Position numbers and translations under genes: made by a program | From: Chloroflexota bacterium | Lineage (GTDB): Bacteria > Chloroflexota > Anaerolineae > Aggregatilineales > Phototrophicaceae | Assembly: GCA_011523515.1 (NCBI GenBank) | Contig: WTGO01000069.1 | Location: forward strand, 71,890-135,889 | Length of the DNA stretch: 64,000 nt | Direction of reading: 5' to 3' | Shown here: positions 1 through 64,000 of the stretch, one piece after another | How the letters are laid out: every line of letters begins with the position of its first letter | How positions within the stretch are numbered: the first letter of the stretch is position 1 | Notes under the pieces: generated by a model | Databases searched by the model: none | Told to the model about the DNA's origin: nothing | The model's input: the letters and a program-made list of their open reading frames with translations, nothing else

Positions 1-79
1 AAGATCCGGGATCCTCGTCTGTCTGGACTAGTCTCCACGCTACTTCCGCCAATTCTCGCCATGTAGGGATTTGCGCCTT

Positions 80-88
80 TGCTATAAT
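80..88 (+). promoter_or_regulatory. candidate extended -10 promoter (TGcTATAAT)
   Basis: T80 G81 c82 TATAAT(83-88), 37 nt upstream of ATG 125. It lies downstream of the ORF-track TTG start at 71, which argues against that start. No convincing -35. Confidence 0.35.
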
Positions 89-124
89 TGCAGGCAACAG
101 AATGGTTCTGAACCGGTGTTTAAG

Positions 125-976
125 ATGGCTGAGAGACAGCTAATGCGACTTCTGCTGGTAGATGGCGATGGCGTTAGTCGATACACCGTAAGCAAGGCGC
201 TGCAGCGGGTCGGCTATATGGTTGGCGAGGCGGGCGCCGGTGAAGCCGCGCTGGATCGCTTCGCCCGCGGCGACTATGACCTCGTCCTGTCCGAAATCGA
301 CCTGCCCGGCATGAGCGGCATCGAACTCTTGCAAGCCATCAAGAGGCGCTCGCCCGATAGCATAGTTATTCTCATGACCGATACCGTGAGCGTCGAAACC
401 GCAGTCGAAGCGCTGCGCTACGGCGCCCGCGATCTGCTGATCAAGCCCTTCTCCAGCGACGACATTCGCGACAGCGTCGAACGCGGAATCGTGACCGCTC
501 GCAGCTTGAGACGCCGCCGGCGGCTGCTTGATACCATCGCAAGGACGGTCTCCGACCTGACGCGCGAAGTCGCCTTTGCCTCGGGCGACTTCGACGCCGA
601 CGACATCGAATCGGCCCCAGACCCGGCGAAGCGAGGCGCGGGGCGGGCGGCGCATCGGAATGTCATCAGCCTGGGGCTACTGTCAGTCCTGCCCGGCAAA
701 TATCAGATCGCGGCTGGCGACCGATCGGCCAGCCTGACGCCGACCGAGTTCGACTTGCTGCTCTACCTGGCGGCGCATCGCGGCCGCGTCGCCTCCTGTC
801 ACGAGTTGGTCCGCGAGGTACGCGGCTATGTCACGGACGAGGAGGAAGCCCGAGAAGTAATTCGCCCGCACGTCAGCAATCTGCGGCGAAAGCTCAAAGG
901 GCTGGGCGATATCGACTTGATCGTCAACGTGCGCGGCGTTGGCTACCGTCTCGCCGAGATTGCCGACGAAGACTGA
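125..976 (+). CDS. OmpR/PhoB-family response regulator (REC + winged-helix DNA-binding domain)
   Basis: REC motifs LLLVDGDG, acceptor Asp in LVLSEIDLPGMSG, ILMTD, LIKPF. C-terminal wHTH: LTPTEFDLLLYLA...RPHVSNLRRKL...NVRGVGYRL. Start ambiguous (ATG 125 or ATG 143). No kinase gene adjacent. Confidence 0.85.
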   Translation: MAERQLMRLLLVDGDGVSRYTVSKALQRVGYMVGEAGAGEAALDRFARGDYDLVLSEIDLPGMSGIELLQAIKRRSPDSIVILMTDTVSVETAVEALRYGARDLLIKPFSSDDIRDSVERGIVTARSLRRRRRLLDTIARTVSDLTREVAFASGDFDADDIESAPDPAKRGAGRAAHRNVISLGLLSVLPGKYQIAAGDRSASLTPTEFDLLLYLAAHRGRVASCHELVREVRGYVTDEEEAREVIRPHVSNLRRKLKGLGDIDLIVNVRGVGYRLAEIADED

Positions 977-1054
977 CACTCCTCTCCCATTAGCATTGCA
1001 TTGTGATATGATTCGGCGCGCCGTCGATTAACGCAGCGCGGAGTTGGAGGACTT

Positions 1055-3178
1055 ATGCGCTTGGCGCTTTGCCTGATGCTGCTTTGTTTGCTGCCACTTG
1101 CAGTCCACGCGCAGGAAGGGACGTGCAGCGCGGCGGGTACGCTCTCCCGCGAGACATACCTTCGCGGCGCTGGACAAGACCATAGATTCCATATCTATCT
1201 GCCGCCCTGCTACGAATCGACGTCCGCCGACTATCCCTTGCTGATGCTGCTGCACGGCTCCAACGCCGACGACCTGCAGTGGGCCTTGTTGGGTTTCCTG
1301 CAATCGCTTGAGACTGCGATTCACGAGAACCATGCCCCGCCCATGATCGTCGTCATGCCCTTCGGCGGCGAGGCAGCCAACAGCAATTCCTTCGGCGCCA
1401 ACAGCTACGATGTGATACTTCTCGACTTGCTGGCAAATATATCGGAGCGCTATCGTGCTGGTGAAGCGCGCGCAATTGGGGGCATTTCCCGCGGCGGATT
1501 CTGGGCTTATCATCTCGGCTTGCGCTTCCCTGATCACTTTGTAGCCATCGGCGGCCACAGCCCCTTCTTCGACGCTGACCACGTGCCGGCTGCCTACAAT
1601 CCCCTGAATCTGGCGCGGGAACTCTCGGCTGATACCCATCTCAGCTTGTGGCTCGACCGCGGCACGAACGATCACGCCGCGGCCGGCATTGAGCAAATGC
1701 ACGTCAATTTGCAGGCGGGGCAGGCGGCGCACCAGTATGTCGTTTATCCCGGCGGCGATCACAGCGAGGCTTCTTGGTCGCGAAACATCGACGATTATGT
1801 AGCCTTCTACTCGCGCGCGTTTTCGCCTGCTGATGCCGCGCGCCCGGCTGCCGATCCCGGCGGCCGCGACCAATTCGAACTGTGGCTGCCCGCCGTCGGC
1901 TTTGGGACGCTTCTTGCTTCCATCGACTCTGCCGATCTGGCGGCGATGTTGGCCGGCCACTACGACGGCCGCCTGATACTTAGCGAATCGGCCGCGGCCC
2001 GCTTGCGTCATCACGGCTTCAGCTTGCATGCGGCAACGAGAATCGTCGCCCACGATCAGCGCTTTAGCGCTCTATGGCGAGACAAGCGCAGCTTCACACT
2101 TTTGCCGGCCAACGAACTCGAGACGCGTCTTCGCGTCTTATGGGTCGATGACCTGCCCGTGGTTGACCAACTGGACCGTTATCCGCTGGCGTTCGAGTCC
2201 GACTTCCCCAACTTCAGCCCTGACAAGCTGACGCGCATTACCCTCTCGGGCACGACAGCGCTCGCCCGGCATACGCTTCCGGCCGTTGACGCAATTGGCG
2301 TGGAGCGCGCCGCCAGCGGCATACGCGACTACGTGCTGCTGTCGGATTATTTTCATATCACCAACGAGGCGTCGCTGGCGCCCGGCTGCCCCGACCTGGA
2401 TATCGTGGGCTTTTTCGGCAGCAACACCAGTATGTGTATGAAGCCCGAACATGCCGCCATCTTCGACCTGCTTGATGTCGATGTCGTCGACCTGACCGGC
2501 AATCATATCAATGACTTCGGCTTCGATCCACTTCTGCGCACGCTGGACTACTTCGCGGGGCGAAACCTGGCCGTGGTCGGCGGCGGGCGCGATCTGCGGG
2601 CGGCGCGCGAGGCTTTGGTTCTCGAACACAAGGGCTCGCGAATCGGTTGGATCGCCTGCAACGACGTCGGCCCCGCCTTCGCCTATGTCAACGAGGATCC
2701 AAACTCGCTCTACGGGCAGCGACCGGGCGCCGCCGCCTGCGACCGCAATTGGCTGCGCGAGGCGCTGGCTGTCCTGGCTGCCGAAACGGACCTGGTGCTG
2801 ATGACCGTTCAATACCGTGAATTTGAACGCTTCACCCCGACATCATCGCAGCAATTCGACTACCGCACCTTCGCTGAATGGGGCGCTGATATCGTGGTCG
2901 GCACCGCCGAGCACAAGCCGATGACCTTTGAATTCTATCCCACAGGCCGCGGCGAAACCGCCTTCATTCACTACGGCCTGGGCAACCTCTTCTTCGATCA
3001 GCAGCTATGGGGCAACAGGCGCTTTTTTCTGGATACGCTCTATATCTACGATGGCAGACTGCTGACGGTTGAAGTCTTCCCCGGCATCATCGACGACCGC
3101 GCGCGCCCACGCCTGCTCACCGGCGACGACCGCTTCAACTTTCTGCATTTTATGTTCATCCAGAAAAACGAATTCTAG
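1055..3178 (+). CDS. secreted fusion protein: alpha/beta-hydrolase esterase domain + CapA/PGA_cap-like domain
   Basis: Signal peptide MRLALCLMLLCLLPLAVHAQ with GGAGG 4 nt upstream of the ATG. The N-terminal half has esterase hallmarks (YLPPCY..PLLMLLHGS, nucleophile elbow GGISRGG). The C-terminal half resembles the CapA family (LTGNHINDFG, VVGGGRDL, VGTAEHKP). Confidence 0.7.
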   Translation: MRLALCLMLLCLLPLAVHAQEGTCSAAGTLSRETYLRGAGQDHRFHIYLPPCYESTSADYPLLMLLHGSNADDLQWALLGFLQSLETAIHENHAPPMIVVMPFGGEAANSNSFGANSYDVILLDLLANISERYRAGEARAIGGISRGGFWAYHLGLRFPDHFVAIGGHSPFFDADHVPAAYNPLNLARELSADTHLSLWLDRGTNDHAAAGIEQMHVNLQAGQAAHQYVVYPGGDHSEASWSRNIDDYVAFYSRAFSPADAARPAADPGGRDQFELWLPAVGFGTLLASIDSADLAAMLAGHYDGRLILSESAAARLRHHGFSLHAATRIVAHDQRFSALWRDKRSFTLLPANELETRLRVLWVDDLPVVDQLDRYPLAFESDFPNFSPDKLTRITLSGTTALARHTLPAVDAIGVERAASGIRDYVLLSDYFHITNEASLAPGCPDLDIVGFFGSNTSMCMKPEHAAIFDLLDVDVVDLTGNHINDFGFDPLLRTLDYFAGRNLAVVGGGRDLRAAREALVLEHKGSRIGWIACNDVGPAFAYVNEDPNSLYGQRPGAAACDRNWLREALAVLAAETDLVLMTVQYREFERFTPTSSQQFDYRTFAEWGADIVVGTAEHKPMTFEFYPTGRGETAFIHYGLGNLFFDQQLWGNRRFFLDTLYIYDGRLLTVEVFPGIIDDRARPRLLTGDDRFNFLHFMFIQKNEF

Positions 3179-3368
3179 CTGTGTAGTCAATTGTGGAGAG
3201 TCGCGCAGTTTTTCTGACGCAATTCATACGCAAACTGCTGCAAAATGAATTGTCGTCGGCGTACTCCAAACTATGCCAGCGGTACTAGGCGAGGCCTGCG
3301 CGCTTGGGCTATAATGGCGCTGCTCCCGACGACTTGTGCTGGGAATCGGACAGGGACTTGGTCATTTC

Positions 3369-5591
3369 ATGTCGACACTAAATCCTGATCTCATCTCCAA
3401 AGATATGGACGCCGTCCTGAACGACGCCGTGCCCTTGCTGGACGCGCATCGCAAATCGTCGATCATGCCGGAAATGGTGCTGCTCTCGTTGTTGCGGCGC
3501 AAAGATACCGCCGCACATCGGCTGCTGGCCATGTTTGAATCCAGCCGCGGCGTCGATCTCGAGCGGCTGGAGCGCCAGGTCAAAGTCGCTATTCAATCGC
3601 GGCGCGACCCCGACGGCAGCCTGGACTTTGTCGCCATCGGCAACAAAAAGGTGCCGCTCAGCCGGCAATCCATTGTCTTGCTCGATGACGGCTTGACAGT
3701 TGCCAATTCGATGAACGAGCAGAAAATCGACACCGACCACGCCCTCGCCGTGCTGGCCGAAACCTCAGTCAGCACCGGCGGCATCTTGCGCCAATTCAGC
3801 ATCACGCCCAAGTCGATCAAGGACGCCTACAGCGACGCCAGCAAGACCATGCCGGCTCGCGAAGATAGCACCACGGTCGATTACGTCAAGCGCGCCCGCC
3901 GCGGTCGGCTGCGCGCCGTGCATTTCCGCGAAGACTTGCTGCGCAACATGATCAACGTGCTGACGCAGTCGGTCAACCGGCACATCATTCTGATCGGTCC
4001 CGATGGCGTCGGCAAGCGCACTCTGGCGTACAGCCTCGCGCTGCTGATGGCGGAAGACAAGGGACCGGCCGGTTTGCATAACCTGGTGCAGATCAGTGAA
4101 ACCGCCCTCCTTGACGGCGATCAGGAAGCCTTTCGCGCGGGCATGAGCGCGGCGCGGCATGGCATTCTCTTCCTGCCGCTGATACATCGCTTCTTCGGCG
4201 GCCCCATCAAGGCCGACTTCAACAAAGCGACTTCGCTGGTGCAGAAGGCATTTCTTAGCGACGATCCAGTCGTCATCTGCACGACCAGCCTGCAAGAATT
4301 CGAAGCCCGCATTCAAGGCGTAAGCGCCATCATGGAGAACAGCCAGGTCATTCGCGTCGACGAGCCGTCGCTGGATGAAACCGTGCGCATCCTGGAGGTG
4401 GTGGCGCCCCATCTGGAGTCCGACTACCAGATTTCGGTCGATCACGACGCGCTCAAGATGGCGGCGCGCATGGCGCAACGCTACCTTACCATCAATCCCT
4501 TGCCGCAGAGCGCCGAGCAATTGCTGCATCGGACCGCGGCCATGGTCAATATGGGCAAGCAGGCGCACCTGGCCTTCAAGCCGGAAAATAACGACGCCCG
4601 GCTCGACGTGGAAGATGTCACCCTGGTCACCAGCCAAATGACCGGTATTCCCGTGACCAAGCTGGGCGCTGACGAACGCCTGCGCTACGCCAACATGGTG
4701 GAGCACCTCAGCGAACGCTTGATCGGCCAGGAGGAAGCCGTCCAGCTCGTCAGCCGCGCCATCAAGACTGCTCGCGTCGGCCTGAAAGACCCGCGCCGCC
4801 CTATCGGCACTTTTCTGTTCCTGGGCCCTACCGGCATCGGTAAAACCGAGTTGGCGCGCGTATTGGCGGACTTCATGTTCGGCAGCGAAGAAACGCTCTT
4901 CCCGCTGGATATGAGCGAATACAAGGACGAGAGCAGCATCAACCGCCTCATTGGCTCGGCTGTCGGTTATGTCGGCAGCGACGAAGGCGGCCAGCTCACC
5001 GAGCGGATTCGGCAGCAGCCCTATACCATCGTGCTCCTGGACGAGATCGAAAAGGCGCATCCGCGCATCATGGACGTGCTGCTGCAGGTGATGGAAGAGG
5101 GCCGGCTCACGGACGGCCGCGGCAATGTCGCGCGTTTCAGCGAGGCGGTCGTGATCATGACCAGCAATATCGGCTCTGAGCATCTCATGGTGCGGCAAAT
5201 TACCGATGACCTGCGCGAGCGAATCATGGACGAAGTGCTGGATTTTTTGCGGCCGGAATTTGTGAATCGTCTGGACGAAGTCATCTTGTTCAACGCGCTA
5301 AGCGACGACGACTTTGTGCTGATTCTGGATTTGCTGATCGCCAAAGAGAATAAGCTGGCCGCAGAAAGTGGCCTAACGCTGACCTTCACGGACGGCGCCA
5401 AGAAGTGGCTGCTTGATCAGAACGACGAGCCCGAATACGGCGCTCGTCCGCTGCGCCGTATTCTCAGGCGCAATCTGCGCGAGCCGCTGGCGGATTTCTT
5501 GCTGCGCGCTAATCCTGAAGCAGGCGCCGAGGTGCGCATTAGCTCCAGCCGAAAGCGTGGCGGCGGCCTGGAATTCTCGTTCCGCCAGTGA
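3369..5591 (+). CDS. Clp/Hsp100-family AAA+ protein with Clp_N domain, degenerate D1 and canonical D2
   Basis: N-terminal Clp_N-like repeat (MPEMVLLSLLRRKDTAAHRLL). D1 has GPDGVGKRT and ILFLPLIHRFFGG in place of the Walker A/B consensus. D2 is canonical (FLFLGPTGIGKTELA, IVLLDEIEKAHP, MTSNIGS, GARPLRR). Start chosen at ATG 3369; GTG 3336 is also possible. Confidence 0.85.
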   Translation: MSTLNPDLISKDMDAVLNDAVPLLDAHRKSSIMPEMVLLSLLRRKDTAAHRLLAMFESSRGVDLERLERQVKVAIQSRRDPDGSLDFVAIGNKKVPLSRQSIVLLDDGLTVANSMNEQKIDTDHALAVLAETSVSTGGILRQFSITPKSIKDAYSDASKTMPAREDSTTVDYVKRARRGRLRAVHFREDLLRNMINVLTQSVNRHIILIGPDGVGKRTLAYSLALLMAEDKGPAGLHNLVQISETALLDGDQEAFRAGMSAARHGILFLPLIHRFFGGPIKADFNKATSLVQKAFLSDDPVVICTTSLQEFEARIQGVSAIMENSQVIRVDEPSLDETVRILEVVAPHLESDYQISVDHDALKMAARMAQRYLTINPLPQSAEQLLHRTAAMVNMGKQAHLAFKPENNDARLDVEDVTLVTSQMTGIPVTKLGADERLRYANMVEHLSERLIGQEEAVQLVSRAIKTARVGLKDPRRPIGTFLFLGPTGIGKTELARVLADFMFGSEETLFPLDMSEYKDESSINRLIGSAVGYVGSDEGGQLTERIRQQPYTIVLLDEIEKAHPRIMDVLLQVMEEGRLTDGRGNVARFSEAVVIMTSNIGSEHLMVRQITDDLRERIMDEVLDFLRPEFVNRLDEVILFNALSDDDFVLILDLLIAKENKLAAESGLTLTFTDGAKKWLLDQNDEPEYGARPLRRILRRNLREPLADFLLRANPEAGAEVRISSSRKRGGGLEFSFRQ

Positions 5592-5643
5592 CCACGACTT
5601 GCAGTATGACTTCATCATCAACGATATATAGATAGAGGAATCC

Positions 5644-7062
5644 ATGGCGACACTCGATCGTTCAATCTTTAGAAAATATGATATTCGCGGCACCGCCGCG
5701 GGCGACTCGCCGCAGTTGACGCCCGAGGTCGCTCTGCTGGTGGGCAAGGCGCTGGGCGCCTACCTGCCGCGCCAATTCGGCTCTGAACGAATCTTCGTCG
5801 GCTCCGATAATCGCCTGACATCGGGCCCGCTAAAGTCAGCGGTCATCAAGGGTCTGGCATCGGCTGGATTGCCCGTCACCGATATCGGCGAAGTGCTTAC
5901 CCCCACCGTATATTTTGCGTCTGCCTCGTACGATGGCGCGGGCGCCGGCGTAATGATCACGGGCAGCCACCTTGACACGCGCTACAACGGCATCAAGATG
6001 GCTTACGGCAAACTCGCGCTGGCCGGTGACCAGATTCAAGACTTGCTGCGGATTATCAACGAGGAGTCGTTTGCCGAGGGCGCGGCGGCGGTAACGCAGG
6101 ACGCCGACATGATTCACCAGCACATGGCCGCCATACAAAACAAAGTCACCATGGCCAAGCCGCTGAAGGTCGTGCTGGACGCCGGCAACGGCTTGAGCGG
6201 TACCCACCTGCCGCCCGTGCTGGAAGCGCTCGGCCTGGATGTCGAATGCCTCTTCTGTGAGCCGGACGGAACCTTCCCCAACCATTTGCCCAACCCCGAA
6301 GATCCCGAGATGACCCGCGATCTGGAAGCCAAGGTGGTCCAGCTGGGCGCAGACCTTGGCCTGGCATTCGACGGCGACAGTGATCGTTGCGGCTTCATCG
6401 ACAATCACGGCCATCACATCGCGGCGGATCGGCTGCTGGCGCTGTTGGCGCGCGACCTGCTCGGTCGTCATCCCGGAACCCCCATCGTCTTTGATGTCAA
6501 AGCGTCGCAAGCCCTACCGGACGAGATATCCAAGTACGGCGGCGAACCGGTCATGTGGAAGTCCGGCCACAGCTTGATGAAACAAAAGATGAACGAGATC
6601 GGCTCTCTCCTCGGCGGCGAAGTCAGCGGACACCTTTTCATCGGCGAGGACTACTACGGTTTCGACGACGCGCCGCTTGTCGCGCTGAAAACCCTGGAGA
6701 TTATCAGCCGCTCCGATCAATCGATCGCCCAGATCTTTGAAGATATTCCCAAGCTGGTCGCTACGCCCGAAATCGTCCTTTCCGCCCCGGACGATCTGAA
6801 ATTCAAGATGATCGACGAGATGACCGAGAGCTTGCAAGATCAATACGATGTTGTGACCGTTGACGGCGCGCGCGTAGTCTTCGAGAGCGGGTGGGGTCTG
6901 GTGCGCGCCAGCAATACGCAGCCGGCCGTCACGCTGCGATTCGAAGCCTACACGCGCGAACAGATTTCCCAATACATGCGCATATTTGAAGCGCAGCTGC
7001 TGCGATATCCACAGATCGACCGCGGCCGATTCGACGCGCTCCTGGTCGAATTCAGCGCCTGA
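5644..7062 (+). CDS. phosphomannomutase/phosphoglucomutase (alpha-D-phosphohexomutase family)
   Basis: Phosphoserine loop TGSHLDTRYNGIKM, metal site FDGDSDRCGF, sugar loop GGEVSGHLF, phosphate loop RASNTQP. Confidence 0.85.
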   Translation: MATLDRSIFRKYDIRGTAAGDSPQLTPEVALLVGKALGAYLPRQFGSERIFVGSDNRLTSGPLKSAVIKGLASAGLPVTDIGEVLTPTVYFASASYDGAGAGVMITGSHLDTRYNGIKMAYGKLALAGDQIQDLLRIINEESFAEGAAAVTQDADMIHQHMAAIQNKVTMAKPLKVVLDAGNGLSGTHLPPVLEALGLDVECLFCEPDGTFPNHLPNPEDPEMTRDLEAKVVQLGADLGLAFDGDSDRCGFIDNHGHHIAADRLLALLARDLLGRHPGTPIVFDVKASQALPDEISKYGGEPVMWKSGHSLMKQKMNEIGSLLGGEVSGHLFIGEDYYGFDDAPLVALKTLEIISRSDQSIAQIFEDIPKLVATPEIVLSAPDDLKFKMIDEMTESLQDQYDVVTVDGARVVFESGWGLVRASNTQPAVTLRFEAYTREQISQYMRIFEAQLLRYPQIDRGRFDALLVEFSA

Positions 7063-7096
7063 TCCCTTACCGGACCATCACTGCAAACTGCAAACC

Positions 7097-7807
7097 GTGT
7101 CAGCGCGCCGCGACTTCTACCGAGATATCTACCGCCATCAGGCCATGCGCTATGACCGCCTGGTGGCGCGCGAAGACGCCCAGGGCAATCTCTTCGGCGC
7201 GCTAAACCAAATCGTCCCGCTCAGTGGAGTGGATGTGGTGGAATTCGGCGCAGGCACCGGCCGGCTGACGCGCTTGCTATCCATACAGGTGAGGCGGATT
7301 TCCGCTTTTGACATCGAGCCGGCCATGCTGCGGCAGCTTGCCCCCCAAATGCACGCGACCGGCATGGCCAATTGGGCGGTGGCTCTGGGCGACAACGGCA
7401 TGATGCCCCTCGCATCAGGCTGCGCCGATCTCGTAATCGAAGGCTGGAGTTTCGCCCATGTCCGCGAATGGCATCCGCAGGCCTGGCGGCAGCATACTGA
7501 TGCCATGCTGAGGGAGATGGAACGGCTCTTGAAACCCGGCGGGACAGCAATTCTGATCGAAACCCTGGGAACCGGCAGGCGTCATCCGCAGCCGCCGGAC
7601 AATCTGGCGGAACTCTATCAATACTGGCAGGAGCAGCGTGGCTTCAAGTCGCGCTGGATTCGCACAGACTTCCAATTCGCCTCGCCTGACGAAGCGGACG
7701 AATTGACTCGCTTCTTTTTCGGCGACGAGCTGGCCGACGAATGCCTCGCCGCCGGGAATGTCATTCTGCCGGAGTGCACCGGCATCTGGTGGAAGCGCTA
7801 TCCCTGA
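7097..7807 (+). CDS. class I SAM-dependent methyltransferase
   Basis: Motif I VVEFGAGTGRLTRLL and motif post-I FDIEPAML. The ORF-track start 6986 overlaps the upstream gene by 77 nt, so GTG 7097 (or ATG 7145) is more plausible. Confidence 0.65.
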   Translation: MSARRDFYRDIYRHQAMRYDRLVAREDAQGNLFGALNQIVPLSGVDVVEFGAGTGRLTRLLSIQVRRISAFDIEPAMLRQLAPQMHATGMANWAVALGDNGMMPLASGCADLVIEGWSFAHVREWHPQAWRQHTDAMLREMERLLKPGGTAILIETLGTGRRHPQPPDNLAELYQYWQEQRGFKSRWIRTDFQFASPDEADELTRFFFGDELADECLAAGNVILPECTGIWWKRYP

Positions 7808-7846
7808 GGCCTCGCGCGTGCTGAGCATATGCTCGGCCCGCCCAGT

Positions 7847-7873
7847 CTGATGCGCTCAACCGCCTGATGCGCT
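7847..7873 (+). repeat. 10-bp direct repeat CTGATGCGCT x2 (17-bp period), possible operator
   Basis: CTGATGCGCT at 7847-7856 and 7864-7873. Related ATGCGC/ATGCGA cores recur at 7885-7890 and 7915-7920. The element sits in the 150-bp intergenic region upstream of the 7961 gene. Confidence 0.4.
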
Positions 7874-7960
7874 ACTATTGAAACATGCGCGAATTCGATT
7901 ATCATGTTGGACTTATGCGATCCTCTTTCTCCAGCTCAGTAACCAGCGGGAGCCGGTAAA

Positions 7961-8635
7961 TTGCAAAAGCTAGGCCCGCCCGGCGAAATGCCCAGCCTCG
8001 AATTTGAAGTCGATAGGGAACACTCCGGCGTTCGCATGCTGGGTTGCCTCACCTTCTTTTTTGGCGCGATCGGCAGTTACCTGATTATCAATACCATTTT
8101 CCCCAACGGCGGGTTGATTACCCTGGGCGCGGCCTTGGCCATCGCCGTTGCCTTGACTTACGGCGCCGACTACCTGAGCAAGATGTACTGGCCCAGCAAT
8201 CGCGCCATTCAATTCATCGACGATGTGATCTTGCTGGTCAAAGGAAACAAAATTCAAGGCGAGATAGACGCCGCGCAAAACGTCAACTTGCTGCAATGGC
8301 ATTTTGAAGCCAAGCGCCATCCGCGTGTGCCCAAGGGTTGGTACGTTGTGGCCAATGCGCTGGAGCAGGACGGCGAATACATCGTCAGCTACAGCATCGT
8401 TTCGCCGGCGGACTTTGACGCCTTGCCGCTGTCGCGCTTGTCGCAGAAGTATCAGCGCAAAAAGAACAAGAAAGATGATACGCGTGATCTGCGCGAAGCC
8501 GGCAGCCACCGCCGCATTGCCCAGGCCGAGTTTCACCGGGGCGAATTCGGCGCGGAATTGTCGCTCGAAGACTACCACGCCTACCTCGATTATTTGGCGG
8601 ACACTTATACCTCCTGGATGCCCAAAGAAAAATGA
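7961..8635 (+). CDS. hypothetical membrane protein (two N-terminal TM helices + basic soluble domain)
   Basis: TM segments LGCLTFFFGAIGSYLIINTIF and LITLGAALAIAVALTYGADY. GGGAG lies 8 nt upstream of TTG 7961 (ATG 7988 is an alternative). The stop overlaps the next start (ATGA at 8632-8635). No family recognised. Confidence 0.5.
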   Translation: MQKLGPPGEMPSLEFEVDREHSGVRMLGCLTFFFGAIGSYLIINTIFPNGGLITLGAALAIAVALTYGADYLSKMYWPSNRAIQFIDDVILLVKGNKIQGEIDAAQNVNLLQWHFEAKRHPRVPKGWYVVANALEQDGEYIVSYSIVSPADFDALPLSRLSQKYQRKKNKKDDTRDLREAGSHRRIAQAEFHRGEFGAELSLEDYHAYLDYLADTYTSWMPKEK

Positions 8636-10155
8636 CGCTGCAGGGCAGGCTCGTATTCTGCATTATCGGTTTCCTCGTGATCATTTCGCCTCTGCGAGCG
8701 CAAGGCGCCAGGCTCAGTCTCGGAGACATCGTCGAAGGCAGCCTGGCCGCCGGTGAAACCCATCGCTTTTCCGTCAACGCGCTGGAATTGACGCTCGTGT
8801 CGATCCGAGTCGAGTCGTTGGACGGCGCGCTGGACCCTGTGGTCGAGCTCTTCGATAGCGGCGACGAATTGATCCACGCGAGCGACGATTACGACTATTC
8901 CAACACGCGCGACGCCGCCATCCAGGCCTTCGTTTTGCCCAAAACCTCAACCTATTCAATCGCGGTGAGTGGACATGCCGGCAGCAGCGGCGACTACCGA
9001 CTCTATTTTATGCCCGGTTACGATGTGCTGGCGTTGCACGACGCTACTATGGACAAGACCAAATGGAAGTTCGTCTACAGCGACACCGCTATCGATGTGT
9101 CCGAGTCGAGCTTGTACGCGGTTGAACTGCAAGGCTTCGCTCGCTCGGCAGGTGTGCTGGGCGAACACTTCCCCCAAGCGCAGGATTTCTACTTCCAGGC
9201 GACATTTCATGAAGTCACATCAGCCGCCGATTGGAACGTGGGTCTGCTCTTTCGTTACATCGACAATCAGAATTTCCACCGCCTCTTGCTCAGCAAGACT
9301 GGCTTCTGGCGCCTGGACCGTATCGAGAACGGCGCAAGCATACAACTTAAATACTGGTCGACTCATCCGGCGATCCGGCCCGGCGAAAAGGATTTTCGCT
9401 TGGGCATTCTGGCCAGCGGGCAGCACTTCGACGCCGTCTATAACGGACAGGTCGTCGGTTCCGCCTCCGACAGCGCCGAGCCGCAAGCCGGCGGCATGGG
9501 CATCGCCATGCGCACAGACGAAGTGACCGGCGGGCTCATGTCCCTTGCAGTACTGGAAGCCCTGCTGACGCTGCCGACCCGCGTTAACGACCGGATTTTG
9601 TTTCCGCAGCGGGTGGTGGAACGGCAGACTTACTTGATGGCGCGCGACCTGGCGCGCAAACAGTTGGCGCCCGCAGGCCGCAACGTTGGCTTCGTGCAGC
9701 CCGAGAGCTCCGTGCGTCATGTGCGGACCGGCGTGACCCGCATATCCATAGCCTCAGAGCGAACTTATGAACAGTTTGCGCTTGGCGCTTCCGTGACCCT
9801 TCAAACTTCCGAGGCTGGAAATGGCGGCTGTGGCATTTTCTTCCACTTCAATGACGACAATCACTATACACTGGCTTACTTGACCAAAGACGGCGAATAC
9901 GGCGTCTCAAGGCGCGCGGGTGATGGCTTTGAGCCGGGCATCTACGGCAAGCGCGCCGCTCCTGACGATGCCGAGCATTATCTGCTGGTCATCGCGTCGG
10001 ACGCGGAGATACATTACTTTCTGGACGAAGTGTACGTCGGCAGTATGTCGTCGCAGCCGCGTACCGGCAGCATCGGCATTGCCGTGGTCAACTATGAAGC
10101 GGTAGAAACCACTTGCCGCTTTGGCGACCTGTGGGTGCAAAGCTTCGACGAATAA
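8632..10155 (+). CDS. secreted hypothetical protein: PPC-like beta-sandwich + two LamG/DUF1080-like jelly-roll repeats
   Basis: Signal peptide MTLQGRLVFCIIGFLVIISPLRAQG. The N-terminal segment GSLAAGETHRFSV...DPVVELFDSGDELIHASDDY...YSIAVSGH..SGDYRLYF is typical of pre-peptidase C-terminal-type domains. Two internal repeats follow (WNVGLLFRYIDNQNFHRLLL... and GGCGIFFHFNDDNHYTLAYL...). Confidence 0.55.
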   Translation: MTLQGRLVFCIIGFLVIISPLRAQGARLSLGDIVEGSLAAGETHRFSVNALELTLVSIRVESLDGALDPVVELFDSGDELIHASDDYDYSNTRDAAIQAFVLPKTSTYSIAVSGHAGSSGDYRLYFMPGYDVLALHDATMDKTKWKFVYSDTAIDVSESSLYAVELQGFARSAGVLGEHFPQAQDFYFQATFHEVTSAADWNVGLLFRYIDNQNFHRLLLSKTGFWRLDRIENGASIQLKYWSTHPAIRPGEKDFRLGILASGQHFDAVYNGQVVGSASDSAEPQAGGMGIAMRTDEVTGGLMSLAVLEALLTLPTRVNDRILFPQRVVERQTYLMARDLARKQLAPAGRNVGFVQPESSVRHVRTGVTRISIASERTYEQFALGASVTLQTSEAGNGGCGIFFHFNDDNHYTLAYLTKDGEYGVSRRAGDGFEPGIYGKRAAPDDAEHYLLVIASDAEIHYFLDEVYVGSMSSQPRTGSIGIAVVNYEAVETTCRFGDLWVQSFDE

Positions 10156-10262
10156 TGTTTGCTGCGGTCAATGAAAGCTTGTAAAACTCGTCTAGCGTCG
10201 CAGTCATCACAGGCGCCAACGTGTAAAAGGCGACTCGTAGAGCCATACGACATTCAGTGACA

Positions 10263-11036
10263 CTAATTGCCCGTGAATTCCGGCGGACGCCGTTCTCGAA
10301 ATGACGCGAGTCCTTCTTGGGCGTCGTTTGTATGGGCGGACAGCGCGTCGGCGAGCGCTTCCAATGTAGCGCCCGCTCCGCCTTGAAGCCCGCCGTCGAC
10401 AGCCTGCTTGGCGAATTGCACCGCCAAGGGCGCATTGGCGGCAATCTGCTGTGCGAGCTCGTCCGCGCGCTGATCCAGGCGCTCCCGCGGCAGGACTTCG
10501 TTGACCAATCCCCACCGCTCGGCGGATTGCGCTGAAATGCGTTGTCCGGACATGATCATCTGCTTGGCGCGACCAGGCCCAATCACGGCGGGCAAACGCT
10601 GTGTGCCGCCCCAGCCCGGCACAGTGGCGATGGATACTTCGGGAAAGCCGAGTTCTATGCCTTCGGCGGCGAGGCGCATATCGGCGGCCAGCGCAAGTTC
10701 CAAGCCGCCGCCCAAGGTAAAGCCGTTGAGAACCGCAATCACGGGCTGTCGCAAGCCGGCGATGCGGTCAAACAGCCGCTGCCCGTCACGTGTCCAACGG
10801 CGCCACATATCGAGGGGCGCCAGCGCTGTCCACTCATTGATGTCAGCGCCGACGCAAAAGGCGCGGTCGCCGCGCGCCTGAATTATCACGACGCGGATCG
10901 AGTCACTCCGATCGATTTGCTCGACGATAGCCGTCAGCTGATCCAGCATTTCAACATCGATGGCGTTCAGTTTGTCGGGACGATTCAGTTCGATCCGCGC
11001 GACAAATCCATTGACTACGAGCTTGATCTTGCTCAT
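10263..11036 (-). CDS. enoyl-CoA hydratase/isomerase (crotonase family)
   Basis: FCVGADI, GFTLGGGLELALAADMRLA, EVSIATVPGWGGTQRL. ATG 11036 overlaps the upstream stop (TGATG). Confidence 0.85.
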   Translation of the reverse strand: MSKIKLVVNGFVARIELNRPDKLNAIDVEMLDQLTAIVEQIDRSDSIRVVIIQARGDRAFCVGADINEWTALAPLDMWRRWTRDGQRLFDRIAGLRQPVIAVLNGFTLGGGLELALAADMRLAAEGIELGFPEVSIATVPGWGGTQRLPAVIGPGRAKQMIMSGQRISAQSAERWGLVNEVLPRERLDQRADELAQQIAANAPLAVQFAKQAVDGGLQGGAGATLEALADALSAHTNDAQEGLASFRERRPPEFTGN

Positions 11037-12631
11037 CAAGCGTCCTTTTGCGATCCTAGACTTAGTGTCATCAGCTCGGGAGAGAATAGACGCGCGTCCA
11101 TCTCGCGGAGTTGGGCGCTGACGCGCAATGAAACGCCGGCCTGATTCAGTACATCTTCCTCCAGGCGAATACCCGGCACGATCTCGGTCACTGTCAGCCC
11201 TTGCGCCTCCAGCGCTATGACGCAGCGCTCCGTAATATAGGTCACGTTTTGCCCGTTCTCGCGCGCCCGTACGCCGCTAAAGGTAACTTCTTCAATCTGC
11301 GGAACAAATTTTTTGAACCGCCCCTCCTGCAGAATGCGCAGTCCACCGTTTACGATATCAAGCTTGAGCCCGCCAGCTGTAAAGTAGCTGCTGAAGACGA
11401 TGTGCCGGGCCTGCGCCGTGATATCGATAAAGCCGCCGATACCGGCTGTAACATGAGGTTTGGACGCCAACCGTGATACATTCACGCTGCCCTCCCCGTC
11501 CACTTCCATGAATGAGAGCAGCGTGCGATCAAAACCGCCGCCCTGGAAGAAGGTGAATTGATCGGGCGACGCGATAATGGCTTCGACATTTGAGGCGCAG
11601 CCGAACTGAAAGTCTTGCAGGGGAAGCCCGCCGATGGCGCCTTGCTCAATGGCCCAGGTGACGGCGCCGTGCAATCCTTCTTCGAGCAGAATATATGGCG
11701 CCAGCGCGGAAATGCCGAAGCCCAGGTTGACCGTTTCGCCGGCCAAAAGCGTCATGGCTGCGCGCCGCGCGATAATCTTGGAGACGCCCCAATCCACCGG
11801 GGCGAAGCTCGCTAATGGGCGGGGCTGCTCGCCGCTGATGTCCGGCTCATATCGCGTCTGCGTGGTCTGCATCTGGTCTGGATCCAGCACGATGTGGTCC
11901 ACCAGTGTACCCGGCACACGAATCGATTGGGGCGGCAGCGTCCCGGTCGGGACGATACGCTTGACCTGAGCAATCACTCGGCCACCGTTATTTCGCGCGG
12001 CCAAGGCCTGGTCCATTACGCCCAGGTAGGCGCCTTCGTGCTCCATGGACAGGTTGCCTTTCTCATCGGCGCTTGTCGCGCGGATGATGGCAACATCGAC
12101 CGGAATTGATTTGAAAAACAGCCATTCTTCACCGGCGAACTCAACGCGGGTGACGATATCTTCCGTGGTGACGCGGTTCATTTTGCCGCCACGATGGGCG
12201 GGGTCTACAACCGTATCCCAGCCAACCTTGGTCAGGACGCCCGGGCGTTTGGCGGCGGCTTCACGATGCATATGGAAAATGATGCCGCTGGGCAGGTTAT
12301 AGGCTTCGACTTCATCGCGGTGAATCATTTGCCAAATGCGCGGCGATTCTCTTGAAGAGGGACCGCTGGGATAGGAACCGGCGATTGCGCGCTTGAGCAA
12401 ACCCGGCCTGGCGATGTGATCAATGCCATCGATGCCGTACATATCACCGGCGGCGATAGGATGGATCGTGGTAATTTGTCGCGGCCGGCCGGATCTTGCA
12501 AAGCGCTCGCCAATTGCCTTCAGGGTCGCATCCGGGCATCCCAGGCCGCTCGATGAACTGACCGACACGACCGCGTGGTCCGGTATCAACTCAGCAACCG
12601 CTGCCAGAGATGTGAGTTTGCTATACGCCAT
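11036..12631 (-). CDS. fused-subunit family I acyl-CoA:acetate/3-ketoacid CoA-transferase (YdiF-like)
   Basis: 531 aa covering both alpha- and beta-like halves. It carries glycine-rich motifs (SSSGLGCPD, AIEQGAIGGLP, GIGGFIDIT) typical of YdiF-type CoA transferases. Confidence 0.75.
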   Translation of the reverse strand: MAYSKLTSLAAVAELIPDHAVVSVSSSSGLGCPDATLKAIGERFARSGRPRQITTIHPIAAGDMYGIDGIDHIARPGLLKRAIAGSYPSGPSSRESPRIWQMIHRDEVEAYNLPSGIIFHMHREAAAKRPGVLTKVGWDTVVDPAHRGGKMNRVTTEDIVTRVEFAGEEWLFFKSIPVDVAIIRATSADEKGNLSMEHEGAYLGVMDQALAARNNGGRVIAQVKRIVPTGTLPPQSIRVPGTLVDHIVLDPDQMQTTQTRYEPDISGEQPRPLASFAPVDWGVSKIIARRAAMTLLAGETVNLGFGISALAPYILLEEGLHGAVTWAIEQGAIGGLPLQDFQFGCASNVEAIIASPDQFTFFQGGGFDRTLLSFMEVDGEGSVNVSRLASKPHVTAGIGGFIDITAQARHIVFSSYFTAGGLKLDIVNGGLRILQEGRFKKFVPQIEEVTFSGVRARENGQNVTYITERCVIALEAQGLTVTEIVPGIRLEEDVLNQAGVSLRVSAQLREMDARLFSPELMTLSLGSQKDA

Positions 12632-12700
12632 TCAGTTTTCCCGTCGAGCTGCCGCTCGCAAACGCTCCGCAACGCAGAACACTGCCTGATTTCTCCAAAG

Positions 12701-12729
12701 ATAATAGGTGGATAGGCGCGCGCTGTCAA
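12701..12729 (-). promoter_or_regulatory. near-consensus sigma-70-type promoter TTGACA-N17-TATTAT for the CoA-transferase operon
   Basis: Minus strand: TTGACA (12729-12724), 17-nt spacer, TATTAT (12706-12701). About 70 nt upstream of ATG 12631. Confidence 0.55.
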
Positions 12730-12892
12730 AAAGTCGGCCAGCCATGAATGGCAGATCGGAGCGCGACAGCTGGCGGACGTATATCCGCGTTAACGACAGC
12801 CGAGCCATGCAGCGGCTGGACGCAGGCGGGTCAGGTCAACTAAACTACCTGCGCGGGATCAGCATACTTCGGACAGCGCGTAAGGTGGCGAT

Positions 12893-14041
12893 GTGATTCA
12901 AGATCGGCAGCGGTTTGCAGGGCGCATTCGCGCAGCCCTAAATTTCGCAGGGCGGCAATTGCGCCATCTGGTCACCGTCCATCCAGACTATTTCCCGATG
13001 TATACGGTTGCGGGCAAGTGGAAGCACGGCGGCGAGGCCTGGACAAATTGGTGCGAGGGATTTCTGGGCGGGCAATTATGGCTGATGTTCGCTTACACAG
13101 GCGATTTGTGGTGGCGCGATTCAGCTGTACATTATTCGCGCCTGATTGAGCACCGAAAGACAGATGACTCCGTACACGATCTGGGATTCCTGTTTTGGTC
13201 GACTTGGCGGCGCTGGTACGATTACGCGCCGAACGACTCCATCAACGCTGTTCTAATTGAAGCGGGGAAGACGGCCGGCTCGCGCTTTCGCGAAAATGGA
13301 CAGTACCTGCCCTCCTTTGTCTCCGCCGAAAGCAGCTTCATCGACATTATGATGAACGTCGGTATCATATTCTACGCGGCTGAGCAAAGCGGCGATGCGG
13401 CGCTCGCGCAAAGTGCGGCCAGGCACTGTCACACCACTCGGCGTTATCTGGTGCGCGGCGACGGTAGCACGGCGCACGAAGGGCTCTTCAATACCGACAC
13501 TGGTGATTTCCTCCGCGCAAGCACGCATCAGGGCTGGCGAGACGATTCGTCGTGGGCGCGGGGCTTAACCTGGGCCATTTACGGTTTCGGAACCGCGTAC
13601 CAGTTTACGCGGGGCATTCGCTTTCTGCAGACCGCCGAAGCCTGCGCCGCGTATTACATTAAACACACAGCGACGCACGGCGTGCCGCCGAACGATTGGT
13701 TGGAGCCCGATCCAGCAGACCCATTCGAAAGCTCGGCCGCGGCCATCGCTGCGAGCGCGTTTTTGCAGCTGGCCGAACTCGCCACGGACGCCGTTAGGGC
13801 GCGCATGTATCAACAGTATGCCTTCACAATTTTGGACAGACTGCTGCAGCCGGACTTCCTCGCGCTGGAGACGCCGCAGTGGGAGGGCATACTGAAGCAG
13901 GGAACGTACCACCAACGACTGGGTTTAGGCGTCAATGAAAGCGTCATGTGGGGCGAATACTTTTTCCTGGAAGCGCTCCTGAGCGCGCTGAATATCTTGA
14001 CTGACGGCGGCGGCGCTGTTTCGGCACGTCCGGGCGGCTAA
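12893..14041 (+). CDS. GH88-like unsaturated glucuronyl hydrolase (GH88/GH105 clan)
   Basis: WTNWCEGFLGGQLWLMFAYTGD, HDLGFLF, WARGLTWAIYGF, PPNDWLEP. No signal peptide. GTG start with AAGGTGG upstream. Confidence 0.7.
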   Translation: MIQDRQRFAGRIRAALNFAGRQLRHLVTVHPDYFPMYTVAGKWKHGGEAWTNWCEGFLGGQLWLMFAYTGDLWWRDSAVHYSRLIEHRKTDDSVHDLGFLFWSTWRRWYDYAPNDSINAVLIEAGKTAGSRFRENGQYLPSFVSAESSFIDIMMNVGIIFYAAEQSGDAALAQSAARHCHTTRRYLVRGDGSTAHEGLFNTDTGDFLRASTHQGWRDDSSWARGLTWAIYGFGTAYQFTRGIRFLQTAEACAAYYIKHTATHGVPPNDWLEPDPADPFESSAAAIAASAFLQLAELATDAVRARMYQQYAFTILDRLLQPDFLALETPQWEGILKQGTYHQRLGLGVNESVMWGEYFFLEALLSALNILTDGGGAVSARPGG

Positions 14042-14059
14042 CGACGATCTGCCCAGCTG

Positions 14060-16144
14060 TCAGTGCTCTCCCCGGCGCAATATCCGGCAGGTCTTTGCGC
14101 CAACGACATCGGGTTCCCCCGCCAGCCCGATAGCGTCGATAGTTACATGGCCTTTGTCCCATACCACCAGGCCAGCACCTATTCGCTCGATCTGTATTCG
14201 GCCGTCCGGGACTTCAAGCGTTAGCGCCGAATGCTGGGGACCGTGATAAGCGGCGACCCATAACTCAGCCTCCGGCAGTCCGACCAGCCAGGCGGCCTCC
14301 TCCCCGCAACTCAATGTAGCGTGGCCGACTTTGATGACGCCGGTCCGACTTTCCCTGGCCAGAGGCGAAGCGAGCATCGGGAAGCCCAGGTCGCCGCCAT
14401 GGGTCCAGCGCCGCTGAATCCGCCAACGCATGAGATCGACCTCAATGCCAAGTTCGTGATCGTCGCCTTGGTAAACCACGCTCCAATGCCGTGAATCTAC
14501 TCCGTCAAATGTACGAGCGTCGGCGACCTGCTCCTTTAGCCTCCCGCGCTTGAAGGCATTGAAGACTGCTTTGCCATCGGCGAAGCGGGAGCTGGCGACC
14601 ACCTCCACATAGAAGCTGTTATGGACATAGCCCTGGAAGAACGCGCCAGGATTAGCCAATTCCCAAAATGTCTTTTCCGGACCGAGGTAGTTATACATCT
14701 CCAGGACGAGGCTGCCGCGATGCTCCACGATGCGAACCGGCGCGTTTAACCCTAGCCTGCGGCGCGCCAGCGGACAGACCACAATGTAGACATTGCCGCA
14801 GGCGACCACAATGGCTGATCCCTCAGGCACTTCCACAGGCATGTCCTGTATGCGCGAGCCGTCAATCCAGAGCGCATCGACATCGTCCGCCTGGTTCCAG
14901 ATCAAGACGGCTTTGGCGCTGAAACAACGCGACCAGGCGTCAAGTTCGCGCGATGTATACAGGCCGATTGCGCGCGAGCCGGCGAGCACGCCGCGGAAAC
15001 TGCCTTCGTCGCGGAAGACGCCGTCGCTCGCGCGCGACGGTGTCGTCCGGAAGTCTCCCAGCCACTTGTCGTTGATCAAATAGCGGGAGAAGACCACACC
15101 TGGCGTGGTCTGGTTTTCTCTGGTGTAGTGGATCGAGAAGACATTGGCTTGATTGCTGATGAAACGGTTTGACTGCGTCGCCAACTCTTGTGTCGCCACG
15201 CCGATGCTGTAGTCGGCATCCAGAGTGCTCGAAATGACGACGCCGGCCTCAGCATCGGATGTTTCCTCCACCATCATGGGCGTGGCGCGCTGGTTCAACA
15301 CGGTCTCAAGCCAAGCGGGAACCTTGCCCTGGGCCAGCATCCGGGAAAATATCGATGCCTCCGGGGGCGTCTGAAATACGAGATGGGGATAATAAGCGCG
15401 GCAATGGGGCGGGGCCAGCCGACCGGTCTTGGCATGCAGGCGCAGGCCGACACTGAGCCCGACGCGCGCGATAACCAACTTGGCGAGCATGCAGGCTTCC
15501 GCATGGCGGGACAAGACGACCACCTTGTGCAGCGCTTCAATCAACACGAATGAATATGTCGGGCTGTTGTACTCGTGGGGGATACCGCTCCGATTGATGA
15601 CATTGAGCCAGTGGCGAAGTTTGTCCGCGCCGCGCCGCGTATATTCGGGCAGGTTCAATAGCTGGCCGCCCAATAGTGAATTGGCAATATCCTGCGCCAC
15701 TATATTGGAATAGACGGGTGAAACGTCGATCCCGCGAATGGCGTCCAGGCCGAGTTGAATACGCGCTCGGGTACGTTGTACTAACGGGTCCGACAAGCGA
15801 TCGGAGTGCTTCATTAGCAAGGGTATCAGGCGAATAAGCACGAATTGGACGGCGTTCAAGTCCTCCACCGCCTGATCTTCGCGCTCCCACCTGAAGTTGC
15901 CGTAGTGCGGCGAATGCGCGTCCATATCCTGGCAGCCCATTACGGCATCTATGATCGCTTCAGCGCGCCGGACCTCGGCTGGCGATCCACGCTCGACCAA
16001 AGCCACGGCGTACTCGGCGGACATCCAGGCCGAGTGGAAAATGCCGTTGTCGATGACGTTGGCGACAAGCTGCGCCTCCGGGTTGAAATAGTGTGGCGCC
16101 GCATTTGGGCTCGCTTGCGGAAAGAGCTCGGCGGGTTCTAGCAT
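14060..16144 (-). CDS. hypothetical 694-aa cytoplasmic protein, last gene of the Opp-type operon (candidate glycan-active enzyme, family not recognised)
   Basis: Long ORF with coding-like composition and ATG with GAAAGG upstream. The helix-rich N-terminal ~300 aa (HSPHYGNFRWERED, HEYNSPTYS) is followed by a beta-rich C-terminal half. No signal peptide and no motif I can assign. Confidence 0.6.
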   Translation of the reverse strand: MLEPAELFPQASPNAAPHYFNPEAQLVANVIDNGIFHSAWMSAEYAVALVERGSPAEVRRAEAIIDAVMGCQDMDAHSPHYGNFRWEREDQAVEDLNAVQFVLIRLIPLLMKHSDRLSDPLVQRTRARIQLGLDAIRGIDVSPVYSNIVAQDIANSLLGGQLLNLPEYTRRGADKLRHWLNVINRSGIPHEYNSPTYSFVLIEALHKVVVLSRHAEACMLAKLVIARVGLSVGLRLHAKTGRLAPPHCRAYYPHLVFQTPPEASIFSRMLAQGKVPAWLETVLNQRATPMMVEETSDAEAGVVISSTLDADYSIGVATQELATQSNRFISNQANVFSIHYTRENQTTPGVVFSRYLINDKWLGDFRTTPSRASDGVFRDEGSFRGVLAGSRAIGLYTSRELDAWSRCFSAKAVLIWNQADDVDALWIDGSRIQDMPVEVPEGSAIVVACGNVYIVVCPLARRRLGLNAPVRIVEHRGSLVLEMYNYLGPEKTFWELANPGAFFQGYVHNSFYVEVVASSRFADGKAVFNAFKRGRLKEQVADARTFDGVDSRHWSVVYQGDDHELGIEVDLMRWRIQRRWTHGGDLGFPMLASPLARESRTGVIKVGHATLSCGEEAAWLVGLPEAELWVAAYHGPQHSALTLEVPDGRIQIERIGAGLVVWDKGHVTIDAIGLAGEPDVVGAKTCRILRRGEH

Positions 16145-16220
16145 CTTGTGACGACCTTTCTAGTGAACAGCCTGGTGTGCAGGAAGCTGGGCGCGCGTCA
16201 TGCGGCCGGTCGGGGCGCGT

Positions 16221-17300
16221 TCAGCCGATATCATTGCTTGCCGCGCCAATGGATTCAAAGCCGCGTAGCTCCAATTCCTCGGCAAAATGGCAAGCCACCC
16301 AATGATTTTGGCCAAGCTCGCGGACGGGAGGCTCTTCGAGTCGGCAGCGGTCCTGGGCGAATCGGCAGCGCGGGTGAAAATAACATCCGCCGGGCGGATT
16401 GCCGGGATCGGCGACCTCTCCCTCCAAGCGGATTCGCACGCCTTTGTTGCGCAGACGCGGATCAGGCTTGGGCACTGCCGACAGCAGCGCTTCGGTGTAG
16501 GGATGCAGCGGATTATTGAAGAGTTCCTCGGTCGAGGCCAGCTCCACGATTTTGCCGACATACATCACGGCCACGCGATGGCTGATATGCTCGACAACGC
16601 TGAGATCATGAGCGATGAACAGATAAGTCAGGTTGAATTCTTCTTGCAGGTCTTGCAAGAGGTTTAGTATTTGCGCTTGAACCGAGACATCCAGGGCCGA
16701 GACCGCTTCATCGGCGACAATTAGGCGAGGGTTCAAAGCCAGCGCGCGGGCGATGCCGATGCGCTGGCGTTCCCCGCCGCTGAAAGCATGCGGATAGCGC
16801 CGAATATACTCGGGTCGCAGGCCGACCCGTTGCAGAAGCATCGCCACACGATCTTCCAGTTCGGATCCGCTGGCGACTCGATTCACCTTGAGCGACTCGC
16901 CGATGATCTGGAGTATCGGCAGCCGCGGATTCAATGAGGAGAACGGGTCTTGAAAAATCATGCGAATCTGGCGCCGGAAGGGTCGCAATTCTCGATTGTC
17001 CAATTCCGCCAGATCTATCGTTTCTTGTTCGTCCACGCGGTAGATGATCTGGCCTGAGGACGGGCTATATACGCGCGCGATGCAGCGGCCGGTCGTCGTC
17101 TTGCCACAGCCGGACTCGCCGACCAGGCTCAAGGTTTCGCCAGGCAGGATATAGAAGCTGACATCGTTAACCGCATGAACATAGCCGACGGTCCGCCGCA
17201 TCATGCCCCGTCTGATGGGGAAGCGCATGTGCAGATTGCGGACCTCCAGCAACGGACCCCGGCTATCAACCGGCGCATTGACAGCTGAATCAGGCTTCAA
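16221..17300 (-). CDS. Opp/Dpp-type ABC transporter ATP-binding protein (OppF/DppF-like)
   Basis: Walker [10 protein letters not shown], signature [15 protein letters not shown], Walker [14 protein letters not shown]-terminal oligopeptide-type extension [27 protein letters not shown]. Confidence 0.9.
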
Positions 17301-18370
17301 CTTGGCAGCTCCTTGTCCGAATTAAGCTCGGGCGCGCCCGCATAAAGCAGGCAGCGTACGCTATGTTCGCGGCCGATGAATTGGCGGGGCGGGTCAATGC
17401 GATCGCATTTATGGGCGATAAAGTCGTCGCAGCGCGGATGGAAGGGACAGCCACGCGGGCGATCAAATGGATGCGGGACGATGCCTTTGATCGAATACAG
17501 CCGTCTGCGGTCATGGTTGCCATAGCGCGGAATCGATTGGAGGAGCGCGCGCGTATAGGGATGTTTGGGATCGTGGAAAATGGCATCGACGGCGCCGCTT
17601 TCCACATCGCGTCCGAGGTACATGACAACCACTTCATCCGCAATCTCGGCGACTACGCCCAGGTCGTGCGTGATAAAGAGCACGGACATGCCGGTAACCT
17701 GCTGCAAGTCACGAATGAGATCAAGTATGTTGGCTTGTGTGGTGACGTCCAGGGCCGTGGTTGGCTCGTCCGCTATGAGAACCTGCGGCTCGCAGGCGAG
17801 CGCGATGGCAATCATGGCGCGCTGGCGCATGCCGCCTGAGAGCTCGAATGAGTATGCGTCAAGCCGTTCGCTGGCGCGCGGAATGCCGACAAGATCAAGC
17901 ATGGCTGCGGCGCGTTTGCGCGCTTCCCGTTTCGTCACGGGCAAGTGAAGCATAATCGCTTCCATGATCTGGCTGCCGATCGTATGCACTGGACTCAGCG
18001 AGGACATGGGTTCCTGGAAGATCATGCTGATCTCACCGCCGCGGATTCGCCGGATCTCACGCCCTTTGGGGTTCATTGTGGCCAGGTCGATTGATCCGCC
18101 CTGCCGTTTCCTGAAGTTGATCTGCCCGGAGACAATCTCTCCCGGCGCCGGCACAATGCGCAGAATCGAGCGCGCAGTCACCGATTTGCCGCAGCCGGAT
18201 TCCCCGACGACACATAGGGTCTGGCCGCGTTTCAGCGTCAAATTAACGCCATCAACGGCCTTCACAACACCTTCGTCGGTGAAGAAGTGCGTCTGCAGAT
18301 TCCGCACGTCCAGCAGGACGCCGTCTGCGGCTGGCGCGCTGTTATCAAGCCTGGTATGGATCGGCTGCAT
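17297..18370 (-). CDS. Opp/Dpp-type ABC transporter ATP-binding protein (OppD/DppD-like)
   Basis: [55 protein letters not shown]. 4-nt overlap with the downstream gene. Confidence 0.9.
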
Positions 18371-19505
18371 CTCTCAGGCCGTCTCCTAGAAAGTTCATGG
18401 CCAATACGGCGACGACAACCGCCAAGCCCGGAAATAGCAGCCAGGGCGCCGTCGCGATAGAACGCACATTCTGCGCTTCCTGCAGCAGCACACCCCAACT
18501 AACCACTGGCGGCCGCAGCCCGATACCCAGGAAGCTGAGGGCTGTCTCGGCGAGAATCATGCCCGGAATCGCCAGCGTCACGGAAGCGATGATATGGCTG
18601 GTCATCGACGGCGCCATGTGACGCAGGATGATTTGCAGCTCGCGGACGCCATCCAGGCGCGCGGCGATGACGAAGTCCTCGGTTTTGAGTGAGAGAAAGC
18701 GGCCGCGCACCTCGCGCGCCAGGGCGGTCCAGCCGATTAACGACAGCAGCACGGTGATGGCGAAATAGACGCGTACCGGCGGCCAGGTCAGCGGGATGGC
18801 GGCGGAAAGCCCCATCCAGAGCGGGATTGTGGGCAGCGAGCGCAATATCTCGATCGTGCGCTGGATCAAGTTATCGACAATGCCGCCGTAATAGCCGGAG
18901 ATGCCGCCCAGTATCACGCCGAGCAGCAAGCTTAAGCCCACGCCAACCAGACCAACGGACATTGAAATTCTAGTCCCGTATATCGTCCGGCTCAGTACAT
19001 CGCGGCCCAGGCGATCGGTGCCCAGCAGGTAGACAGGGTCGCCATATTGCGCCGCGCCGATCAGATGCAGGTCGAGCGTAAACAGCCCCCAGAGCTCGTA
19101 TTCCTCCCCGCGAACGAACAGGCCAACCGGATAAGTGACGGTCTCGTCAAGTACGTATGTGCGCTTGAAAGAATCGGGATCCACTTCCACTTGAAAGCCG
19201 TAGACGTGGGGATATAAACGCCAGCCGGCATCGGTCTGTTGAAAGAGATTGATGCTCTGTGGCGGGATAAATGTATGCCGCGCGCTATAGGTTCCGGCTG
19301 AATAGGGCGCGAAGAATTCTGCGAAGGCGGCGACAACATACAGGAAGATGGTGACGACGCCGGCGGCCATCGCCAGTCGGTGTTTGCGAAACTTCCACCA
19401 GATCAACTGCCATTGGTTGGCGACGACAATCCGCGTTTCGGCTGTGGATTCAGCCGCTGGGTCAGCAGACGCGTCCTTCAGCGCGCGAGTCGGCTCCTCG
19501 GTCAT
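18345..19505 (-). CDS. Opp/Dpp-type ABC permease (OppC/DppC-like)
   Basis: Polytopic protein with an N-terminal OppC-type extension and an EAA-like loop (AARLDGVRELQIILRHMAP). Overlaps both neighbours. Confidence 0.85.
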   Translation of the reverse strand: MTEEPTRALKDASADPAAESTAETRIVVANQWQLIWWKFRKHRLAMAAGVVTIFLYVVAAFAEFFAPYSAGTYSARHTFIPPQSINLFQQTDAGWRLYPHVYGFQVEVDPDSFKRTYVLDETVTYPVGLFVRGEEYELWGLFTLDLHLIGAAQYGDPVYLLGTDRLGRDVLSRTIYGTRISMSVGLVGVGLSLLLGVILGGISGYYGGIVDNLIQRTIEILRSLPTIPLWMGLSAAIPLTWPPVRVYFAITVLLSLIGWTALAREVRGRFLSLKTEDFVIAARLDGVRELQIILRHMAPSMTSHIIASVTLAIPGMILAETALSFLGIGLRPPVVSWGVLLQEAQNVRSIATAPWLLFPGLAVVVAVLAMNFLGDGLRDAADPYQA

Positions 19506-20479
19506 TGGAGTTGTATCCTGGGATCAATCCAGGCCAGCAGAATGTCTGATACTAGGGTGCCGATGATGGTGAGTACGCTGACCAGCAAGATCAGACTGCC
19601 GGCCAGATACATGTCTTGCGCCTGCAGGGAGCGATAGAGCAAGGGACCTGTGGTCTGCAGATTCAAGACAATAGACGTGATTGCGGAGCCGGAAACCAGC
19701 GCCGGGAAGACCCAGGCCATGGCGCTCACCAGGGGATTCAACGCGACCCGAACCGGATACTTGAAGAGCAGCTTAAGTTCTGAAAGCCCGCGCGCTCGGG
19801 CGGCGTCCACATACAGCTTTGACAGTTCGTCCAGCAAGTTGGCGCGCATAACCCGAATCAACGCGGCCGTACCGGCGGTCCCCAGAATGATAACCGGCAG
19901 CCACAGATGGGCGAGCAAGTCCAGCACACGTTGGTAGGACCACGGCGCCTCGATGTAGTCGGGGGAGAACAAGCCGCCGACGCTTTGGCCGAAATAGCGG
20001 AAGGCAATATACATCAAGACCAGGGCGAGCAGAAAATTCGGAATCGCCAGGCCAATAAAGCCGATGACAGTCACCAGGTAATCGCCGATGGTATATTTTT
20101 TGACGGCCGAATATATGCCTATGGGAATGGAAACAATCCAGACAAAGGCCAGCGTGAAGAGTGAAATCACCATCGTCAGCGCCAGACGCTCCCAGATCAA
20201 GTCGCTGACAGGCCGATTCCACTCGAAGGAGTCGCCGAAGTCTCCCCGCAGAACAATACCGCTGATCCATTTCCAGTACTGCACATAAATTGGATCATTA
20301 AGACCGTACCGTTCGCGCAAGGCATCAACCTGGGCTTGGTCGATCGTCTCTTCCGCTTTGCTGATGAGCGAGGCGAGAAAGTCGCCGGGCGGCAACTGAA
20401 TCACGATAAATGCGATGATCGAGACGACGAGCGGCGTCGGAATCAGATACAAGATTCGACGAGCTATGTACCAGAGCAT
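19502..20479 (-). CDS. Opp/Dpp-type ABC permease (OppB/DppB-like)
   Basis: MLWYIARRILYLIPTPLVVSIIAFIVIQLPPGD is a typical OppB/DppB N-terminus. EAA loop YVDAARARGLSELKLLFKYPVR. Confidence 0.9.
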   Translation of the reverse strand: MLWYIARRILYLIPTPLVVSIIAFIVIQLPPGDFLASLISKAEETIDQAQVDALRERYGLNDPIYVQYWKWISGIVLRGDFGDSFEWNRPVSDLIWERLALTMVISLFTLAFVWIVSIPIGIYSAVKKYTIGDYLVTVIGFIGLAIPNFLLALVLMYIAFRYFGQSVGGLFSPDYIEAPWSYQRVLDLLAHLWLPVIILGTAGTAALIRVMRANLLDELSKLYVDAARARGLSELKLLFKYPVRVALNPLVSAMAWVFPALVSGSAITSIVLNLQTTGPLLYRSLQAQDMYLAGSLILLVSVLTIIGTLVSDILLAWIDPRIQLQ

Positions 20480-20509
20480 CGGTCGGGCTTTCCTTGCGTT
20501 TATACGATG

Positions 20510-21919
20510 TCAGTAGCCTGCATTCTGATAGTCGGCGTCGGCGTTGGGTCCATAGCCGAGCTCATCGCGACGGCGGCGAAAGGCGGCGACAGCGTCGGCG
20601 TAGCCGGGGTCGTCCATGAAGTTGCGCGTCTCTTTAGGATTCCGCGCCAGGTCAAAGAGGACTTCGGGCATGTCCCGCCCATAGTATTGATATTTGAGTT
20701 GATCGCGTTTGATCATCAGATTTTCGTAGCGGTCGAAGTGCGCTTCATGGCCGAGATTCGTGCCACCGTAGTGAGAAACAGTTTCGTTGTTCCAGGTGGC
20801 GTAATTGCCGGTGAGCAAAGGTACGAGGCTGCGGCTGTCCAGCCCGTCAGTCGCGGGCACATTGGTCAACTCGCATATCGTCGCAAACAGGTCGCATAAA
20901 TTGACATTGTTTTCCACTATACGTCCGGCTTGCGCACGGCCCGGCAGACGGATAATCAGCGGCGCCTTGACGCTGCCCTCATAAAACTTGCTCTTTTCCC
21001 AAAGCGTATGCTCACCCAGCATCTCACCATGATCGCTGGTATAGATGATGATCCAGTCGTCCAGATCCTGGCCGACATGCTCAAGCGCCGTAAGCACCCT
21101 CCCGCAGTCCTCGTCAATTCCCTCGACCATACCGTAGTGGGCTGCTGTCGCCCGCCGAATTTCACGTTCGCTGACATCCGCGCCCTGTTTCACATGTCTG
21201 CTGCTGAGAAAGGGATGATCAGAGATCGTTTGGTCGATGTAGGGTGTGACGCGATTCAAGTAGTACGTGAACTTATCGCGCGTTGTAAGGAAGGGTACGT
21301 GGGGCCGCGCGAAGCTCACCATCAGCATCAGCGGCCGCGTCGGCGTTGCGCGATCGTAATAGGGATTGGCGAAAAACCCGTCTATAAATCGCAGGGCGCC
21401 GCTGAGCGTATAGTCGTCCGCGTCGTTGATGGGTCCGCCGCCGATACCGGCGCGTTTGACTTCTTTGGCTTGCGACCACTTGTGCTCGGTGGCGAGGGGC
21501 AAGTCGCGAAATGCTTCGAGATTGCGGCCTTCTATATATTCGTGACGAACCGCCATGCCATCGCCGATGCGGCGCGTCCAACCGCCCATTTGGTCGGGAC
21601 CATTGTGGTGCAGCTTGCCACAAGCGACTGTGGCGTATCCGTACTGCGAGAGTCTGCGCGCGAAGGTCATATGCCCGGGCGCAAGATCATCGCCAAACAA
21701 CTCGCAGCCGCAGGTGCGCGGCAATTGACCCGACGCCATACTCTGCCGGGCGGGAACGCATATCGGCGCGGGCGTGTAAGCGTTGCGAAAGGTGACGCCG
21801 GTGCGCGCCAATTCATCGAGGACCGGGGTTCTCACGACAGAATCGCCGGCATAGCCAGCGATATCTGCGCGATGCTGATCGCTCATCAGAAACAAAACAT
21901 TCGGACGCGCCTTCGCCAT
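20510..21919 (-). CDS. formylglycine-dependent (Cys-type) sulfatase, no signal peptide
   Basis: NVLFLMSDQHRAD metal site and CVPARQSMASG (CxPxR core with A and S substitutions). The N-terminus MAKARPNVLF runs directly into the catalytic domain. Confidence 0.85.
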   Translation of the reverse strand: MAKARPNVLFLMSDQHRADIAGYAGDSVVRTPVLDELARTGVTFRNAYTPAPICVPARQSMASGQLPRTCGCELFGDDLAPGHMTFARRLSQYGYATVACGKLHHNGPDQMGGWTRRIGDGMAVRHEYIEGRNLEAFRDLPLATEHKWSQAKEVKRAGIGGGPINDADDYTLSGALRFIDGFFANPYYDRATPTRPLMLMVSFARPHVPFLTTRDKFTYYLNRVTPYIDQTISDHPFLSSRHVKQGADVSEREIRRATAAHYGMVEGIDEDCGRVLTALEHVGQDLDDWIIIYTSDHGEMLGEHTLWEKSKFYEGSVKAPLIIRLPGRAQAGRIVENNVNLCDLFATICELTNVPATDGLDSRSLVPLLTGNYATWNNETVSHYGGTNLGHEAHFDRYENLMIKRDQLKYQYYGRDMPEVLFDLARNPKETRNFMDDPGYADAVAAFRRRRDELGYGPNADADYQNAGY

Positions 21920-21958
21920 CCGGCAAATCCTCGAATTCCGGCTGAATTGGACAATAAT

Positions 21959-21986
21959 CCGTCAGGCACTGGCTTGTGCCTGACGG
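21959..21986 (-). terminator. 11-bp stem-loop between the SBP gene and downstream genes (partial terminator/attenuator or mRNA stabiliser)
   Basis: CCGTCAGGCAC (21959-21969), loop tggctt, GTGCCTGACGG (21976-21986). On the minus strand it is followed by AUUAUUGU, a weak U-tract. Confidence 0.45.
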
Positions 21987-22007
21987 ACACTAGTTCAAGC
22001 GATCGAC

Positions 22008-23947
22008 TTACTGCTGCGCGCCTGCTTCTATGTAAAACAGCGTGGTATTGATTGGCGCAGGCCACGGGAATTTCCACGAGCCAGTCGATGTCGCCGGCAC
22101 GTTGCGGAAATAATTCCTGGCGATGCCATAGCCGCCAGGGTTCGAGTTGATTCCCATAACATAGAATTCTTCTTTCGCGATCGCCAGCAGTTCGGCCATT
22201 AGCTCGGCCTGCAGGTTGAGGTCGCCAGTGGCCTTGATCTGGTCGAAGAGCTCCATCTGCTTCTTGGCGGCTTCGGGCGGCTCCTCACCGGTCTCGGGGT
22301 CGAAATACCATTTCGTCCACAGCGGCGCATAGGCGCTCTCTACCGGGTCAGAGGGGAAATACCAGATGGGCGTGAGGTATATATCCAGCCCGCCCGACGC
22401 TCCCCAGATTGTGGCGTCATGTTCGCTGTTGACTTTGCGCGACACCAGGAGCGAGCGGTCGATGATGCGGGGTTCCATGTGGATGCCTACCGCTGCCCAA
22501 TAGCCTTGCATCAGCTCCAAAACATCGGGCCAGCCGCGGCCGAACAAGTCACCGGCTTCGACGATGATGCTAATTCGTTCGCCATTCGGACCTAAACGGA
22601 AACCCTCGCCGTCACGGTCGGTGTAGCCGGCCTTGTCCAGATGCTCGTTGGCAAGCTCGACGCTGTATTCAGTGTACTGATGGGCGAATTCTTCATCGTA
22701 GAAGGGCGAATCCGCCTGTGGCGCGATCTGCCGCGGTTCGCCGCGACCGAGGTAGACGATGTCGACGATCTCCTGGCGGTTGATAGCGTGGGATAGCCCG
22801 ATGCGGAAGTCTTTGTTCTGGAAGATTTCGCGCTTGACCGGATCCAAATGCGTGAGGTTGATCGCCAGCGCTGTCATGTTGGCGTCCTCACCGACCACGC
22901 CATACGCGTAATAGTCGCCCGCCTCGCGATTGTCGTACACAATCGGCCGGTTGGCCGCCGAGTTGAAGTGACGCGCCATCATGTCGATATCACCGTTCAG
23001 GACCTGCAAGAGCAGGGTCTCCTTGTCCTCGAGCTGGTCGAAGATCATGGTGTCGATGTAGGGCAGCTGATTGCCTTCCGGGTCTACTTTGTAGTAGTAG
23101 GGATTGCGCTCCGCCACGACACGTCCGCTGCCGCCGCCATAGGTGGATGTCAGTCGCCAGGCGTGCATCGTCGGGATTTCGGTCGTCTGCCAGAAGCTGG
23201 TGTTGGTCCAGAAGCAGGGCTCAACCCCGCCCTTGGATTGGAATAGCTCGACCCAGTCGCTGGCGCCGGCCTCCGCGATTTTCGCGTCAATGTCCGCGGC
23301 GTAATTAACGTGGTAGGGCTCTAGGTAGTGACGCGGATAACTGGCCGGTCCACAACCGAGGATGGATGCCAGGTTTTGAAGGAACAAGCCATTGGGCGTA
23401 CTGAAGGTGAATTTCACGGTATAATCGTCGACCTTCTCGACATGCAGCGGTTCGCCGCCCGAAACCAACCAGGTCGCTATAGTGGGCGTCAGGTCTTCAT
23501 TCGTCAGGACATCGTCATACCAGAAGATGATATTGTCCGCTGTGAAGGGCGCGCCATCCGACCAGCGCAAGCCCTCGCGCAGTTCAAAGGTGAATTCGGT
23601 GGCTGCGTCGTTTCCCGCGAAGGCTTTGGCGACGCCCGGCATCAGGCCCGACCAGTCCGGCGTGAAACGAATCAGATTTTCGTACGCCATCAGGCGGATC
23701 ATCCAGATGTGATCCAGTCCGCCAACCATGGCCGATCGCCATTCGCCGCCGTAATCACCGGTGCGGTCATATGGTGTAATCACCAAGGGTTCGGTTGGCA
23801 GCCTCTCTTCAACGGGCGGCAAATCACCCGACTCGACTAGCTCCGCCAACATCGGCGCCTCACCGTACATATGTCTTGAGCGAGGGTGGGTGAAAACAAC
23901 AAAAGCAAAAACAGGATCAGGGACATAAATGCTGTTAGCTTCTTCAT
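22008..23947 (-). CDS. family-5 (Opp/Dpp-type) extracellular solute-binding protein with an apparent frameshift between signal peptide and mature domain
   Basis: The body (22008 to about 23867) starts YGEAPMLAELVESGDLPPVEERLP, typical of a mature family-5 SBP. The signal peptide MKKLTAFMSLILFLLLLFSPTLAQD is encoded from ATG 23947 (GGAGG 6 nt upstream) in another frame and stops at TAG 23839-23837. Confidence 0.7.
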
Positions 23948-23992
23948 GGTATTCCTCCAAAAATAGCTAATCGATTCGAAATTGTTTTGGCA

Positions 23993-24022
23993 ATTGTAAT
24001 CCTGCTAGCGAAGCCTTGTCAA
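23993..24022 (-). promoter_or_regulatory. near-consensus promoter TTGACA-N18-TACAAT for the Opp-type operon
   Basis: Minus strand: TTGACA (24022-24017), 18-nt spacer, TACAAT (23998-23993). About 45 nt upstream of ATG 23947. Confidence 0.55.
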
Positions 24023-24114
24023 AAAAGCGCGGTTTCCCAGAAAGCAACCCAAAAGGCTCGTACCATGATTAAATTGATTATTTGCCGGGCATTGGGTCGC
24101 GGATTGCCGGAGTG

Positions 24115-25635
24115 CTATGGTCGAGCCAGCAAGCTGCGCCATTTGGGAACCGGCGCGCTAGGCCGCTGCCTTCTCCCGTTGTGCATATCAATGCCGGCAG
24201 CAATCTCGTCTAGCAATTGGATCAGCAGCTGTTGTTTGACTTCGGAGTACGCCGAGTCATGCCAGTGATTCCGCATCTCCAATGGGTCGCGCTCTCGGTC
24301 TATGAGCTCGCCCCAGTCTTGTCCAAAGTAATATGTGAGTCGCAAGCGAGGCGTAATCAGGGTGCGCATCCGCAGCGCGGCGAAATCATCGTCGTTTTCC
24401 ACCAAGGCGACGCCGGGACGGGGCTGGTCTGCGCCGCTGAGCAGCTGCGACAGCGAACATCCCTGAGTGCCCTCCGGTTCGGCTATGCCTGCGAAATCCA
24501 TGAGGGTCGGCGCGATATCGAGCGTGGATTCCACGCTGCTAATCGTTCGACCGGCGGCGACGCCCGGACCGCGGTAAACGAGAGGCGTTCTCAGGGCGCT
24601 TTCGTAAGGCAGGCCCTTGCCGTACATGCCGTGATCGCCCAGATAATCGCCGTGATCTGATACAAAGACGACGAGTGTATTGTTTGTCATGCCGAGCCGG
24701 TCGACCGTGTCAAGTATGCGGCCGACGCTGTGGTCAACCAGGGCAACCATGCCATAGTAGATGGCTTTGACCTGCCGCCAGTCGTCTTCATCGTATTGTG
24801 CGTAGTTGTGTGGTGGCGTTCCGATGACACGATCTCTGGGGCGCCCACCGTCTGCCGCTGGCGATCGCGGTCCACGATAGACGCGCTCGTGCAGTTCCGG
24901 CATGTCGTCTGATTTCGTCACCGGCGGAATCGGCGGCGGCATGTCGGCTGGATCGTAGAGGCTGGCCCAGGGCTCTGGCACGGTGAAAGGATAGTGGGGA
25001 TCGGGAAAGGCGAGATGCAGAAAATAGGGCTGTTCAGTAGCGGATTCCAGGAAATCTATGGCGCGGTCGGCAATATAGTGGCTGGAATGGACATCCGCCG
25101 GCAGAGTCCAGCGCCAGCAATTCACGCCGGTTTCGTAGGGCACTGCATTCGCTTGCAGGTCGTCTGAGTCCCTTACGCGTGCGCGCAGCCAGTCCGTGTA
25201 ACGATTGCCGAAGCAGCGGCTGCCATGCCCGTTAACAAGATCGACCTCTTGAAAGCCGTAATAAGTCCCGTCTGCGCTGGCGAGCGCTTTGGCGAGGGCT
25301 GCCGGCTCGGCAGCTTGCGGGACCAAGTGCAGCTTGCCGATCGACGCAGTGCGATAACCATGATCTGACAGTGCGCGCGGCATAAATCGCGGATCGTCCG
25401 GCGTATAGCAGCCGACCATGCGCGTCCGCAACGCGGAGGGATAGCAGCCGGTCAAGATCGAGGCTCGGCTGGGCGTGCAGGTGGGTTGCGTCACGAAACA
25501 CTGCGAGAAGCGCGTTCCTTCCCGTGCCAGCCGGTCGATGTTTGGTGTTTCTACGATTGGATTGACGTAACAGCCGAGCGCGTCGGCACGCAACTCGTCG
25601 CACAGGATCATGATAATGTTCGGCTGCTCAGGCAT
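24115..25635 (-). CDS. formylglycine-dependent (Cys-type) sulfatase, no signal peptide
   Basis: NIIMILCDELRAD and TCTPSRASILTG. The start overlaps the upstream sialidase gene by 8 nt. Confidence 0.9.
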   Translation of the reverse strand: MPEQPNIIMILCDELRADALGCYVNPIVETPNIDRLAREGTRFSQCFVTQPTCTPSRASILTGCYPSALRTRMVGCYTPDDPRFMPRALSDHGYRTASIGKLHLVPQAAEPAALAKALASADGTYYGFQEVDLVNGHGSRCFGNRYTDWLRARVRDSDDLQANAVPYETGVNCWRWTLPADVHSSHYIADRAIDFLESATEQPYFLHLAFPDPHYPFTVPEPWASLYDPADMPPPIPPVTKSDDMPELHERVYRGPRSPAADGGRPRDRVIGTPPHNYAQYDEDDWRQVKAIYYGMVALVDHSVGRILDTVDRLGMTNNTLVVFVSDHGDYLGDHGMYGKGLPYESALRTPLVYRGPGVAAGRTISSVESTLDIAPTLMDFAGIAEPEGTQGCSLSQLLSGADQPRPGVALVENDDDFAALRMRTLITPRLRLTYYFGQDWGELIDRERDPLEMRNHWHDSAYSEVKQQLLIQLLDEIAAGIDMHNGRRQRPSAPVPKWRSLLARP

Positions 25636-26725
25636 TATCGGCGGCGCTCTCCATCAGCCACTCCAGATCAAAGAGCGCCAACGTCAAATGGTCGTCAGTA
25701 TCTCCGCTGGACCCCTCGCCCCGTTCAAACAGGCAGAGTACGGACCCGTCTGCGCAGACGGTCAGGGCGCTATAGCCGGCGAGCCCCTTTTCTATGACTC
25801 TCGAAAATGCCCAGCTCCGGCATTCGTCAAGCGAGAGCTTCACGGTCAGGTTTCGGCGCGTGCGGAAAATCGAGGAGCCTTTGGCATCTTCGCCATCAAT
25901 GTTGTCCGGGTTGCAGAAAAGGATGCGGCTCGCGCCTTCGTTCGCCCAACTGTGCCGAAAGAGCGTGCCTTGGCAAGTTGGCTCGTGCAATTGCGGGTCG
26001 AGTTGCGGGATGGACCAGCCGCTGATGCCATTCGGGCTGCGGCTGATCACGCGGCGCTGCACGCCGATACCGTTGCGCATGTTAAGCGCGACCGACCCGT
26101 CCTCCAGCTCGACGATGCCGGTTTCGTTGAGATTGGGCACGACATCGGGAACCATCTCGCCGCGCTGCCAGGTGGCGCCGTTATCGTCGCTGTAGATCGT
26201 GGCGCAGCGGTTGGGGCGATGCGCGGTTGTTCTGGATGTTGAGAGCCAGACCGGGATAATCAGCCGGCCCGAACCCCGCATGCGGATGCCATTGGGCAAA
26301 CCGATTGCGAGCACGCCCCAGTCGTATTCGTGGCGAAAGTCTTCAAAGGTTGCGGTGATTTCGCGCGGCGGGCTGAAACTTGCGCCATCGTCGCGCGATC
26401 GCATGGTATAGGCGCGAACGTAGCCGTAGCAGAACAGAACGTGCACGATGCCGTTTTCGCGATCGACAATGGAATTTACATTATGCAGCGGACCCTCGCC
26501 AAAGTCGCGGTGGTCGAGGATTCGGCGCGGCTGGTCCCAAGTCAAGCCTCCGTCAAAACTGCGACGCATGACGATGTCAATCTTGTCCCAGTCTCCGCCG
26601 CGACCGAAGCGCGCTTCGGCATGCGCCTGGACGACTCCCCCGGGCGACACGAAGATGCCCGGGATGCGATACATGGTGTAGCCGCCGGTATCGCGCGAGA
26701 AGAGATCTTGCCGTTGAAAGAGCAT
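25628..26725 (-). CDS. GH33-type exo-alpha-sialidase-fold enzyme, no signal peptide
   Basis: YRIPGI (RIP motif) near the N-terminus. Asp-boxes SFDGGLTW, SRDDGASF, SDDNGATW. About 365 aa, a single beta-propeller. Confidence 0.75.
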   Translation of the reverse strand: MLFQRQDLFSRDTGGYTMYRIPGIFVSPGGVVQAHAEARFGRGGDWDKIDIVMRRSFDGGLTWDQPRRILDHRDFGEGPLHNVNSIVDRENGIVHVLFCYGYVRAYTMRSRDDGASFSPPREITATFEDFRHEYDWGVLAIGLPNGIRMRGSGRLIIPVWLSTSRTTAHRPNRCATIYSDDNGATWQRGEMVPDVVPNLNETGIVELEDGSVALNMRNGIGVQRRVISRSPNGISGWSIPQLDPQLHEPTCQGTLFRHSWANEGASRILFCNPDNIDGEDAKGSSIFRTRRNLTVKLSLDECRSWAFSRVIEKGLAGYSALTVCADGSVLCLFERGEGSSGDTDDHLTLALFDLEWLMESAADNA

Positions 26726-26730
26726 AGCAA

Positions 26731-28128
26731 TTAATGCCCGGTGACTTGCTCGGGGCCGGTATCGGTCGCCAGCGCCAGCGCGTCAAAGCTAAGCTGCATT
26801 AGACTGAGCTTGGTCTCGGTCTTTGCGGCGTCATCCCAGAGATTGTCGAATTCATCCGGATCCCTTTCCAGGTCGAACAGCTCGCCAATGCCGTGCCCAT
26901 GATAAACCACCAGCTTGTAGCGATCATCGCGGAGCATGGTCGCGTAGGCGCCGTTGATGCCTTCGCGAACCGCCGGGTTGAGCGCGTGGTAGTACTCGCA
27001 GCGCGCGAAGTCACGATGGTGGTCTGCGGCTTCCGTGTCCATGAGCAAGTTGCGTAGGGACATGCCTTGCATGCGCTTCGGAACTGGGACGCCGGCCAGC
27101 TCAAGCAAGGTAGGCGCGATATCGATTAACTCCACCAGCCCTTTCCGCCGCACGTTCTGGAGGAACTGACCTGGCCAAGATATGATTAGCGGAACGCGCA
27201 CCAGCCCCTCGTAAAAGCGGCAGCCTTTAAGCAGCAGACCGTGATCGCCCAGCGTTTCGCCGTGATCGCTGGTGAAAATGACCACTGTGTTTTCGAGCTG
27301 TCCGCTCCCTTCCAACGCTTTCATCATCCGGCCGACATTGTCGTCGATCTGCTCAATCATGGCGTAATAGGCCGCCTGGATGCGTTTGGCGTCAAAGGCT
27401 TCCGGCCGGCGCGCTTTTGTCTGAAAGTCAATCTGGCTGAGTTTGGCTTGCGCCGCCAGATCGCTCTCGCGGAATTTGGGGCCGGGCATCGCTTCGGGGT
27501 CAAAACGATCCATATAGGGCTGCGGCGGATCAAAGGGCGAATGCGGATCAAAGATGTTGACGCTCATCAGCCAGGGCTTGCCGGCGTGATCAGCCTCGAT
27601 GAAATCAATGGCGCGGTCGGTACACCAGGCGGTCTGATGCAGCTCCGGCGGCGTATCTTGGGGATGCTCAAGCATTTCCGCCAGTTCGCGCCCTTGCTGC
27701 TGCAGCCAATCAGCATAGTCGTGGCCCGACTCCCAGCGGGCGTGCGGGCCGTGGCTCCAGTGAAAGACGCGATAACCGTCGTGCTGCGGCCGCGGCTCAA
27801 TGCGCCCTTCAGCGCCGGCCAGGTGCAGCTTGCCCGCCAGCGCGCAATCGTAGCCGCCATCGGCCAAAAGCGCAGTGACCAGCGGAGCAGCCTCCGCCCA
27901 GTAGGCGTTGCCGTTGCCACAGCCATGCACGCTGCTTGGGTACATGCCGGTCAGGAAGCTGGCGCGGCTGGGTGTGCAGATCGGGCTTTGGCAATAGGCG
28001 CGCTCAAAGCTGACACCAGTGGCGACGAGTCGATCAATGTTGGGCGTGCGCAAATGCGGATTATTCAAGGCGCCAATGGTGTCGTAGCGCTGCTGATCAG
28101 TGCAAATCCACAAGATGTTGGGCCGCAT
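26731..28128 (-). CDS. formylglycine-dependent (Cys-type) sulfatase, no signal peptide
   Basis: MRPNILWICTDQQRYD and ICTPSRASFLTG. ATG 28128 overlaps the upstream stop (TAATG), so the ORF-track extension to 28266 is unlikely. Confidence 0.88.
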   Translation of the reverse strand: MRPNILWICTDQQRYDTIGALNNPHLRTPNIDRLVATGVSFERAYCQSPICTPSRASFLTGMYPSSVHGCGNGNAYWAEAAPLVTALLADGGYDCALAGKLHLAGAEGRIEPRPQHDGYRVFHWSHGPHARWESGHDYADWLQQQGRELAEMLEHPQDTPPELHQTAWCTDRAIDFIEADHAGKPWLMSVNIFDPHSPFDPPQPYMDRFDPEAMPGPKFRESDLAAQAKLSQIDFQTKARRPEAFDAKRIQAAYYAMIEQIDDNVGRMMKALEGSGQLENTVVIFTSDHGETLGDHGLLLKGCRFYEGLVRVPLIISWPGQFLQNVRRKGLVELIDIAPTLLELAGVPVPKRMQGMSLRNLLMDTEAADHHRDFARCEYYHALNPAVREGINGAYATMLRDDRYKLVVYHGHGIGELFDLERDPDEFDNLWDDAAKTETKLSLMQLSFDALALATDTGPEQVTGH

Positions 28129-29726
28129 TAGCCAATATCCTCCGAGTCTATCGTTAGGCCGACCAGGTGAGCAGTATCGGCGATATCGCCGGCGTTGGTG
28201 TAGTCGACCAGATAGATGCTGCCGTCCTCGCGTTGCAGCCAGGACGAGTAACCGTGGTCGGGCCAAGGCGCTTGGGCGGGATGATTGCCGTGCAGCTGAA
28301 TCATGCGCTCACGCTGATACTGATCGGGGTAAGCGCCGGATGCGGCGTCCCACGACCATTCGAAACCGGGCAGATTCGGGTTTCCCAGCGCGTATCTGAC
28401 TCGGCGCCAGTAGCTGCGGCCGCTGTCGCCGAACTGGCCAAATTGTGTACGCCGCAATGGGTTGCCGCCATGAAAATCACTGGCGGGCCAAGCTTCGCGA
28501 AATACGCATCTGTGCATCACCGTTTCGCCATCTAGCTTGACTTGCAGCCAGCCACGGTGATGGTGTAAGCCGACGCGGTGGAAGCGAGTCATATCAGCGG
28601 GGTGGCGCATATCATGCCGGCCGCGGCTGATCGCGATGTAGTCGGGCGCGATTGTCAGCAGTTGGCCCAAACGCGAGATGGACATGAAGGCGACCCCGCT
28701 ATGCCCAGCTGAGGCTTCCACGCGGACATCCGCCTCAAAGTCGACCGTGCTAAAGGCCGATTCCGGCGGCAGCAAGGTGTAGCGGCACTCGTGCTCGGGC
28801 AGATTCTCGATGAGCAGCGCCCCATTGTGTAGTTGGGCGCGGTACTTGCGCCGGGGTCCACCGATTGCGTATTCACCGGCTTCTTCCGCCAGGTTGCCCA
28901 CCCAGGCGTAGGTACCCAGACCGCCGTTGACGTGGCGCCCGGTCACCATGACCCGGCCGTCTTTTAATTGCTTGGCGTAGGGTCGATGAAGCGCAAAGGG
29001 CAGCATTTGCGGATCCGACCAGGTATGCCCATTGTCATCTGAGAAGGCGACGAAAGACGGGATGCCGCCCGAATGATTCTCGCGCATGACGCAGGCCAGT
29101 CGCGTGCCTCCGTCCAAAACGACAATGGCGCCTTCGCAGAAGCGGTGATAACCGTCATGAGCGATCGTGCTGCGTTCGCTCCAGCTGCGCCCGCCGTCGT
29201 CGGATGTCCACAGCACCTGGGCGAATTCTTGCGTGGCGCCGCGCATAAGATGCGAGGTCACACCCAGCGCGCCGTCGGGGAGGTCAATGACGCGATCGGG
29301 TTCAAAGCCGCCGATGCCACTTTCAGTCTGCGCCGGCGTCCACGAATCGCCGTCGTCATGGCTCCAGTACAGCCAATTGCCGGCTGGCTGGTTTTCGTGA
29401 AAATGGCCGTCATCGTCATGGTCGATGATGGCCACCAGGCGTCCGTCACTGAGCCGGCTCAATCGCGGTGTGACCAGGCGCTCGTCGCCCTGCGTCAGGT
29501 CGGCGCGATCAATCTCTCGGTGTTTGAACCAGGACTCGCCTTGATCGTCACTGGCCAGCAAAGTCAAGACCTGGTCTTGCAGCGACCAATGCGCGTCTAC
29601 ATCGCTATAGATGAGCATATAGCGCGCGGATGGCAGAGCGATGATATCGGGATTCTTGGTGAAGCGCCCGGGGCTGCGCCAGATGTCATTTACCTTGTGG
29701 GCGAGTGATCGCGTATGTATCAGCAC
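28128..29726 (-). CDS. Asp-box (BNR) beta-propeller protein of the sialidase superfamily with an inserted/C-terminal ~200-aa domain
   Basis: Asp-boxes SDDQGESW, SHDDGDSW, SDDGGRSW, SDDNGHTW. No recognisable (F/Y)RIP motif. An extra domain spans about aa 290-490 before a final blade-like segment GYSSWLQREDGSIYLVDY. Confidence 0.7.
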   Translation of the reverse strand: MLIHTRSLAHKVNDIWRSPGRFTKNPDIIALPSARYMLIYSDVDAHWSLQDQVLTLLASDDQGESWFKHREIDRADLTQGDERLVTPRLSRLSDGRLVAIIDHDDDGHFHENQPAGNWLYWSHDDGDSWTPAQTESGIGGFEPDRVIDLPDGALGVTSHLMRGATQEFAQVLWTSDDGGRSWSERSTIAHDGYHRFCEGAIVVLDGGTRLACVMRENHSGGIPSFVAFSDDNGHTWSDPQMLPFALHRPYAKQLKDGRVMVTGRHVNGGLGTYAWVGNLAEEAGEYAIGGPRRKYRAQLHNGALLIENLPEHECRYTLLPPESAFSTVDFEADVRVEASAGHSGVAFMSISRLGQLLTIAPDYIAISRGRHDMRHPADMTRFHRVGLHHHRGWLQVKLDGETVMHRCVFREAWPASDFHGGNPLRRTQFGQFGDSGRSYWRRVRYALGNPNLPGFEWSWDAASGAYPDQYQRERMIQLHGNHPAQAPWPDHGYSSWLQREDGSIYLVDYTNAGDIADTAHLVGLTIDSEDIG

Positions 29727-29804
29727 TCGAGTCTCCTTAGGCTTTTACCAATATTAATGACGTGGCTCGCGAATGCACCTAAGGCATCGCCCTTGTCGCG
29801 CCCC

Positions 29805-30863
29805 TCAGCGACTAGAATCCAGCTCAATAAAAGCCAGGCGCAAGAATTCGTAAGGGTGGCTCTCTCCGCCTTCGTAGAGGCACAGGACACGACCGTCGGG
29901 CGCGGCCGCCAGATCTGAATAAGCGCTGGGGCCGCCGAAAAGCGTGACATGGCCGGGCCAGGTCGCGCCTTCATCGCTGCTGCCACGCAGGGTCATATTG
30001 ACGCGCTCGCTGGCGCTGGCCGGGTTGGCAAAGAGAATGATTCCGTTTGATTTCGGACAGTTGATAATGCTCGCCTGACAAATGGGTTCAATCAGCGCCG
30101 GATCAGTTCGCTGGTCGCCCCAGGTCAGGCCGCCGTCCGCGCTGCGCGCCACTTGCCGCGCCCGCGCGCCGGGCGCATAACTGCGCATATTCAGCAGCAG
30201 ACGACCGCCACCGAGTTCGACGACTTCGCACTCATTCACTTGGGGCCGAGGCGTGCGCCCGCCCAGATTCCAGCTCGCGCCATTGTCGTCGCTATAGATG
30301 ATATGCGAGTAATAGTCCTTGGTCTCCGATTCGATATGGTCGCAAGGAATAACGAGGCGTCCGCTATATTTCCCGTTTCGAATCTGAATGCCGTGTCCCG
30401 GCCCGGTCGCGTACCAGGTCCAGTCAGCCCGCTTGACATCGCCTGTTATTTCATTCGGCAACGACCAAGTCAAGCCGTCGTCAATAGAAGATGTAACGTA
30501 GACGCGACGCGTGTCGTGGCTGCTGCCGGCGATGATGTCACGTTCATGGTCATCGCCGCGGTTCCAGGTCATCAGCAAGTGGATTGCGCCGCTGTCGCGG
30601 TCGACTACCGGCGCCGGATTGCCACAAGTATTGCCAGCGTCATCCCACACGATTGACTGGCGGGACCAGGTTGCGCCGCCGTCGGTCGAGCGCTTGACAA
30701 GCAGCGCGATGTCGCCGAAATCGCGGCGGTGATGTTTGCGCCCTTCGCAGAAAGCAAGAATCGTACCGTCTCTGGTGACAGCCAGGGCGGGGATACGATA
30801 GGTGTGGTAGCCATCGCTGCCGCTGCGCCAGAGGTCGAACTGCTCGACATTCTGTTTAAACAT
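29805..30863 (-). CDS. GH33-type exo-alpha-sialidase, no signal peptide
   Basis: YHTYRIPALAVTRDGTILAFCEGR. Five Asp-boxes (STDGGATW, SIDDGLTW, SDDNGASW, SADGGLTW, SSDEGATW). Confidence 0.8.
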   Translation of the reverse strand: MFKQNVEQFDLWRSGSDGYHTYRIPALAVTRDGTILAFCEGRKHHRRDFGDIALLVKRSTDGGATWSRQSIVWDDAGNTCGNPAPVVDRDSGAIHLLMTWNRGDDHERDIIAGSSHDTRRVYVTSSIDDGLTWSLPNEITGDVKRADWTWYATGPGHGIQIRNGKYSGRLVIPCDHIESETKDYYSHIIYSDDNGASWNLGGRTPRPQVNECEVVELGGGRLLLNMRSYAPGARARQVARSADGGLTWGDQRTDPALIEPICQASIINCPKSNGIILFANPASASERVNMTLRGSSDEGATWPGHVTLFGGPSAYSDLAAAPDGRVLCLYEGGESHPYEFLRLAFIELDSSR

Positions 30864-30868
30864 TCGTC

Positions 30869-31747
30869 TTAGCCTTTGATTCCGCCGATCATGATGCCTT
30901 TGACAAAATAGCGCTGCACGAAGGGGTAGATGAAGAGGACAGGCACCGTGCTGACGATTATCAGCGCCGAACGCAGGGAGGCAGCCGGGGGCGGGTCTTC
31001 AATGAATGCAAGTTCCTCAAGGCCTTGCATATTGGTGGTTTCCAGCAGGCTGCGCAGGATAATCTGCATCGGCTTCAGGTGAGATTTGTCGATGTAAATC
31101 GCGGCGTCGAACCAGGAATTCCAGTGCCAGACGGCGTAGAAGAGCCCGATGGTGGCGATGACGGGCATGGACAGCGGCAGCACGATGCGCAGCAGGACGG
31201 TCGGTGGCGACGCGCCATCGACAATGGCGGCGTCGAATAACTCTTCCGGCAGGCTCATAAAGAAGTTGCGCATAATGAGCATATTCCAGGCGTTGATCAA
31301 GCCGGGGAAGACCATCGACCAGAGCGTGTTGCGCAGGCCCAGCGCATCGACCAGCAGAAAGCGCGGTATCAGTCCGCCGCTGAAAACCATGGTGATGAAG
31401 ACGAATATCGTCAGTGGCACGCGGCCGGGCAAGTCCCGCTTCGCCAGCGCGTAGGCCATTGTGATTGTAAAGGCGAGGTTGAAGCCGGTTCCCACAACCA
31501 CGCGGAAAAGCGTGACACCGTAAGCGTTGAGAATGACCTTGCTGCGTCCAAAGAGGATATCGTAGGCGCCGGAAGAGAAGGCTTCGGGGTAGAGTACGTA
31601 TCCGCCGCGGCGAGCGAATTCGGCATCGCTGATGAATGAAGTGGAAAAAACGATGATGAAAGGAATAAGGAATGCCAAGGTCAACAGTATGAGCAGCAGG
31701 TATATGGTAGCGTGAGCGAGCTTTTCGTTGCGCGATAGCTTGAGCAT
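30869..31747 (-). CDS. CUT1-type carbohydrate ABC permease (LplC/YtcP-like)
   Basis: Six-TM pattern with EAA loop ELFDAAIVDGASPPTVLLRIVLPLS. Confidence 0.88.
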   Translation of the reverse strand: MLKLSRNEKLAHATIYLLLILLTLAFLIPFIIVFSTSFISDAEFARRGGYVLYPEAFSSGAYDILFGRSKVILNAYGVTLFRVVVGTGFNLAFTITMAYALAKRDLPGRVPLTIFVFITMVFSGGLIPRFLLVDALGLRNTLWSMVFPGLINAWNMLIMRNFFMSLPEELFDAAIVDGASPPTVLLRIVLPLSMPVIATIGLFYAVWHWNSWFDAAIYIDKSHLKPMQIILRSLLETTNMQGLEELAFIEDPPPAASLRSALIIVSTVPVLFIYPFVQRYFVKGIMIGGIKG

Positions 31748-31757
31748 GCGCCTTCTC

Positions 31758-32738
31758 CTACCACAAGCCCGGCTGGCCCAATCGGTTGGCCAGGGTATTC
31801 GCTACGATTAGAAACAGGAAAGCCATGACGCCTTTGAACAAACCTACCGCCGCTGCGAACGAGTACTTGAGCCCCAGCAGACCCTCGCGATAGACGTAGG
31901 TATCGATGATATCCGAGACGCTGTAGACTGCCGGCGAGTAGAGTAGCAGAATCTGTTCAAAGCCGGCGTCCAACAGATTCCCGATTTCAAATATGAAGAG
32001 AATGGTGATGACAAAGGCGATGCTGGGAAGCGTGATATGGCGCGCCATTTGGAAGCGGTTGGCGCCGTCGATAGCTGCCGCTTCATAGAGAGCCGGATCA
32101 ATCGCGGACATGGCGGCCAGGTAGAGGATGCTGCTCCAGCCGATCGTCTTCCAGACGTGCGTGAGCGTCAAGATGCCGCGAAACTGGTCGGGATTGGTCA
32201 GGAACGTCCAGCGCTCCCCGGTCAGCTCATTCAGCCATTCCGTAATCAGACCACCGCTGGTCGCCACCAGCGCCGTCACCAGACCCGTAGTCACCACCCA
32301 GGAGATGAAGTGGGGCAGATAGGACACGGTCTGCACGAAGCGCTTGAATTTGACGCGAAAAACTTCATTGAGCATGAGGGCGAAGATGATTGGAGCCGGA
32401 AAGCCAAAGATGATCTTCAAACCGCTAATGACCACGGTATTTTCGATGACATTCCAGAAGAATATGGAGTTGAAGAAGCGATTGAAGTGCTTGAAGCCCA
32501 CCCAGGGCGCTTCGATAATCCCGGCGACGCCGCCGAAGGGCGAGATGTCTTTGAAGGCGATGACAATGCCGATCATCGGCAGATAGTGAAAAATGATGAA
32601 ATACAAGATGCCCGGCAAGGCGAGCAGGTAGTAGAAGCGGAAGAACCAGATGCGCTTCAGAAGCCTGCGCCATTTGCCGTCGTTTGACACGGAGGGCGAA
32701 TAGCGGCTATGCGGCATCATGCTGCTATGGGCGGTCAT
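31758..32738 (-). CDS. CUT1-type carbohydrate ABC permease (LplB-like)
   Basis: N-terminus KRIWFFRFYYLLALPGILYFIIFHYLPMIGIVIAFKD is typical of LplB-type permeases. EAA loop YEAAAIDGANRFQMARHITLPS. The ATG overlaps the upstream stop (TAATG). Confidence 0.88.
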   Translation of the reverse strand: MTAHSSMMPHSRYSPSVSNDGKWRRLLKRIWFFRFYYLLALPGILYFIIFHYLPMIGIVIAFKDISPFGGVAGIIEAPWVGFKHFNRFFNSIFFWNVIENTVVISGLKIIFGFPAPIIFALMLNEVFRVKFKRFVQTVSYLPHFISWVVTTGLVTALVATSGGLITEWLNELTGERWTFLTNPDQFRGILTLTHVWKTIGWSSILYLAAMSAIDPALYEAAAIDGANRFQMARHITLPSIAFVITILFIFEIGNLLDAGFEQILLLYSPAVYSVSDIIDTYVYREGLLGLKYSFAAAVGLFKGVMAFLFLIVANTLANRLGQPGLW

Positions 32739-34288
32739 TAACCTGCGCCTGCTGTCTGTGCGGCTGATTTGAGGCGCGGCACAGGAAGCGCAGCTCGCCA
32801 GCCGCCGCGAAGGCGCGCGGACAAGTCGCTGATTGTCCGCGCGTAGCTCGCGTCTCCAGCGACATTGTGGATTTCAGCGCCACTTTCACTGTGATCGTAC
32901 AGCTCGCGCTCAAGTATCTCGCCCGAGCCAAAGTCTTGCCACTCGGTATAACGATAGCGGACGGCGCGTATGCTGTAGCCCATCACTTCCGGCTCGCCGC
33001 GATACGTCCAGGGGCGGGGAAACTGGCTGAAGGCGGCCGTTTTCCAGGGCAACTCCGGCTCCTCCAGCAGCGGCGCCAGGCTGAGTCCTTCAAGATCTTC
33101 GCGCGGCGGCAAGCCGCAGCAATCGAGCAAGGTCGGATAGATATCGACGAATTCGACCAGTGCGTCGCAATCACCGGCGGGAGCGCCGGGAACGGAAACT
33201 ATCAGTGGCGCGCGCGTATCCAGCTCATAGTTGGTGGTCTTGCACCACAGCGCCTTCTCGCCGAGGTGATAGCCGTGGTCGCCCCAGAGCACGATGACGG
33301 TATTTTGACGCAGTCCCTGCTCATCCAGCGCGGCAATGAGCTTGCCAACCTGGGCGTCCATGTAGCTGACGCAGGCGTAATATCCGTGCCTGAGTCTGCG
33401 AACCAAGTCGTCGGGAATGGGTCCCTTGTCTGGAATGTCGCTGTAGCCCCGCAGTTCCTTGCTGCTGTGCCAGGCGAAGTCGGGAATGCCGACGGGCTTC
33501 TGCGCGTGTTCCGGCGCCGATATAGCATCGCGCTCATATAGATCCCAATAGCGCTTTGGCGCGCTGAATGGCAGGTGCGGCTTGCGGAAACCGACGGCCA
33601 GAAAGAAAGGATAGTCGCCGAATTCAGCCAGAAGCTTGCAGGCGGCTGCGGCGACTCTGCCATCGCCGTAAGCATTATCGGGCGCATCAGCGGCTTCTGT
33701 GGCGGCCATCTTGTAGCCGGGCCAGCGCTCGGCTGCTGGCGTTTGGTTCTCCGTCAGCAAGTAGTCGGCGCTCTTCCAGACGACATTCAGAAGGGCGTCG
33801 TCCGACCAGGATCGCGGATCCTGCGCTTGCGGCGAGCCGTGATAAATCTTGCCGACCGAACGAGAGATATAGCCCTGCTGCTTGAAGCATTCAGGCAGTG
33901 TGACGACATCGGGTCTTGCCCCGCGGAAATGCGTGCCGCCGCAGTACTGCGGCAACTCCGCCAACTGGTCAGGAAGCTCGTGGCGGAAATGGGATTTCAA
34001 ATCCCAAACCCTAATCGTATCCGGACGCAGGCCGGTCATCAGCGAAGCGCGCGAAGGGTTGCAAACGGCTTGCTGGCAGTAGGCACGCTGAAACACTGTG
34101 CCGCGGGCGGCGAGGCGATCAATGTTCGGGGTTTTCGCGTTGCTGTCGCCGTAGCAGCCGAGCGCGGTCCTCAAGTCATCGACAGCGATGAAGAGTACAT
34201 TTGGCTTGTCCGTGGAGTTCAAAGCGGTCCGCTTTGGCAATGGCGCGTCTCGTCGGGAAGGATCCACAGAACTTGGAAACTCGCTCAC
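32738..34288 (-). CDS. formylglycine-dependent sulfatase, iduronate-2-sulfatase-like, no signal peptide
   Basis: NVLFIAVDDLRTALGCYG and VCNPSRASLMTGLRPDT, the CNPSR variant typical of IDS-like sulfatases. GTG start. Confidence 0.85.
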   Translation of the reverse strand: MSEFPSSVDPSRRDAPLPKRTALNSTDKPNVLFIAVDDLRTALGCYGDSNAKTPNIDRLAARGTVFQRAYCQQAVCNPSRASLMTGLRPDTIRVWDLKSHFRHELPDQLAELPQYCGGTHFRGARPDVVTLPECFKQQGYISRSVGKIYHGSPQAQDPRSWSDDALLNVVWKSADYLLTENQTPAAERWPGYKMAATEAADAPDNAYGDGRVAAAACKLLAEFGDYPFFLAVGFRKPHLPFSAPKRYWDLYERDAISAPEHAQKPVGIPDFAWHSSKELRGYSDIPDKGPIPDDLVRRLRHGYYACVSYMDAQVGKLIAALDEQGLRQNTVIVLWGDHGYHLGEKALWCKTTNYELDTRAPLIVSVPGAPAGDCDALVEFVDIYPTLLDCCGLPPREDLEGLSLAPLLEEPELPWKTAAFSQFPRPWTYRGEPEVMGYSIRAVRYRYTEWQDFGSGEILERELYDHSESGAEIHNVAGDASYARTISDLSARLRGGWRAALPVPRLKSAAQTAGAG

Positions 34289-34340
34289 AGTGTGATGGCG
34301 GGAGACGAATCATCATCCCCCGCCATTTGTAGATTATGGA

Positions 34341-35801
34341 CTATACGCCGCCCAGTTCGTTGTATTGAGCGGATATCGCGTTGACCCAGTCGTTGATGCC
34401 GGCGCGCTCGAGGTCGTTCATGAAGTCGTCCCATTGATCGAGCGGGCGCTGACCGGTGATGAACAGAATGGTCTGCTCGTCCAGAAGGCGCGTGATATCG
34501 CCCAGTGTGGGCACTTCATCGGCGATACGGCTCAGATTGTAAGCCAGCCCGCCATCAAAGGGCCATTTGGCATCGCCCAAATCGATCAATTGCCCACCCA
34601 GATACTCGACATGCCAGGCGCGGGACGGGTCGTCCAGGCTGTAGCGGATCTCGATATTGAGGTTGGGCAGCATGTATTCGCTGACATAGCCGAAGCTCAA
34701 GTCAGGATTGACCAGGTTAGTTGCTTCATCCAGGTAATCCCACATTTCGCCCTTGATGCCGTAGCGCGCGGTCAGTTGATTGTCGGTGGTATCGGCGCTA
34801 TAGACCCAATCCATGAACTGGATGACAGCGGCCGGGTGCTCCGCTTTGCGCGTGACAACGTAGGCGCTGGCGTTTTGCGGACGGGACGTGGCTATGTATC
34901 CCATGTCGGTGGTGATGCTGGTGCGCGCCCAGGCGATGCCTTCGCAGCCGCTTTCAATTTGCGGCGTGATCAGCGTGATGCGCGAATACCAGCCCATCCA
35001 TACGCCCAGGTTGCAAGTGCGGAACAACTCCGGCGCGTCGAAGCGCGTGAAGGTATCGGGGAAGAAGTAACCGGCTTCCCACCAGGAATTCAGCTCGGTC
35101 ACCCAATCGCGGACGCCGGGCTGCAACACCCAGGGTTTTACCATGCCGTCGTCGGGGTCAAGCCAGTTGGAGTGACCGTTGGGGGTGAAGCCACCGAGGG
35201 TCGTCCAACGGATGTCCCCGGGGCGTGTCGCGACCATGGCTTCGGGATTATGCGCCAGGAACGCTTCAATGGTAGCTTCCAACTCATCCCAGGTCGTCGG
35301 CACTTCCAGGCCCAGCTCGTCAAGCCAATCCTGGCGCACCCAGGTGATGTAAGGGCTGGTTGGCGTCGAGCGCGGAATGCCCATGATTTCGCCATCGGAA
35401 TTGCGCATGATATCAAACTGTTGCTCGGGAATAACTTGCAAGATGTTCTGGCCATGTTCCACGAGCAGATCAGTGATGGGGATGATCGCCATGGCGTAGT
35501 CATGCCAGCCATTGCCGCCGGCTTGGAAGAGGTCGACCGGGTCGCTGGAACCGAGCAGGAGATTCAACTGCTCCGTAGCGCTGGCGGCGCCACCGGGTAC
35601 GATTGTGACCGGACGGACGCCCGACTGCTCGGCGATATGATCTTGCACGCGCTGCAATACATCGGGGTCGCTGCCGCCCGCATCAAACTGGAGCGTACCG
35701 GAATTGTTAAAGATGTAGATGACCGGTTCGTCCTGGGCCATTGCCGCTGGCAATAGCAATATTAGAACTAACAACAATGAAACAATACGCAGCCTGCTCA
35801 T
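34341..35801 (-). CDS. family-1 extracellular solute-binding protein (LplA-like, CUT1 sugar ABC system)
   Basis: Signal peptide MSRLRIVSLLLVLILLLPAAMAQDE and GGAG 7 nt upstream of the ATG. Size and Trp-rich composition are typical of polysaccharide-type SBPs. Confidence 0.8.
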   Translation of the reverse strand: MSRLRIVSLLLVLILLLPAAMAQDEPVIYIFNNSGTLQFDAGGSDPDVLQRVQDHIAEQSGVRPVTIVPGGAASATEQLNLLLGSSDPVDLFQAGGNGWHDYAMAIIPITDLLVEHGQNILQVIPEQQFDIMRNSDGEIMGIPRSTPTSPYITWVRQDWLDELGLEVPTTWDELEATIEAFLAHNPEAMVATRPGDIRWTTLGGFTPNGHSNWLDPDDGMVKPWVLQPGVRDWVTELNSWWEAGYFFPDTFTRFDAPELFRTCNLGVWMGWYSRITLITPQIESGCEGIAWARTSITTDMGYIATSRPQNASAYVVTRKAEHPAAVIQFMDWVYSADTTDNQLTARYGIKGEMWDYLDEATNLVNPDLSFGYVSEYMLPNLNIEIRYSLDDPSRAWHVEYLGGQLIDLGDAKWPFDGGLAYNLSRIADEVPTLGDITRLLDEQTILFITGQRPLDQWDDFMNDLERAGINDWVNAISAQYNELGGV

Positions 35802-35949
35802 TCGATTTCTCCTTGTTGATCGTGAATACCAAAATCAATGACGAAACTTGCCAACAGTATGTCCTGATTCACCTCCTTCGCGGCGCCAATTTAGGTTTGC
35901 CGACTCGGTTACCGGGATTCTCTGGCACGCTCAATTTTTCAACCGACTC

Positions 35950-35978
35950 ACTATAACGAATTGCGCTGGACATGTCAA
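35950..35978 (-). promoter_or_regulatory. near-consensus promoter TTGACA-N17-TATAGT for the CUT1/sulfatase/sialidase operon
   Basis: Minus strand: TTGACA (35978-35973), 17-nt spacer, TATAGT (35955-35950). It implies a ~140-nt 5' leader before ATG 35801. Confidence 0.55.
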
Positions 35979-36076
35979 AGCAGTGCTGTATTCAAAAGGG
36001 ATACGCCTGCGGGCTCTCGCCACAGCTCGCTGCGCGTACCAAAAGCCTGCCATTTGCCAAATACCATCTTTACAGC

Positions 36077-36105
36077 AAAAAAGGCCCTGCATCTGTCGCA
36101 GGGCC
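36077..36105 (-). terminator. rho-independent terminator after the GH-A gene
   Basis: Minus-strand RNA GGCCCUGC-GACAGAU-GCAGGGCC followed by UUUUUU. It begins 34 nt after the stop at 36139. Confidence 0.75.
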
Positions 36106-36138
36106 CTACTTCTGATCATGGAATCCGCATGGCTAGAT

Positions 36139-37587
36139 CTATATCCCCATGGCGCTGCCAAGGGCGCCGCATGCCGGGCAGCCGCCATCGGGTCGTATCA
36201 TCGCGTAGCCGGCCTGCGGATCGGCTCCAAAGGCGGTGAAGTTCACATTCCATACGATCATTATGCTAACGTAGCCCGAGCCACGAGCAACGTTGACCGC
36301 GCCCGCGAGCCAGGACGCTTGCTCGGCCAACGAATTGCCGTTGGCCCAGGCAAACCTCTGAGGTAGGGCTCCCAAACCCTCGCCGGTGAGATAGCCGAGT
36401 TCGGTAAAGCAGAGCGGCTTCGACGGAAACGCGCCGCGGTAGACGCTCATCATGCTGGGCAAATACCAAGAGTAATGCCCGGCACTGCCGACCGGCGCCC
36501 CGCTGGTGGCGGTCGGCGGTACAGCGCCGGCGTTGTAGTGAACGCCCACGCAGTCCAGGTAGTTGGCTGCGCCTGCTTGGGCCATTTGCGCCACAAATGT
36601 GTTGTCGTTGCAGCCTCCGTCTTCGCAGCCAGTTGCCGAAAAGCCCGTTGGCGCCGGCGCGCCGCTGATTACGATTGTGGCTGGATTGGCGGCTTTGATG
36701 GCTTGGTAGGCTGCCTGTAAGAGACGTGTATACGAGGTTCCGTTGATCTGTCCCGCGGGCCACTCGTGCTGAATATTCGGCTCGTTCCACACCTCAATAG
36801 CGTCGGCGCCCAGACTGGCCAAATGCGCCACATATTCGGCGAATACCTTGACATAACCATCAAAGTCGGACGCCAGATTGTTCTTGTTGCCCAAAGCGCC
36901 CAGCAGCACCTTGAAGCCCTGGCCATGCGCTTGAGCGATAATATCCCTGCCATCGGATACGCCGTGCCTTACTTGCTTTTTGACCCAGGTCATCCCGGCA
37001 CTACGCATCGCGTTTGTGGCCGCCCCATCCAGGCCGACGATGTGGCCGCCCAAGGCGAAGCCGCCAACGTTTGCTGTGCTGGCGGCGACAGCCTGCGCCG
37101 CTTCACCTTCTCCCTCGCTCGCTTCCGCGGCCGGCGCCGGGGCGGGCGCGTAACGCGGTGGGATGAGCGCCTCGTCACAAATGACCGTGTCTTGCAGGTC
37201 GTAGCTGACGCGCGCCTGGTGAGCTTGCCCGGCGGTTGTATCAAACGTAAAGGTCCAGCCAAAGAGTATGTGATCGCGTTTCTGGCCAATCGGCACACTG
37301 TCTGTACAATTGTCAATGCCAAACGTCTGGTACAAGTTGAGGCTTGCCCGGCTGCTCCAGTCATCTTCGTAGAATCGCCAGCGCCGTAGACGCATGGTCT
37401 CGCCAATATCCTCCTCGATAAGTTCTCGCGCGAGCTCCATCGCGCGCCGAACCGGGCTGACAGTTGGCTGCTCAGCTTGGCTGTCGTCTTGCGCCATTGC
37501 TGGCGCGGCCGCGCCTAGCATTAGCAGAATCAATAGAATGACGCCCATTTGCATGACCACTGCCGGTTTACAGGTTTTGGATCGCAT
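36139..37587 (-). CDS. secreted clan GH-A (GH5-like) glycoside hydrolase with unknown N-terminal domain
   Basis: Signal peptide ...MQMGVILLILLMLGAAAPAMAQDD. Ala/Pro/Glu linker. TIM-barrel motifs IEVWNEPN (acid/base NEP) and CFTELGY (nucleophile Glu) about 125 aa apart. Confidence 0.65.
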   Translation of the reverse strand: MRSKTCKPAVVMQMGVILLILLMLGAAAPAMAQDDSQAEQPTVSPVRRAMELARELIEEDIGETMRLRRWRFYEDDWSSRASLNLYQTFGIDNCTDSVPIGQKRDHILFGWTFTFDTTAGQAHQARVSYDLQDTVICDEALIPPRYAPAPAPAAEASEGEGEAAQAVAASTANVGGFALGGHIVGLDGAATNAMRSAGMTWVKKQVRHGVSDGRDIIAQAHGQGFKVLLGALGNKNNLASDFDGYVKVFAEYVAHLASLGADAIEVWNEPNIQHEWPAGQINGTSYTRLLQAAYQAIKAANPATIVISGAPAPTGFSATGCEDGGCNDNTFVAQMAQAGAANYLDCVGVHYNAGAVPPTATSGAPVGSAGHYSWYLPSMMSVYRGAFPSKPLCFTELGYLTGEGLGALPQRFAWANGNSLAEQASWLAGAVNVARGSGYVSIMIVWNVNFTAFGADPQAGYAMIRPDGGCPACGALGSAMGI

Positions 37588-37765
37588 AGCGTTTTTCGTC
37601 CGACTCCAAGTTTATATCGACCAAAAGCATAGCGAAATTGATTGAGATTGCCATAGTATCTTTTCGCTCCTCGGTTATTCTTAGGCGTAGCGCGGGTTTC
37701 GGCGAGTATGCCTACTCCGTGCGTGACGTTGACTTTCACTGCGGGCCAGCGTAGAGGACCGGGCC

Positions 37766-39343
37766 TCAGTCGCGCGGAATCGTGAAATAGAATGTCGAGC
37801 CGTTGCCGACCTGGCTCTTCACCGAAATTCCGCCGCCATGCGCCTCAACAATGGCCTTGACCAGATAGAGCCCGAGGCCGGTGCCCGGCGTTCGCCGCGC
37901 GATTGTATTGTCTATTCGATAGAAGCGGTCAAAGACTCGCTCGAGTTCGTCTGTCGGGATGCCGTCGCCCTCGTCCCGTACAAAAACGGTGACGCTACGC
38001 CGGCTAAAGCGCCCGCCAACTGTGATCGTTTTGTCGCGCGGCGAATACTTGATGGCGTTGGTCAGCAAATTGTCTATCACCTGGCGCAAGCGCGTTTCGT
38101 CACCCAGGATCGTGGGAAAGTTGTCCGGAAAACTCAGCACAATGTCTTGTGCCGACTGGCTCTCGAGCCGGGCGGCGGACCTCGCCGCCACGACGCTTAG
38201 ATCGACATCGGCTTTGTTGAGCTGCAACTCCCTTGCGGACTGAATCTTGCTGGCGGTGAGCAGGTCTTCGACGAGGTCCGTCAGGCGGTCGGACTCGTCC
38301 TCGATGATCGCCATTTTCTCGCGGATAACATCGCGCTCCCACTCGACATCGTCGCGGCCCAGCGTGCTGGCATAGCCCTTGATGATGGCTATCGGCGTTC
38401 GCAGTTCGTGATGCACAGTGGAAATAAAGACGGACTGCATTTCCTGCGCCTTTCGCATGTTAGTAATGTCGCGCACATTGGCGATAATGCTCTCTAGTTT
38501 GAAATCGCCATTCAGCAGCGGAGCATAGGTTATGCCGATTCCAAGCGGCATGCCGTCCTGGCGGATCAAGTCGCCTTCGACATAAATAGTATCGTTGGCC
38601 GGATTTGCCACAGCCGCTCCAGGCCAACCGGTCGCCATGGCTTCTTCCAAGTCCGGGCCCTCGCGCCTGTCCCAGACGATAACTTCGCGCTTGGGCAAGT
38701 GGATCAAGTCTGCTTTGCGCCAGCCGGAGATGCGCGCAAATGAATCGTTGGCTTGCTGGATCGTGAGATCCGGGTCGAGAATCAAGACCCCGTCGCCGCT
38801 GCTGTTGATGATGGCTTCCAGGCGCTGATGTTCGTGCTTTATGTCGCCGTAAAGCTGGGCGTTGTTCACCGCGATTGCGGCTTGGTCGGCGAAGCTCTGC
38901 AGGGTTGTCAGGTCTTCCGGAGTGATGGTGGTCTGGTAAGAACGGAAGACGATCAGCAGCCCCAACGGATTCCGCGCAAATACCAGCGGCATGGCGATGG
39001 ATTGCGCAAGGCGCGTGTCAATGGCATCGGCCATTTCTCGCAATTTGGTATTGAGAAATTCGCGACTGAAGCCTTCAGCGTCGCCCGGGTCCATCAACTC
39101 TTGCAGCTTGATGTTGAGTTCAGGCACCGTATCCGCGGCGATTCCACTGAAGGCGCGAACGTAGAATTTGCCATCGCTCTTGTTGCTGAGGGCGACGATG
39201 CCGACGCGCCCGGCCAACATTACCAGCGAAGCGTGCAGCACGCGCCGTAACACTTCGCTCAAGTCCAGCTGGGCCGTGATCGCGCGCGTGATTTCCAGCA
39301 GAAAATCGCGCTGCTGCGTACGTAAGTCGGGGCGCATCAACAT
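37766..39343 (-). CDS. cytoplasmic sensor histidine kinase (GAF-PAS-HisKA-HATPase_c)
   Basis: H-box STVHHELRTPIAIIKGYAS, N-box LLTNAIKYSP, G-boxes VRDEGDGIP and GTGLGLYLV. No TM segment. N-terminal GAF-like and PAS-like regions. Confidence 0.85.
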   Translation of the reverse strand: MLMRPDLRTQQRDFLLEITRAITAQLDLSEVLRRVLHASLVMLAGRVGIVALSNKSDGKFYVRAFSGIAADTVPELNIKLQELMDPGDAEGFSREFLNTKLREMADAIDTRLAQSIAMPLVFARNPLGLLIVFRSYQTTITPEDLTTLQSFADQAAIAVNNAQLYGDIKHEHQRLEAIINSSGDGVLILDPDLTIQQANDSFARISGWRKADLIHLPKREVIVWDRREGPDLEEAMATGWPGAAVANPANDTIYVEGDLIRQDGMPLGIGITYAPLLNGDFKLESIIANVRDITNMRKAQEMQSVFISTVHHELRTPIAIIKGYASTLGRDDVEWERDVIREKMAIIEDESDRLTDLVEDLLTASKIQSARELQLNKADVDLSVVAARSAARLESQSAQDIVLSFPDNFPTILGDETRLRQVIDNLLTNAIKYSPRDKTITVGGRFSRRSVTVFVRDEGDGIPTDELERVFDRFYRIDNTIARRTPGTGLGLYLVKAIVEAHGGGISVKSQVGNGSTFYFTIPRD

Positions 39344-39408
39344 AGCTGAATTGTATCACGCTCCTGCATGGCCGCGCGTGGGATAAGCCATCGGCGAGCC
39401 GGCGCGGA

Positions 39409-40386
39409 TCAGAAGCGCCGGTCCAGTTCGCTGATGTCGATGTTTCCGCCTGCGGTCGCGGCCAGCGCGGCCGCGCCTACCAGGGCGACATCGTCGCCCA
39501 GCGCCGATTTTTCGATGCGCAAGTCCTTGACAAATGCGCCATCAAGGATGTGGTCGGCGACGGCTTGGCGCATGGGGGCGAAAAGCAGCTCGCCGGTCTT
39601 GGTCACACCGCCGCCGACTACGACTACCTCTGGATTGAACAGGAGCACAGCCGTGACGATCGCCATCCCGATCATACGCCCGGCATAAGCCAGAATGCTG
39701 ATGGCCAGGCCATCACCCGCCGCCGCCGCTCTGCCGACTGCCTTGGCGTCAATGCGTTCCAGATCGCCGTCAACCATCTTCAGCGCGAGCGACACGGCGC
39801 CAGACGCCAGGGCGGCGCGGGCGCGGCGCGCGATGGCGGGTCCGGCGGCTTCCAGTTCGATGGAAGAGACGCGGTCATGCTCCACGATGATCGGAATATG
39901 CCCGAGCTCGGCAGCCAAACCAGCGCGGCCCGAAACCAGCCGGCCTTCGCTGATGATGCCGGAACCAATGCCCGTGCTTACGGTGATGTAGACCACGTGA
40001 CGACAGCCTTTGGCCGCGCCCTTGGATGCCTCGGCCAAAGCCGCCACGTTGGCGTCGTTGCCGACATACACCGGCAGCTTGAATTCGTCCGCGATCATGG
40101 CGCCCAGCGGTACATTGTCCCAGCCGGGCAGGTTGGGCGGGGCGATGACCACGCCGGTCTTGGGGTTCAGCGGACCCGGCGAGGATATGCCTATGCCCAG
40201 GACTTCATCGCGATCGGCGGGCATGACCCGGTGAATATAGGCTTTCATCCGCTCCACCGCCGTCTGCGGACCCAATTCCGCCCGGGTAAGCGTATTCTCC
40301 CGCCGCAACAAATTGAGGTCGCTGTCGTAGCGAGCTGTGCGAATCTGCGTACCGCCCAGGTCCACCGCGATGATCTGTTTTCCCAT
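39409..40386 (-). CDS. ROK-family sugar kinase (glucokinase-like), lacking the Cys zinc motif
   Basis: IIAVDLGGTQIR, VGNDANVAALAE, TVSTGIGSGII, ELGHIPI. Start chosen at ATG 40386 (GGAG 8 nt upstream). TTG 40425 and ATG 40413 are alternatives. Confidence 0.75.
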   Translation of the reverse strand: MGKQIIAVDLGGTQIRTARYDSDLNLLRRENTLTRAELGPQTAVERMKAYIHRVMPADRDEVLGIGISSPGPLNPKTGVVIAPPNLPGWDNVPLGAMIADEFKLPVYVGNDANVAALAEASKGAAKGCRHVVYITVSTGIGSGIISEGRLVSGRAGLAAELGHIPIIVEHDRVSSIELEAAGPAIARRARAALASGAVSLALKMVDGDLERIDAKAVGRAAAAGDGLAISILAYAGRMIGMAIVTAVLLFNPEVVVVGGGVTKTGELLFAPMRQAVADHILDGAFVKDLRIEKSALGDDVALVGAAALAATAGGNIDISELDRRF

Positions 40387-40512
40387 CAAGCGAACTCCAC
40401 GGATCCAGGCCATTTTGTCCGACAAATGCCGACGACCGGCCCCGCCATTGTGAAGGGCGCGGGCACGGCATTTTCAGGCGAGACATGCAATAGAACATTT
40501 CTGCTATTGCGC

Positions 40513-40541
40513 TTGTAGGCGCGAATTGACGCTGATAGAAT
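40513..40541 (+). promoter_or_regulatory. candidate promoter TTGTAG-N17-TAGAAT upstream of mutS
   Basis: TTGTAG (40513-40518), 17-nt spacer, TAGAAT (40536-40541). 56 nt upstream of ATG 40598. Confidence 0.3.
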
Positions 40542-40597
40542 AACATGGATCAGCTCGAAAATTAAGCGCGGCAGCGCAGCAACACTGGGACGACCAC

Positions 40598-43201
40598 ATG
40601 ACGCGTGTCACGCCGATGCGGCGGCAGTATCTCGAAATCAAAAGCCAATATCCCGACTGCATCCTCATGTTCCGCATGGGCGACTTCTACGAGATGTTTG
40701 ATGAAGATGCTGAAGTGGCGGCGCGCGAACTCGACATTACGCTGACCTCGCGCGCGCAGCGCAAAGGCGGCGAAAAGATCCCTATGGCCGGCGTGCCTTA
40801 CCATTCGGTCGATGGTTATATCGCCAAGCTGATCGAAAAGGGCTTCCACGTGGCCGTCTGCGATCAGGTAACCGAACCGACCGGCCGCGGCATTGTCGAG
40901 CGCGAGGTCACAAGGGTGATGACGCCCGGAACCGTGGTCGAGCCGGCGCTGCTGGAAGACGGCAAGTCCAACTACTTGATGGCGATCTTGCCAATCGGCG
41001 ATCCGGAATCCGGGACCTGGCGCCGCTGTGGCATCGCCTTTTCCGATGTCTCCACCGGCGAATTTTGCGCTACACAATTTACCGGCGAAGATGTCGGTAT
41101 CCGGGCCTTTGAAGAACTGGCGCGGGTCGAACCGCGAGAAGTTATCATGCCCGAGAGCTGGGTAGGGCGGGGCGCAACCTTGCCGGAAGGCATTCATCTA
41201 AGCGCCGCGCAGGACTGGACCTTCGAAGTCGACGGCGCTGAACAGCTACTGCTGGATCACTTCCGCGTTACAAGCCTCGCTGGCTTTGGCCTGGATGAAC
41301 AGCAGGACGCGGTCGCGGCGGCCGGCGGTGTATTGCAGTATTTGCGCACAACCCAGAAGCGGGCGCTTGACCAGATAGTGACGCTGCGCGCCTACTCGAC
41401 CGATTCCTTCATGGTGCTCGATCAATTTACGCGTCGCAACCTCGAACTGGTGGAAACCATTCGCGGCGGCAAGGCGCGCGGCAGCTTGCTGGGCATACTG
41501 GATCGTACCGTGACGCCGATGGGCAAGCGCCTGCTGCGCAAATGGCTCAACGAGCCGCTGCTGGAGATAAAACGACTGAATGCCCGGCTCGATGCGGTAG
41601 AAGCCTTGAGCGCCGGCGATGTCATGCGCGCCGAGATTGCTCAGGCGCTGAAACCGGTGGCGGATGTCGAGCGGCTCGCAAATCGCACTGTCATGGGTCG
41701 CGCCGGACCGCGCGAGCTGATTGGGCTAAAATCCGCTCTCGCCGTTATTCCGCGCTTGCGCGAACTGATTGAAGACACGCCAAGCCTAAATGCTATCGCT
41801 GAGAGGCTCGATCCCTGCGAGCAAGTGCATGAGCTGATCTCGCGGGCTATCATTGATGATCCGCCGACGGCTCTGAATGCCATCGGCGTCATTCGCGCGG
41901 GCTATTCGCCTGAGCTGGACGCCATCGCCAGCGCCTCGCAAGACGCGCGCGACTGGATAGCCAACCTGGAGTCGCAGGAGCGGAACCGTACCGGTATCCC
42001 CAGCATTAAAGTGAGCTACAACAAGGTATTCGGCTACTACATCGAAGTCACCCATGCGCATAGGGACAAGGTGCCCGACGACTACCTGCGTAAGCAGACC
42101 CTGGTCAATGCCGAGCGCTATATCACGCCGGAATTAAAGGAATACGAATCACGGGTGTTGAGCGCCGAGGAAGAAATCCTGGCGACAGAGCGGCAGCTTT
42201 TCGCTGATTTATGCGGAATCGTAGGCGCGCAGAGCGAACGACTTCTCAAAACCGCCAATGCAATCGCGCACCTGGACGGGTTTTTGTCGCTGGCGGAGGT
42301 GGCTGTGCGGGAAGGCTACGCGCGACCGACGCTGAGCGAAGACAAGATCCTGGAAATCGAAGCGGGACGCCATCCGGTGGTTGAGAAACTGCTCGAGCGT
42401 TCAACGCGTTATGTCGCCAACGACAGCCGCTTTGACCTGACTTCGCGGATTCATATCATCACCGGTCCCAACATGTCGGGCAAATCGACCTATATTCGCC
42501 AGGTGGCGCTTATCACACTGATGGCGCAGATCGGCAGCTTCGTGCCGGCGGACTCGGCTAGAATCGGCCTGGTTGATCGCATCTTCGCGCGTATCGGCGC
42601 CCAAGACGAAATCCACGCCGGCCAGAGCACCTTCATGGTGGAAATGGTGGAGACAGCGCGGCTGCTCTCCGGCAGCAGCCCGCGCAGCCTGCTGATCCTC
42701 GACGAGATCGGCCGCGGCACCTCGACCTACGACGGCATGGCCATCGCGCGCTCAGTCATCGAGTTCATCCATAACAATCCCCGCTTGAATTGCCGGACGC
42801 TCTTCGCCACCCATTACCATGAGCTGACGGAGCTGCCCAATATTTTGCCGCGTACCACCAACTATAATGTTGCCGTGGCCGAGCAGGGCGATGACATTGT
42901 GTTCTTGCATCGTGTGTTGCCCGGCGGCGCTGATCAGAGTTATGGCGTGCACGTGGCGCAGTTGGCCGGCATGCCGCGCTCTGTGGTCGAGCGGGCGCGC
43001 GAATTGCTGCAGCAACTGGAAGCCGGCGGCAGCGATTTCGCAGTCTTCAGACCCAAGCCGCAGCACCAGCAGTTCAGCTTTTTTGACGCGCCGGAGAGTC
43101 CCGTAGTAGGGACCCTGCGCTCGCTCGAAGTGGATGACCTTAGCCCGCTGGAAGCCTTGACCGCGCTCTATGAATTGAAGCGAATGTTGGCGGAGGCTTA
43201 A
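40598..43201 (+). CDS. mutS: DNA mismatch repair protein MutS
   Basis: TPMRRQYLEIKSQYPDCILMFRMGDFYEMF mismatch-binding N-terminus, Walker A GPNMSGKST, LLILDEIGRGTSTYDG, FATHYHELT. Confidence 0.95.
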   Translation: MTRVTPMRRQYLEIKSQYPDCILMFRMGDFYEMFDEDAEVAARELDITLTSRAQRKGGEKIPMAGVPYHSVDGYIAKLIEKGFHVAVCDQVTEPTGRGIVEREVTRVMTPGTVVEPALLEDGKSNYLMAILPIGDPESGTWRRCGIAFSDVSTGEFCATQFTGEDVGIRAFEELARVEPREVIMPESWVGRGATLPEGIHLSAAQDWTFEVDGAEQLLLDHFRVTSLAGFGLDEQQDAVAAAGGVLQYLRTTQKRALDQIVTLRAYSTDSFMVLDQFTRRNLELVETIRGGKARGSLLGILDRTVTPMGKRLLRKWLNEPLLEIKRLNARLDAVEALSAGDVMRAEIAQALKPVADVERLANRTVMGRAGPRELIGLKSALAVIPRLRELIEDTPSLNAIAERLDPCEQVHELISRAIIDDPPTALNAIGVIRAGYSPELDAIASASQDARDWIANLESQERNRTGIPSIKVSYNKVFGYYIEVTHAHRDKVPDDYLRKQTLVNAERYITPELKEYESRVLSAEEEILATERQLFADLCGIVGAQSERLLKTANAIAHLDGFLSLAEVAVREGYARPTLSEDKILEIEAGRHPVVEKLLERSTRYVANDSRFDLTSRIHIITGPNMSGKSTYIRQVALITLMAQIGSFVPADSARIGLVDRIFARIGAQDEIHAGQSTFMVEMVETARLLSGSSPRSLLILDEIGRGTSTYDGMAIARSVIEFIHNNPRLNCRTLFATHYHELTELPNILPRTTNYNVAVAEQGDDIVFLHRVLPGGADQSYGVHVAQLAGMPRSVVERARELLQQLEAGGSDFAVFRPKPQHQQFSFFDAPESPVVGTLRSLEVDDLSPLEALTALYELKRMLAEA

Positions 43202-43984
43202 GTGTTCGTTTTCAATACGGTCGTGATCGCGACGCATCGCCGCTCCGGCACCCAATGGGCCATTGATGCCTTGCGCAACAATAGCCCAGACATCAACGCT
43301 ACCTACATGGCGCTTGAGCAGATGGAGGCGGGCCATGACGCCGCCATCCCCCTGGCGAAATTCCGCCGGCAACTGCTCAACCATGAAGGCAAAGTGCTTA
43401 TCAATGTACACGATTTGCCCTCCGCCGAATCCTGGAGTGGCCTGGACGAGCGGCTTTTCGCGCGGACAATCTTGAATAATTCGCCGACGATTTATGTGCA
43501 TCGAGACGGGCGCGATGTGATGGTATCACTCTACTATTACATGCAGTCATTCAGCGAAACGGTGCGCAACCAGTCTTTCGCGCGTTTTCTGCGTGGCGAA
43601 TCGGCGCTGGCCGGCGTCGATAGCGGCTTCAGCCGTCCTGGATTCTGGGCGCATCATGTTAAATCATGGCTGGAAAAGGATAATCTGCTGGCGGTTTCCT
43701 ATAACGATATCGAGACCAACTATGAAGCCACTCTTCGGCGGATGGCTGACTTTCTCAACGTTTCGCTTAATCAGAGATTTGAACCGGTCAGCGCGCTTGG
43801 ACGACAGGACGATGAGAGCAAGATTGACAGCATGCTGGGCAGGCTGGGTGTTCGCCCAAGACGCGGGGATCGTCCACGAATCGGCAGAAGCGGCGATTGG
43901 CGACAGCACTTCGACAAGCGCGACCGCGCCTTCTTTATGAAAGAAGCCGGCGACATGATGCGCCGCCTGGGCTACGAGAAATAA
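43202..43984 (+). CDS. Sulfotransfer_1-type (PAPS-dependent) sulfotransferase
   Basis: 5'-PSB-like loop THRRSGTQW, 3'-PB-like VHRDGRDVMVSLYYY, C-terminal RIGRSGDWRQHFD. GTG 43202 directly follows the mutS TAA, with GGAGG (43192-43196) 5 nt upstream. Confidence 0.75.
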   Translation: MFVFNTVVIATHRRSGTQWAIDALRNNSPDINATYMALEQMEAGHDAAIPLAKFRRQLLNHEGKVLINVHDLPSAESWSGLDERLFARTILNNSPTIYVHRDGRDVMVSLYYYMQSFSETVRNQSFARFLRGESALAGVDSGFSRPGFWAHHVKSWLEKDNLLAVSYNDIETNYEATLRRMADFLNVSLNQRFEPVSALGRQDDESKIDSMLGRLGVRPRRGDRPRIGRSGDWRQHFDKRDRAFFMKEAGDMMRRLGYEK

Positions 43985-44014
43985 TCGCTGACGCCACGCT
44001 CAATGAAGACTGGT

Positions 44015-45109
44015 TTAGCTTCCCGGCGAATGCGCCGCTTCGGGCCGCGCTTCGGGAATCTGCGCTTCCGCTTCGCCGAGTATGCCTTCCGAGAGCAAAA
44101 CGCGATTGAAGGCGGTGATGGCGACCTCGATCATATCGTGGCTCGGCTCATTGGTCGTCAAGTGCTGCAGCGCCAGATTGGGCTTGATCATGAAGCGGAT
44201 CCAGGGCTTTTCAAGGTTGGCGGCGGTGTATTTCAGAAACTCGTAAGCCACGCCGGCGATAACGGGAATGAAGATAACGCGCGACAGAATCAGCAGGCCG
44301 AAAGGCGGGCGCCCAATTAACGAGAAGAGCAGCACGCTGACGAAGACGACGGTCAGCAGAAATGCGGTCCCGCAGCGCGGATGTTCAATTGGATAACGGC
44401 TGACAATCTCCGGCGTTAGTTCGTCGCCGGCCTCGTATGCGTTGATGGTTTTGTGCTCCGCGCCGTGATAAGCGAAGATGCGCCTGCCATCTGTCGTCCG
44501 GCCGACGAACCAGATATAAACCACCAGAATCGACAGCTGGACCACGCCTTCAATCAGATTGATGAGGAAGGCATCCAGGCCGATCGGCAGCGCCTCGTAG
44601 GCCAAGATATTGCTGCTCTGCGCCTCGACCACGACCTCGTTGCCCTGCTCATCGACGACGATCTCATTGGCCGCTGTGCTTAGTCCCAGCAAGTTACCGA
44701 TGCCCGTCGCCGTCGCTGTGGGCAGCAGGAAGAAGATGCCGACGCCGATGATCAGCGAGACGGCGATGGTCGCCCAGCCGATGGGACCGTTGAAGCTGAC
44801 ATCGTCTTCTTCGTCCAGGGCGACATCGGCGGACCACATCAGCGCGCGGATGCCCAGGCCCAGCGCGTCCCACAGGCCGATCAGCCCGCGCAGAAAGGGC
44901 GTGCGCGCGATGCGTCCGCGATACAGCCTGGCGCTCAGTGGCTGCTCATGGACGACGATCTGGCCTTTGGGATCGCGCGCGGCGACGGCCATGGAATGCG
45001 CGCCGCGCATCATGACGCCTTCGATGACGGCTTGGCCGCCGTATGAGAACTTTAGCTCACCCGCTTCGCGCTTGGCTGATCGCTGCAACGCAACCTCCAG
45101 TTTCGACAT
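44015..45109 (-). CDS. DUF1385 (YqhQ-like) membrane protein
   Basis: GGQAVIEGVMMRG near the N-terminus, YHGAEHKTINAYE, several TM helices. Confidence 0.75.
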   Translation of the reverse strand: MSKLEVALQRSAKREAGELKFSYGGQAVIEGVMMRGAHSMAVAARDPKGQIVVHEQPLSARLYRGRIARTPFLRGLIGLWDALGLGIRALMWSADVALDEEDDVSFNGPIGWATIAVSLIIGVGIFFLLPTATATGIGNLLGLSTAANEIVVDEQGNEVVVEAQSSNILAYEALPIGLDAFLINLIEGVVQLSILVVYIWFVGRTTDGRRIFAYHGAEHKTINAYEAGDELTPEIVSRYPIEHPRCGTAFLLTVVFVSVLLFSLIGRPPFGLLILSRVIFIPVIAGVAYEFLKYTAANLEKPWIRFMIKPNLALQHLTTNEPSHDMIEVAITAFNRVLLSEGILGEAEAQIPEARPEAAHSPGS

Positions 45110-45143
45110 AATTTGACCACTATACGACGCAGGTTAGAGCCGG

Positions 45144-46874
45144 TCAAGCGGAAAGAGTGGGCGGCGGGTCTTGCGCGGGTCGGATGTCCAGCAATCGCAA
45201 TTGCAATGAACGCCGGCCATTCCACTCGTTGATTTCCGGGTGATATACGCTGTCGATTCTGCTGGGCATTTGCCGCGACCATTCTCCCAGGCCGAAGCCG
45301 ATGGCGTCGATCGGCGCGGCGCCTTCGCCGGCCAACCGCAGCTTGAGGTGTCTGCCCTCAGCGCCAACGCGTCGACAATGCAGGACATGCAGGGTCCTCG
45401 TCAGGAATGCCGCCTGCGGATTGCCATGCCCGGTCGGTTCCAGCAACTCCAGCTCCGCCAGCAGGGCCGGGCTGAGATCAGCCAGGTTGACCTCGCTGTC
45501 GATTGGCAGCCGACGCTTGAGCTCGCGTCCGCCCAGACTCGCCTGCGCTTTGCGCAGCAATTCCTGACGCAGGACACCGATGTTATCGTTGAGCACGGTG
45601 AAACCAGCCGCCATGGCATGCCCGCCATGTTTGACGAGCAGGTCGGCGCATTCGTCGAGGGCGCGTGTGATGTTGAACTCGGGAATGCTGCGGCAGGAAG
45701 CGCGGCTCTCTTCTTCGCCGACTTCCAGCACAACGCTTGGCCGGTAGTATTCCTCGGAGAGTCGACCGGCGACCAGTCCTACTATCCCTGGCAGCACCTG
45801 ATCATCGCATGCGAAAATCAGGGGCAGGTCATCGGCGTCGGCGACTTGCTCGCTGATTGCCGAATGCGCCGCTTGCGTCAGCCGCTGGCGCTCGCTATTC
45901 AGGTTCTGCAGCTGGGCGGCACAGGGCGTCGCGTCATCCAGAGTCCGCGCAGACAGCAGGTCATAGGCCGTCATCGCCGAGCCCAAGCGCCCGGCGGCAT
46001 TGATGCGCGGCCCCAGGCCGAAGCCGATATTGCTGGCTCTGATCCGCCCAGGTTTTAGCCCGGTCACTCGCGCCAGCGCGGCGATGCCCGGCCGCCTGAA
46101 CTCATTGATCGTGTCAAGCCCATGCCGCACCAGGCGCCGATTCAGACCGATCTTCAGTGACATGATATCCGCCACCGTGCCCAGCGCGACCAGGTCCAGC
46201 AGGTCGGACAGGCGCAGCTCAGCGGGGTAGCTGGCGCGGTCCCTTTCCCAACGGCGCAGCAGCAGCGCTTTGGCCAGCATAAAGGCGACGCCGACGCCGG
46301 CCATTCCCGCTTCGCCCGCGCACTCGTCTTGGCGAGGGTTGATCACGGCGAAGGCCGCCGGCAGTTCCGGTCCGATGGAGTGGTGATCGGTGATGATGAT
46401 GTCCAGGCCGGCGCTTGTGCCCGCCTCGACTTCCGCGATCGAGCGCACGCCGCAATCGACTGTGACCACCAACCGGACGCCGTCCCGCGCCATCTGCAAT
46501 AGCGCCGGCGCGTTCAAGCCGTAGCCTTCTTGGGCGCGGTCGGGGATATAGGGCGAAACAGACGCTCCCAGCGCCTTCAGCGTCTGGACCAAAAGCGTCG
46601 TGGCGCACACGCCATCCGCATCAAAGTCGCCGTAGACTACAGTCGGCTGTCGCCGCTCTATGGCCAGGCAAATGCGGTTGACGGCCTTCTCGACGTCTTT
46701 GAGGGCAAAGGGGTCTTCGTCGAGCGTGCTGCTGTAGACGAAGTCACGCGCGCCGGCAGGATCTTCAAAACCGCGATTGAAAAGCAATTGCGCCAGGATC
46801 GGGCTGAATCCCTCATAGCGCTGCAGGTGCTCGACGTGCGCGGAGGGCGCAAGCGCCCATTCCTTTTGCAACAT
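45144..46874 (-). CDS. recJ: single-stranded-DNA-specific exonuclease RecJ
   Basis: DHH motifs VYGDFDADGVCAT, VTVDCG, IIITDHH, and DHHA1 GGHAMAAG. Confidence 0.92.
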   Translation of the reverse strand: MLQKEWALAPSAHVEHLQRYEGFSPILAQLLFNRGFEDPAGARDFVYSSTLDEDPFALKDVEKAVNRICLAIERRQPTVVYGDFDADGVCATTLLVQTLKALGASVSPYIPDRAQEGYGLNAPALLQMARDGVRLVVTVDCGVRSIAEVEAGTSAGLDIIITDHHSIGPELPAAFAVINPRQDECAGEAGMAGVGVAFMLAKALLLRRWERDRASYPAELRLSDLLDLVALGTVADIMSLKIGLNRRLVRHGLDTINEFRRPGIAALARVTGLKPGRIRASNIGFGLGPRINAAGRLGSAMTAYDLLSARTLDDATPCAAQLQNLNSERQRLTQAAHSAISEQVADADDLPLIFACDDQVLPGIVGLVAGRLSEEYYRPSVVLEVGEEESRASCRSIPEFNITRALDECADLLVKHGGHAMAAGFTVLNDNIGVLRQELLRKAQASLGGRELKRRLPIDSEVNLADLSPALLAELELLEPTGHGNPQAAFLTRTLHVLHCRRVGAEGRHLKLRLAGEGAAPIDAIGFGLGEWSRQMPSRIDSVYHPEINEWNGRRSLQLRLLDIRPAQDPPPTLSA

Positions 46875-46938
46875 AGACTGAGCCGGCGATCTTCCTTAGA
46901 ATGGTGCTCAATATTACCATCACGGTTAGTGAGGCGCT

Positions 46939-47859
46939 ATGGCAAGAATCGTCTTCATGGGGACGCCGGCATTCGCGCTGCCCAGCCTGCGTCAGCTCAT
47001 CCCGGCGCACGATGTGATCGCGGTGGTCACTCAGCCCGATCGCCCGGCCGGGCGCAATAAGCGGCTTAAGCAGTCGCCAGTTAAGCAGTTGGCGGCATCT
47101 GACGGTATACCAATCCTTCAGCCAAGGCGGATCCGCGAGCCGGAGGCGCTGGATATGCTGGCTGATTTGGATGCCGATTTGTTTGTCGTAGTCGCGTTTG
47201 GACAAATTTTGCCGCAAGCGTTGCTCGATCTGCCCAGGCAGGGCGCCTTGAATGTTCATGCCTCATTGCTGCCGCGCTGGCGGGGCGCCGCTCCCATCCC
47301 AGCCGCCATTCGCGCCGGCGATACAGAGAGCGGCGTGACGATTATGCTGCTTGACGCCGGGCTGGATACGGGTCCGCTTCTGTCGCGGCAGGCGGTCACG
47401 CTTGCGCGCGATGAAACCGGGCAGAGCCTGCACGATGGGCTGGCTGTGCTGGGCGCGGACCTGCTCAGCCAGACAGTGCCGCGTTACTTGGCCGGCGACA
47501 TCAGGCCTCAGGCTCAAGATGACGCGCTCGCCACCCATGCGCCCCAGCTCAAGAAGAGCGATGGCAGAATCGATTGGACGCGGCCGGCAGCGGAAATCGA
47601 GCGGCTGGCGCGTGCCTTCACGCCTTGGCCCGGCGCCTTCACCGAATGGCAGGGTAAGCAACTAAAGGTCGTCGCCGGCCGCGAAGGCGAGGGGAATCTG
47701 CCGCCGGGGCAGGTGGCCGATCATAAGGGGACGATTGCCATTGGAACGGGCGCGGGCGTATACCTGCCGTCCGAGCTGCAGATGGCCGGCAAGAAACGCT
47801 TGCCCGTGTCGGACTTTGTGAACGGCTACCGCGAATTTGTCGGCGCGCGCCTGGGATAG
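46939..47859 (+). CDS. fmt: methionyl-tRNA formyltransferase
   Basis: MARIVFMGTPAFALPSL, ALNVHASLLPRWRGAAPI, and a C-terminal Fmt domain. Confidence 0.92.
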   Translation: MARIVFMGTPAFALPSLRQLIPAHDVIAVVTQPDRPAGRNKRLKQSPVKQLAASDGIPILQPRRIREPEALDMLADLDADLFVVVAFGQILPQALLDLPRQGALNVHASLLPRWRGAAPIPAAIRAGDTESGVTIMLLDAGLDTGPLLSRQAVTLARDETGQSLHDGLAVLGADLLSQTVPRYLAGDIRPQAQDDALATHAPQLKKSDGRIDWTRPAAEIERLARAFTPWPGAFTEWQGKQLKVVAGREGEGNLPPGQVADHKGTIAIGTGAGVYLPSELQMAGKKRLPVSDFVNGYREFVGARLG

Positions 47860-47862
47860 TCG

Positions 47863-49230
47863 ATGAAGCCAAGCCCGGAATCGGCCGACAGCCATCCCTT
47901 TTTGACGCGGCGCAACCGAACTATTCTTTATCTGTCGCTGCCGATCCTGCTCTCATTAATTGCGGAACCTGTGACCGGACTGGTCGACACGGGCTTTGTC
48001 GCGCGTCTGGGCACGGCGCCGCTGGCTGCGCTGGGCGTCGGCACTAGCGCGCTGAGCTCGGTGTTCTGGATCTTCGGCTTTCTCGGGATCGGCACCCAAA
48101 CCGATGTCGCGCAGTTGTATGGTCGCGGACAGGTTGCGGCCGCGGGTCGCGCCCTTAGTCTGGCATTCGCCGTCGGTATCGCGTTTAGCCTGCTCTTGAG
48201 CGCTCTACTGATACCGGGCGCCCAGCTCGTGTCGCGGGCACTGGGCGCTGAGGGCGAGGTGTTGGCGCTGGCCACGCAGTATATTCAGTTCCGGCTTCTG
48301 GGCGCGCCGGCCGTGTTGGTCGTCATCGTAGGCTTCGGCGCGTTGCGGGGCCTGCAAGATATGAAGACGCCGCTCTGGATTGCGCTCGTGATCAATGTCG
48401 CCAACATCGGCCTGGACTACTTGCTGATTTTTGGCGCGGCTGGGTTGCCAGCGTTGGGCGTCGCCGGCGCGGCGCTGGCCAGTTCGCTGAGTCAGTGGTT
48501 GGGCGCTGCCTGGATGCTGTGGGAAGTCCATCGCCGGCTGAGACTTAGCCGTGATATCAGCTGGCGGGATAGTTTCCGCTTGCTGCGGGTTAGCCGGGAC
48601 CTCCTGGTCCGCAGCGGATCGCTGACGCTGTTCCTGCTCTTTGCGACGCGGGTCGCGACGCAAATGGGGCCCGAAGCTGGCGCAGCGCACCAAGCTATTC
48701 GGCAAGTCTGGTTCTTCACCGCGTTATTCGTAGAAGCATTTGCCACCACTGCGCAAAGCCTGGTCGGATACTTCTACGGGTCCGGCAGCCTGGATTACGC
48801 CAGGCAAGTCGCCTATTTGACCATGCGCTGGAGCCTGGCGGCGGGCTTGGCGCTGATGCTGGCTATGTTGATCGCGACGCCGGTCGTATCGGAGGTCTTG
48901 GTGCCGACCGACGCCGCATTTGTGTTCACGTTGCCCTGGATTATCGCCTCGGTGTCGCAGCCGCTGAACGCGCTGGCGTTTATCACGGACGGGATTCACT
49001 GGGGCACCAGCGATTACCGCTATTTGCGCAACGCCATGATGCTGGCGACGATCGCCGGGCTGTTCGGCCTGCAACTGGTCTCAAGCGACAGCGCCGAGTC
49101 TTTCAGCGCGGTTTGGCTGGTGACGGTTTGCTGGATTGGAATCCGCGCATTTTGGGGGGTGCTGAGGGTCTACCCCGGCATAGGCGCCAGCCCATTCCGC
49201 TCGACTGTGGCGATCCACAGATCGTCTTGA
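47863..49230 (+). CDS. MATE-family efflux transporter (DinF/NorM-like)
   Basis: About 12 TM helices with an N-terminal ILYLSLPILLSLIAEPVTGLVDTGFVARLG pattern. Confidence 0.85.
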   Translation: MKPSPESADSHPFLTRRNRTILYLSLPILLSLIAEPVTGLVDTGFVARLGTAPLAALGVGTSALSSVFWIFGFLGIGTQTDVAQLYGRGQVAAAGRALSLAFAVGIAFSLLLSALLIPGAQLVSRALGAEGEVLALATQYIQFRLLGAPAVLVVIVGFGALRGLQDMKTPLWIALVINVANIGLDYLLIFGAAGLPALGVAGAALASSLSQWLGAAWMLWEVHRRLRLSRDISWRDSFRLLRVSRDLLVRSGSLTLFLLFATRVATQMGPEAGAAHQAIRQVWFFTALFVEAFATTAQSLVGYFYGSGSLDYARQVAYLTMRWSLAAGLALMLAMLIATPVVSEVLVPTDAAFVFTLPWIIASVSQPLNALAFITDGIHWGTSDYRYLRNAMMLATIAGLFGLQLVSSDSAESFSAVWLVTVCWIGIRAFWGVLRVYPGIGASPFRSTVAIHRSS

Positions 49231-49375
49231 ATCGCCGGCTGCATCACGCGACCAACTATGCTTTTGCGCGTATACGAGTTATCAAGCGAATAATTCTGTG
49301 TCGAGGGTCAGCGCCCCGAAAGCCTTTACTGGCTCAGGATTGCTAGCGACGCATAGAGTCGGAGAATACAGAGCT

Positions 49376-49624
49376 ATGAAAATTGACGTGCGCAAGCGGC
49401 TATATCGTTCGCGCAAGAACCGACAGGTCGCTGGCGCCTGCGCCGGTGTCGCGGATTATCTTGGGGTGGATGCCACGCTTGTGCGCATCGCCTGGGTGCT
49501 GTTTGCGCTAGCCGGCGGGCCCGGCCTGTTGCTCTACATCATTATGGCGGTTATCGTGCCGGAAGAGCCGGAATTCGTCCAGGCAACCGCCGAGAAGTCC
49601 AAGCGCGACGTCGGCGTTACCTAG
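49376..49624 (+). CDS. PspC-domain membrane protein
   Basis: LYRSRKNRQVAGACAGVADYLGVDATLVRIAWVLFAL. GGAGAA upstream of ATG 49376. The ORF-track start 49298 has no support. Confidence 0.75.
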   Translation: MKIDVRKRLYRSRKNRQVAGACAGVADYLGVDATLVRIAWVLFALAGGPGLLLYIIMAVIVPEEPEFVQATAEKSKRDVGVT

Positions 49625-49712
49625 TGTAGGACAGGTCGCAAGCGCTCAATCCAACACCAAAGGACAGAGGGAAATACGCTAACCTCATCAGTTTCAACCC
49701 CCGCCAGCGCAA

Positions 49713-50699
49713 TCAGAGTAGGTCGATGATCGCATCGTGCTCTTGCAGCAATTCCACTTCCGTCGCCCGGATTTTGCCCCGCGCGTAATCGCTCAAGGAC
49801 AGACCGCAGACAATCTCAACCGACCCGTCACCATCGCGCCGTAAGGGGAAGGAATAGATCAGTCCGCTCTCGATCCCGTAGGGATTGCCTTCGCTGGGTA
49901 TGCCGGCGCTGAACCAATCTCCCGGCGCGGTCGGGTTGATCAAGCTACGTATGGTGTCAAGCGCGGCGTTGGCGGCGCTGGCAGCGGAGCTTTTGCCGCG
50001 AGCGTTGATGACAGCGGCGCCGCGCTTCTGTACCGTGGTCATAAACTCGCTTTCGAGCCACTGCCGGTCGTCGATGACAATCTCGGCCGCTTTGCCCTTG
50101 ATGAGCGCGTGCTCGAAATTGGGAAACTGCGTCGCGCTGTGATTGCCCCAGATTGCCACATTGCTCACCTCGCTGACCAGTACGCCGGCTTGCCGCGCCA
50201 GCTGAGACGCGGCTCGATTCTCGTCCAGGCGCGTCATCGCGAACCAGCGATCCGGCGGAACATTCGGCGCATTGGCTTTGGCGACCAGGCAATTGGAGTT
50301 ACAAGGATTGGCCACCACCAGCACGCGAATATCATCAGCGGCATAGTCGTTTATCGCTTGACCTTGCTCGACAAAAATGGGCCCATTGGCGGCGATTAGG
50401 TCGCTGCGCTCCATGCCCGGGCCACGTGGCATGCCGCCCACAAGGATGGCCCAATTGGCGTTCTTGAATGCTACAGCTGGATCATCAGAAATTATGATGT
50501 CATGCAGAAGCGGTTGGGCGCAGTCCTGCAACTCCATAACGACGCCGCGCAAAGCGTCCATCGCCGGCGGAATCTCGAGGATCTGCAGGATCACCGGCTG
50601 CTGCGGTCCAAACACTTCGCCGTTGCCAAGGCGAAAGAGCAAATTGTATGCGATCTGGCCGGCGCCGCCGGTAACCGCAATACGAATCGGTGTGGTCAT
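49713..50699 (-). CDS. mdh: NAD-dependent malate dehydrogenase
   Basis: [20 protein letters not shown] Rossmann N-terminus, [20 protein letters not shown]. Confidence 0.92.
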
Positions 50700-50767
50700 G
50701 CCTCTTTGTCCTCTCCGAAGTATTCATCGGGCAAAAGCGCGCCGATTGTACTGGATTTATGCGGGAT

Positions 50768-51391
50768 TTACACTGATGATCCTGATGAACCGCCGAGGTG
50801 CGGCGTTCCAGCGAATGACCGTATCCGCCAGATTTCCTGGTAGCGCTCGAGCGTTGTGATTGACGTATTCACGACCGGCTTGGAAGGCGAGAATGCGAAC
50901 ATAGCGGCGAGAAAAATCATCATCGCCGAGCTGTGCCCGACGATGGCCACAGTCAAGTTGCCGTTGTCCGCATTGGTGATGTCGCGCCAGGCCGCTTCCA
51001 TTCGCAGCTGCACATCCAGGCGGGATTCGCCGCCCGGAACACGATAGCGCCGATAGCCCGACTCCCACTTTTCATAGGCGACTGGGTAGAGCTGCGCCAC
51101 TTCCGCGAAGGTGTGGCCTTCAAAGTCACCGAAGGCGATCTCAGCCAGGCGCTCGTCTTCATATACGGGCAGCGCCAGGTAGCCGCCGATGATCTGGGCG
51201 GTTTCATTTGCGCGCGCGCGTGGACTGGTATAAATCGCGTCAATTGACCAGCCTGCCAGGCATTGCCCCAGCGCATGCGACTCTTGCCTGCCCTGGTCAT
51301 TGAGGGGAACGGGCATCGCGCCCTGCAGGCGCCGCTCGGTATTAAATTCGGTTTGTCCGTGACGAATGATATGGACTTGCTTTACGCTCAT
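50768..51391 (-). CDS. histidine phosphatase family protein (phosphoglycerate mutase-like)
   Basis: HIIRHGQTEFN (RHG motif) and VGHSSAMM (second His). Confidence 0.8.
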   Translation of the reverse strand: MSVKQVHIIRHGQTEFNTERRLQGAMPVPLNDQGRQESHALGQCLAGWSIDAIYTSPRARANETAQIIGGYLALPVYEDERLAEIAFGDFEGHTFAEVAQLYPVAYEKWESGYRRYRVPGGESRLDVQLRMEAAWRDITNADNGNLTVAIVGHSSAMMIFLAAMFAFSPSKPVVNTSITTLERYQEIWRIRSFAGTPHLGGSSGSSV

Positions 51392-51478
51392 CGCATCCTC
51401 TCAGGCTTGACGGATTGTGCGGCGACAGGCAGAATTCCTGGCGACAGTGAAGTTTATCATATAGAAGGCAGTGATCGA

Positions 51479-51760
51479 GTGACAGACGAACGCGATGCAA
51501 CTGTAAGGCAGCCGAGCAAGTTGACCTTGTACGGCCTGGCTATGGTCGGCGGTGTTGGCTTGACCCTCATGATGCTCGGCGCCAGCATAGGCGTGATCTA
51601 CGGAACGGCGCTGGATGGGGAAGCGACGCATTCCCTAGGTCTGATGATCGTCGGCGGCCTGCTGCTGTTAATCCTCGCTATCGGCTTCTGGCTGGGATGG
51701 GTGCGCCCCTTTGAGCGCTTTGACGACATCAATATCCCGGCGGAGCCCGAGCATCACTGA
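51479..51760 (+). CDS. small hypothetical membrane protein (two TM helices)
   Basis: LTLYGLAMVGGVGLTLMMLGASIGVIYG and LGLMIVGGLLLLILAIGFWLGW. The ORF-track start 51263 overlaps the opposite-strand gene, so in-frame GTG 51479 was chosen. The start is uncertain. Confidence 0.4.
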   Translation: MTDERDATVRQPSKLTLYGLAMVGGVGLTLMMLGASIGVIYGTALDGEATHSLGLMIVGGLLLLILAIGFWLGWVRPFERFDDINIPAEPEHH

Positions 51761-51768
51761 ACGCCTTG

Positions 51769-52272
51769 ATGACTGAGCAATCGAATCCCGATAGACAGCC
51801 GATTTCAGAGTGTGTTTCGGCGGTGGCGACGCGCCTGGACGGCAACTCGCTGCTATCGCCGAGCAGTCTTGGTTCGGGCGAAGTACTGGCGCAGGGCGAT
51901 CTGACGCTGCGCTATGGCATTACTTACTTGGGCAAGCCGCAATTTTCCATCGTGCCGGATCTGGTCGTGGCGGATTATGGCGAAATGCTGGTCGGCGAAA
52001 CCATGTGGCAGTTTCTGATGCAGAGCGCGCATCTCTACCCGCGCGCTGACGCCTGCGGCTGGGATCGGGACGGCAAGGAAGCGATGGTTTTGCTCAAGCA
52101 GCTAGACTTCGACTATCCTTACGATGTCTTCGTCTACCGCGAAGGCAGTGATCGCAAGCCACTGGCGCGCCTCTCCGCTCTAATCGCCAGCGAGTTGACG
52201 CACTATCCGCAGCGCCTGCTTTTTCACCTGCCACATTTCGAGAGTGTCGACGCCTGGCGCGCGCATGGATGA
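51769..52272 (+). CDS. hypothetical protein
   Basis: 167-aa ORF whose stop overlaps the era start by 8 nt (ATGGATGA). No recognisable motif. Confidence 0.5.
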   Translation: MTEQSNPDRQPISECVSAVATRLDGNSLLSPSSLGSGEVLAQGDLTLRYGITYLGKPQFSIVPDLVVADYGEMLVGETMWQFLMQSAHLYPRADACGWDRDGKEAMVLLKQLDFDYPYDVFVYREGSDRKPLARLSALIASELTHYPQRLLFHLPHFESVDAWRAHG

Positions 52273-53203
52273 GTTGGATTCGATCTTCAGCGACGACTGG
52301 GGCGATGACCACCGCTCGGGCCTGGTTGCGGTAGTGGGACGACCCAATGTCGGCAAGTCCACGCTGATCAATGCTGTGCTGGGCCAGAAGGTCGCCATTG
52401 CCACCCCCAAACCGCAAACCACCAGGCAGCGACAGCTGGGCATCCATACGACTGCCGAGGCGCAAATACTGTTCATTGATACACCGGGCATTCACAAACC
52501 CCGAACGCGGCTCGGCGACTATATGCTGAGCGTGGCGCGCCATGCGCTAAGGGATGCGGATGTCGTTCTCTGGATCGTTGATCTCGCTTCGTCTCCGCGC
52601 AAAACTGACCGTCAAATCGCCGACGCAATTCGCCTGTTCGCGCGCCATTCGCCCGTCGTCCTGGCTCTCAACAAATGCGACCTCGTCGCCGCGGAGTCTG
52701 ATTTCGGCGCGCAAAGGTCGCTGTTCGATACCCCACATGTGGTGCTCACGAGCGCAACTGAACCACGTGGCTTGTGTGACCTGCTCAATTGCCTGACGCC
52801 GCTGCTGCCGCTGGGCCCGCGCTATTTCCCGGCCGATCAGGTCAGCGAAGCCAATCTGCGTTTCATCGCGGGCGAAACCGTTCGCGAGAAGATCATCGAG
52901 TTGACCAGCGAGGAGCTCCCCCATACAGTCGCGGTGGAGATCATGGGTTTTGAAGAAACGCCGGACATCAGCCGGATTGAAGCCGTCATCTATGTCGAGC
53001 GAGAATCGCAGAAGGGCATCGTGATTGGCAAGCGCGGCAGCATGATCAAGCGCATTGGTGTGGCCGCGCGCGCCGAACTACAGGAGATGCTTGAGACTAA
53101 AGTCCATTTGGAAACACGTGTCAAGGTGCTGAAGAATTGGCGCAGCAACGAAGCTTTCATGCGGCGTCTTGGCTATGCGCTTCCCAAAGGCAAGGCCGGC
53201 TAG
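52265..53203 (+). CDS. era: GTPase Era
   Basis: G1 GRPNVGKST, G3 DTPG, G4 NKCD, and a C-terminal KH domain (GIVIGKRGSMIKRIG). Confidence 0.92.
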   Translation: MDELDSIFSDDWGDDHRSGLVAVVGRPNVGKSTLINAVLGQKVAIATPKPQTTRQRQLGIHTTAEAQILFIDTPGIHKPRTRLGDYMLSVARHALRDADVVLWIVDLASSPRKTDRQIADAIRLFARHSPVVLALNKCDLVAAESDFGAQRSLFDTPHVVLTSATEPRGLCDLLNCLTPLLPLGPRYFPADQVSEANLRFIAGETVREKIIELTSEELPHTVAVEIMGFEETPDISRIEAVIYVERESQKGIVIGKRGSMIKRIGVAARAELQEMLETKVHLETRVKVLKNWRSNEAFMRRLGYALPKGKAG

Positions 53204-54139
53204 CTACCGGCGATCCGCGCCCAGATGACGCCGCGTTTCGGCGATATCCTGCTTAATTTGCGCGACCAACTCGTCCAGCCCGCTGAATTGCAATTCCGCC
53301 CGCAGCCGCTGTTCAAATCGCAGCTCCAGCATCTCGCCATATATGTCGCCGCTGAAATCCAGCAGATGCGCTTCAATGGTGATGTTGTCGCCGGCGAAGG
53401 TTGGCCGGCGGCCGATGTTGGTCGCGGCCATGTAGGCGTCTTCGCCCAGGACCGCCCGGGTGGCATACACGCCATTGGCCGGCACGAGCTGCTCGTCCCA
53501 AACCGCCAAATTAGCAGTCGGCACGCCGATTGTGCGGCCGCGTTTGTCACCAACGACGACCCTTCCCGCCAGCGCATAGGCACGCCCGAGCATGTCGCGC
53601 GCCTCGCCAACGTCGCCCTGGCGCAGGCGCTCTCTGACTTTGGAGCTGCTGATGAGTTTGTCGCTGCCAATGGCGGTGATGAGATCGACCGCATTGACGT
53701 CAAAACCGTGCATTGCGCCTTGCGCGCGCAGAAATCGTACATCGCCCTCGCGCTGGAAGCCCAGGGCGAAGTCGGCGCCAACCCACAGTTCCTTCATGCG
53801 CAGGTTGTCAACCAACTTGCGCACAAATGCCGCAGCCGAAAGCTGGCGAATACTATCGTCAAATGGCAGCGTGATGACGGTGTCCACGCCATGTGTCAAC
53901 AGCAGCTCGGCGCGTTTCTCGGGCGTAGTGAGATAGTAGCGCTCGCTGGTTTTGTCCAAGACCTTGTCAGGGTGGGGGAAAAACGTGACGGCGATGGTTT
54001 GATACCTCGCGGCGCGCGCGCGATCAACCAGATTCTTGATTAGACTCTGATGACCGCGATGTACGCCGTCGAAGACGCCGATAGTCACAAGCGAGTCTGA
54101 TTCAAACGCTGCGTCTCCGAAATTGCGCAAGTGTCTCAT
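53204..54139 (-). CDS. ribF: bifunctional riboflavin kinase/FAD synthetase
   Basis: VTIGVFDGVHRGHQ, GRVVVGDKRGRTIGVPTANL, E..LLDF kinase module. Confidence 0.92.
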   Translation of the reverse strand: MRHLRNFGDAAFESDSLVTIGVFDGVHRGHQSLIKNLVDRARAARYQTIAVTFFPHPDKVLDKTSERYYLTTPEKRAELLLTHGVDTVITLPFDDSIRQLSAAAFVRKLVDNLRMKELWVGADFALGFQREGDVRFLRAQGAMHGFDVNAVDLITAIGSDKLISSSKVRERLRQGDVGEARDMLGRAYALAGRVVVGDKRGRTIGVPTANLAVWDEQLVPANGVYATRAVLGEDAYMAATNIGRRPTFAGDNITIEAHLLDFSGDIYGEMLELRFEQRLRAELQFSGLDELVAQIKQDIAETRRHLGADRR

Positions 54140-54182
54140 AGCACTTGGTTCAGGTTCCGTCTGTCACCATGTCCAGATTGTA

Positions 54183-55082
54183 TCAAGATCGCAGCGGGAA
54201 TACTTTATGCGGTTTCCAAAGCTCAGCGCGCGCTTCGAGTACGGCGACCAGTCGCTGATTCGAGTCAAAGGCGAAGGCGGTGGCCGCTTGGACGCCTGCA
54301 TGGCGTTCGATGAATCTGCCTTGTTGGACGCGCTGTATTTCTTGCGCGGTGAGGGTGACGCAAGTTCTGCCTGAGAGCGCGTCGAAGGGCGAGATGATTT
54401 GGCTCGTCCATTGCTCGTCCTGCATCACAGAGTCGAGCGCAAGGCTATTGCCTACGTGAAACGCGCCGCTCGCGATGCGGGTCAGGCCTGAGAGGTAGGC
54501 GCCTGCCTCCAGCGCCGCGCCCAGGTCGTTGGCCAGGGTACGAATGTAGGTGCCGGCCCCGCATTGAATCTCAAGCTCTAGAACGGGCGGATTCCAAGCA
54601 ATGATGTCTATTGAATGAATCGTCACGTTACGTTCGGGTCGAGCAACGGTTTGGCCGGCTCGCGCCAGTTCGTATAGTTTCTTCCCCTTGACTTTGACTG
54701 CGCTGTACATCGGCGGCACCTGCCGGATTTCACCGATGAATTGAGGCAAGGCGTCCTTGATGTCCGCCAGCGAGAGGCGGCTGGCGTCTCCTGTGGCCAC
54801 GACATCGCCCGCCGCGTCAAATGTGCTGGTAGTCGCTCCGAAGGTAATCCGCGCGCGGTAGACTTTGCGGCTGCGCATCATGTATTCGCTGAGCCGCGTC
54901 GCCGCGCCCAGGCAGATGATCAGCACACCGTCAGCTAGCGGATCCAGTGTCCCGGCATGGCCGACTTTCACTTTGCAGCCGGCGGACCTACAGCGGCGGC
55001 GAATTGCCGCGACTACGTCGTGGCTGGTCAAGTGCAGCGGTTTGTTTACGTTGAGGAATCCGGCGAGGACGGAGTCGCGCAA
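54183..55082 (-). CDS. truB: tRNA pseudouridine(55) synthase TruB
   Basis: GFLNVNKPLHLTSHDVV, GHAGTLDPLADGVL (catalytic Asp), PPMYSAVKV. TTG start. Confidence 0.9.
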   Translation of the reverse strand: MRDSVLAGFLNVNKPLHLTSHDVVAAIRRRCRSAGCKVKVGHAGTLDPLADGVLIICLGAATRLSEYMMRSRKVYRARITFGATTSTFDAAGDVVATGDASRLSLADIKDALPQFIGEIRQVPPMYSAVKVKGKKLYELARAGQTVARPERNVTIHSIDIIAWNPPVLELEIQCGAGTYIRTLANDLGAALEAGAYLSGLTRIASGAFHVGNSLALDSVMQDEQWTSQIISPFDALSGRTCVTLTAQEIQRVQQGRFIERHAGVQAATAFAFDSNQRLVAVLEARAELWKPHKVFPLRS

Positions 55083-55087
55083 GCGAG

Positions 55088-56074
55088 CTAGCCTCCCTGG
55101 GCGATCACTTCGCGCGCCAGCGGCAGGACGGTATCCTGCGCCTGCTGCAGTGTGCCAGTCAACGTGCAGCCCGAAGCCAGTGTATGGCCGCCGCCGCCCA
55201 GCTGAAATGCCAGGCTGGCGACATCGTAGCCCGGCTTGGCGCGAAAGCCGACTTCCACCTGGTTATTCGGCAGCTCCTTGAAGACGGCGGATACTTTCGC
55301 CTGGGCCACATTGACGAGGTAGCTGACCAGGCCGCCATCCGACATGCTTTCCAAGCCAGCCCGGTCGATATCACATTGCCTTATTGTGGCGAAGATGAGT
55401 CCGCGATCCAGCCTGACGGAAGGCAGAACCAATTTCCAAAGCTCGACCTCTTGATAGGGGCGGCTGTTAAGCGTGTTGGCCATGATCTGCGACAGCGAAG
55501 CCCCGCGCTGCATCAGGTCTTGCGCAATGGACAGCGTCCGACTATTAGTGGCGCTGATTCTAAACCCCTGGGTGTCGGTTACGAGCCCGGTCAGCAGGGC
55601 GAAGGCGACATCTGTCGAGACCTCACAAGCCATAAATGCCAGAAAGTCATAAACGATTTCGACGGCGGCTACAGCGTCCGGGACAATCAGGTGTATATCG
55701 CCGTAGCGTGTATTCGTTGGGTGATGATCGAGATTGATCGCGCATTGGCTATTCTCAAGCCCATAAGCGCCGGCTTTTCCGATCCGGCTTAGGTCGCTGG
55801 AATCAACCGCGATCAACAGGTCGTATTCGCCGGCGGAGACAGCAGGCAAGATAGTTTCGCTACCGGGAATGAAGCGGAGCTCCGCGGGAACGCCATTGTC
55901 AATGGCGGCGCTAACTTCTTTGCCACGCGCGCGTAACGAATGGGCAATGCCCAGAAGCGAGCCAATGGCATCGCCATCGGGCGCGATGTGCGAGACGACC
56001 AAAATAGACTGCGCGGCGTCAATGGCATCGGCGGCCGCTTGCCATTGCGGTTCGGCAGGCGCCTCAGTCGTCAT
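55088..56074 (-). CDS. nrnA: DHH/DHHA1 phosphoesterase (NrnA-like oligoribonuclease/pAp phosphatase)
   Basis: HIAPDGDAIGS, LDHHPTN, GGGGHTLASG. Its position between rbfA and truB matches actinobacterial-type operons. Confidence 0.8.
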   Translation of the reverse strand: MTTEAPAEPQWQAAADAIDAAQSILVVSHIAPDGDAIGSLLGIAHSLRARGKEVSAAIDNGVPAELRFIPGSETILPAVSAGEYDLLIAVDSSDLSRIGKAGAYGLENSQCAINLDHHPTNTRYGDIHLIVPDAVAAVEIVYDFLAFMACEVSTDVAFALLTGLVTDTQGFRISATNSRTLSIAQDLMQRGASLSQIMANTLNSRPYQEVELWKLVLPSVRLDRGLIFATIRQCDIDRAGLESMSDGGLVSYLVNVAQAKVSAVFKELPNNQVEVGFRAKPGYDVASLAFQLGGGGHTLASGCTLTGTLQQAQDTVLPLAREVIAQGG

Positions 56075-56426
56075 CGGGAACCTCGTCGGGTATCTCCAGG
56101 CTGGAGATGATTTGGTTGATGCGGTTGGCGTTTTGCAGCGTGTGATCCCAATGAAAGTGCAGCTCGGGCGTATTGCGCAGCCGAATGCGCTTGCCGACTT
56201 CGCGCCGCAGAAAGCCCTGGGCGCGGCCGAGGGCTTTCATGACCACGTCTTTGCGGCTTTCGTCACCCATCGCGCTGACGTAGACTTTGGCGTACATCAG
56301 CTCAGGGTCTAGCGATACCTCCGTCACCGTAATATCCTGCAGGCGCGGGTCCGATATTTCGCGCAGCAAGAGTTGGCTCAAGATTTGGTGTATGCGGTCG
56401 TTCATGCGCCCCTGTTTGATGGACAT
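56064..56426 (-). CDS. rbfA: ribosome-binding factor A
   Basis: 120 aa with RIHQILSQLLLREISDPRL and VTVTEVSLDPELMYAKVYV. Confidence 0.9.
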   Translation of the reverse strand: MSIKQGRMNDRIHQILSQLLLREISDPRLQDITVTEVSLDPELMYAKVYVSAMGDESRKDVVMKALGRAQGFLRREVGKRIRLRNTPELHFHWDHTLQNANRINQIISSLEIPDEVPDDD

Positions 56427-56435
56427 GATTCCGCC

Positions 56436-58247
56436 TTAGTTGACCCGTTCGCGGACGAAGAACTCGATCAAATCGCCCTCTTCGTACTCGTTGACTCCAT
56501 CAAGGCCGATGCCGCATTCGAAGCCGGCGCGCACCTCGCGCACGTCTTCCTGGAAGCGCTTGAGCGATGCCACGCCAACGCTATCGACAGTCAGCTTTTC
56601 ACCGCGTTTGACACGGGCTTTGGCATTGCGCCGCGCCACGCCATCGCGAATCATGCAGCCGGCGATAAGGCCGCTGCGCGGGATCTTGAAAATCTGTCGA
56701 ACTTCCGCCACGCCGATGACGCGGTTAGCGTATTTGGGTTCGAGCATGCCGTGCAGTGCCAATTCAATGTCTTCAAATAGCTTGTAGATGATTTGATAGC
56801 GGCGGATTTCCACGCCATGCACTTCAGCTTGGGCCAGCGCGGCATTATCAGCGCTGACAGTAAAGCCGATGACGATTGCGTTAGAGGCGCTCGCCAGCAT
56901 TACGTCGGATTCCGTGATTCGCCCCACCTCCTGGCGCAGTACTCGAATGCCGATCTGTTCTTCATTGCGCTGGGAGATATTCTGCAGCTCATCCACGATG
57001 GGCTGGATTGAACCTTGTACGTCCGTTTTCAGGATGATCGACAGTTCTTTTGTTTCGCCCGATTGAAATTGCTCAAAGAAATCGTCCAGAGTTAGCGCTG
57101 CAGGCGCTTGGCCGTTGGTATTCTGGAGGCGCTCCGCCTCGCGGCGTGCTTCGGCCATGCTGCGGGCCGTCTTGTCATTCGGCGTAATCTCGAACATAAC
57201 ACCCGGCGCAGGGGGCGCATCCAAACCAAGCACCGCGACCGGCATGGAAGGTATTGCTTGTTTTACCGCATTGCCGGAGGAATCGAACATTGCCTTGATC
57301 TTGCCGTGGGAGGTGCCGGCAACAATTGAATCGCCCCGGTTCATCGTGCCATTCATGACCAGCAATGTGGCCATCGTACCGCGCGATCGATCGACTTCCG
57401 CTTCGATCACAGTGCCGCGCAGCACCCCGGTCTCATTCGCCACGATGCTATTGGCGTCCGCCACCAGGACCAGTGCCTCCAGCAGGTCTTCAATACCCTG
57501 GCCGGACAGCGAATCAATCGGCAACATCATGGTGGACCCGTCCCAGTCATCGGGAATCAAGTCCAGCTCGGCCAATTGCTGCTTGACCAGGTCTGGATTG
57601 GCGTTGCGCCGGTCGATCTTGGTCATGGCAACCACGATGGGAACGTTGGCCGCGCGCGCGTGATCGAGCGCTTCGCGGGTGGTCGGCATGACGCCGTCAT
57701 CGGCGGCTACCACCAGAATAGCGATGTCCGCGCCTTGTGCGCCTCTGGCGCGCATCGCGGTGAACGCTTCATGGCCGGGCGTGTCAAGAAATGTAAGCGT
57801 GCGTCCTGCGTGTTGCGCTTGATAAGCGCCGATGTGCTGCGTGATGCCGCCCGCCTCGCCTTCCGCCACGGCGGTCTTGCGGATGGTATCCAGCAATGTG
57901 GTCTTACCATGATCGACATGGCCGAGTATCGTGATGATTGGCGGGCGCGGCGCTAACGAATCGGGCGCTTCGCCTTCATACATTGAGCTCCACTTTTCTT
58001 CGCGTTCTTCCGCCCGTTTGACTTCTGCTTGCGCTGCGGCCTCTTCGCTGGCGGATTTGGCCACAAAGCCAAGTTCTTCGACGACAATGGCCGCTGTGTC
58101 AAAGTCAACAGTCTGATTGATAGACGCCATGATCCCGTTGGAGATCAAGGTCTTCATTACATCGATTGGGCTTACTTCAATCAGTGTGGCCAATTCGCGA
58201 ACGACAATGTAATCCGGTATCAGGATTTCATTGGTTGATTCTTCCAT
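56436..58247 (-). CDS. infB: translation initiation factor IF-2
   Basis: G-domain [27 protein letters not shown]-terminal domains are present and the N-terminal region is short. GGAGG upstream of the ATG. Confidence 0.95.
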
Positions 58248-58318
58248 TCCTGCCTCCTGTATTTTTTGCGACCGTTCGAGGCAGGATGGTCGATCCCGCC
58301 TCAGCTAACTGGGCTGGT

Positions 58319-58579
58319 TCATGAGGGTGTCATCTGCCGCAAATAGTCACGGTCGCCATCGCTCAACTCTTGACGCAGCGCGCGCGCCAACTGTGCGCCG
58401 GTCACGGACGCTGCCCAGCAAACCGGACTGCCACAGAGATACGCGCCGCGTCCATTCATCTTTCCAGTCGCATCCGTCCGCAATCTGTTTTCCGCCATTA
58501 CCAAGCGTGTCAGCATGCGCTTGTCTTTCTTTTCGCGACAGACAACACAACTGCGCTTCGGCCGATGTTTGCTAGCCAT
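58319..58579 (-). CDS. ylxR: YlxR/DUF448 RNA-binding protein
   Basis: RSCVVCREKKDKRMLTRLV and GRGAYLC. Located between nusA and infB. Confidence 0.85.
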   Translation of the reverse strand: MASKHRPKRSCVVCREKKDKRMLTRLVMAENRLRTDATGKMNGRGAYLCGSPVCWAASVTGAQLARALRQELSDGDRDYLRQMTPS

Positions 58580-58599
58580 GCTTGGCTGCTGTCAGCGGG

Positions 58600-60819
58600 C
58601 TAGAAGTCGTAGTCTTCCCAGGATTCTTCATCCCAGCTTCCCCGGCCGCCTTTACGGCGACGCTTGGCGATGACCTCGCCACTTTGCTCGTCCAAGACCA
58701 ACTGGCGCCGCTTCTGACGATCCTTGCGCCGCTGCTGTTTGCCCTTGCGCAAATCCAGTTCAAACTCGCGTTCGCTCTCTTCGTCATCAACCTCTGGATC
58801 AGCTTCAGCGACCTTGGCCGGCTTGGACGTGGCATCGCGCTGCCCATCAACTTCGGGCGCCAGCGGGACCTCGGCGACCGCTTCGACAGCCGATTCAGTT
58901 TCAACTTCAGCTACAATAGGCTGCCCAAAGGCATCGACCAGGACTTCGGGCTGACCATCGGCGGGAGCGGGCTGCTCTGCTGGACTTTCCGCTTCGCCCT
59001 CTGCGGCTGCTGCTTTGGCTTGCTCAGCCTCGGCTTCGGCCAGCGCCTCTTCTTCGTCTTCGTCGGTATCTTCAATTGAGATCGCTTCCGCAAGCAGTTG
59101 ATCAATATCTGCAGCCATGATGATGTCAAGCGCGGTCTGCAATTCTACCATCGGATCAACCGTTTCCGGTAGCGCAGCCTCTTCCTCCGCCGCAACGTCA
59201 AATTCTAGGTCTGCCTCCACGCCAGCTTCTGCTGCGGCTACATTGTCAGCTTCCGCTGCACCAGTCTCCTCCGTATCGGATACCGCTGCGGACTCTGTTT
59301 CAGCCGCCGTTCCCGCGTCCCCGTCGGCCTCTGTTTCGGTCGTGTCGCTGTCAGCCTCGGCGACCTTAAGGACCACCGCCAGCGGCGCCAATTTGCGCCT
59401 GACCGCGTCATCATTTACCAGGCTCATTAACATGACTTCGCCAACATTTTCGAAGGGTTCCAAGATATCGAGCATCTCTTGCGACACCGCGAGTACGTCA
59501 AGCGGCAGCTCGAAGAGTTGCGGCGCCAAGGTGGCGCGAATCGCCTCACGCTTCTGCAGATACACTTCGCGCTCTGCGTCTCGCTTCTCCTGCAGCAACT
59601 GTTCCACGACGTCGGCAAAGCGGCCCAGCGACTTGTATTCTTCGGGCATAATCGCCAGATCGTGCTTCTTTTTCTCCATGACACGCATGGACTCGGCGAT
59701 CAGATCGGCATGACGCTCGGCCAATGCGCCAAGCGATTCGCTGTCCAGCGCATCCAGCGCGTTCTGCACCGTCTCGGCGACGCTTTTGATATCGATGCGC
59801 CAGCCGGTTAGCTTTGCAGCCAGCCTGGCGTTCTGCCCTTCGCGGCCAATCGCGAGCGACAGCTGATCATCGGGAACCAGGACAACAGCGGTCTTGCCCT
59901 CGATCGGATCATCGTCGAGATAGACGCCGGTGACTCGGGCCGGGCTGAGCGCCTTGGAGATGAAGGCGACCGCGTCAGTGTTCCATTCAATGACGTCAAT
60001 CTTTTCGTTGTGGAGTTCTTTGACGATGTTCTGGATGCGGATGCCGCGCATGCCCACACAAGCGCCGACTGGGTCGATGCCGTCTTGCAGCGCGGCGACA
60101 GCCACTTTGGAGCGGTGTCCGGCTTCACGGGCGATATTCTTGATCTCGACTTGCCCGTTGTAAATCTCGGGCACTTCGTATTCGAGCAAGCGCCGCAGCA
60201 TGTTGCGATGCGCCCGGCTGACCATTATCTGCGGACCGCGGTTGCTCTTATCCACCTCGACAACATAGACGCGTATCTTTTCGTGAGTGCGATAACGCTC
60301 GCCGGGAATCTGCTCCTTGCGGAGCAATTCCGCTTCGGCGCGGCCCAGGCTGAGTGTGACCTTGCGCATATTGGTGCTTTGCACGGTTCCGGTAATCAAG
60401 TCGCCTTCGCGGTTGATAAATTCGTCGTAAAGCGAATTGCGCTCCGCCTCGCGAATTTTCTGCAGAATTACCTGCTTGGCAGTTTGCGCCGCAATGCGAC
60501 CGAAGCTTCTCGTGGTATTGTCGACTTGCACCATGACGATATCGTTGATCTGCGCCTCGGGATTGAAGAACCTGGCTCTTTCCAGCGTAACCTCCGTCGA
60601 CTCGCTGAATACGTCGTCCACGACTTCTTTTTCGACGAAGACCTTGGCGCGTCCAGTGACGGGATCTATTTCCGCCTCAATCGCTTGCGCTGCGCTGGCG
60701 CCCGTGTCCTTGCGATAAGCCGAAACCAAGGCGCTCTGCAAAGCGTCGAGCACGATATCGGACGGGAGCGCACGCATCTGCGCAATTTCGTTAAAGGCAA
60801 TTTGCAATTCGTTTGACAT
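58600..60819 (-). CDS. nusA: transcription termination/antitermination factor NusA with long acidic C-terminal extension
   Basis: NTD, S1 ([10 protein letters not shown]...), KH1 ([18 protein letters not shown]) and KH2 ([27 protein letters not shown]), followed by about 390 extra residues. ATG 60819 with GGAG upstream. Confidence 0.92.
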
Positions 60820-60883
60820 TATGCACCACTCCAACGGATGGGCCGGCTAGAAACGCCGGCGACGCGCCAGCCCGATATAAAAC

Positions 60884-60907
60884 GAAAAGTGGGGGCTGCC
60901 CACTTTT
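60884..60907 (-). terminator. hairpin + U-tract in the nusA leader (terminator for the upstream gene and/or attenuator)
   Basis: Minus-strand RNA AAAAGUGGG-cagcc-CCCACUUUU then CGUUUUAUAU. The GC core is only 5 bp, flanked by A/U tracts (bidirectional type). Confidence 0.4.
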
Positions 60908-60929
60908 TCCATTCGCTTGCTTCTGCGCC

Positions 60930-60958
60930 GACAATAACATGAAACGCTGGCGACGTCA
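60930..60958 (-). promoter_or_regulatory. candidate promoter TTGACG-N17-(TGt)TATTGT upstream of nusA
   Basis: Minus strand: TTGACG (60958-60953), 17-nt spacer ending in TGt, TATTGT (60935-60930). The hairpin at 60884-60907 lies about 20-45 nt downstream of the predicted TSS. Confidence 0.45.
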
Positions 60959-61045
60959 AGCCTAAGCGGCTGAAAACCGGATGTCGATTCTGCTCTGGCG
61001 CCCCCAGAAGCCGCCTTAAGCAGAAACGACCTGTCGATAATCCAG

Positions 61046-64000
61046 CTAGAAAGGCGCGAACTTTAGCACCCTTCCGGCGCCGGAGTCACTGACATAAACG
61101 AAACCGTCGCTATCCACGGCGATGCCGCCGATTTTCTGAAACTGCCCAACCACGGCCGAGTCTCCCGCTTCGCCGAAGGACCCAAGGCACTCGCCCGCGG
61201 TGTCGTATACCAAGATGCGCTTGACATCCGGATCGGTGATGTAGAGCGTATCGCGGCTTTCGTCCAGCGCTAGGTATGGACGATTAAACGAATTGTTGTA
61301 CCAGCCGCGCACGCGGAAGTCATCGCGGTGGCCGCCATCAAGGCTGAAGACGGCGATGCGTCTGTTCCACGTGTCGGCGACGAAGAGACGGCCGTCGGAA
61401 TGAATCGCCAGTCCGCTGGGTTCATCCAATTCGCCGGGACCGCTGCCGCCGTTGCCGATATCATATTGAAAGACTGCTTCAACGCCGTCGCTTGAGTAAA
61501 CTCTGATTCGCTTGTTTCCCGTGTCCGATATGTAAATTAGGCCCTGCTCATCGACAGCGACATCGCGCGGCCCCCAAAAGCCATCGGTAGGATCCAGCGG
61601 CGCGTCAAAGCCATATTCGCCCGCCCGGCCCCAGCTTGCAAGCGGCGCGCCCTGCGCATCCAGCTGCTGGATGCGGTAATTCCAGGTATCCACGATCAGC
61701 AGATCGCCGCCGTCAGTGAGGGCGACGCTGTTGGGTCGCCTGAAACTGACTGCATCGGTTCCGCCATAGCTCCGCTCAAAGGCGCCGTCGCGGTCAAAAC
61801 TGTAAATGAGATTGGCATTCTCGTCTGCGACGTAGACGCGTTCGCCGGATACGGTCAACGCCAAGGGGTGAGAGAAACCTGGCTCGGGTTGGTCAAATTC
61901 CAGTATAGGGCTTAGCGAGCGCCAATTGGCGGCGCACTGATTAATCTCCGTCGGGATATTGCTGGGGACATCGCCATCGCCCAGTCCGTATTCCCAGATC
62001 ATCGAAGCGAAGTCCTTGCGGATGTAGACGTGCATGCGATCGGATACGGGCCAATTCGTCAGCGAAAAGTCCTTGCCTGTCGCTTCGCCGTACTGATCGT
62101 AATCGCGCGCCCACCAGATATCAAATATGCCCCTTCTCAAGGCGGCGGCATTGGCGTTTTGCGGCGAAAAGTCGAGTAGATTATTGATTCTCTCCGGCGT
62201 CAGCCCAAAGTATTCCTGCATCGGCCACCACATACGCATATGGTCGCGCCGAATATAGCGATCTTCCAGGATAGGCTCGACATCGCCCCGATGCCCGGCG
62301 CCGACAACCACAAAGATGGCGTTTTCGGTGTTTTGGACCGTGGGGTTGGCGCCGACGAAAACGGCATCGGTGAAGTTGCGGAAGTACCAGCTGTAGGGCC
62401 AAGACACTTCATCATCGTAAACAAACTTCATGTCCAAGCCATCGGTCGTGCGCAGGCTCATCTCTTCAATGTCATCGAGGACCCACTTAACCGCGGGACC
62501 CGCATGCGCGTAAACCAGCAGTTCCGTGGGCAAGTCATAGTTGATGAACGATGCCATCCAGGCCGCGCGCAGGGTGAATACGCTCAAAAGGCCGAAGAGC
62601 GCTACTGACAGAATTCGCCTGATGTGCATCCAGCCAGAATGGCGCGCTAGGATTACCAGAACGTAGCCCGCGCCAACCGCGACAATCAGAGCCGCCAGCC
62701 ATTCATAAGTTTGTTCGAGCTGGCGCGTGGCCAGGCCAGCAAACGGCATATCGCCGGCGATGACTGATCCAATGACACGAAAAAGGCTGATCAGAAATAG
62801 CGGGGTGATGAGCAGCGCGATCCAGCCGCGCGCCAAAAACCTGGAGACTTCAATGCGTGAGAAGACTCCGCCGAAATACGAGGCGGCGATAAGAATCATC
62901 GGTGTTGTGAGATGGGTGCCGAGCCAGGGCATCTTCTCGCCGGCCAGCGAATAGCCGACAAGATTCAATATCGCCCACCACGCCAGCAAAATGAGGAAGG
63001 GGAGGCGGCTTAGTTTCCCATCGTCCTGCGCGCATTCCGGGGCGACGACTTGAGACGCAGCGCTCGGGTCAGAGTCGGTTTCCGTGATAAGGGCGCCGTC
63101 ATCGTTGGCGAAACCATCGATTGCTCCTTCATCCGGCTGGTCCGCCGACGAGCCATCTGAATCCGAATCCCCGGCCTGCTCGAAGTATGATTCCAATTGC
63201 GCCTCGATTTGGCGCTGGCGGACCGCTTCGATCTCCAGGATTCGTTTGCGCCGCGACTTCCAAAAGCAGGTGACGCTGGCGAACATGGCGCTGATTGTGC
63301 CGACGATCGGCAAGAACTCGTAGGTAGGCATGATGATGAGCAGGTAGTAATACTGCGGCTGGCTGCCGCGGCGCACGCCTTGCTGCTCCAGCCAATAGCC
63401 CAGGCTATAGATCATGCCCGTGCCCAGCCCGGCGATATTGGTGAACACGGTCGTGAAAAAGAAGGCGAAAATTACGTGGAATATCGCGGCGGATATCAGC
63501 CAGCGCTTTCGATTCCAGCTAAGACCGATCACCACGGAAAGCAACATGAGCGGCGCGAATACCGAGGCGTCCGCAAGCAAACGCCCGACCTGCTCAGAAG
63601 AGTTGATGCTTGGCAAGCCGATAAGAAGTCCGCGAATCCCTTCTGGCAACGTCTCTGCCAGGCCAATGAAATCGCCGGCGGCGCCGCCCATAAAGCGCGT
63701 AAACAGAGCAGTCGTCCACGGCAGAATTAGCGTCAAGATGAGGACTAGAAAATCAACTTCCGGAAATTGGTAGAGGTAGCCCCAGAAACCGCTCTTTTCG
63801 CCCTTGTCCTCAGCGGGTATATCGTCTTCGTCACTGGGCCGCCGGGCATCGCGGACGAGAAAGACGATGACGGCAATGGCGATTGACCAGAGCGCAAGCG
63901 CCGGGCCGAGCCGTATGCCCGCGCCGACAGCGCCGTTCTGAGACTCATCCGCTTCGGCATCGGGGATGGCCGGTTCGGCTGTCTCGGTCGGGCTGGGGAA
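61046..64000 (-). CDS. large polytopic membrane protein fused to a C-terminal six-bladed NHL-repeat propeller (5' end outside the window)
   Basis: The frame stays open from 63736 to the window edge (…LGPALALWSIAIAVIVFLV…FWGYLYQFPEVDFLVLILTLILPW…), so the ORF-track TTG start at 63736 is probably internal. More than 10 TM helices and a QYYYLL motif. Six NHL repeats, for example RPNSVALTDGGDLLIVDTWNYRIQQLD and PSGLAIHSDGRLFVADTWNRRIAVF. Confidence 0.75.
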   Translation of the reverse strand, partial: FPSPTETAEPAIPDAEADESQNGAVGAGIRLGPALALWSIAIAVIVFLVRDARRPSDEDDIPAEDKGEKSGFWGYLYQFPEVDFLVLILTLILPWTTALFTRFMGGAAGDFIGLAETLPEGIRGLLIGLPSINSSEQVGRLLADASVFAPLMLLSVVIGLSWNRKRWLISAAIFHVIFAFFFTTVFTNIAGLGTGMIYSLGYWLEQQGVRRGSQPQYYYLLIIMPTYEFLPIVGTISAMFASVTCFWKSRRKRILEIEAVRQRQIEAQLESYFEQAGDSDSDGSSADQPDEGAIDGFANDDGALITETDSDPSAASQVVAPECAQDDGKLSRLPFLILLAWWAILNLVGYSLAGEKMPWLGTHLTTPMILIAASYFGGVFSRIEVSRFLARGWIALLITPLFLISLFRVIGSVIAGDMPFAGLATRQLEQTYEWLAALIVAVGAGYVLVILARHSGWMHIRRILSVALFGLLSVFTLRAAWMASFINYDLPTELLVYAHAGPAVKWVLDDIEEMSLRTTDGLDMKFVYDDEVSWPYSWYFRNFTDAVFVGANPTVQNTENAIFVVVGAGHRGDVEPILEDRYIRRDHMRMWWPMQEYFGLTPERINNLLDFSPQNANAAALRRGIFDIWWARDYDQYGEATGKDFSLTNWPVSDRMHVYIRKDFASMIWEYGLGDGDVPSNIPTEINQCAANWRSLSPILEFDQPEPGFSHPLALTVSGERVYVADENANLIYSFDRDGAFERSYGGTDAVSFRRPNSVALTDGGDLLIVDTWNYRIQQLDAQGAPLASWGRAGEYGFDAPLDPTDGFWGPRDVAVDEQGLIYISDTGNKRIRVYSSDGVEAVFQYDIGNGGSGPGELDEPSGLAIHSDGRLFVADTWNRRIAVFSLDGGHRDDFRVRGWYNNSFNRPYLALDESRDTLYITDPDVKRILVYDTAGECLGSFGEAGDSAVVGQFQKIGGIAVDSDGFVYVSDSGAGRVLKFAPF

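Follow-up and report, generated by a model that had tools for sequence, protein, structure and literature searches.

Two glycan-import cassettes, probably independent, lie side by side in a Chloroflexota genome

The region between positions 12893 and 37587 of a 64,000-nucleotide stretch of Chloroflexota DNA (hereafter the window) probably holds two independent glycan cassettes, each built on an "import first, degrade inside" logic, that have become neighbours by chance. Cassette 1 (the Opp cassette) runs from g8 to g2 and includes the convergent g1; cassette 2 (the CUT1 cassette) runs from g17 to g9 (Table 1). An earlier, sequence-only reading had recognised here glycan-utilisation genes for sulfated, uronate- and sialic-acid-type substrates, arranged around ABC importers and not SusC/D, and this characterisation is supported. 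The ORF list of the window also agrees with its 18 genes (17 on the minus strand plus a convergent GH88-like gene) and their coordinates. The view that they constitute one locus gave way, however, to that of two cassettes, each conserved apart from the other in relatives.

Table 1. Positions of the genes and signals discussed, in window coordinates
Feature	Position	Strand	Basis
Segment without counterpart at the same L092 site, 13,985 bp	10152..24136	.	blastn, L092 vs window
g1, GH88 unsaturated glucuronyl hydrolase, cytoplasmic, convergent with g2	12893..14041	+	PDB 1VD5/2AHF
g2, 694-aa cytoplasmic protein, polysaccharide-lyase-like fold, last Opp-operon gene	14060..16144	-	AF2 model and Foldseek
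g3 and g4, OppF/OppD-type ATPases, 4-nt overlap	16221..18370	-	ABC_tran and oligo_HPY
g5 and g6, OppC/OppB-type permeases, 26-nt and 4-nt overlaps	18345..20479	-	BPD_transp_1 with OppC_N; BPD_transp_1_N
g7, cytoplasmic Cys-type S1 sulfatase (CVPAR)	20510..21919	-	Pfam Sulfatase, 128 bits
Hairpin between SBP gene g8 and sulfatase gene g7	21947..21998	-	inverted repeat I10
g8, SBP_bac_5 solute-binding protein, mature part only	22008..23960	-	Pfam, 198 bits
g8 signal-peptide leader, out of frame (MKKLTAFMSLILFLLLLFSPTLAQD)	23873..23947	-	three-frame translation
Promoter-like site 5' of g8, TTGACA-18-TACAAT	23993..24022	-	11/12 matches, intergenic
g9, cytoplasmic Cys-type sulfatase (CTPSR), last CUT1-cassette gene	24115..25635	-	Pfam, 172 bits
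g10, divergent GH33 sialidase-family enzyme, cytoplasmic	25628..26725	-	BNR_2, 73.7 bits
g11, cytoplasmic Cys-type sulfatase (CTPSR)	26731..28128	-	Pfam, 166 bits; ORF extends to 28266
g12, sialidase-superfamily propeller with lectin-like beta sandwich	28128..29726	-	BNR_2, 64.5 bits; AF2 pLDDT 88.2
g13, GH33 exo-alpha-sialidase-type enzyme, cytoplasmic	29805..30863	-	BNR_2, 123 bits
g14 and g15, CUT1 (MalG/MalF-like) permeases	30869..32738	-	BPD_transp_1
g16, cytoplasmic Cys-type sulfatase (CNPSR), nearest S1_7	32738..34288	-	PDB 6HHM
g17, SBP_bac_1 (CUT1) binding protein with signal peptide	34341..35801	-	Pfam; N-terminal hydrophobic core, KD 3.6
Promoter-like site 5' of g17, TTGACA-17-TATAGT	35950..35978	-	11/12 matches
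Terminator-like hairpin 3' of g18	36081..36107	-	11-bp stem, 7 GC pairs, then T run
g18, secreted protein	36139..37587	-	signal peptide; TIM-barrel-like C-terminal region with NEP and TEL motifs
g19, cytoplasmic GAF-PAS histidine kinase, and g20, 338-aa ROK sugar kinase	37766..40425	-	Pfam

The synteny comparison that the earlier reading had suggested as a check showed that the two cassettes have separate evolutionary histories: gene order is conserved within each, and they are inherited apart. In relative L092 the CUT1 cassette (g17-g9) is collinear, at 84% nucleotide identity, and window positions 10152-24136 are missing. In the blastn alignment, window positions 24137 and 10151 correspond to L092 positions 15590 and 15650, and the flanks are about 84% identical; g9 is joined there directly to the genes that sit at window 7849-10151. 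The missing segment encodes an enoyl-CoA hydratase, a CoA-transferase, the GH88, g2, the Opp system, a sulfatase and an SBP; flanking repeats and a GC anomaly were looked for in it and neither was found. Conversely, the Opp cassette occurs without an adjoining CUT1 cassette in about 30 other genomes. The CUT1 order is kept in L092 and L097, and in L098 except that g13 is missing (60-99% protein identity), with g9 at its position in all three; in L097 and L098 the cassette sits among neighbours other than those found here. Taken together, these arrangements indicate that the adjacency of the two cassettes is lineage-specific.

Transcription signals are in keeping with the sequence-only reading, whose two near-consensus promoters are both present on the minus strand and whose start/stop overlaps (4, 26, 4 and 8 nt, plus two of 1 nt between stop and start codons) were found as described. 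In a scan of the region, the total number of promoter-like sites was no higher than in shuffled sequence. Genes within each cassette would be co-transcribed. For g11 the likely start codon is the ATG at 28128, sharing 1 nt with the stop of g12. The inverted repeat between g8 and g7 (I10) has 23-nt arms, 78% complementary, and a 6-nt loop. Upstream of cassette 2, the strong terminator-like hairpin cuts g18 off from the CUT1 operon, and g18 is an adjacent but separate transcription unit. It had been counted in the locus as a secreted clan GH-A enzyme: the signal peptide is there, but the sole Pfam match (GH113, E 1e-3) is under the cut-off. NCBIfam gave no match. The gene is syntenic in L092 at 65% identity and missing from this position in L097 and L098. 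Next to it lie g19 and g20, in an order also found in L092; the ROK protein best fits a glucokinase type (190 bits against an NCBIfam cut-off of 260) and is no NanK equivalog. These two genes are mere neighbours, with no link to the cassettes shown.

A signal peptide is absent from all ten enzymes. Their N-terminal KD values do not exceed 1.6 in the longest possible ORFs, against 3.1-3.6 for g17, g18 and the g8 leader. Breakdown would thus take place after import, and on this evidence the enzymes are cytoplasmic, a feature not seen in the earlier reading. Among window ORFs of at least 200 aa that do not overlap a longer ORF, there is no nanA/E/K, kduI/D or kdgK gene and no LacI/GntR/AraC-type regulator, as that reading had noted. 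The window is also without sialate catabolism genes and without an FGE or anSME gene for maturing the four Cys-type sulfatases, gaps that count against the proposed scheme.

In cassette 1, the assignment of g1 (382 aa) as a GH88-like hydrolase was corroborated by a match to PDB 1VD5/2AHF (E 9e-46 across residues 32-364). Both Asp-containing motifs are covered, HDLGF pairing with HDIGF of Bacillus UGL and IDIMMN with its IDCLLN; the score against Pfam PF07470, 19.9 bits, is under the cut-off. By ORF clustering, 15 of 31 close relatives have g1 beside g2. The Opp/Dpp-type importer is present with its SBP_bac_5 protein, OppB/C-type permeases and two oligo_HPY-bearing ATPases (NCBIfam dipeptide ABC ATP-binding subfamily, 394 bits). 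Sulfatase g7, whose gene invariably lies between those for the SBP and the permeases, shows 77-83% identity in relatives. Among its named matches, choline and aryl sulfatases score best, and every one stays far under the equivalog cut-offs (about half).

Both importer gene sets on which the region was said to be built are in place, but the SBP_bac_5 signal peptide is split from the mature part by a frameshift, a break that the earlier reading had missed. The g8 reading frame has no signal peptide and its N-terminus lacks a hydrophobic core; orthologues in 28 relatives begin in frame with MKK...AQDMMYGEAPML. The frameshift is consistent, from the sequence, with a 1-nt loss in ATGATG. The 614-aa product lacking the leader was found on 4 public contigs; none of three repaired versions looked for in public records was present. 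Cassette 1 may therefore be disabled in this genome.

The sequence-only reading had seen no polysaccharide lyase and had left g2 unassigned. The AF2 model of g2 (pLDDT 90.9) has a polysaccharide-lyase fold, with an alpha toroid plus a beta sandwich. In a Foldseek search of the PDB, polysaccharide lyases made up 27 of the 27 best matches, heparinase III (4FNV) coming first at E 1e-6; they are of PL8, PL12, PL17, PL33 and PL35 type, with probability 1.0, TM-scores of 0.3-0.4 and about 10% identity. No sequence-level match was found in Pfam, NCBIfam or PDB, and lyase catalytic residues could not be mapped. In about 30 genomes g2 invariably closes an SBP-sulfatase-OppBCDF series; distant homologues have mixed neighbours (PhyH, GFO/IDH/MocA, GH4, PL22, GH38). 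Judging from the model, g2 is a candidate oligosaccharide lyase and probably the "missing lyase" of the locus. Its conserved family looks like an undescribed polysaccharide lyase and is the part of the region most worth following.

These data suggest a route in which the Opp/Dpp-type ABC system would import a sulfated, uronate-containing oligosaccharide, g7 would take off sulfate in the cytoplasm, g2 would cleave beside the uronate by beta-elimination and g1 would hydrolyse the resulting 4,5-unsaturated uronate. Cassette 1 would then represent a minimal glycosaminoglycan/ulvan-type toolkit (lyase, sulfatase, GH88, ABC importer) with its lyase step in the cytoplasm. The pathway had been judged not derivable from known schemes; owing to the lyase fold of g2, the uronate half is less mysterious than that, whereas the judgement stands for the substrate of the sialidase half.

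Cassette 2 encodes, as previously proposed, a CUT1-type importer without an ATPase gene, made of an SBP_bac_1 protein and two permeases. This is ordinary, since shared MsiK/MsmK-type ATPases are well known. The permeases match UgpE/UgpA, MalG/MalF and GlcU/GlcT in NCBIfam and are 55-61% identical to those of a Paenibacillus thalictri cassette. All four Cys-type sulfatases of the region (CVPAR, CTPSR, CTPSR, CNPSR) have their motifs and score over the Pfam Sulfatase cut-off. The closest relative of g16 is P18_S1_7, an endo-2-sulfo-D-xylose ulvan sulfatase (6HHM; E 1e-100, 341 bits), with human iduronate-2-sulfatase at E 2e-70; S1_7 is a carbohydrate subfamily (S1 names after PMC9096561). Matches of g9 in the PDB are scattered across several S1 subfamilies (E 1e-44 to 1e-50), and the best for g11 are 4UPI (E 8e-59) and an S1_30 entry (E 3e-48). 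By PDB and profile matching, three of the four (g7, g9, g11) could not be placed in a carbohydrate subfamily.

The two GH33-type sialidases and the third propeller of the earlier reading all score over the BNR_2 cut-off, with YRIP in g10 and g13. Against Micromonospora viridifaciens sialidase 1EUR (E 8e-46), g13 retains the YRIP Arg, the Glu, two further Arg and the Tyr residue for residue, the acid/base Asp being one position off. With g10 (E 2e-24 to PDB sialidases) it shares 33% identity, and the YRIP Arg, Asp, Glu, two further Arg and Tyr all align. In g12, which Foldseek matched to Dfer_1899, BT_1020, trans-sialidases and a pseudaminidase, hhalign puts an invariant K24-N25-P26 where g13 has R-I-P; with Lys at the first catalytic Arg of GH33, it is not a canonical sialidase. 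The earlier reading had allowed that the propellers might lie outside GH33 and the sulfatases in non-carbohydrate subfamilies; sequence and catalytic residues alike place the two YRIP propellers in GH33, and one sulfatase, g16, is nearest S1_7. Cassette 2, with an ATPase from elsewhere, could import sulfated oligosaccharides capped by sialic-acid-type sugars, to be stripped in the cytoplasm by its three different sulfatases, of which one is S1_7-like, by the two GH33 sialidases and by the aberrant sialidase-fold enzyme.

Other readings of the region were considered. It is distinctly unlikely that the 18 genes form one coordinated PUL-like locus of two tandem operons devoted to a single sulfated, sialylated, uronate-containing glycan. 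The cassettes are same-strand neighbours with complementary enzyme sets, the g9-g8 gap of about 155 bp has one promoter-like site, and in L103 a g12+g11 pair lies on its own, about 6 kb from cassette 1; this is outweighed by L092, which has cassette 2 and no cassette 1 at the same chromosomal site, by the ~30 genomes with cassette 1 alone and by the other surroundings of cassette 2 in L097 and L098. Import by cassette 1 of peptides or small sulfate esters (choline-O-sulfate-like, sulfated peptides) appears very improbable. Its transporter parts are all annotated as oligopeptide/dipeptide/nickel type and choline and aryl sulfatases head the named matches of g7, but these scores are about half the equivalog cut-offs and the operon ends in a lyase-fold protein adjoining a GH88. 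Moreover, for Thermotoga and Vibrio there is good documentation of Opp-family binding proteins that take oligosaccharides.

Within the preferred scheme of two cassettes, g2 could instead be a glycoside hydrolase, an epimerase or a non-catalytic protein of the same architecture, the unsaturated GH88 substrates coming from extracellular lyases of other organisms. The low TM-scores, GH146 and GH154 further down the Foldseek list, the lack of any lyase linked to g2 by sequence, the roughly half of relatives with no GH88 adjoining it and the oxidoreductases and glycoside hydrolases near distant homologues all speak for this; yet we consider it rather unlikely, as the best structural matches are without exception lyases acting on uronate polymers and the operon, with a sulfatase and often a GH88, is the classic lyase partner set. 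As to cassette 2, its target might carry another ulosonic acid (Kdn, Kdo/Dha-like) in place of Neu5Ac-type sialic acid; cleavage of the released acid would then fall not to NanA but to an HpcH/HpaI-type pyruvate aldolase whose gene lies elsewhere. Such aldolases, 54% identical to each other, lie inside homologous CUT1/sulfatase/BNR_2 cassettes in L098 (Chloroflexota) and L094 (P. thalictri), the window has no nanA/E/K and the sialidase triad of g12 is missing its first Arg. Nonetheless, no such aldolase occurs in the window or within 10 kb in L092 and L097, and in g13 and g10, whose best matches are Neu5Ac sialidases, the sialidase catalytic set is complete. A SASA sialate-O-acetylesterase fusion adjoins a more remote g10-like gene, pointing to true sialic acids, and the GntR regulator of L098 fits NanR best, if weakly. 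The alternative is therefore unlikely.

Phototrophicaceae, Aggregatilineales and Anaerolineae are the names under which the relatives are recorded. To judge by record titles and isolate labels, many of them look like MAGs from sponges or corals, and the present genome would be of a sponge/coral-associated type as well. Two studies describe GH33, GH88 and arylsulfatases as enriched in sponge-associated Anaerolineae/Caldilineae, Poribacteria and Latescibacterota (PMC6306507, PMC8163846), which fits the earlier idea of animal-type glycans; homologues of g2 and g12 occur in the same phyla. This theme is already published for sponge-associated Chloroflexota. In the text available, those profiles count families per genome, as against the cassettes described here, and cassette organisation, cytoplasmic location and the g2 family were not found there.

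A lyase, a sulfatase, a GH88 and an ABC importer make up a recognised GAG toolkit, clustered in Streptobacillus moniliformis (Smon0121-0123 and UGL; PMC5430744) and in haloarchaeal GAG "PULs" (PMC13260240), with cytoplasmic GH88 and desulfation. There, the lyase is a recognised PL8-type enzyme, secreted or at the cell surface, whereas g2 has neither a family nor a signal peptide. Nor is an Opp/Dpp-type importer, the type found in cassette 1, described for S. moniliformis. The importer of that species belongs to the CUT1 type. Cytoplasmic exo-oligoalginate lyases of PL15/PL17 (Alg17c, PDB 4OJZ/4NEI) likewise act on imported oligomers, and their fold class is among the Foldseek matches of g2, which differs in having no sequence similarity to them. 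The sulfatase and GH88 partners of g2 suggest sulfated GlcA/IdoA-type substrates, not alginate. In Gram-positive-type PULs and the milk-oligosaccharide cluster of Bifidobacterium longum subsp. infantis, family-1 binding proteins and ABC permeases bring in oligosaccharides whole for intracellular exo-glycosidases, including a GH33 sialidase, with a shared ATPase encoded elsewhere. Cassette 2 has the same import, intracellular GH33 and outside-ATPase logic, adds three intracellular formylglycine sulfatases and the aberrant sialidase-fold enzyme, and is without fucosidase, hexosaminidase and galactosidase. Finally, Bacteroidota PULs for sulfated host glycans or ulvan also combine several S1 subfamilies with a GH88/GH105-type hydrolase and lyases, and P18_S1_7 of the Formosa agariphila ulvan cascade (PDB 6HHM) is the nearest match of g16. 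The present cassettes differ from these in that SusC/SusD are missing and the enzymes are neither periplasmic nor surface-exposed, uptake being by ABC systems across a single membrane.

The 18 ORFs that a sequence-only reading had joined into a single PUL-like locus for a sulfated, possibly sialylated glycan (g1 to g18, window 12893-37587) were recovered in the ORF list at the same coordinates, 17 on the minus strand and one, g1, convergent on the plus strand. The start/stop overlaps it described are genuine in ORF coordinates and translations. Pfam confirmed its four Cys-type sulfatases (128-172 bits, motifs read in the translations) and its three propellers, two of them GH33-type. The ORF of the sulfatase gene g11 probably overstates the gene, whose likely start is an ATG at 28128 sharing 1 nt with the g12 stop codon. 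Both promoters proposed by the earlier reading, 11/12 sigma-70-like sites between g9 and g8 and between g18 and g17, are present, the total number of such sites not exceeding shuffled expectation. A GC-rich 11-bp hairpin followed by a T run lies directly 3′ of g18, which for this reason is considered a unit of its own. GC content is uniform across the region, and Rfam and tRNA scans of the window gave no match.

Genes for sulfatases, propellers and importers in the region, with the evidence for each
Gene and product	Window position	Strand	Evidence
g7, Sulfatase	20510-21919	minus	Pfam, CVPAR motif
g9, Sulfatase	24115-25635	minus	Pfam, CTPSR motif
g10, BNR_2 propeller	25628-26725	minus	Pfam above cut-off, YRIP
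g11, Sulfatase	26731-28266 (ORF)	minus	Pfam, CTPSR motif
g12, BNR_2 propeller	28128-29726	minus	Pfam above cut-off
g13, BNR_2 propeller	29805-30863	minus	Pfam above cut-off, YRIP
g16, Sulfatase	32738-34288	minus	Pfam, CNPSR motif
g8 to g3, SBP_bac_5, OppB/C-type permeases, two ABC ATPases with oligo_HPY		minus	Pfam
g17, g15, g14, SBP_bac_1 and two BPD_transp_1 permeases		minus	Pfam

The region is flanked by housekeeping genes (ClpB, PGM, MutS, RecJ, Fmt, IF-2, NusA). No TonB-dependent receptor or SusD family was found by Pfam in any scanned window ORF, hence the SusC/SusD pair of a Bacteroidota-type PUL is missing. A ROK kinase gene, g20, was considered as a candidate NanK and rejected, as glucokinase-type models fit it better and it falls below every cut-off. 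Elsewhere in the window, the stop codon of mutS is directly followed by the gene for a 260-aa Sulfotransfer_1-domain protein (43202-43984); bacteria seldom have sulfotransferases of the cytosolic type. At 1055-3178 a putative esterase domain is fused with a PGA_cap (capsule synthesis/metallophosphatase-like) domain in a 707-aa protein, and an 896-aa NHL-repeat beta-propeller protein is encoded at the window edge (61046-63736).

Comparison with relatives did not bear out the single 18-gene locus. The order SBP_bac_5, sulfatase, OppB, OppC, OppD, OppF, g2 (the gene for a 694-aa protein) is kept in about 30 related genomes, with 76-94% identity in the transporter proteins and 64-72% in g2. On the g2 side, this unit is followed by GH88 in 15 of 31 close relatives and by a CoA-transferase in 19. 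We refer to this unit, with the convergent GH88 gene g1, as cassette 1. The genes g17 to g9, which form cassette 2, do not adjoin it in those genomes; their order is maintained in two relative loci, L092 and L097, and, minus g13, in a third, L098. In L092, no more than about 60 bp separate the g9 orthologue from the genes found at window 7849-10151, which come next, and therefore window 10152-24136 constitutes a 13,985-bp presence/absence segment. The flanks are 84% identical to L092 around the junction (15590-15650), and the segment has no GC anomaly. A search of its ends for repeats or mobile-element traces found none, and the segment may represent an insertion here or, equally, a deletion in the relative. 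Within cassette 2, g12 and g11 form a sub-module that assorts independently. Separate conservation in relatives thus resolves the presumed locus into two cassettes and sub-modules such as g12+g11; the observations of the sequence-only reading largely stood and its interpretation was right in part.

Two gene pairs on the g1 side of the region were also noted. A CoA-transferase (531 aa) and an enoyl-CoA hydratase (258 aa), encoded at 10263-12631 divergently from the GH88 gene and with an 11/12 promoter-like site at 12729-12701, accompany cassette 1 in 15-19 relatives, with no evident functional link. Two overlapping ORFs at 7961-10155 (224 and 507 aa), in which Pfam identified no family except for a weak PPC match, have the same neighbours in L092 and in another relative locus, L001.

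An N-terminal hydrophobic core was found only in g17, g18, the permeases and an out-of-frame leader upstream of g8. All ten enzymes have KD values of at most 1.6, against 3.1-3.6 in exported proteins. Because the ORF list begins every ORF at the earliest start codon that follows a stop, longer N-termini do not exist; moreover, enzyme orthologues in relatives are of equal lengths. Absence of a hydrophobic core, combined with the equal lengths, argues that degradation is cytoplasmic and takes place after import, as judged from the protein sequences.

Of the two importers claimed earlier, both gene sets are present: an Opp/Dpp (PepT) set with SBP_bac_5, OppB/C permeases and OppD/F ATPases bearing oligo_HPY, and a CUT1 set with SBP_bac_1 and MalF/MalG-like permeases. 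The latter has no ATPase gene, as is usual for its class. The claim needs correcting for g8, whose reading frame has no signal peptide and, as it stands, does not encode an exported binding protein. Just upstream, in a different frame, there is a perfect leader, MKKLTAFMSLILFLLLLFSPTLAQD, and in 28 of 28 relatives MKK...AQDMMYGEAPML is read in one frame in the g8 orthologues, with the leader intact. The frameshift falls between signal peptide and mature part (window 23873-23960), and the difference from the relatives fits a 1-nt loss in ATGATG. An assembly error could produce such a change; it is the less likely explanation, since the truncated 614-aa product occurs on four contigs from several sources (NCBI, JGI, ENA). 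Of three repaired versions, none has a record. On these findings the population probably does carry the frameshift, and cassette 1 may be non-functional in this genome. Separately, the stretch between the genes for the binding protein and the sulfatase contains an inverted repeat with 23-nt arms (21947-21998). It may fold into a hairpin for mRNA stability or attenuation, such as SBP genes often have on their 3′ side.

The GH88-like gene of the earlier reading was substantiated by a match of g1 to the Bacillus unsaturated glucuronyl hydrolase (UGL) 1VD5 (E 9e-46 over 333 residues), although g1 lies below the cut-off of the Pfam model taken alone (19.9 versus 26.6 bits). The g1 stretches HDLGF and IDIMMN align opposite HDIGF and IDCLLN, the two Asp-containing stretches of Bacillus UGL, the catalytic residues of which we take to be D88 and D149. 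By this alignment, g1 is predicted to be a GH88 unsaturated glucuronyl hydrolase. In g7, g9, g11 and g16, the formylglycine motif C/S-X-P/A-X-R of S1 sulfatases lies within the Sulfatase domain. Among the non-overlapping window ORFs of at least 200 aa, Pfam identified neither an FGE-sulfatase nor a radical-SAM maturase. The two best PDB matches of g16 are 6HHM (341 bits, E 1e-100) and human iduronate-2-sulfatase (242 bits, E 2e-70), the next scoring 138 bits. 6HHM is an S1_7 ulvan xylose-2-sulfatase (subfamily name from PMC9096561), and both matches are S1_7-type, the comparison being by PDB matches. The other three sulfatases match many S1 subfamilies in PDB with similar strength and reach none of the NCBIfam equivalog cut-offs. 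Their placement through PDB was dropped and no subfamily is called for them, because the scores spread evenly across subfamilies.

Sequence searches gave no family for g2. Pfam returned nothing for 38 members of its family at E≤10 or for 10 remote relatives at E≤0.01 (a Pfam domain in 0 of 48 members), and neither NCBIfam nor PDB, the latter searched by phmmer and with the 38-member profile, yielded a match; across these three resources g2 thus joins no described lyase family. Its AlphaFold model (pLDDT 90.9, pTM 0.91) consists of a helical toroid, approximately residues 40 to 285, with a large beta sandwich after it. The model was compared with the (alpha/alpha)n toroid plus beta-sandwich lyases of PL8/12/15/17/21/33/35. 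All of the top 27 Foldseek PDB matches are lyases with this architecture, at probability 0.99-1.0 and with TM-scores of only 0.3-0.4 and about 10% identity. They include heparinase III, GAG lyase, chondroitin AC and ABC lyases, hyaluronate lyases, PL17 and PL39-type alginate lyases and BtPL33HA. In the model, therefore, g2 is predicted to have the overall fold of toroid/beta-sandwich polysaccharide lyases; at a guess, the invariant residues N193, Y197, R249 and Y251 are candidates for catalysis.

The g2 family is a large one: of clusters at 50% identity, 2,057 have representatives that reach E≤1e-3, and 370 that reach E≤1e-30. Its members occur in Chloroflexota, Poribacteria, Latescibacterota and Gemmatimonadota, the phyla recognised as symbionts of sponges. 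Reading the substrate from neighbours of distant homologues failed, the neighbours being heterogeneous. A tblastn search of plasmids gave a single, unannotated match in Streptomyces, whose neighbours (GH38, ABC permease, FAD oxidoreductase) indicate “carbohydrate” only. PhyH-family dioxygenases and GFO/IDH/MocA oxidoreductases recur beside g2-like genes in Poribacteria and Latescibacterota (for example in loci L054 and L046). Tentatively, and with somewhat more doubt than confidence, we propose that g2 is the founding member of a polysaccharide-lyase family not yet described. It would be an exo-acting lyase of the cytoplasm whose substrates are imported oligosaccharides bearing sulfate and uronate, and would fill the missing depolymerising step in the proposed use of host GAG-like matrix. 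If g2 is a lyase, its family would be a large unannotated addition to the polysaccharide lyases and would explain how these bacteria open uronate-containing chains.

For the propellers, GH33 similarity was defined as a six-bladed BNR propeller with sequence similarity to characterised sialidases, and the catalytic set sought comprised the RIP Arg, two further Arg, a Tyr/Glu nucleophile pair and an Asp acid/base. With a BNR_2 score of 123 bits (cut-off 31.4) and a match to the Micromonospora viridifaciens sialidase 1EUR (E 8e-46, residues 9-345), g13 belongs with GH33. The catalytic residues of that sialidase are, we presume, R68, D92, E260, R276, R342 and Y370. The g13 stretches YRIP, NECEV, NMRS, ERVNMTLR and AYSDL lie opposite YRIP, DENKT, NSRD, SRSQGTIR and SYSTL, with the acid/base Asp (in RRDFGD) shifted by one position. 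The g10 product, 33% identical to g13 and matched by PDB sialidases at E 2e-24, has YRIP, GGDW, NETG, NMRN, RRNLT and GYSAL at the corresponding positions. From their catalytic sets, g13 and g10 are predicted to be GH33-type sialidases acting on terminal sialic acid. In a 6.4-Mb genome, an 879-aa SASA-BNR_2 propeller fusion (locus L099, 14742-17381) adjoins two g10-like GH33 genes.

The third propeller, g12, has weak PDB sequence matches. Its predicted model (pLDDT 88.2) matches sialidase-superfamily propellers carrying an extra beta sandwich, among them Dfer_1899, BT_1020, trans-sialidases and a pseudaminidase. A “WRSP” stretch was considered as a variant RIP motif and rejected, because hhalign of the family profile with g13 (probability 70%) pairs R-I-P with an invariant K24-N25-P26. 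In the same comparison g12 keeps a Glu (E198 region) and the middle Arg (R215), the remainder being unaligned. Since K-N-P replaces the GH33 R-I-P, including its first Arg, we regard g12 as an enzyme of sialidase fold whose carboxylate site is altered. The family is unusually conserved (about 60% identity across Chloroflexota, Poribacteria and Paenibacillus thalictri), and its genes elsewhere often directly adjoin a sulfatase gene. In Poribacteria and Latescibacterota (loci L095 and L096), g12-like genes recurrently adjoin PhyH-family dioxygenases and GFO/IDH/MocA oxidoreductases.

Two homologous CUT1 and sulfatase cassettes, in L098 of another Chloroflexota genome (2181-4844) and in L094 of P. 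thalictri (14436-21472), contain an HpcH/HpaI aldolase gene (54% mutual identity), along with a gene for a BNR_2 protein and a GntR or AraC regulator. The GntR regulator of L098 fits NanR weakly. The aldolase and this regulator hint that the product may be a 2-keto-3-deoxy acid different from Neu5Ac; as a general link, the aldolase was rejected, being present in only two of the contexts examined. One distant g10-like gene, on the other hand, adjoins a sialate O-acetylesterase domain. Should cassette 2 act on sulfated sialosides or on other glycans with ulosonic acids, it would define a class of substrates for which, to our knowledge, no pathway has been worked out in bacteria.

The exact g2 protein occurs on metagenome contigs ERZ27234770 (ENA, contig k141_435775, 171 kb), SRR10694905 and SRR10694907 (both Logan). 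Relatives bearing g2 are MAGs titled Phototrophicaceae (placed by NCBI in Chloroflexota), Aggregatilineales, Anaerolineae or Chloroflexota, the more distant ones Poribacteria, Latescibacterota or Gemmatimonadota. Judged by name, many of the isolate labels (COS, RHO, CO36386, Plut) resemble those of MAG series from sponges or corals. Arylsulfatases, GH33 and GH88 are enriched in sponge-associated Anaerolineae/Caldilineae, Poribacteria and Latescibacterota, and use of host sialic acids and glycosaminoglycans has been proposed for sponge associates (PMC6306507, PMC8163846). The region is a concrete instance of this theme. We found no published description of how the cassettes are built, of the cytoplasmic position of the enzymes, or of the g2 and the aberrant g12 families. 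The view that symbionts of sponges and corals live on sulfated matrix glycans of their hosts has so far been argued from per-genome counts of enzyme families; the region offers concrete, conserved operon units for cloning and testing. None of these findings overturns current ideas, and the interest of the region, which is moderate, lies mainly in g2.

In cassette 1, Opp-type import would be followed by sulfatase, lyase and GH88 action in the cytoplasm. The recognised minimal GAG toolkit consists of an ABC importer, a sulfatase, a lyase and a GH88 enzyme (PMC5430744; PMC13260240). Cassette 1 shares all four elements, the lyase in the form of the lyase-fold protein g2, but differs in having an Opp-type importer and a putative lyase that is cytoplasmic and without a family assignment. 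In cassette 2, CUT1 import would lead to intracellular degradation by three sulfatases and three sialidase-fold enzymes. This arrangement presumably resembles the intracellular oligosaccharide degradation of bifidobacteria, to which cassette 2 adds the three sulfatases.
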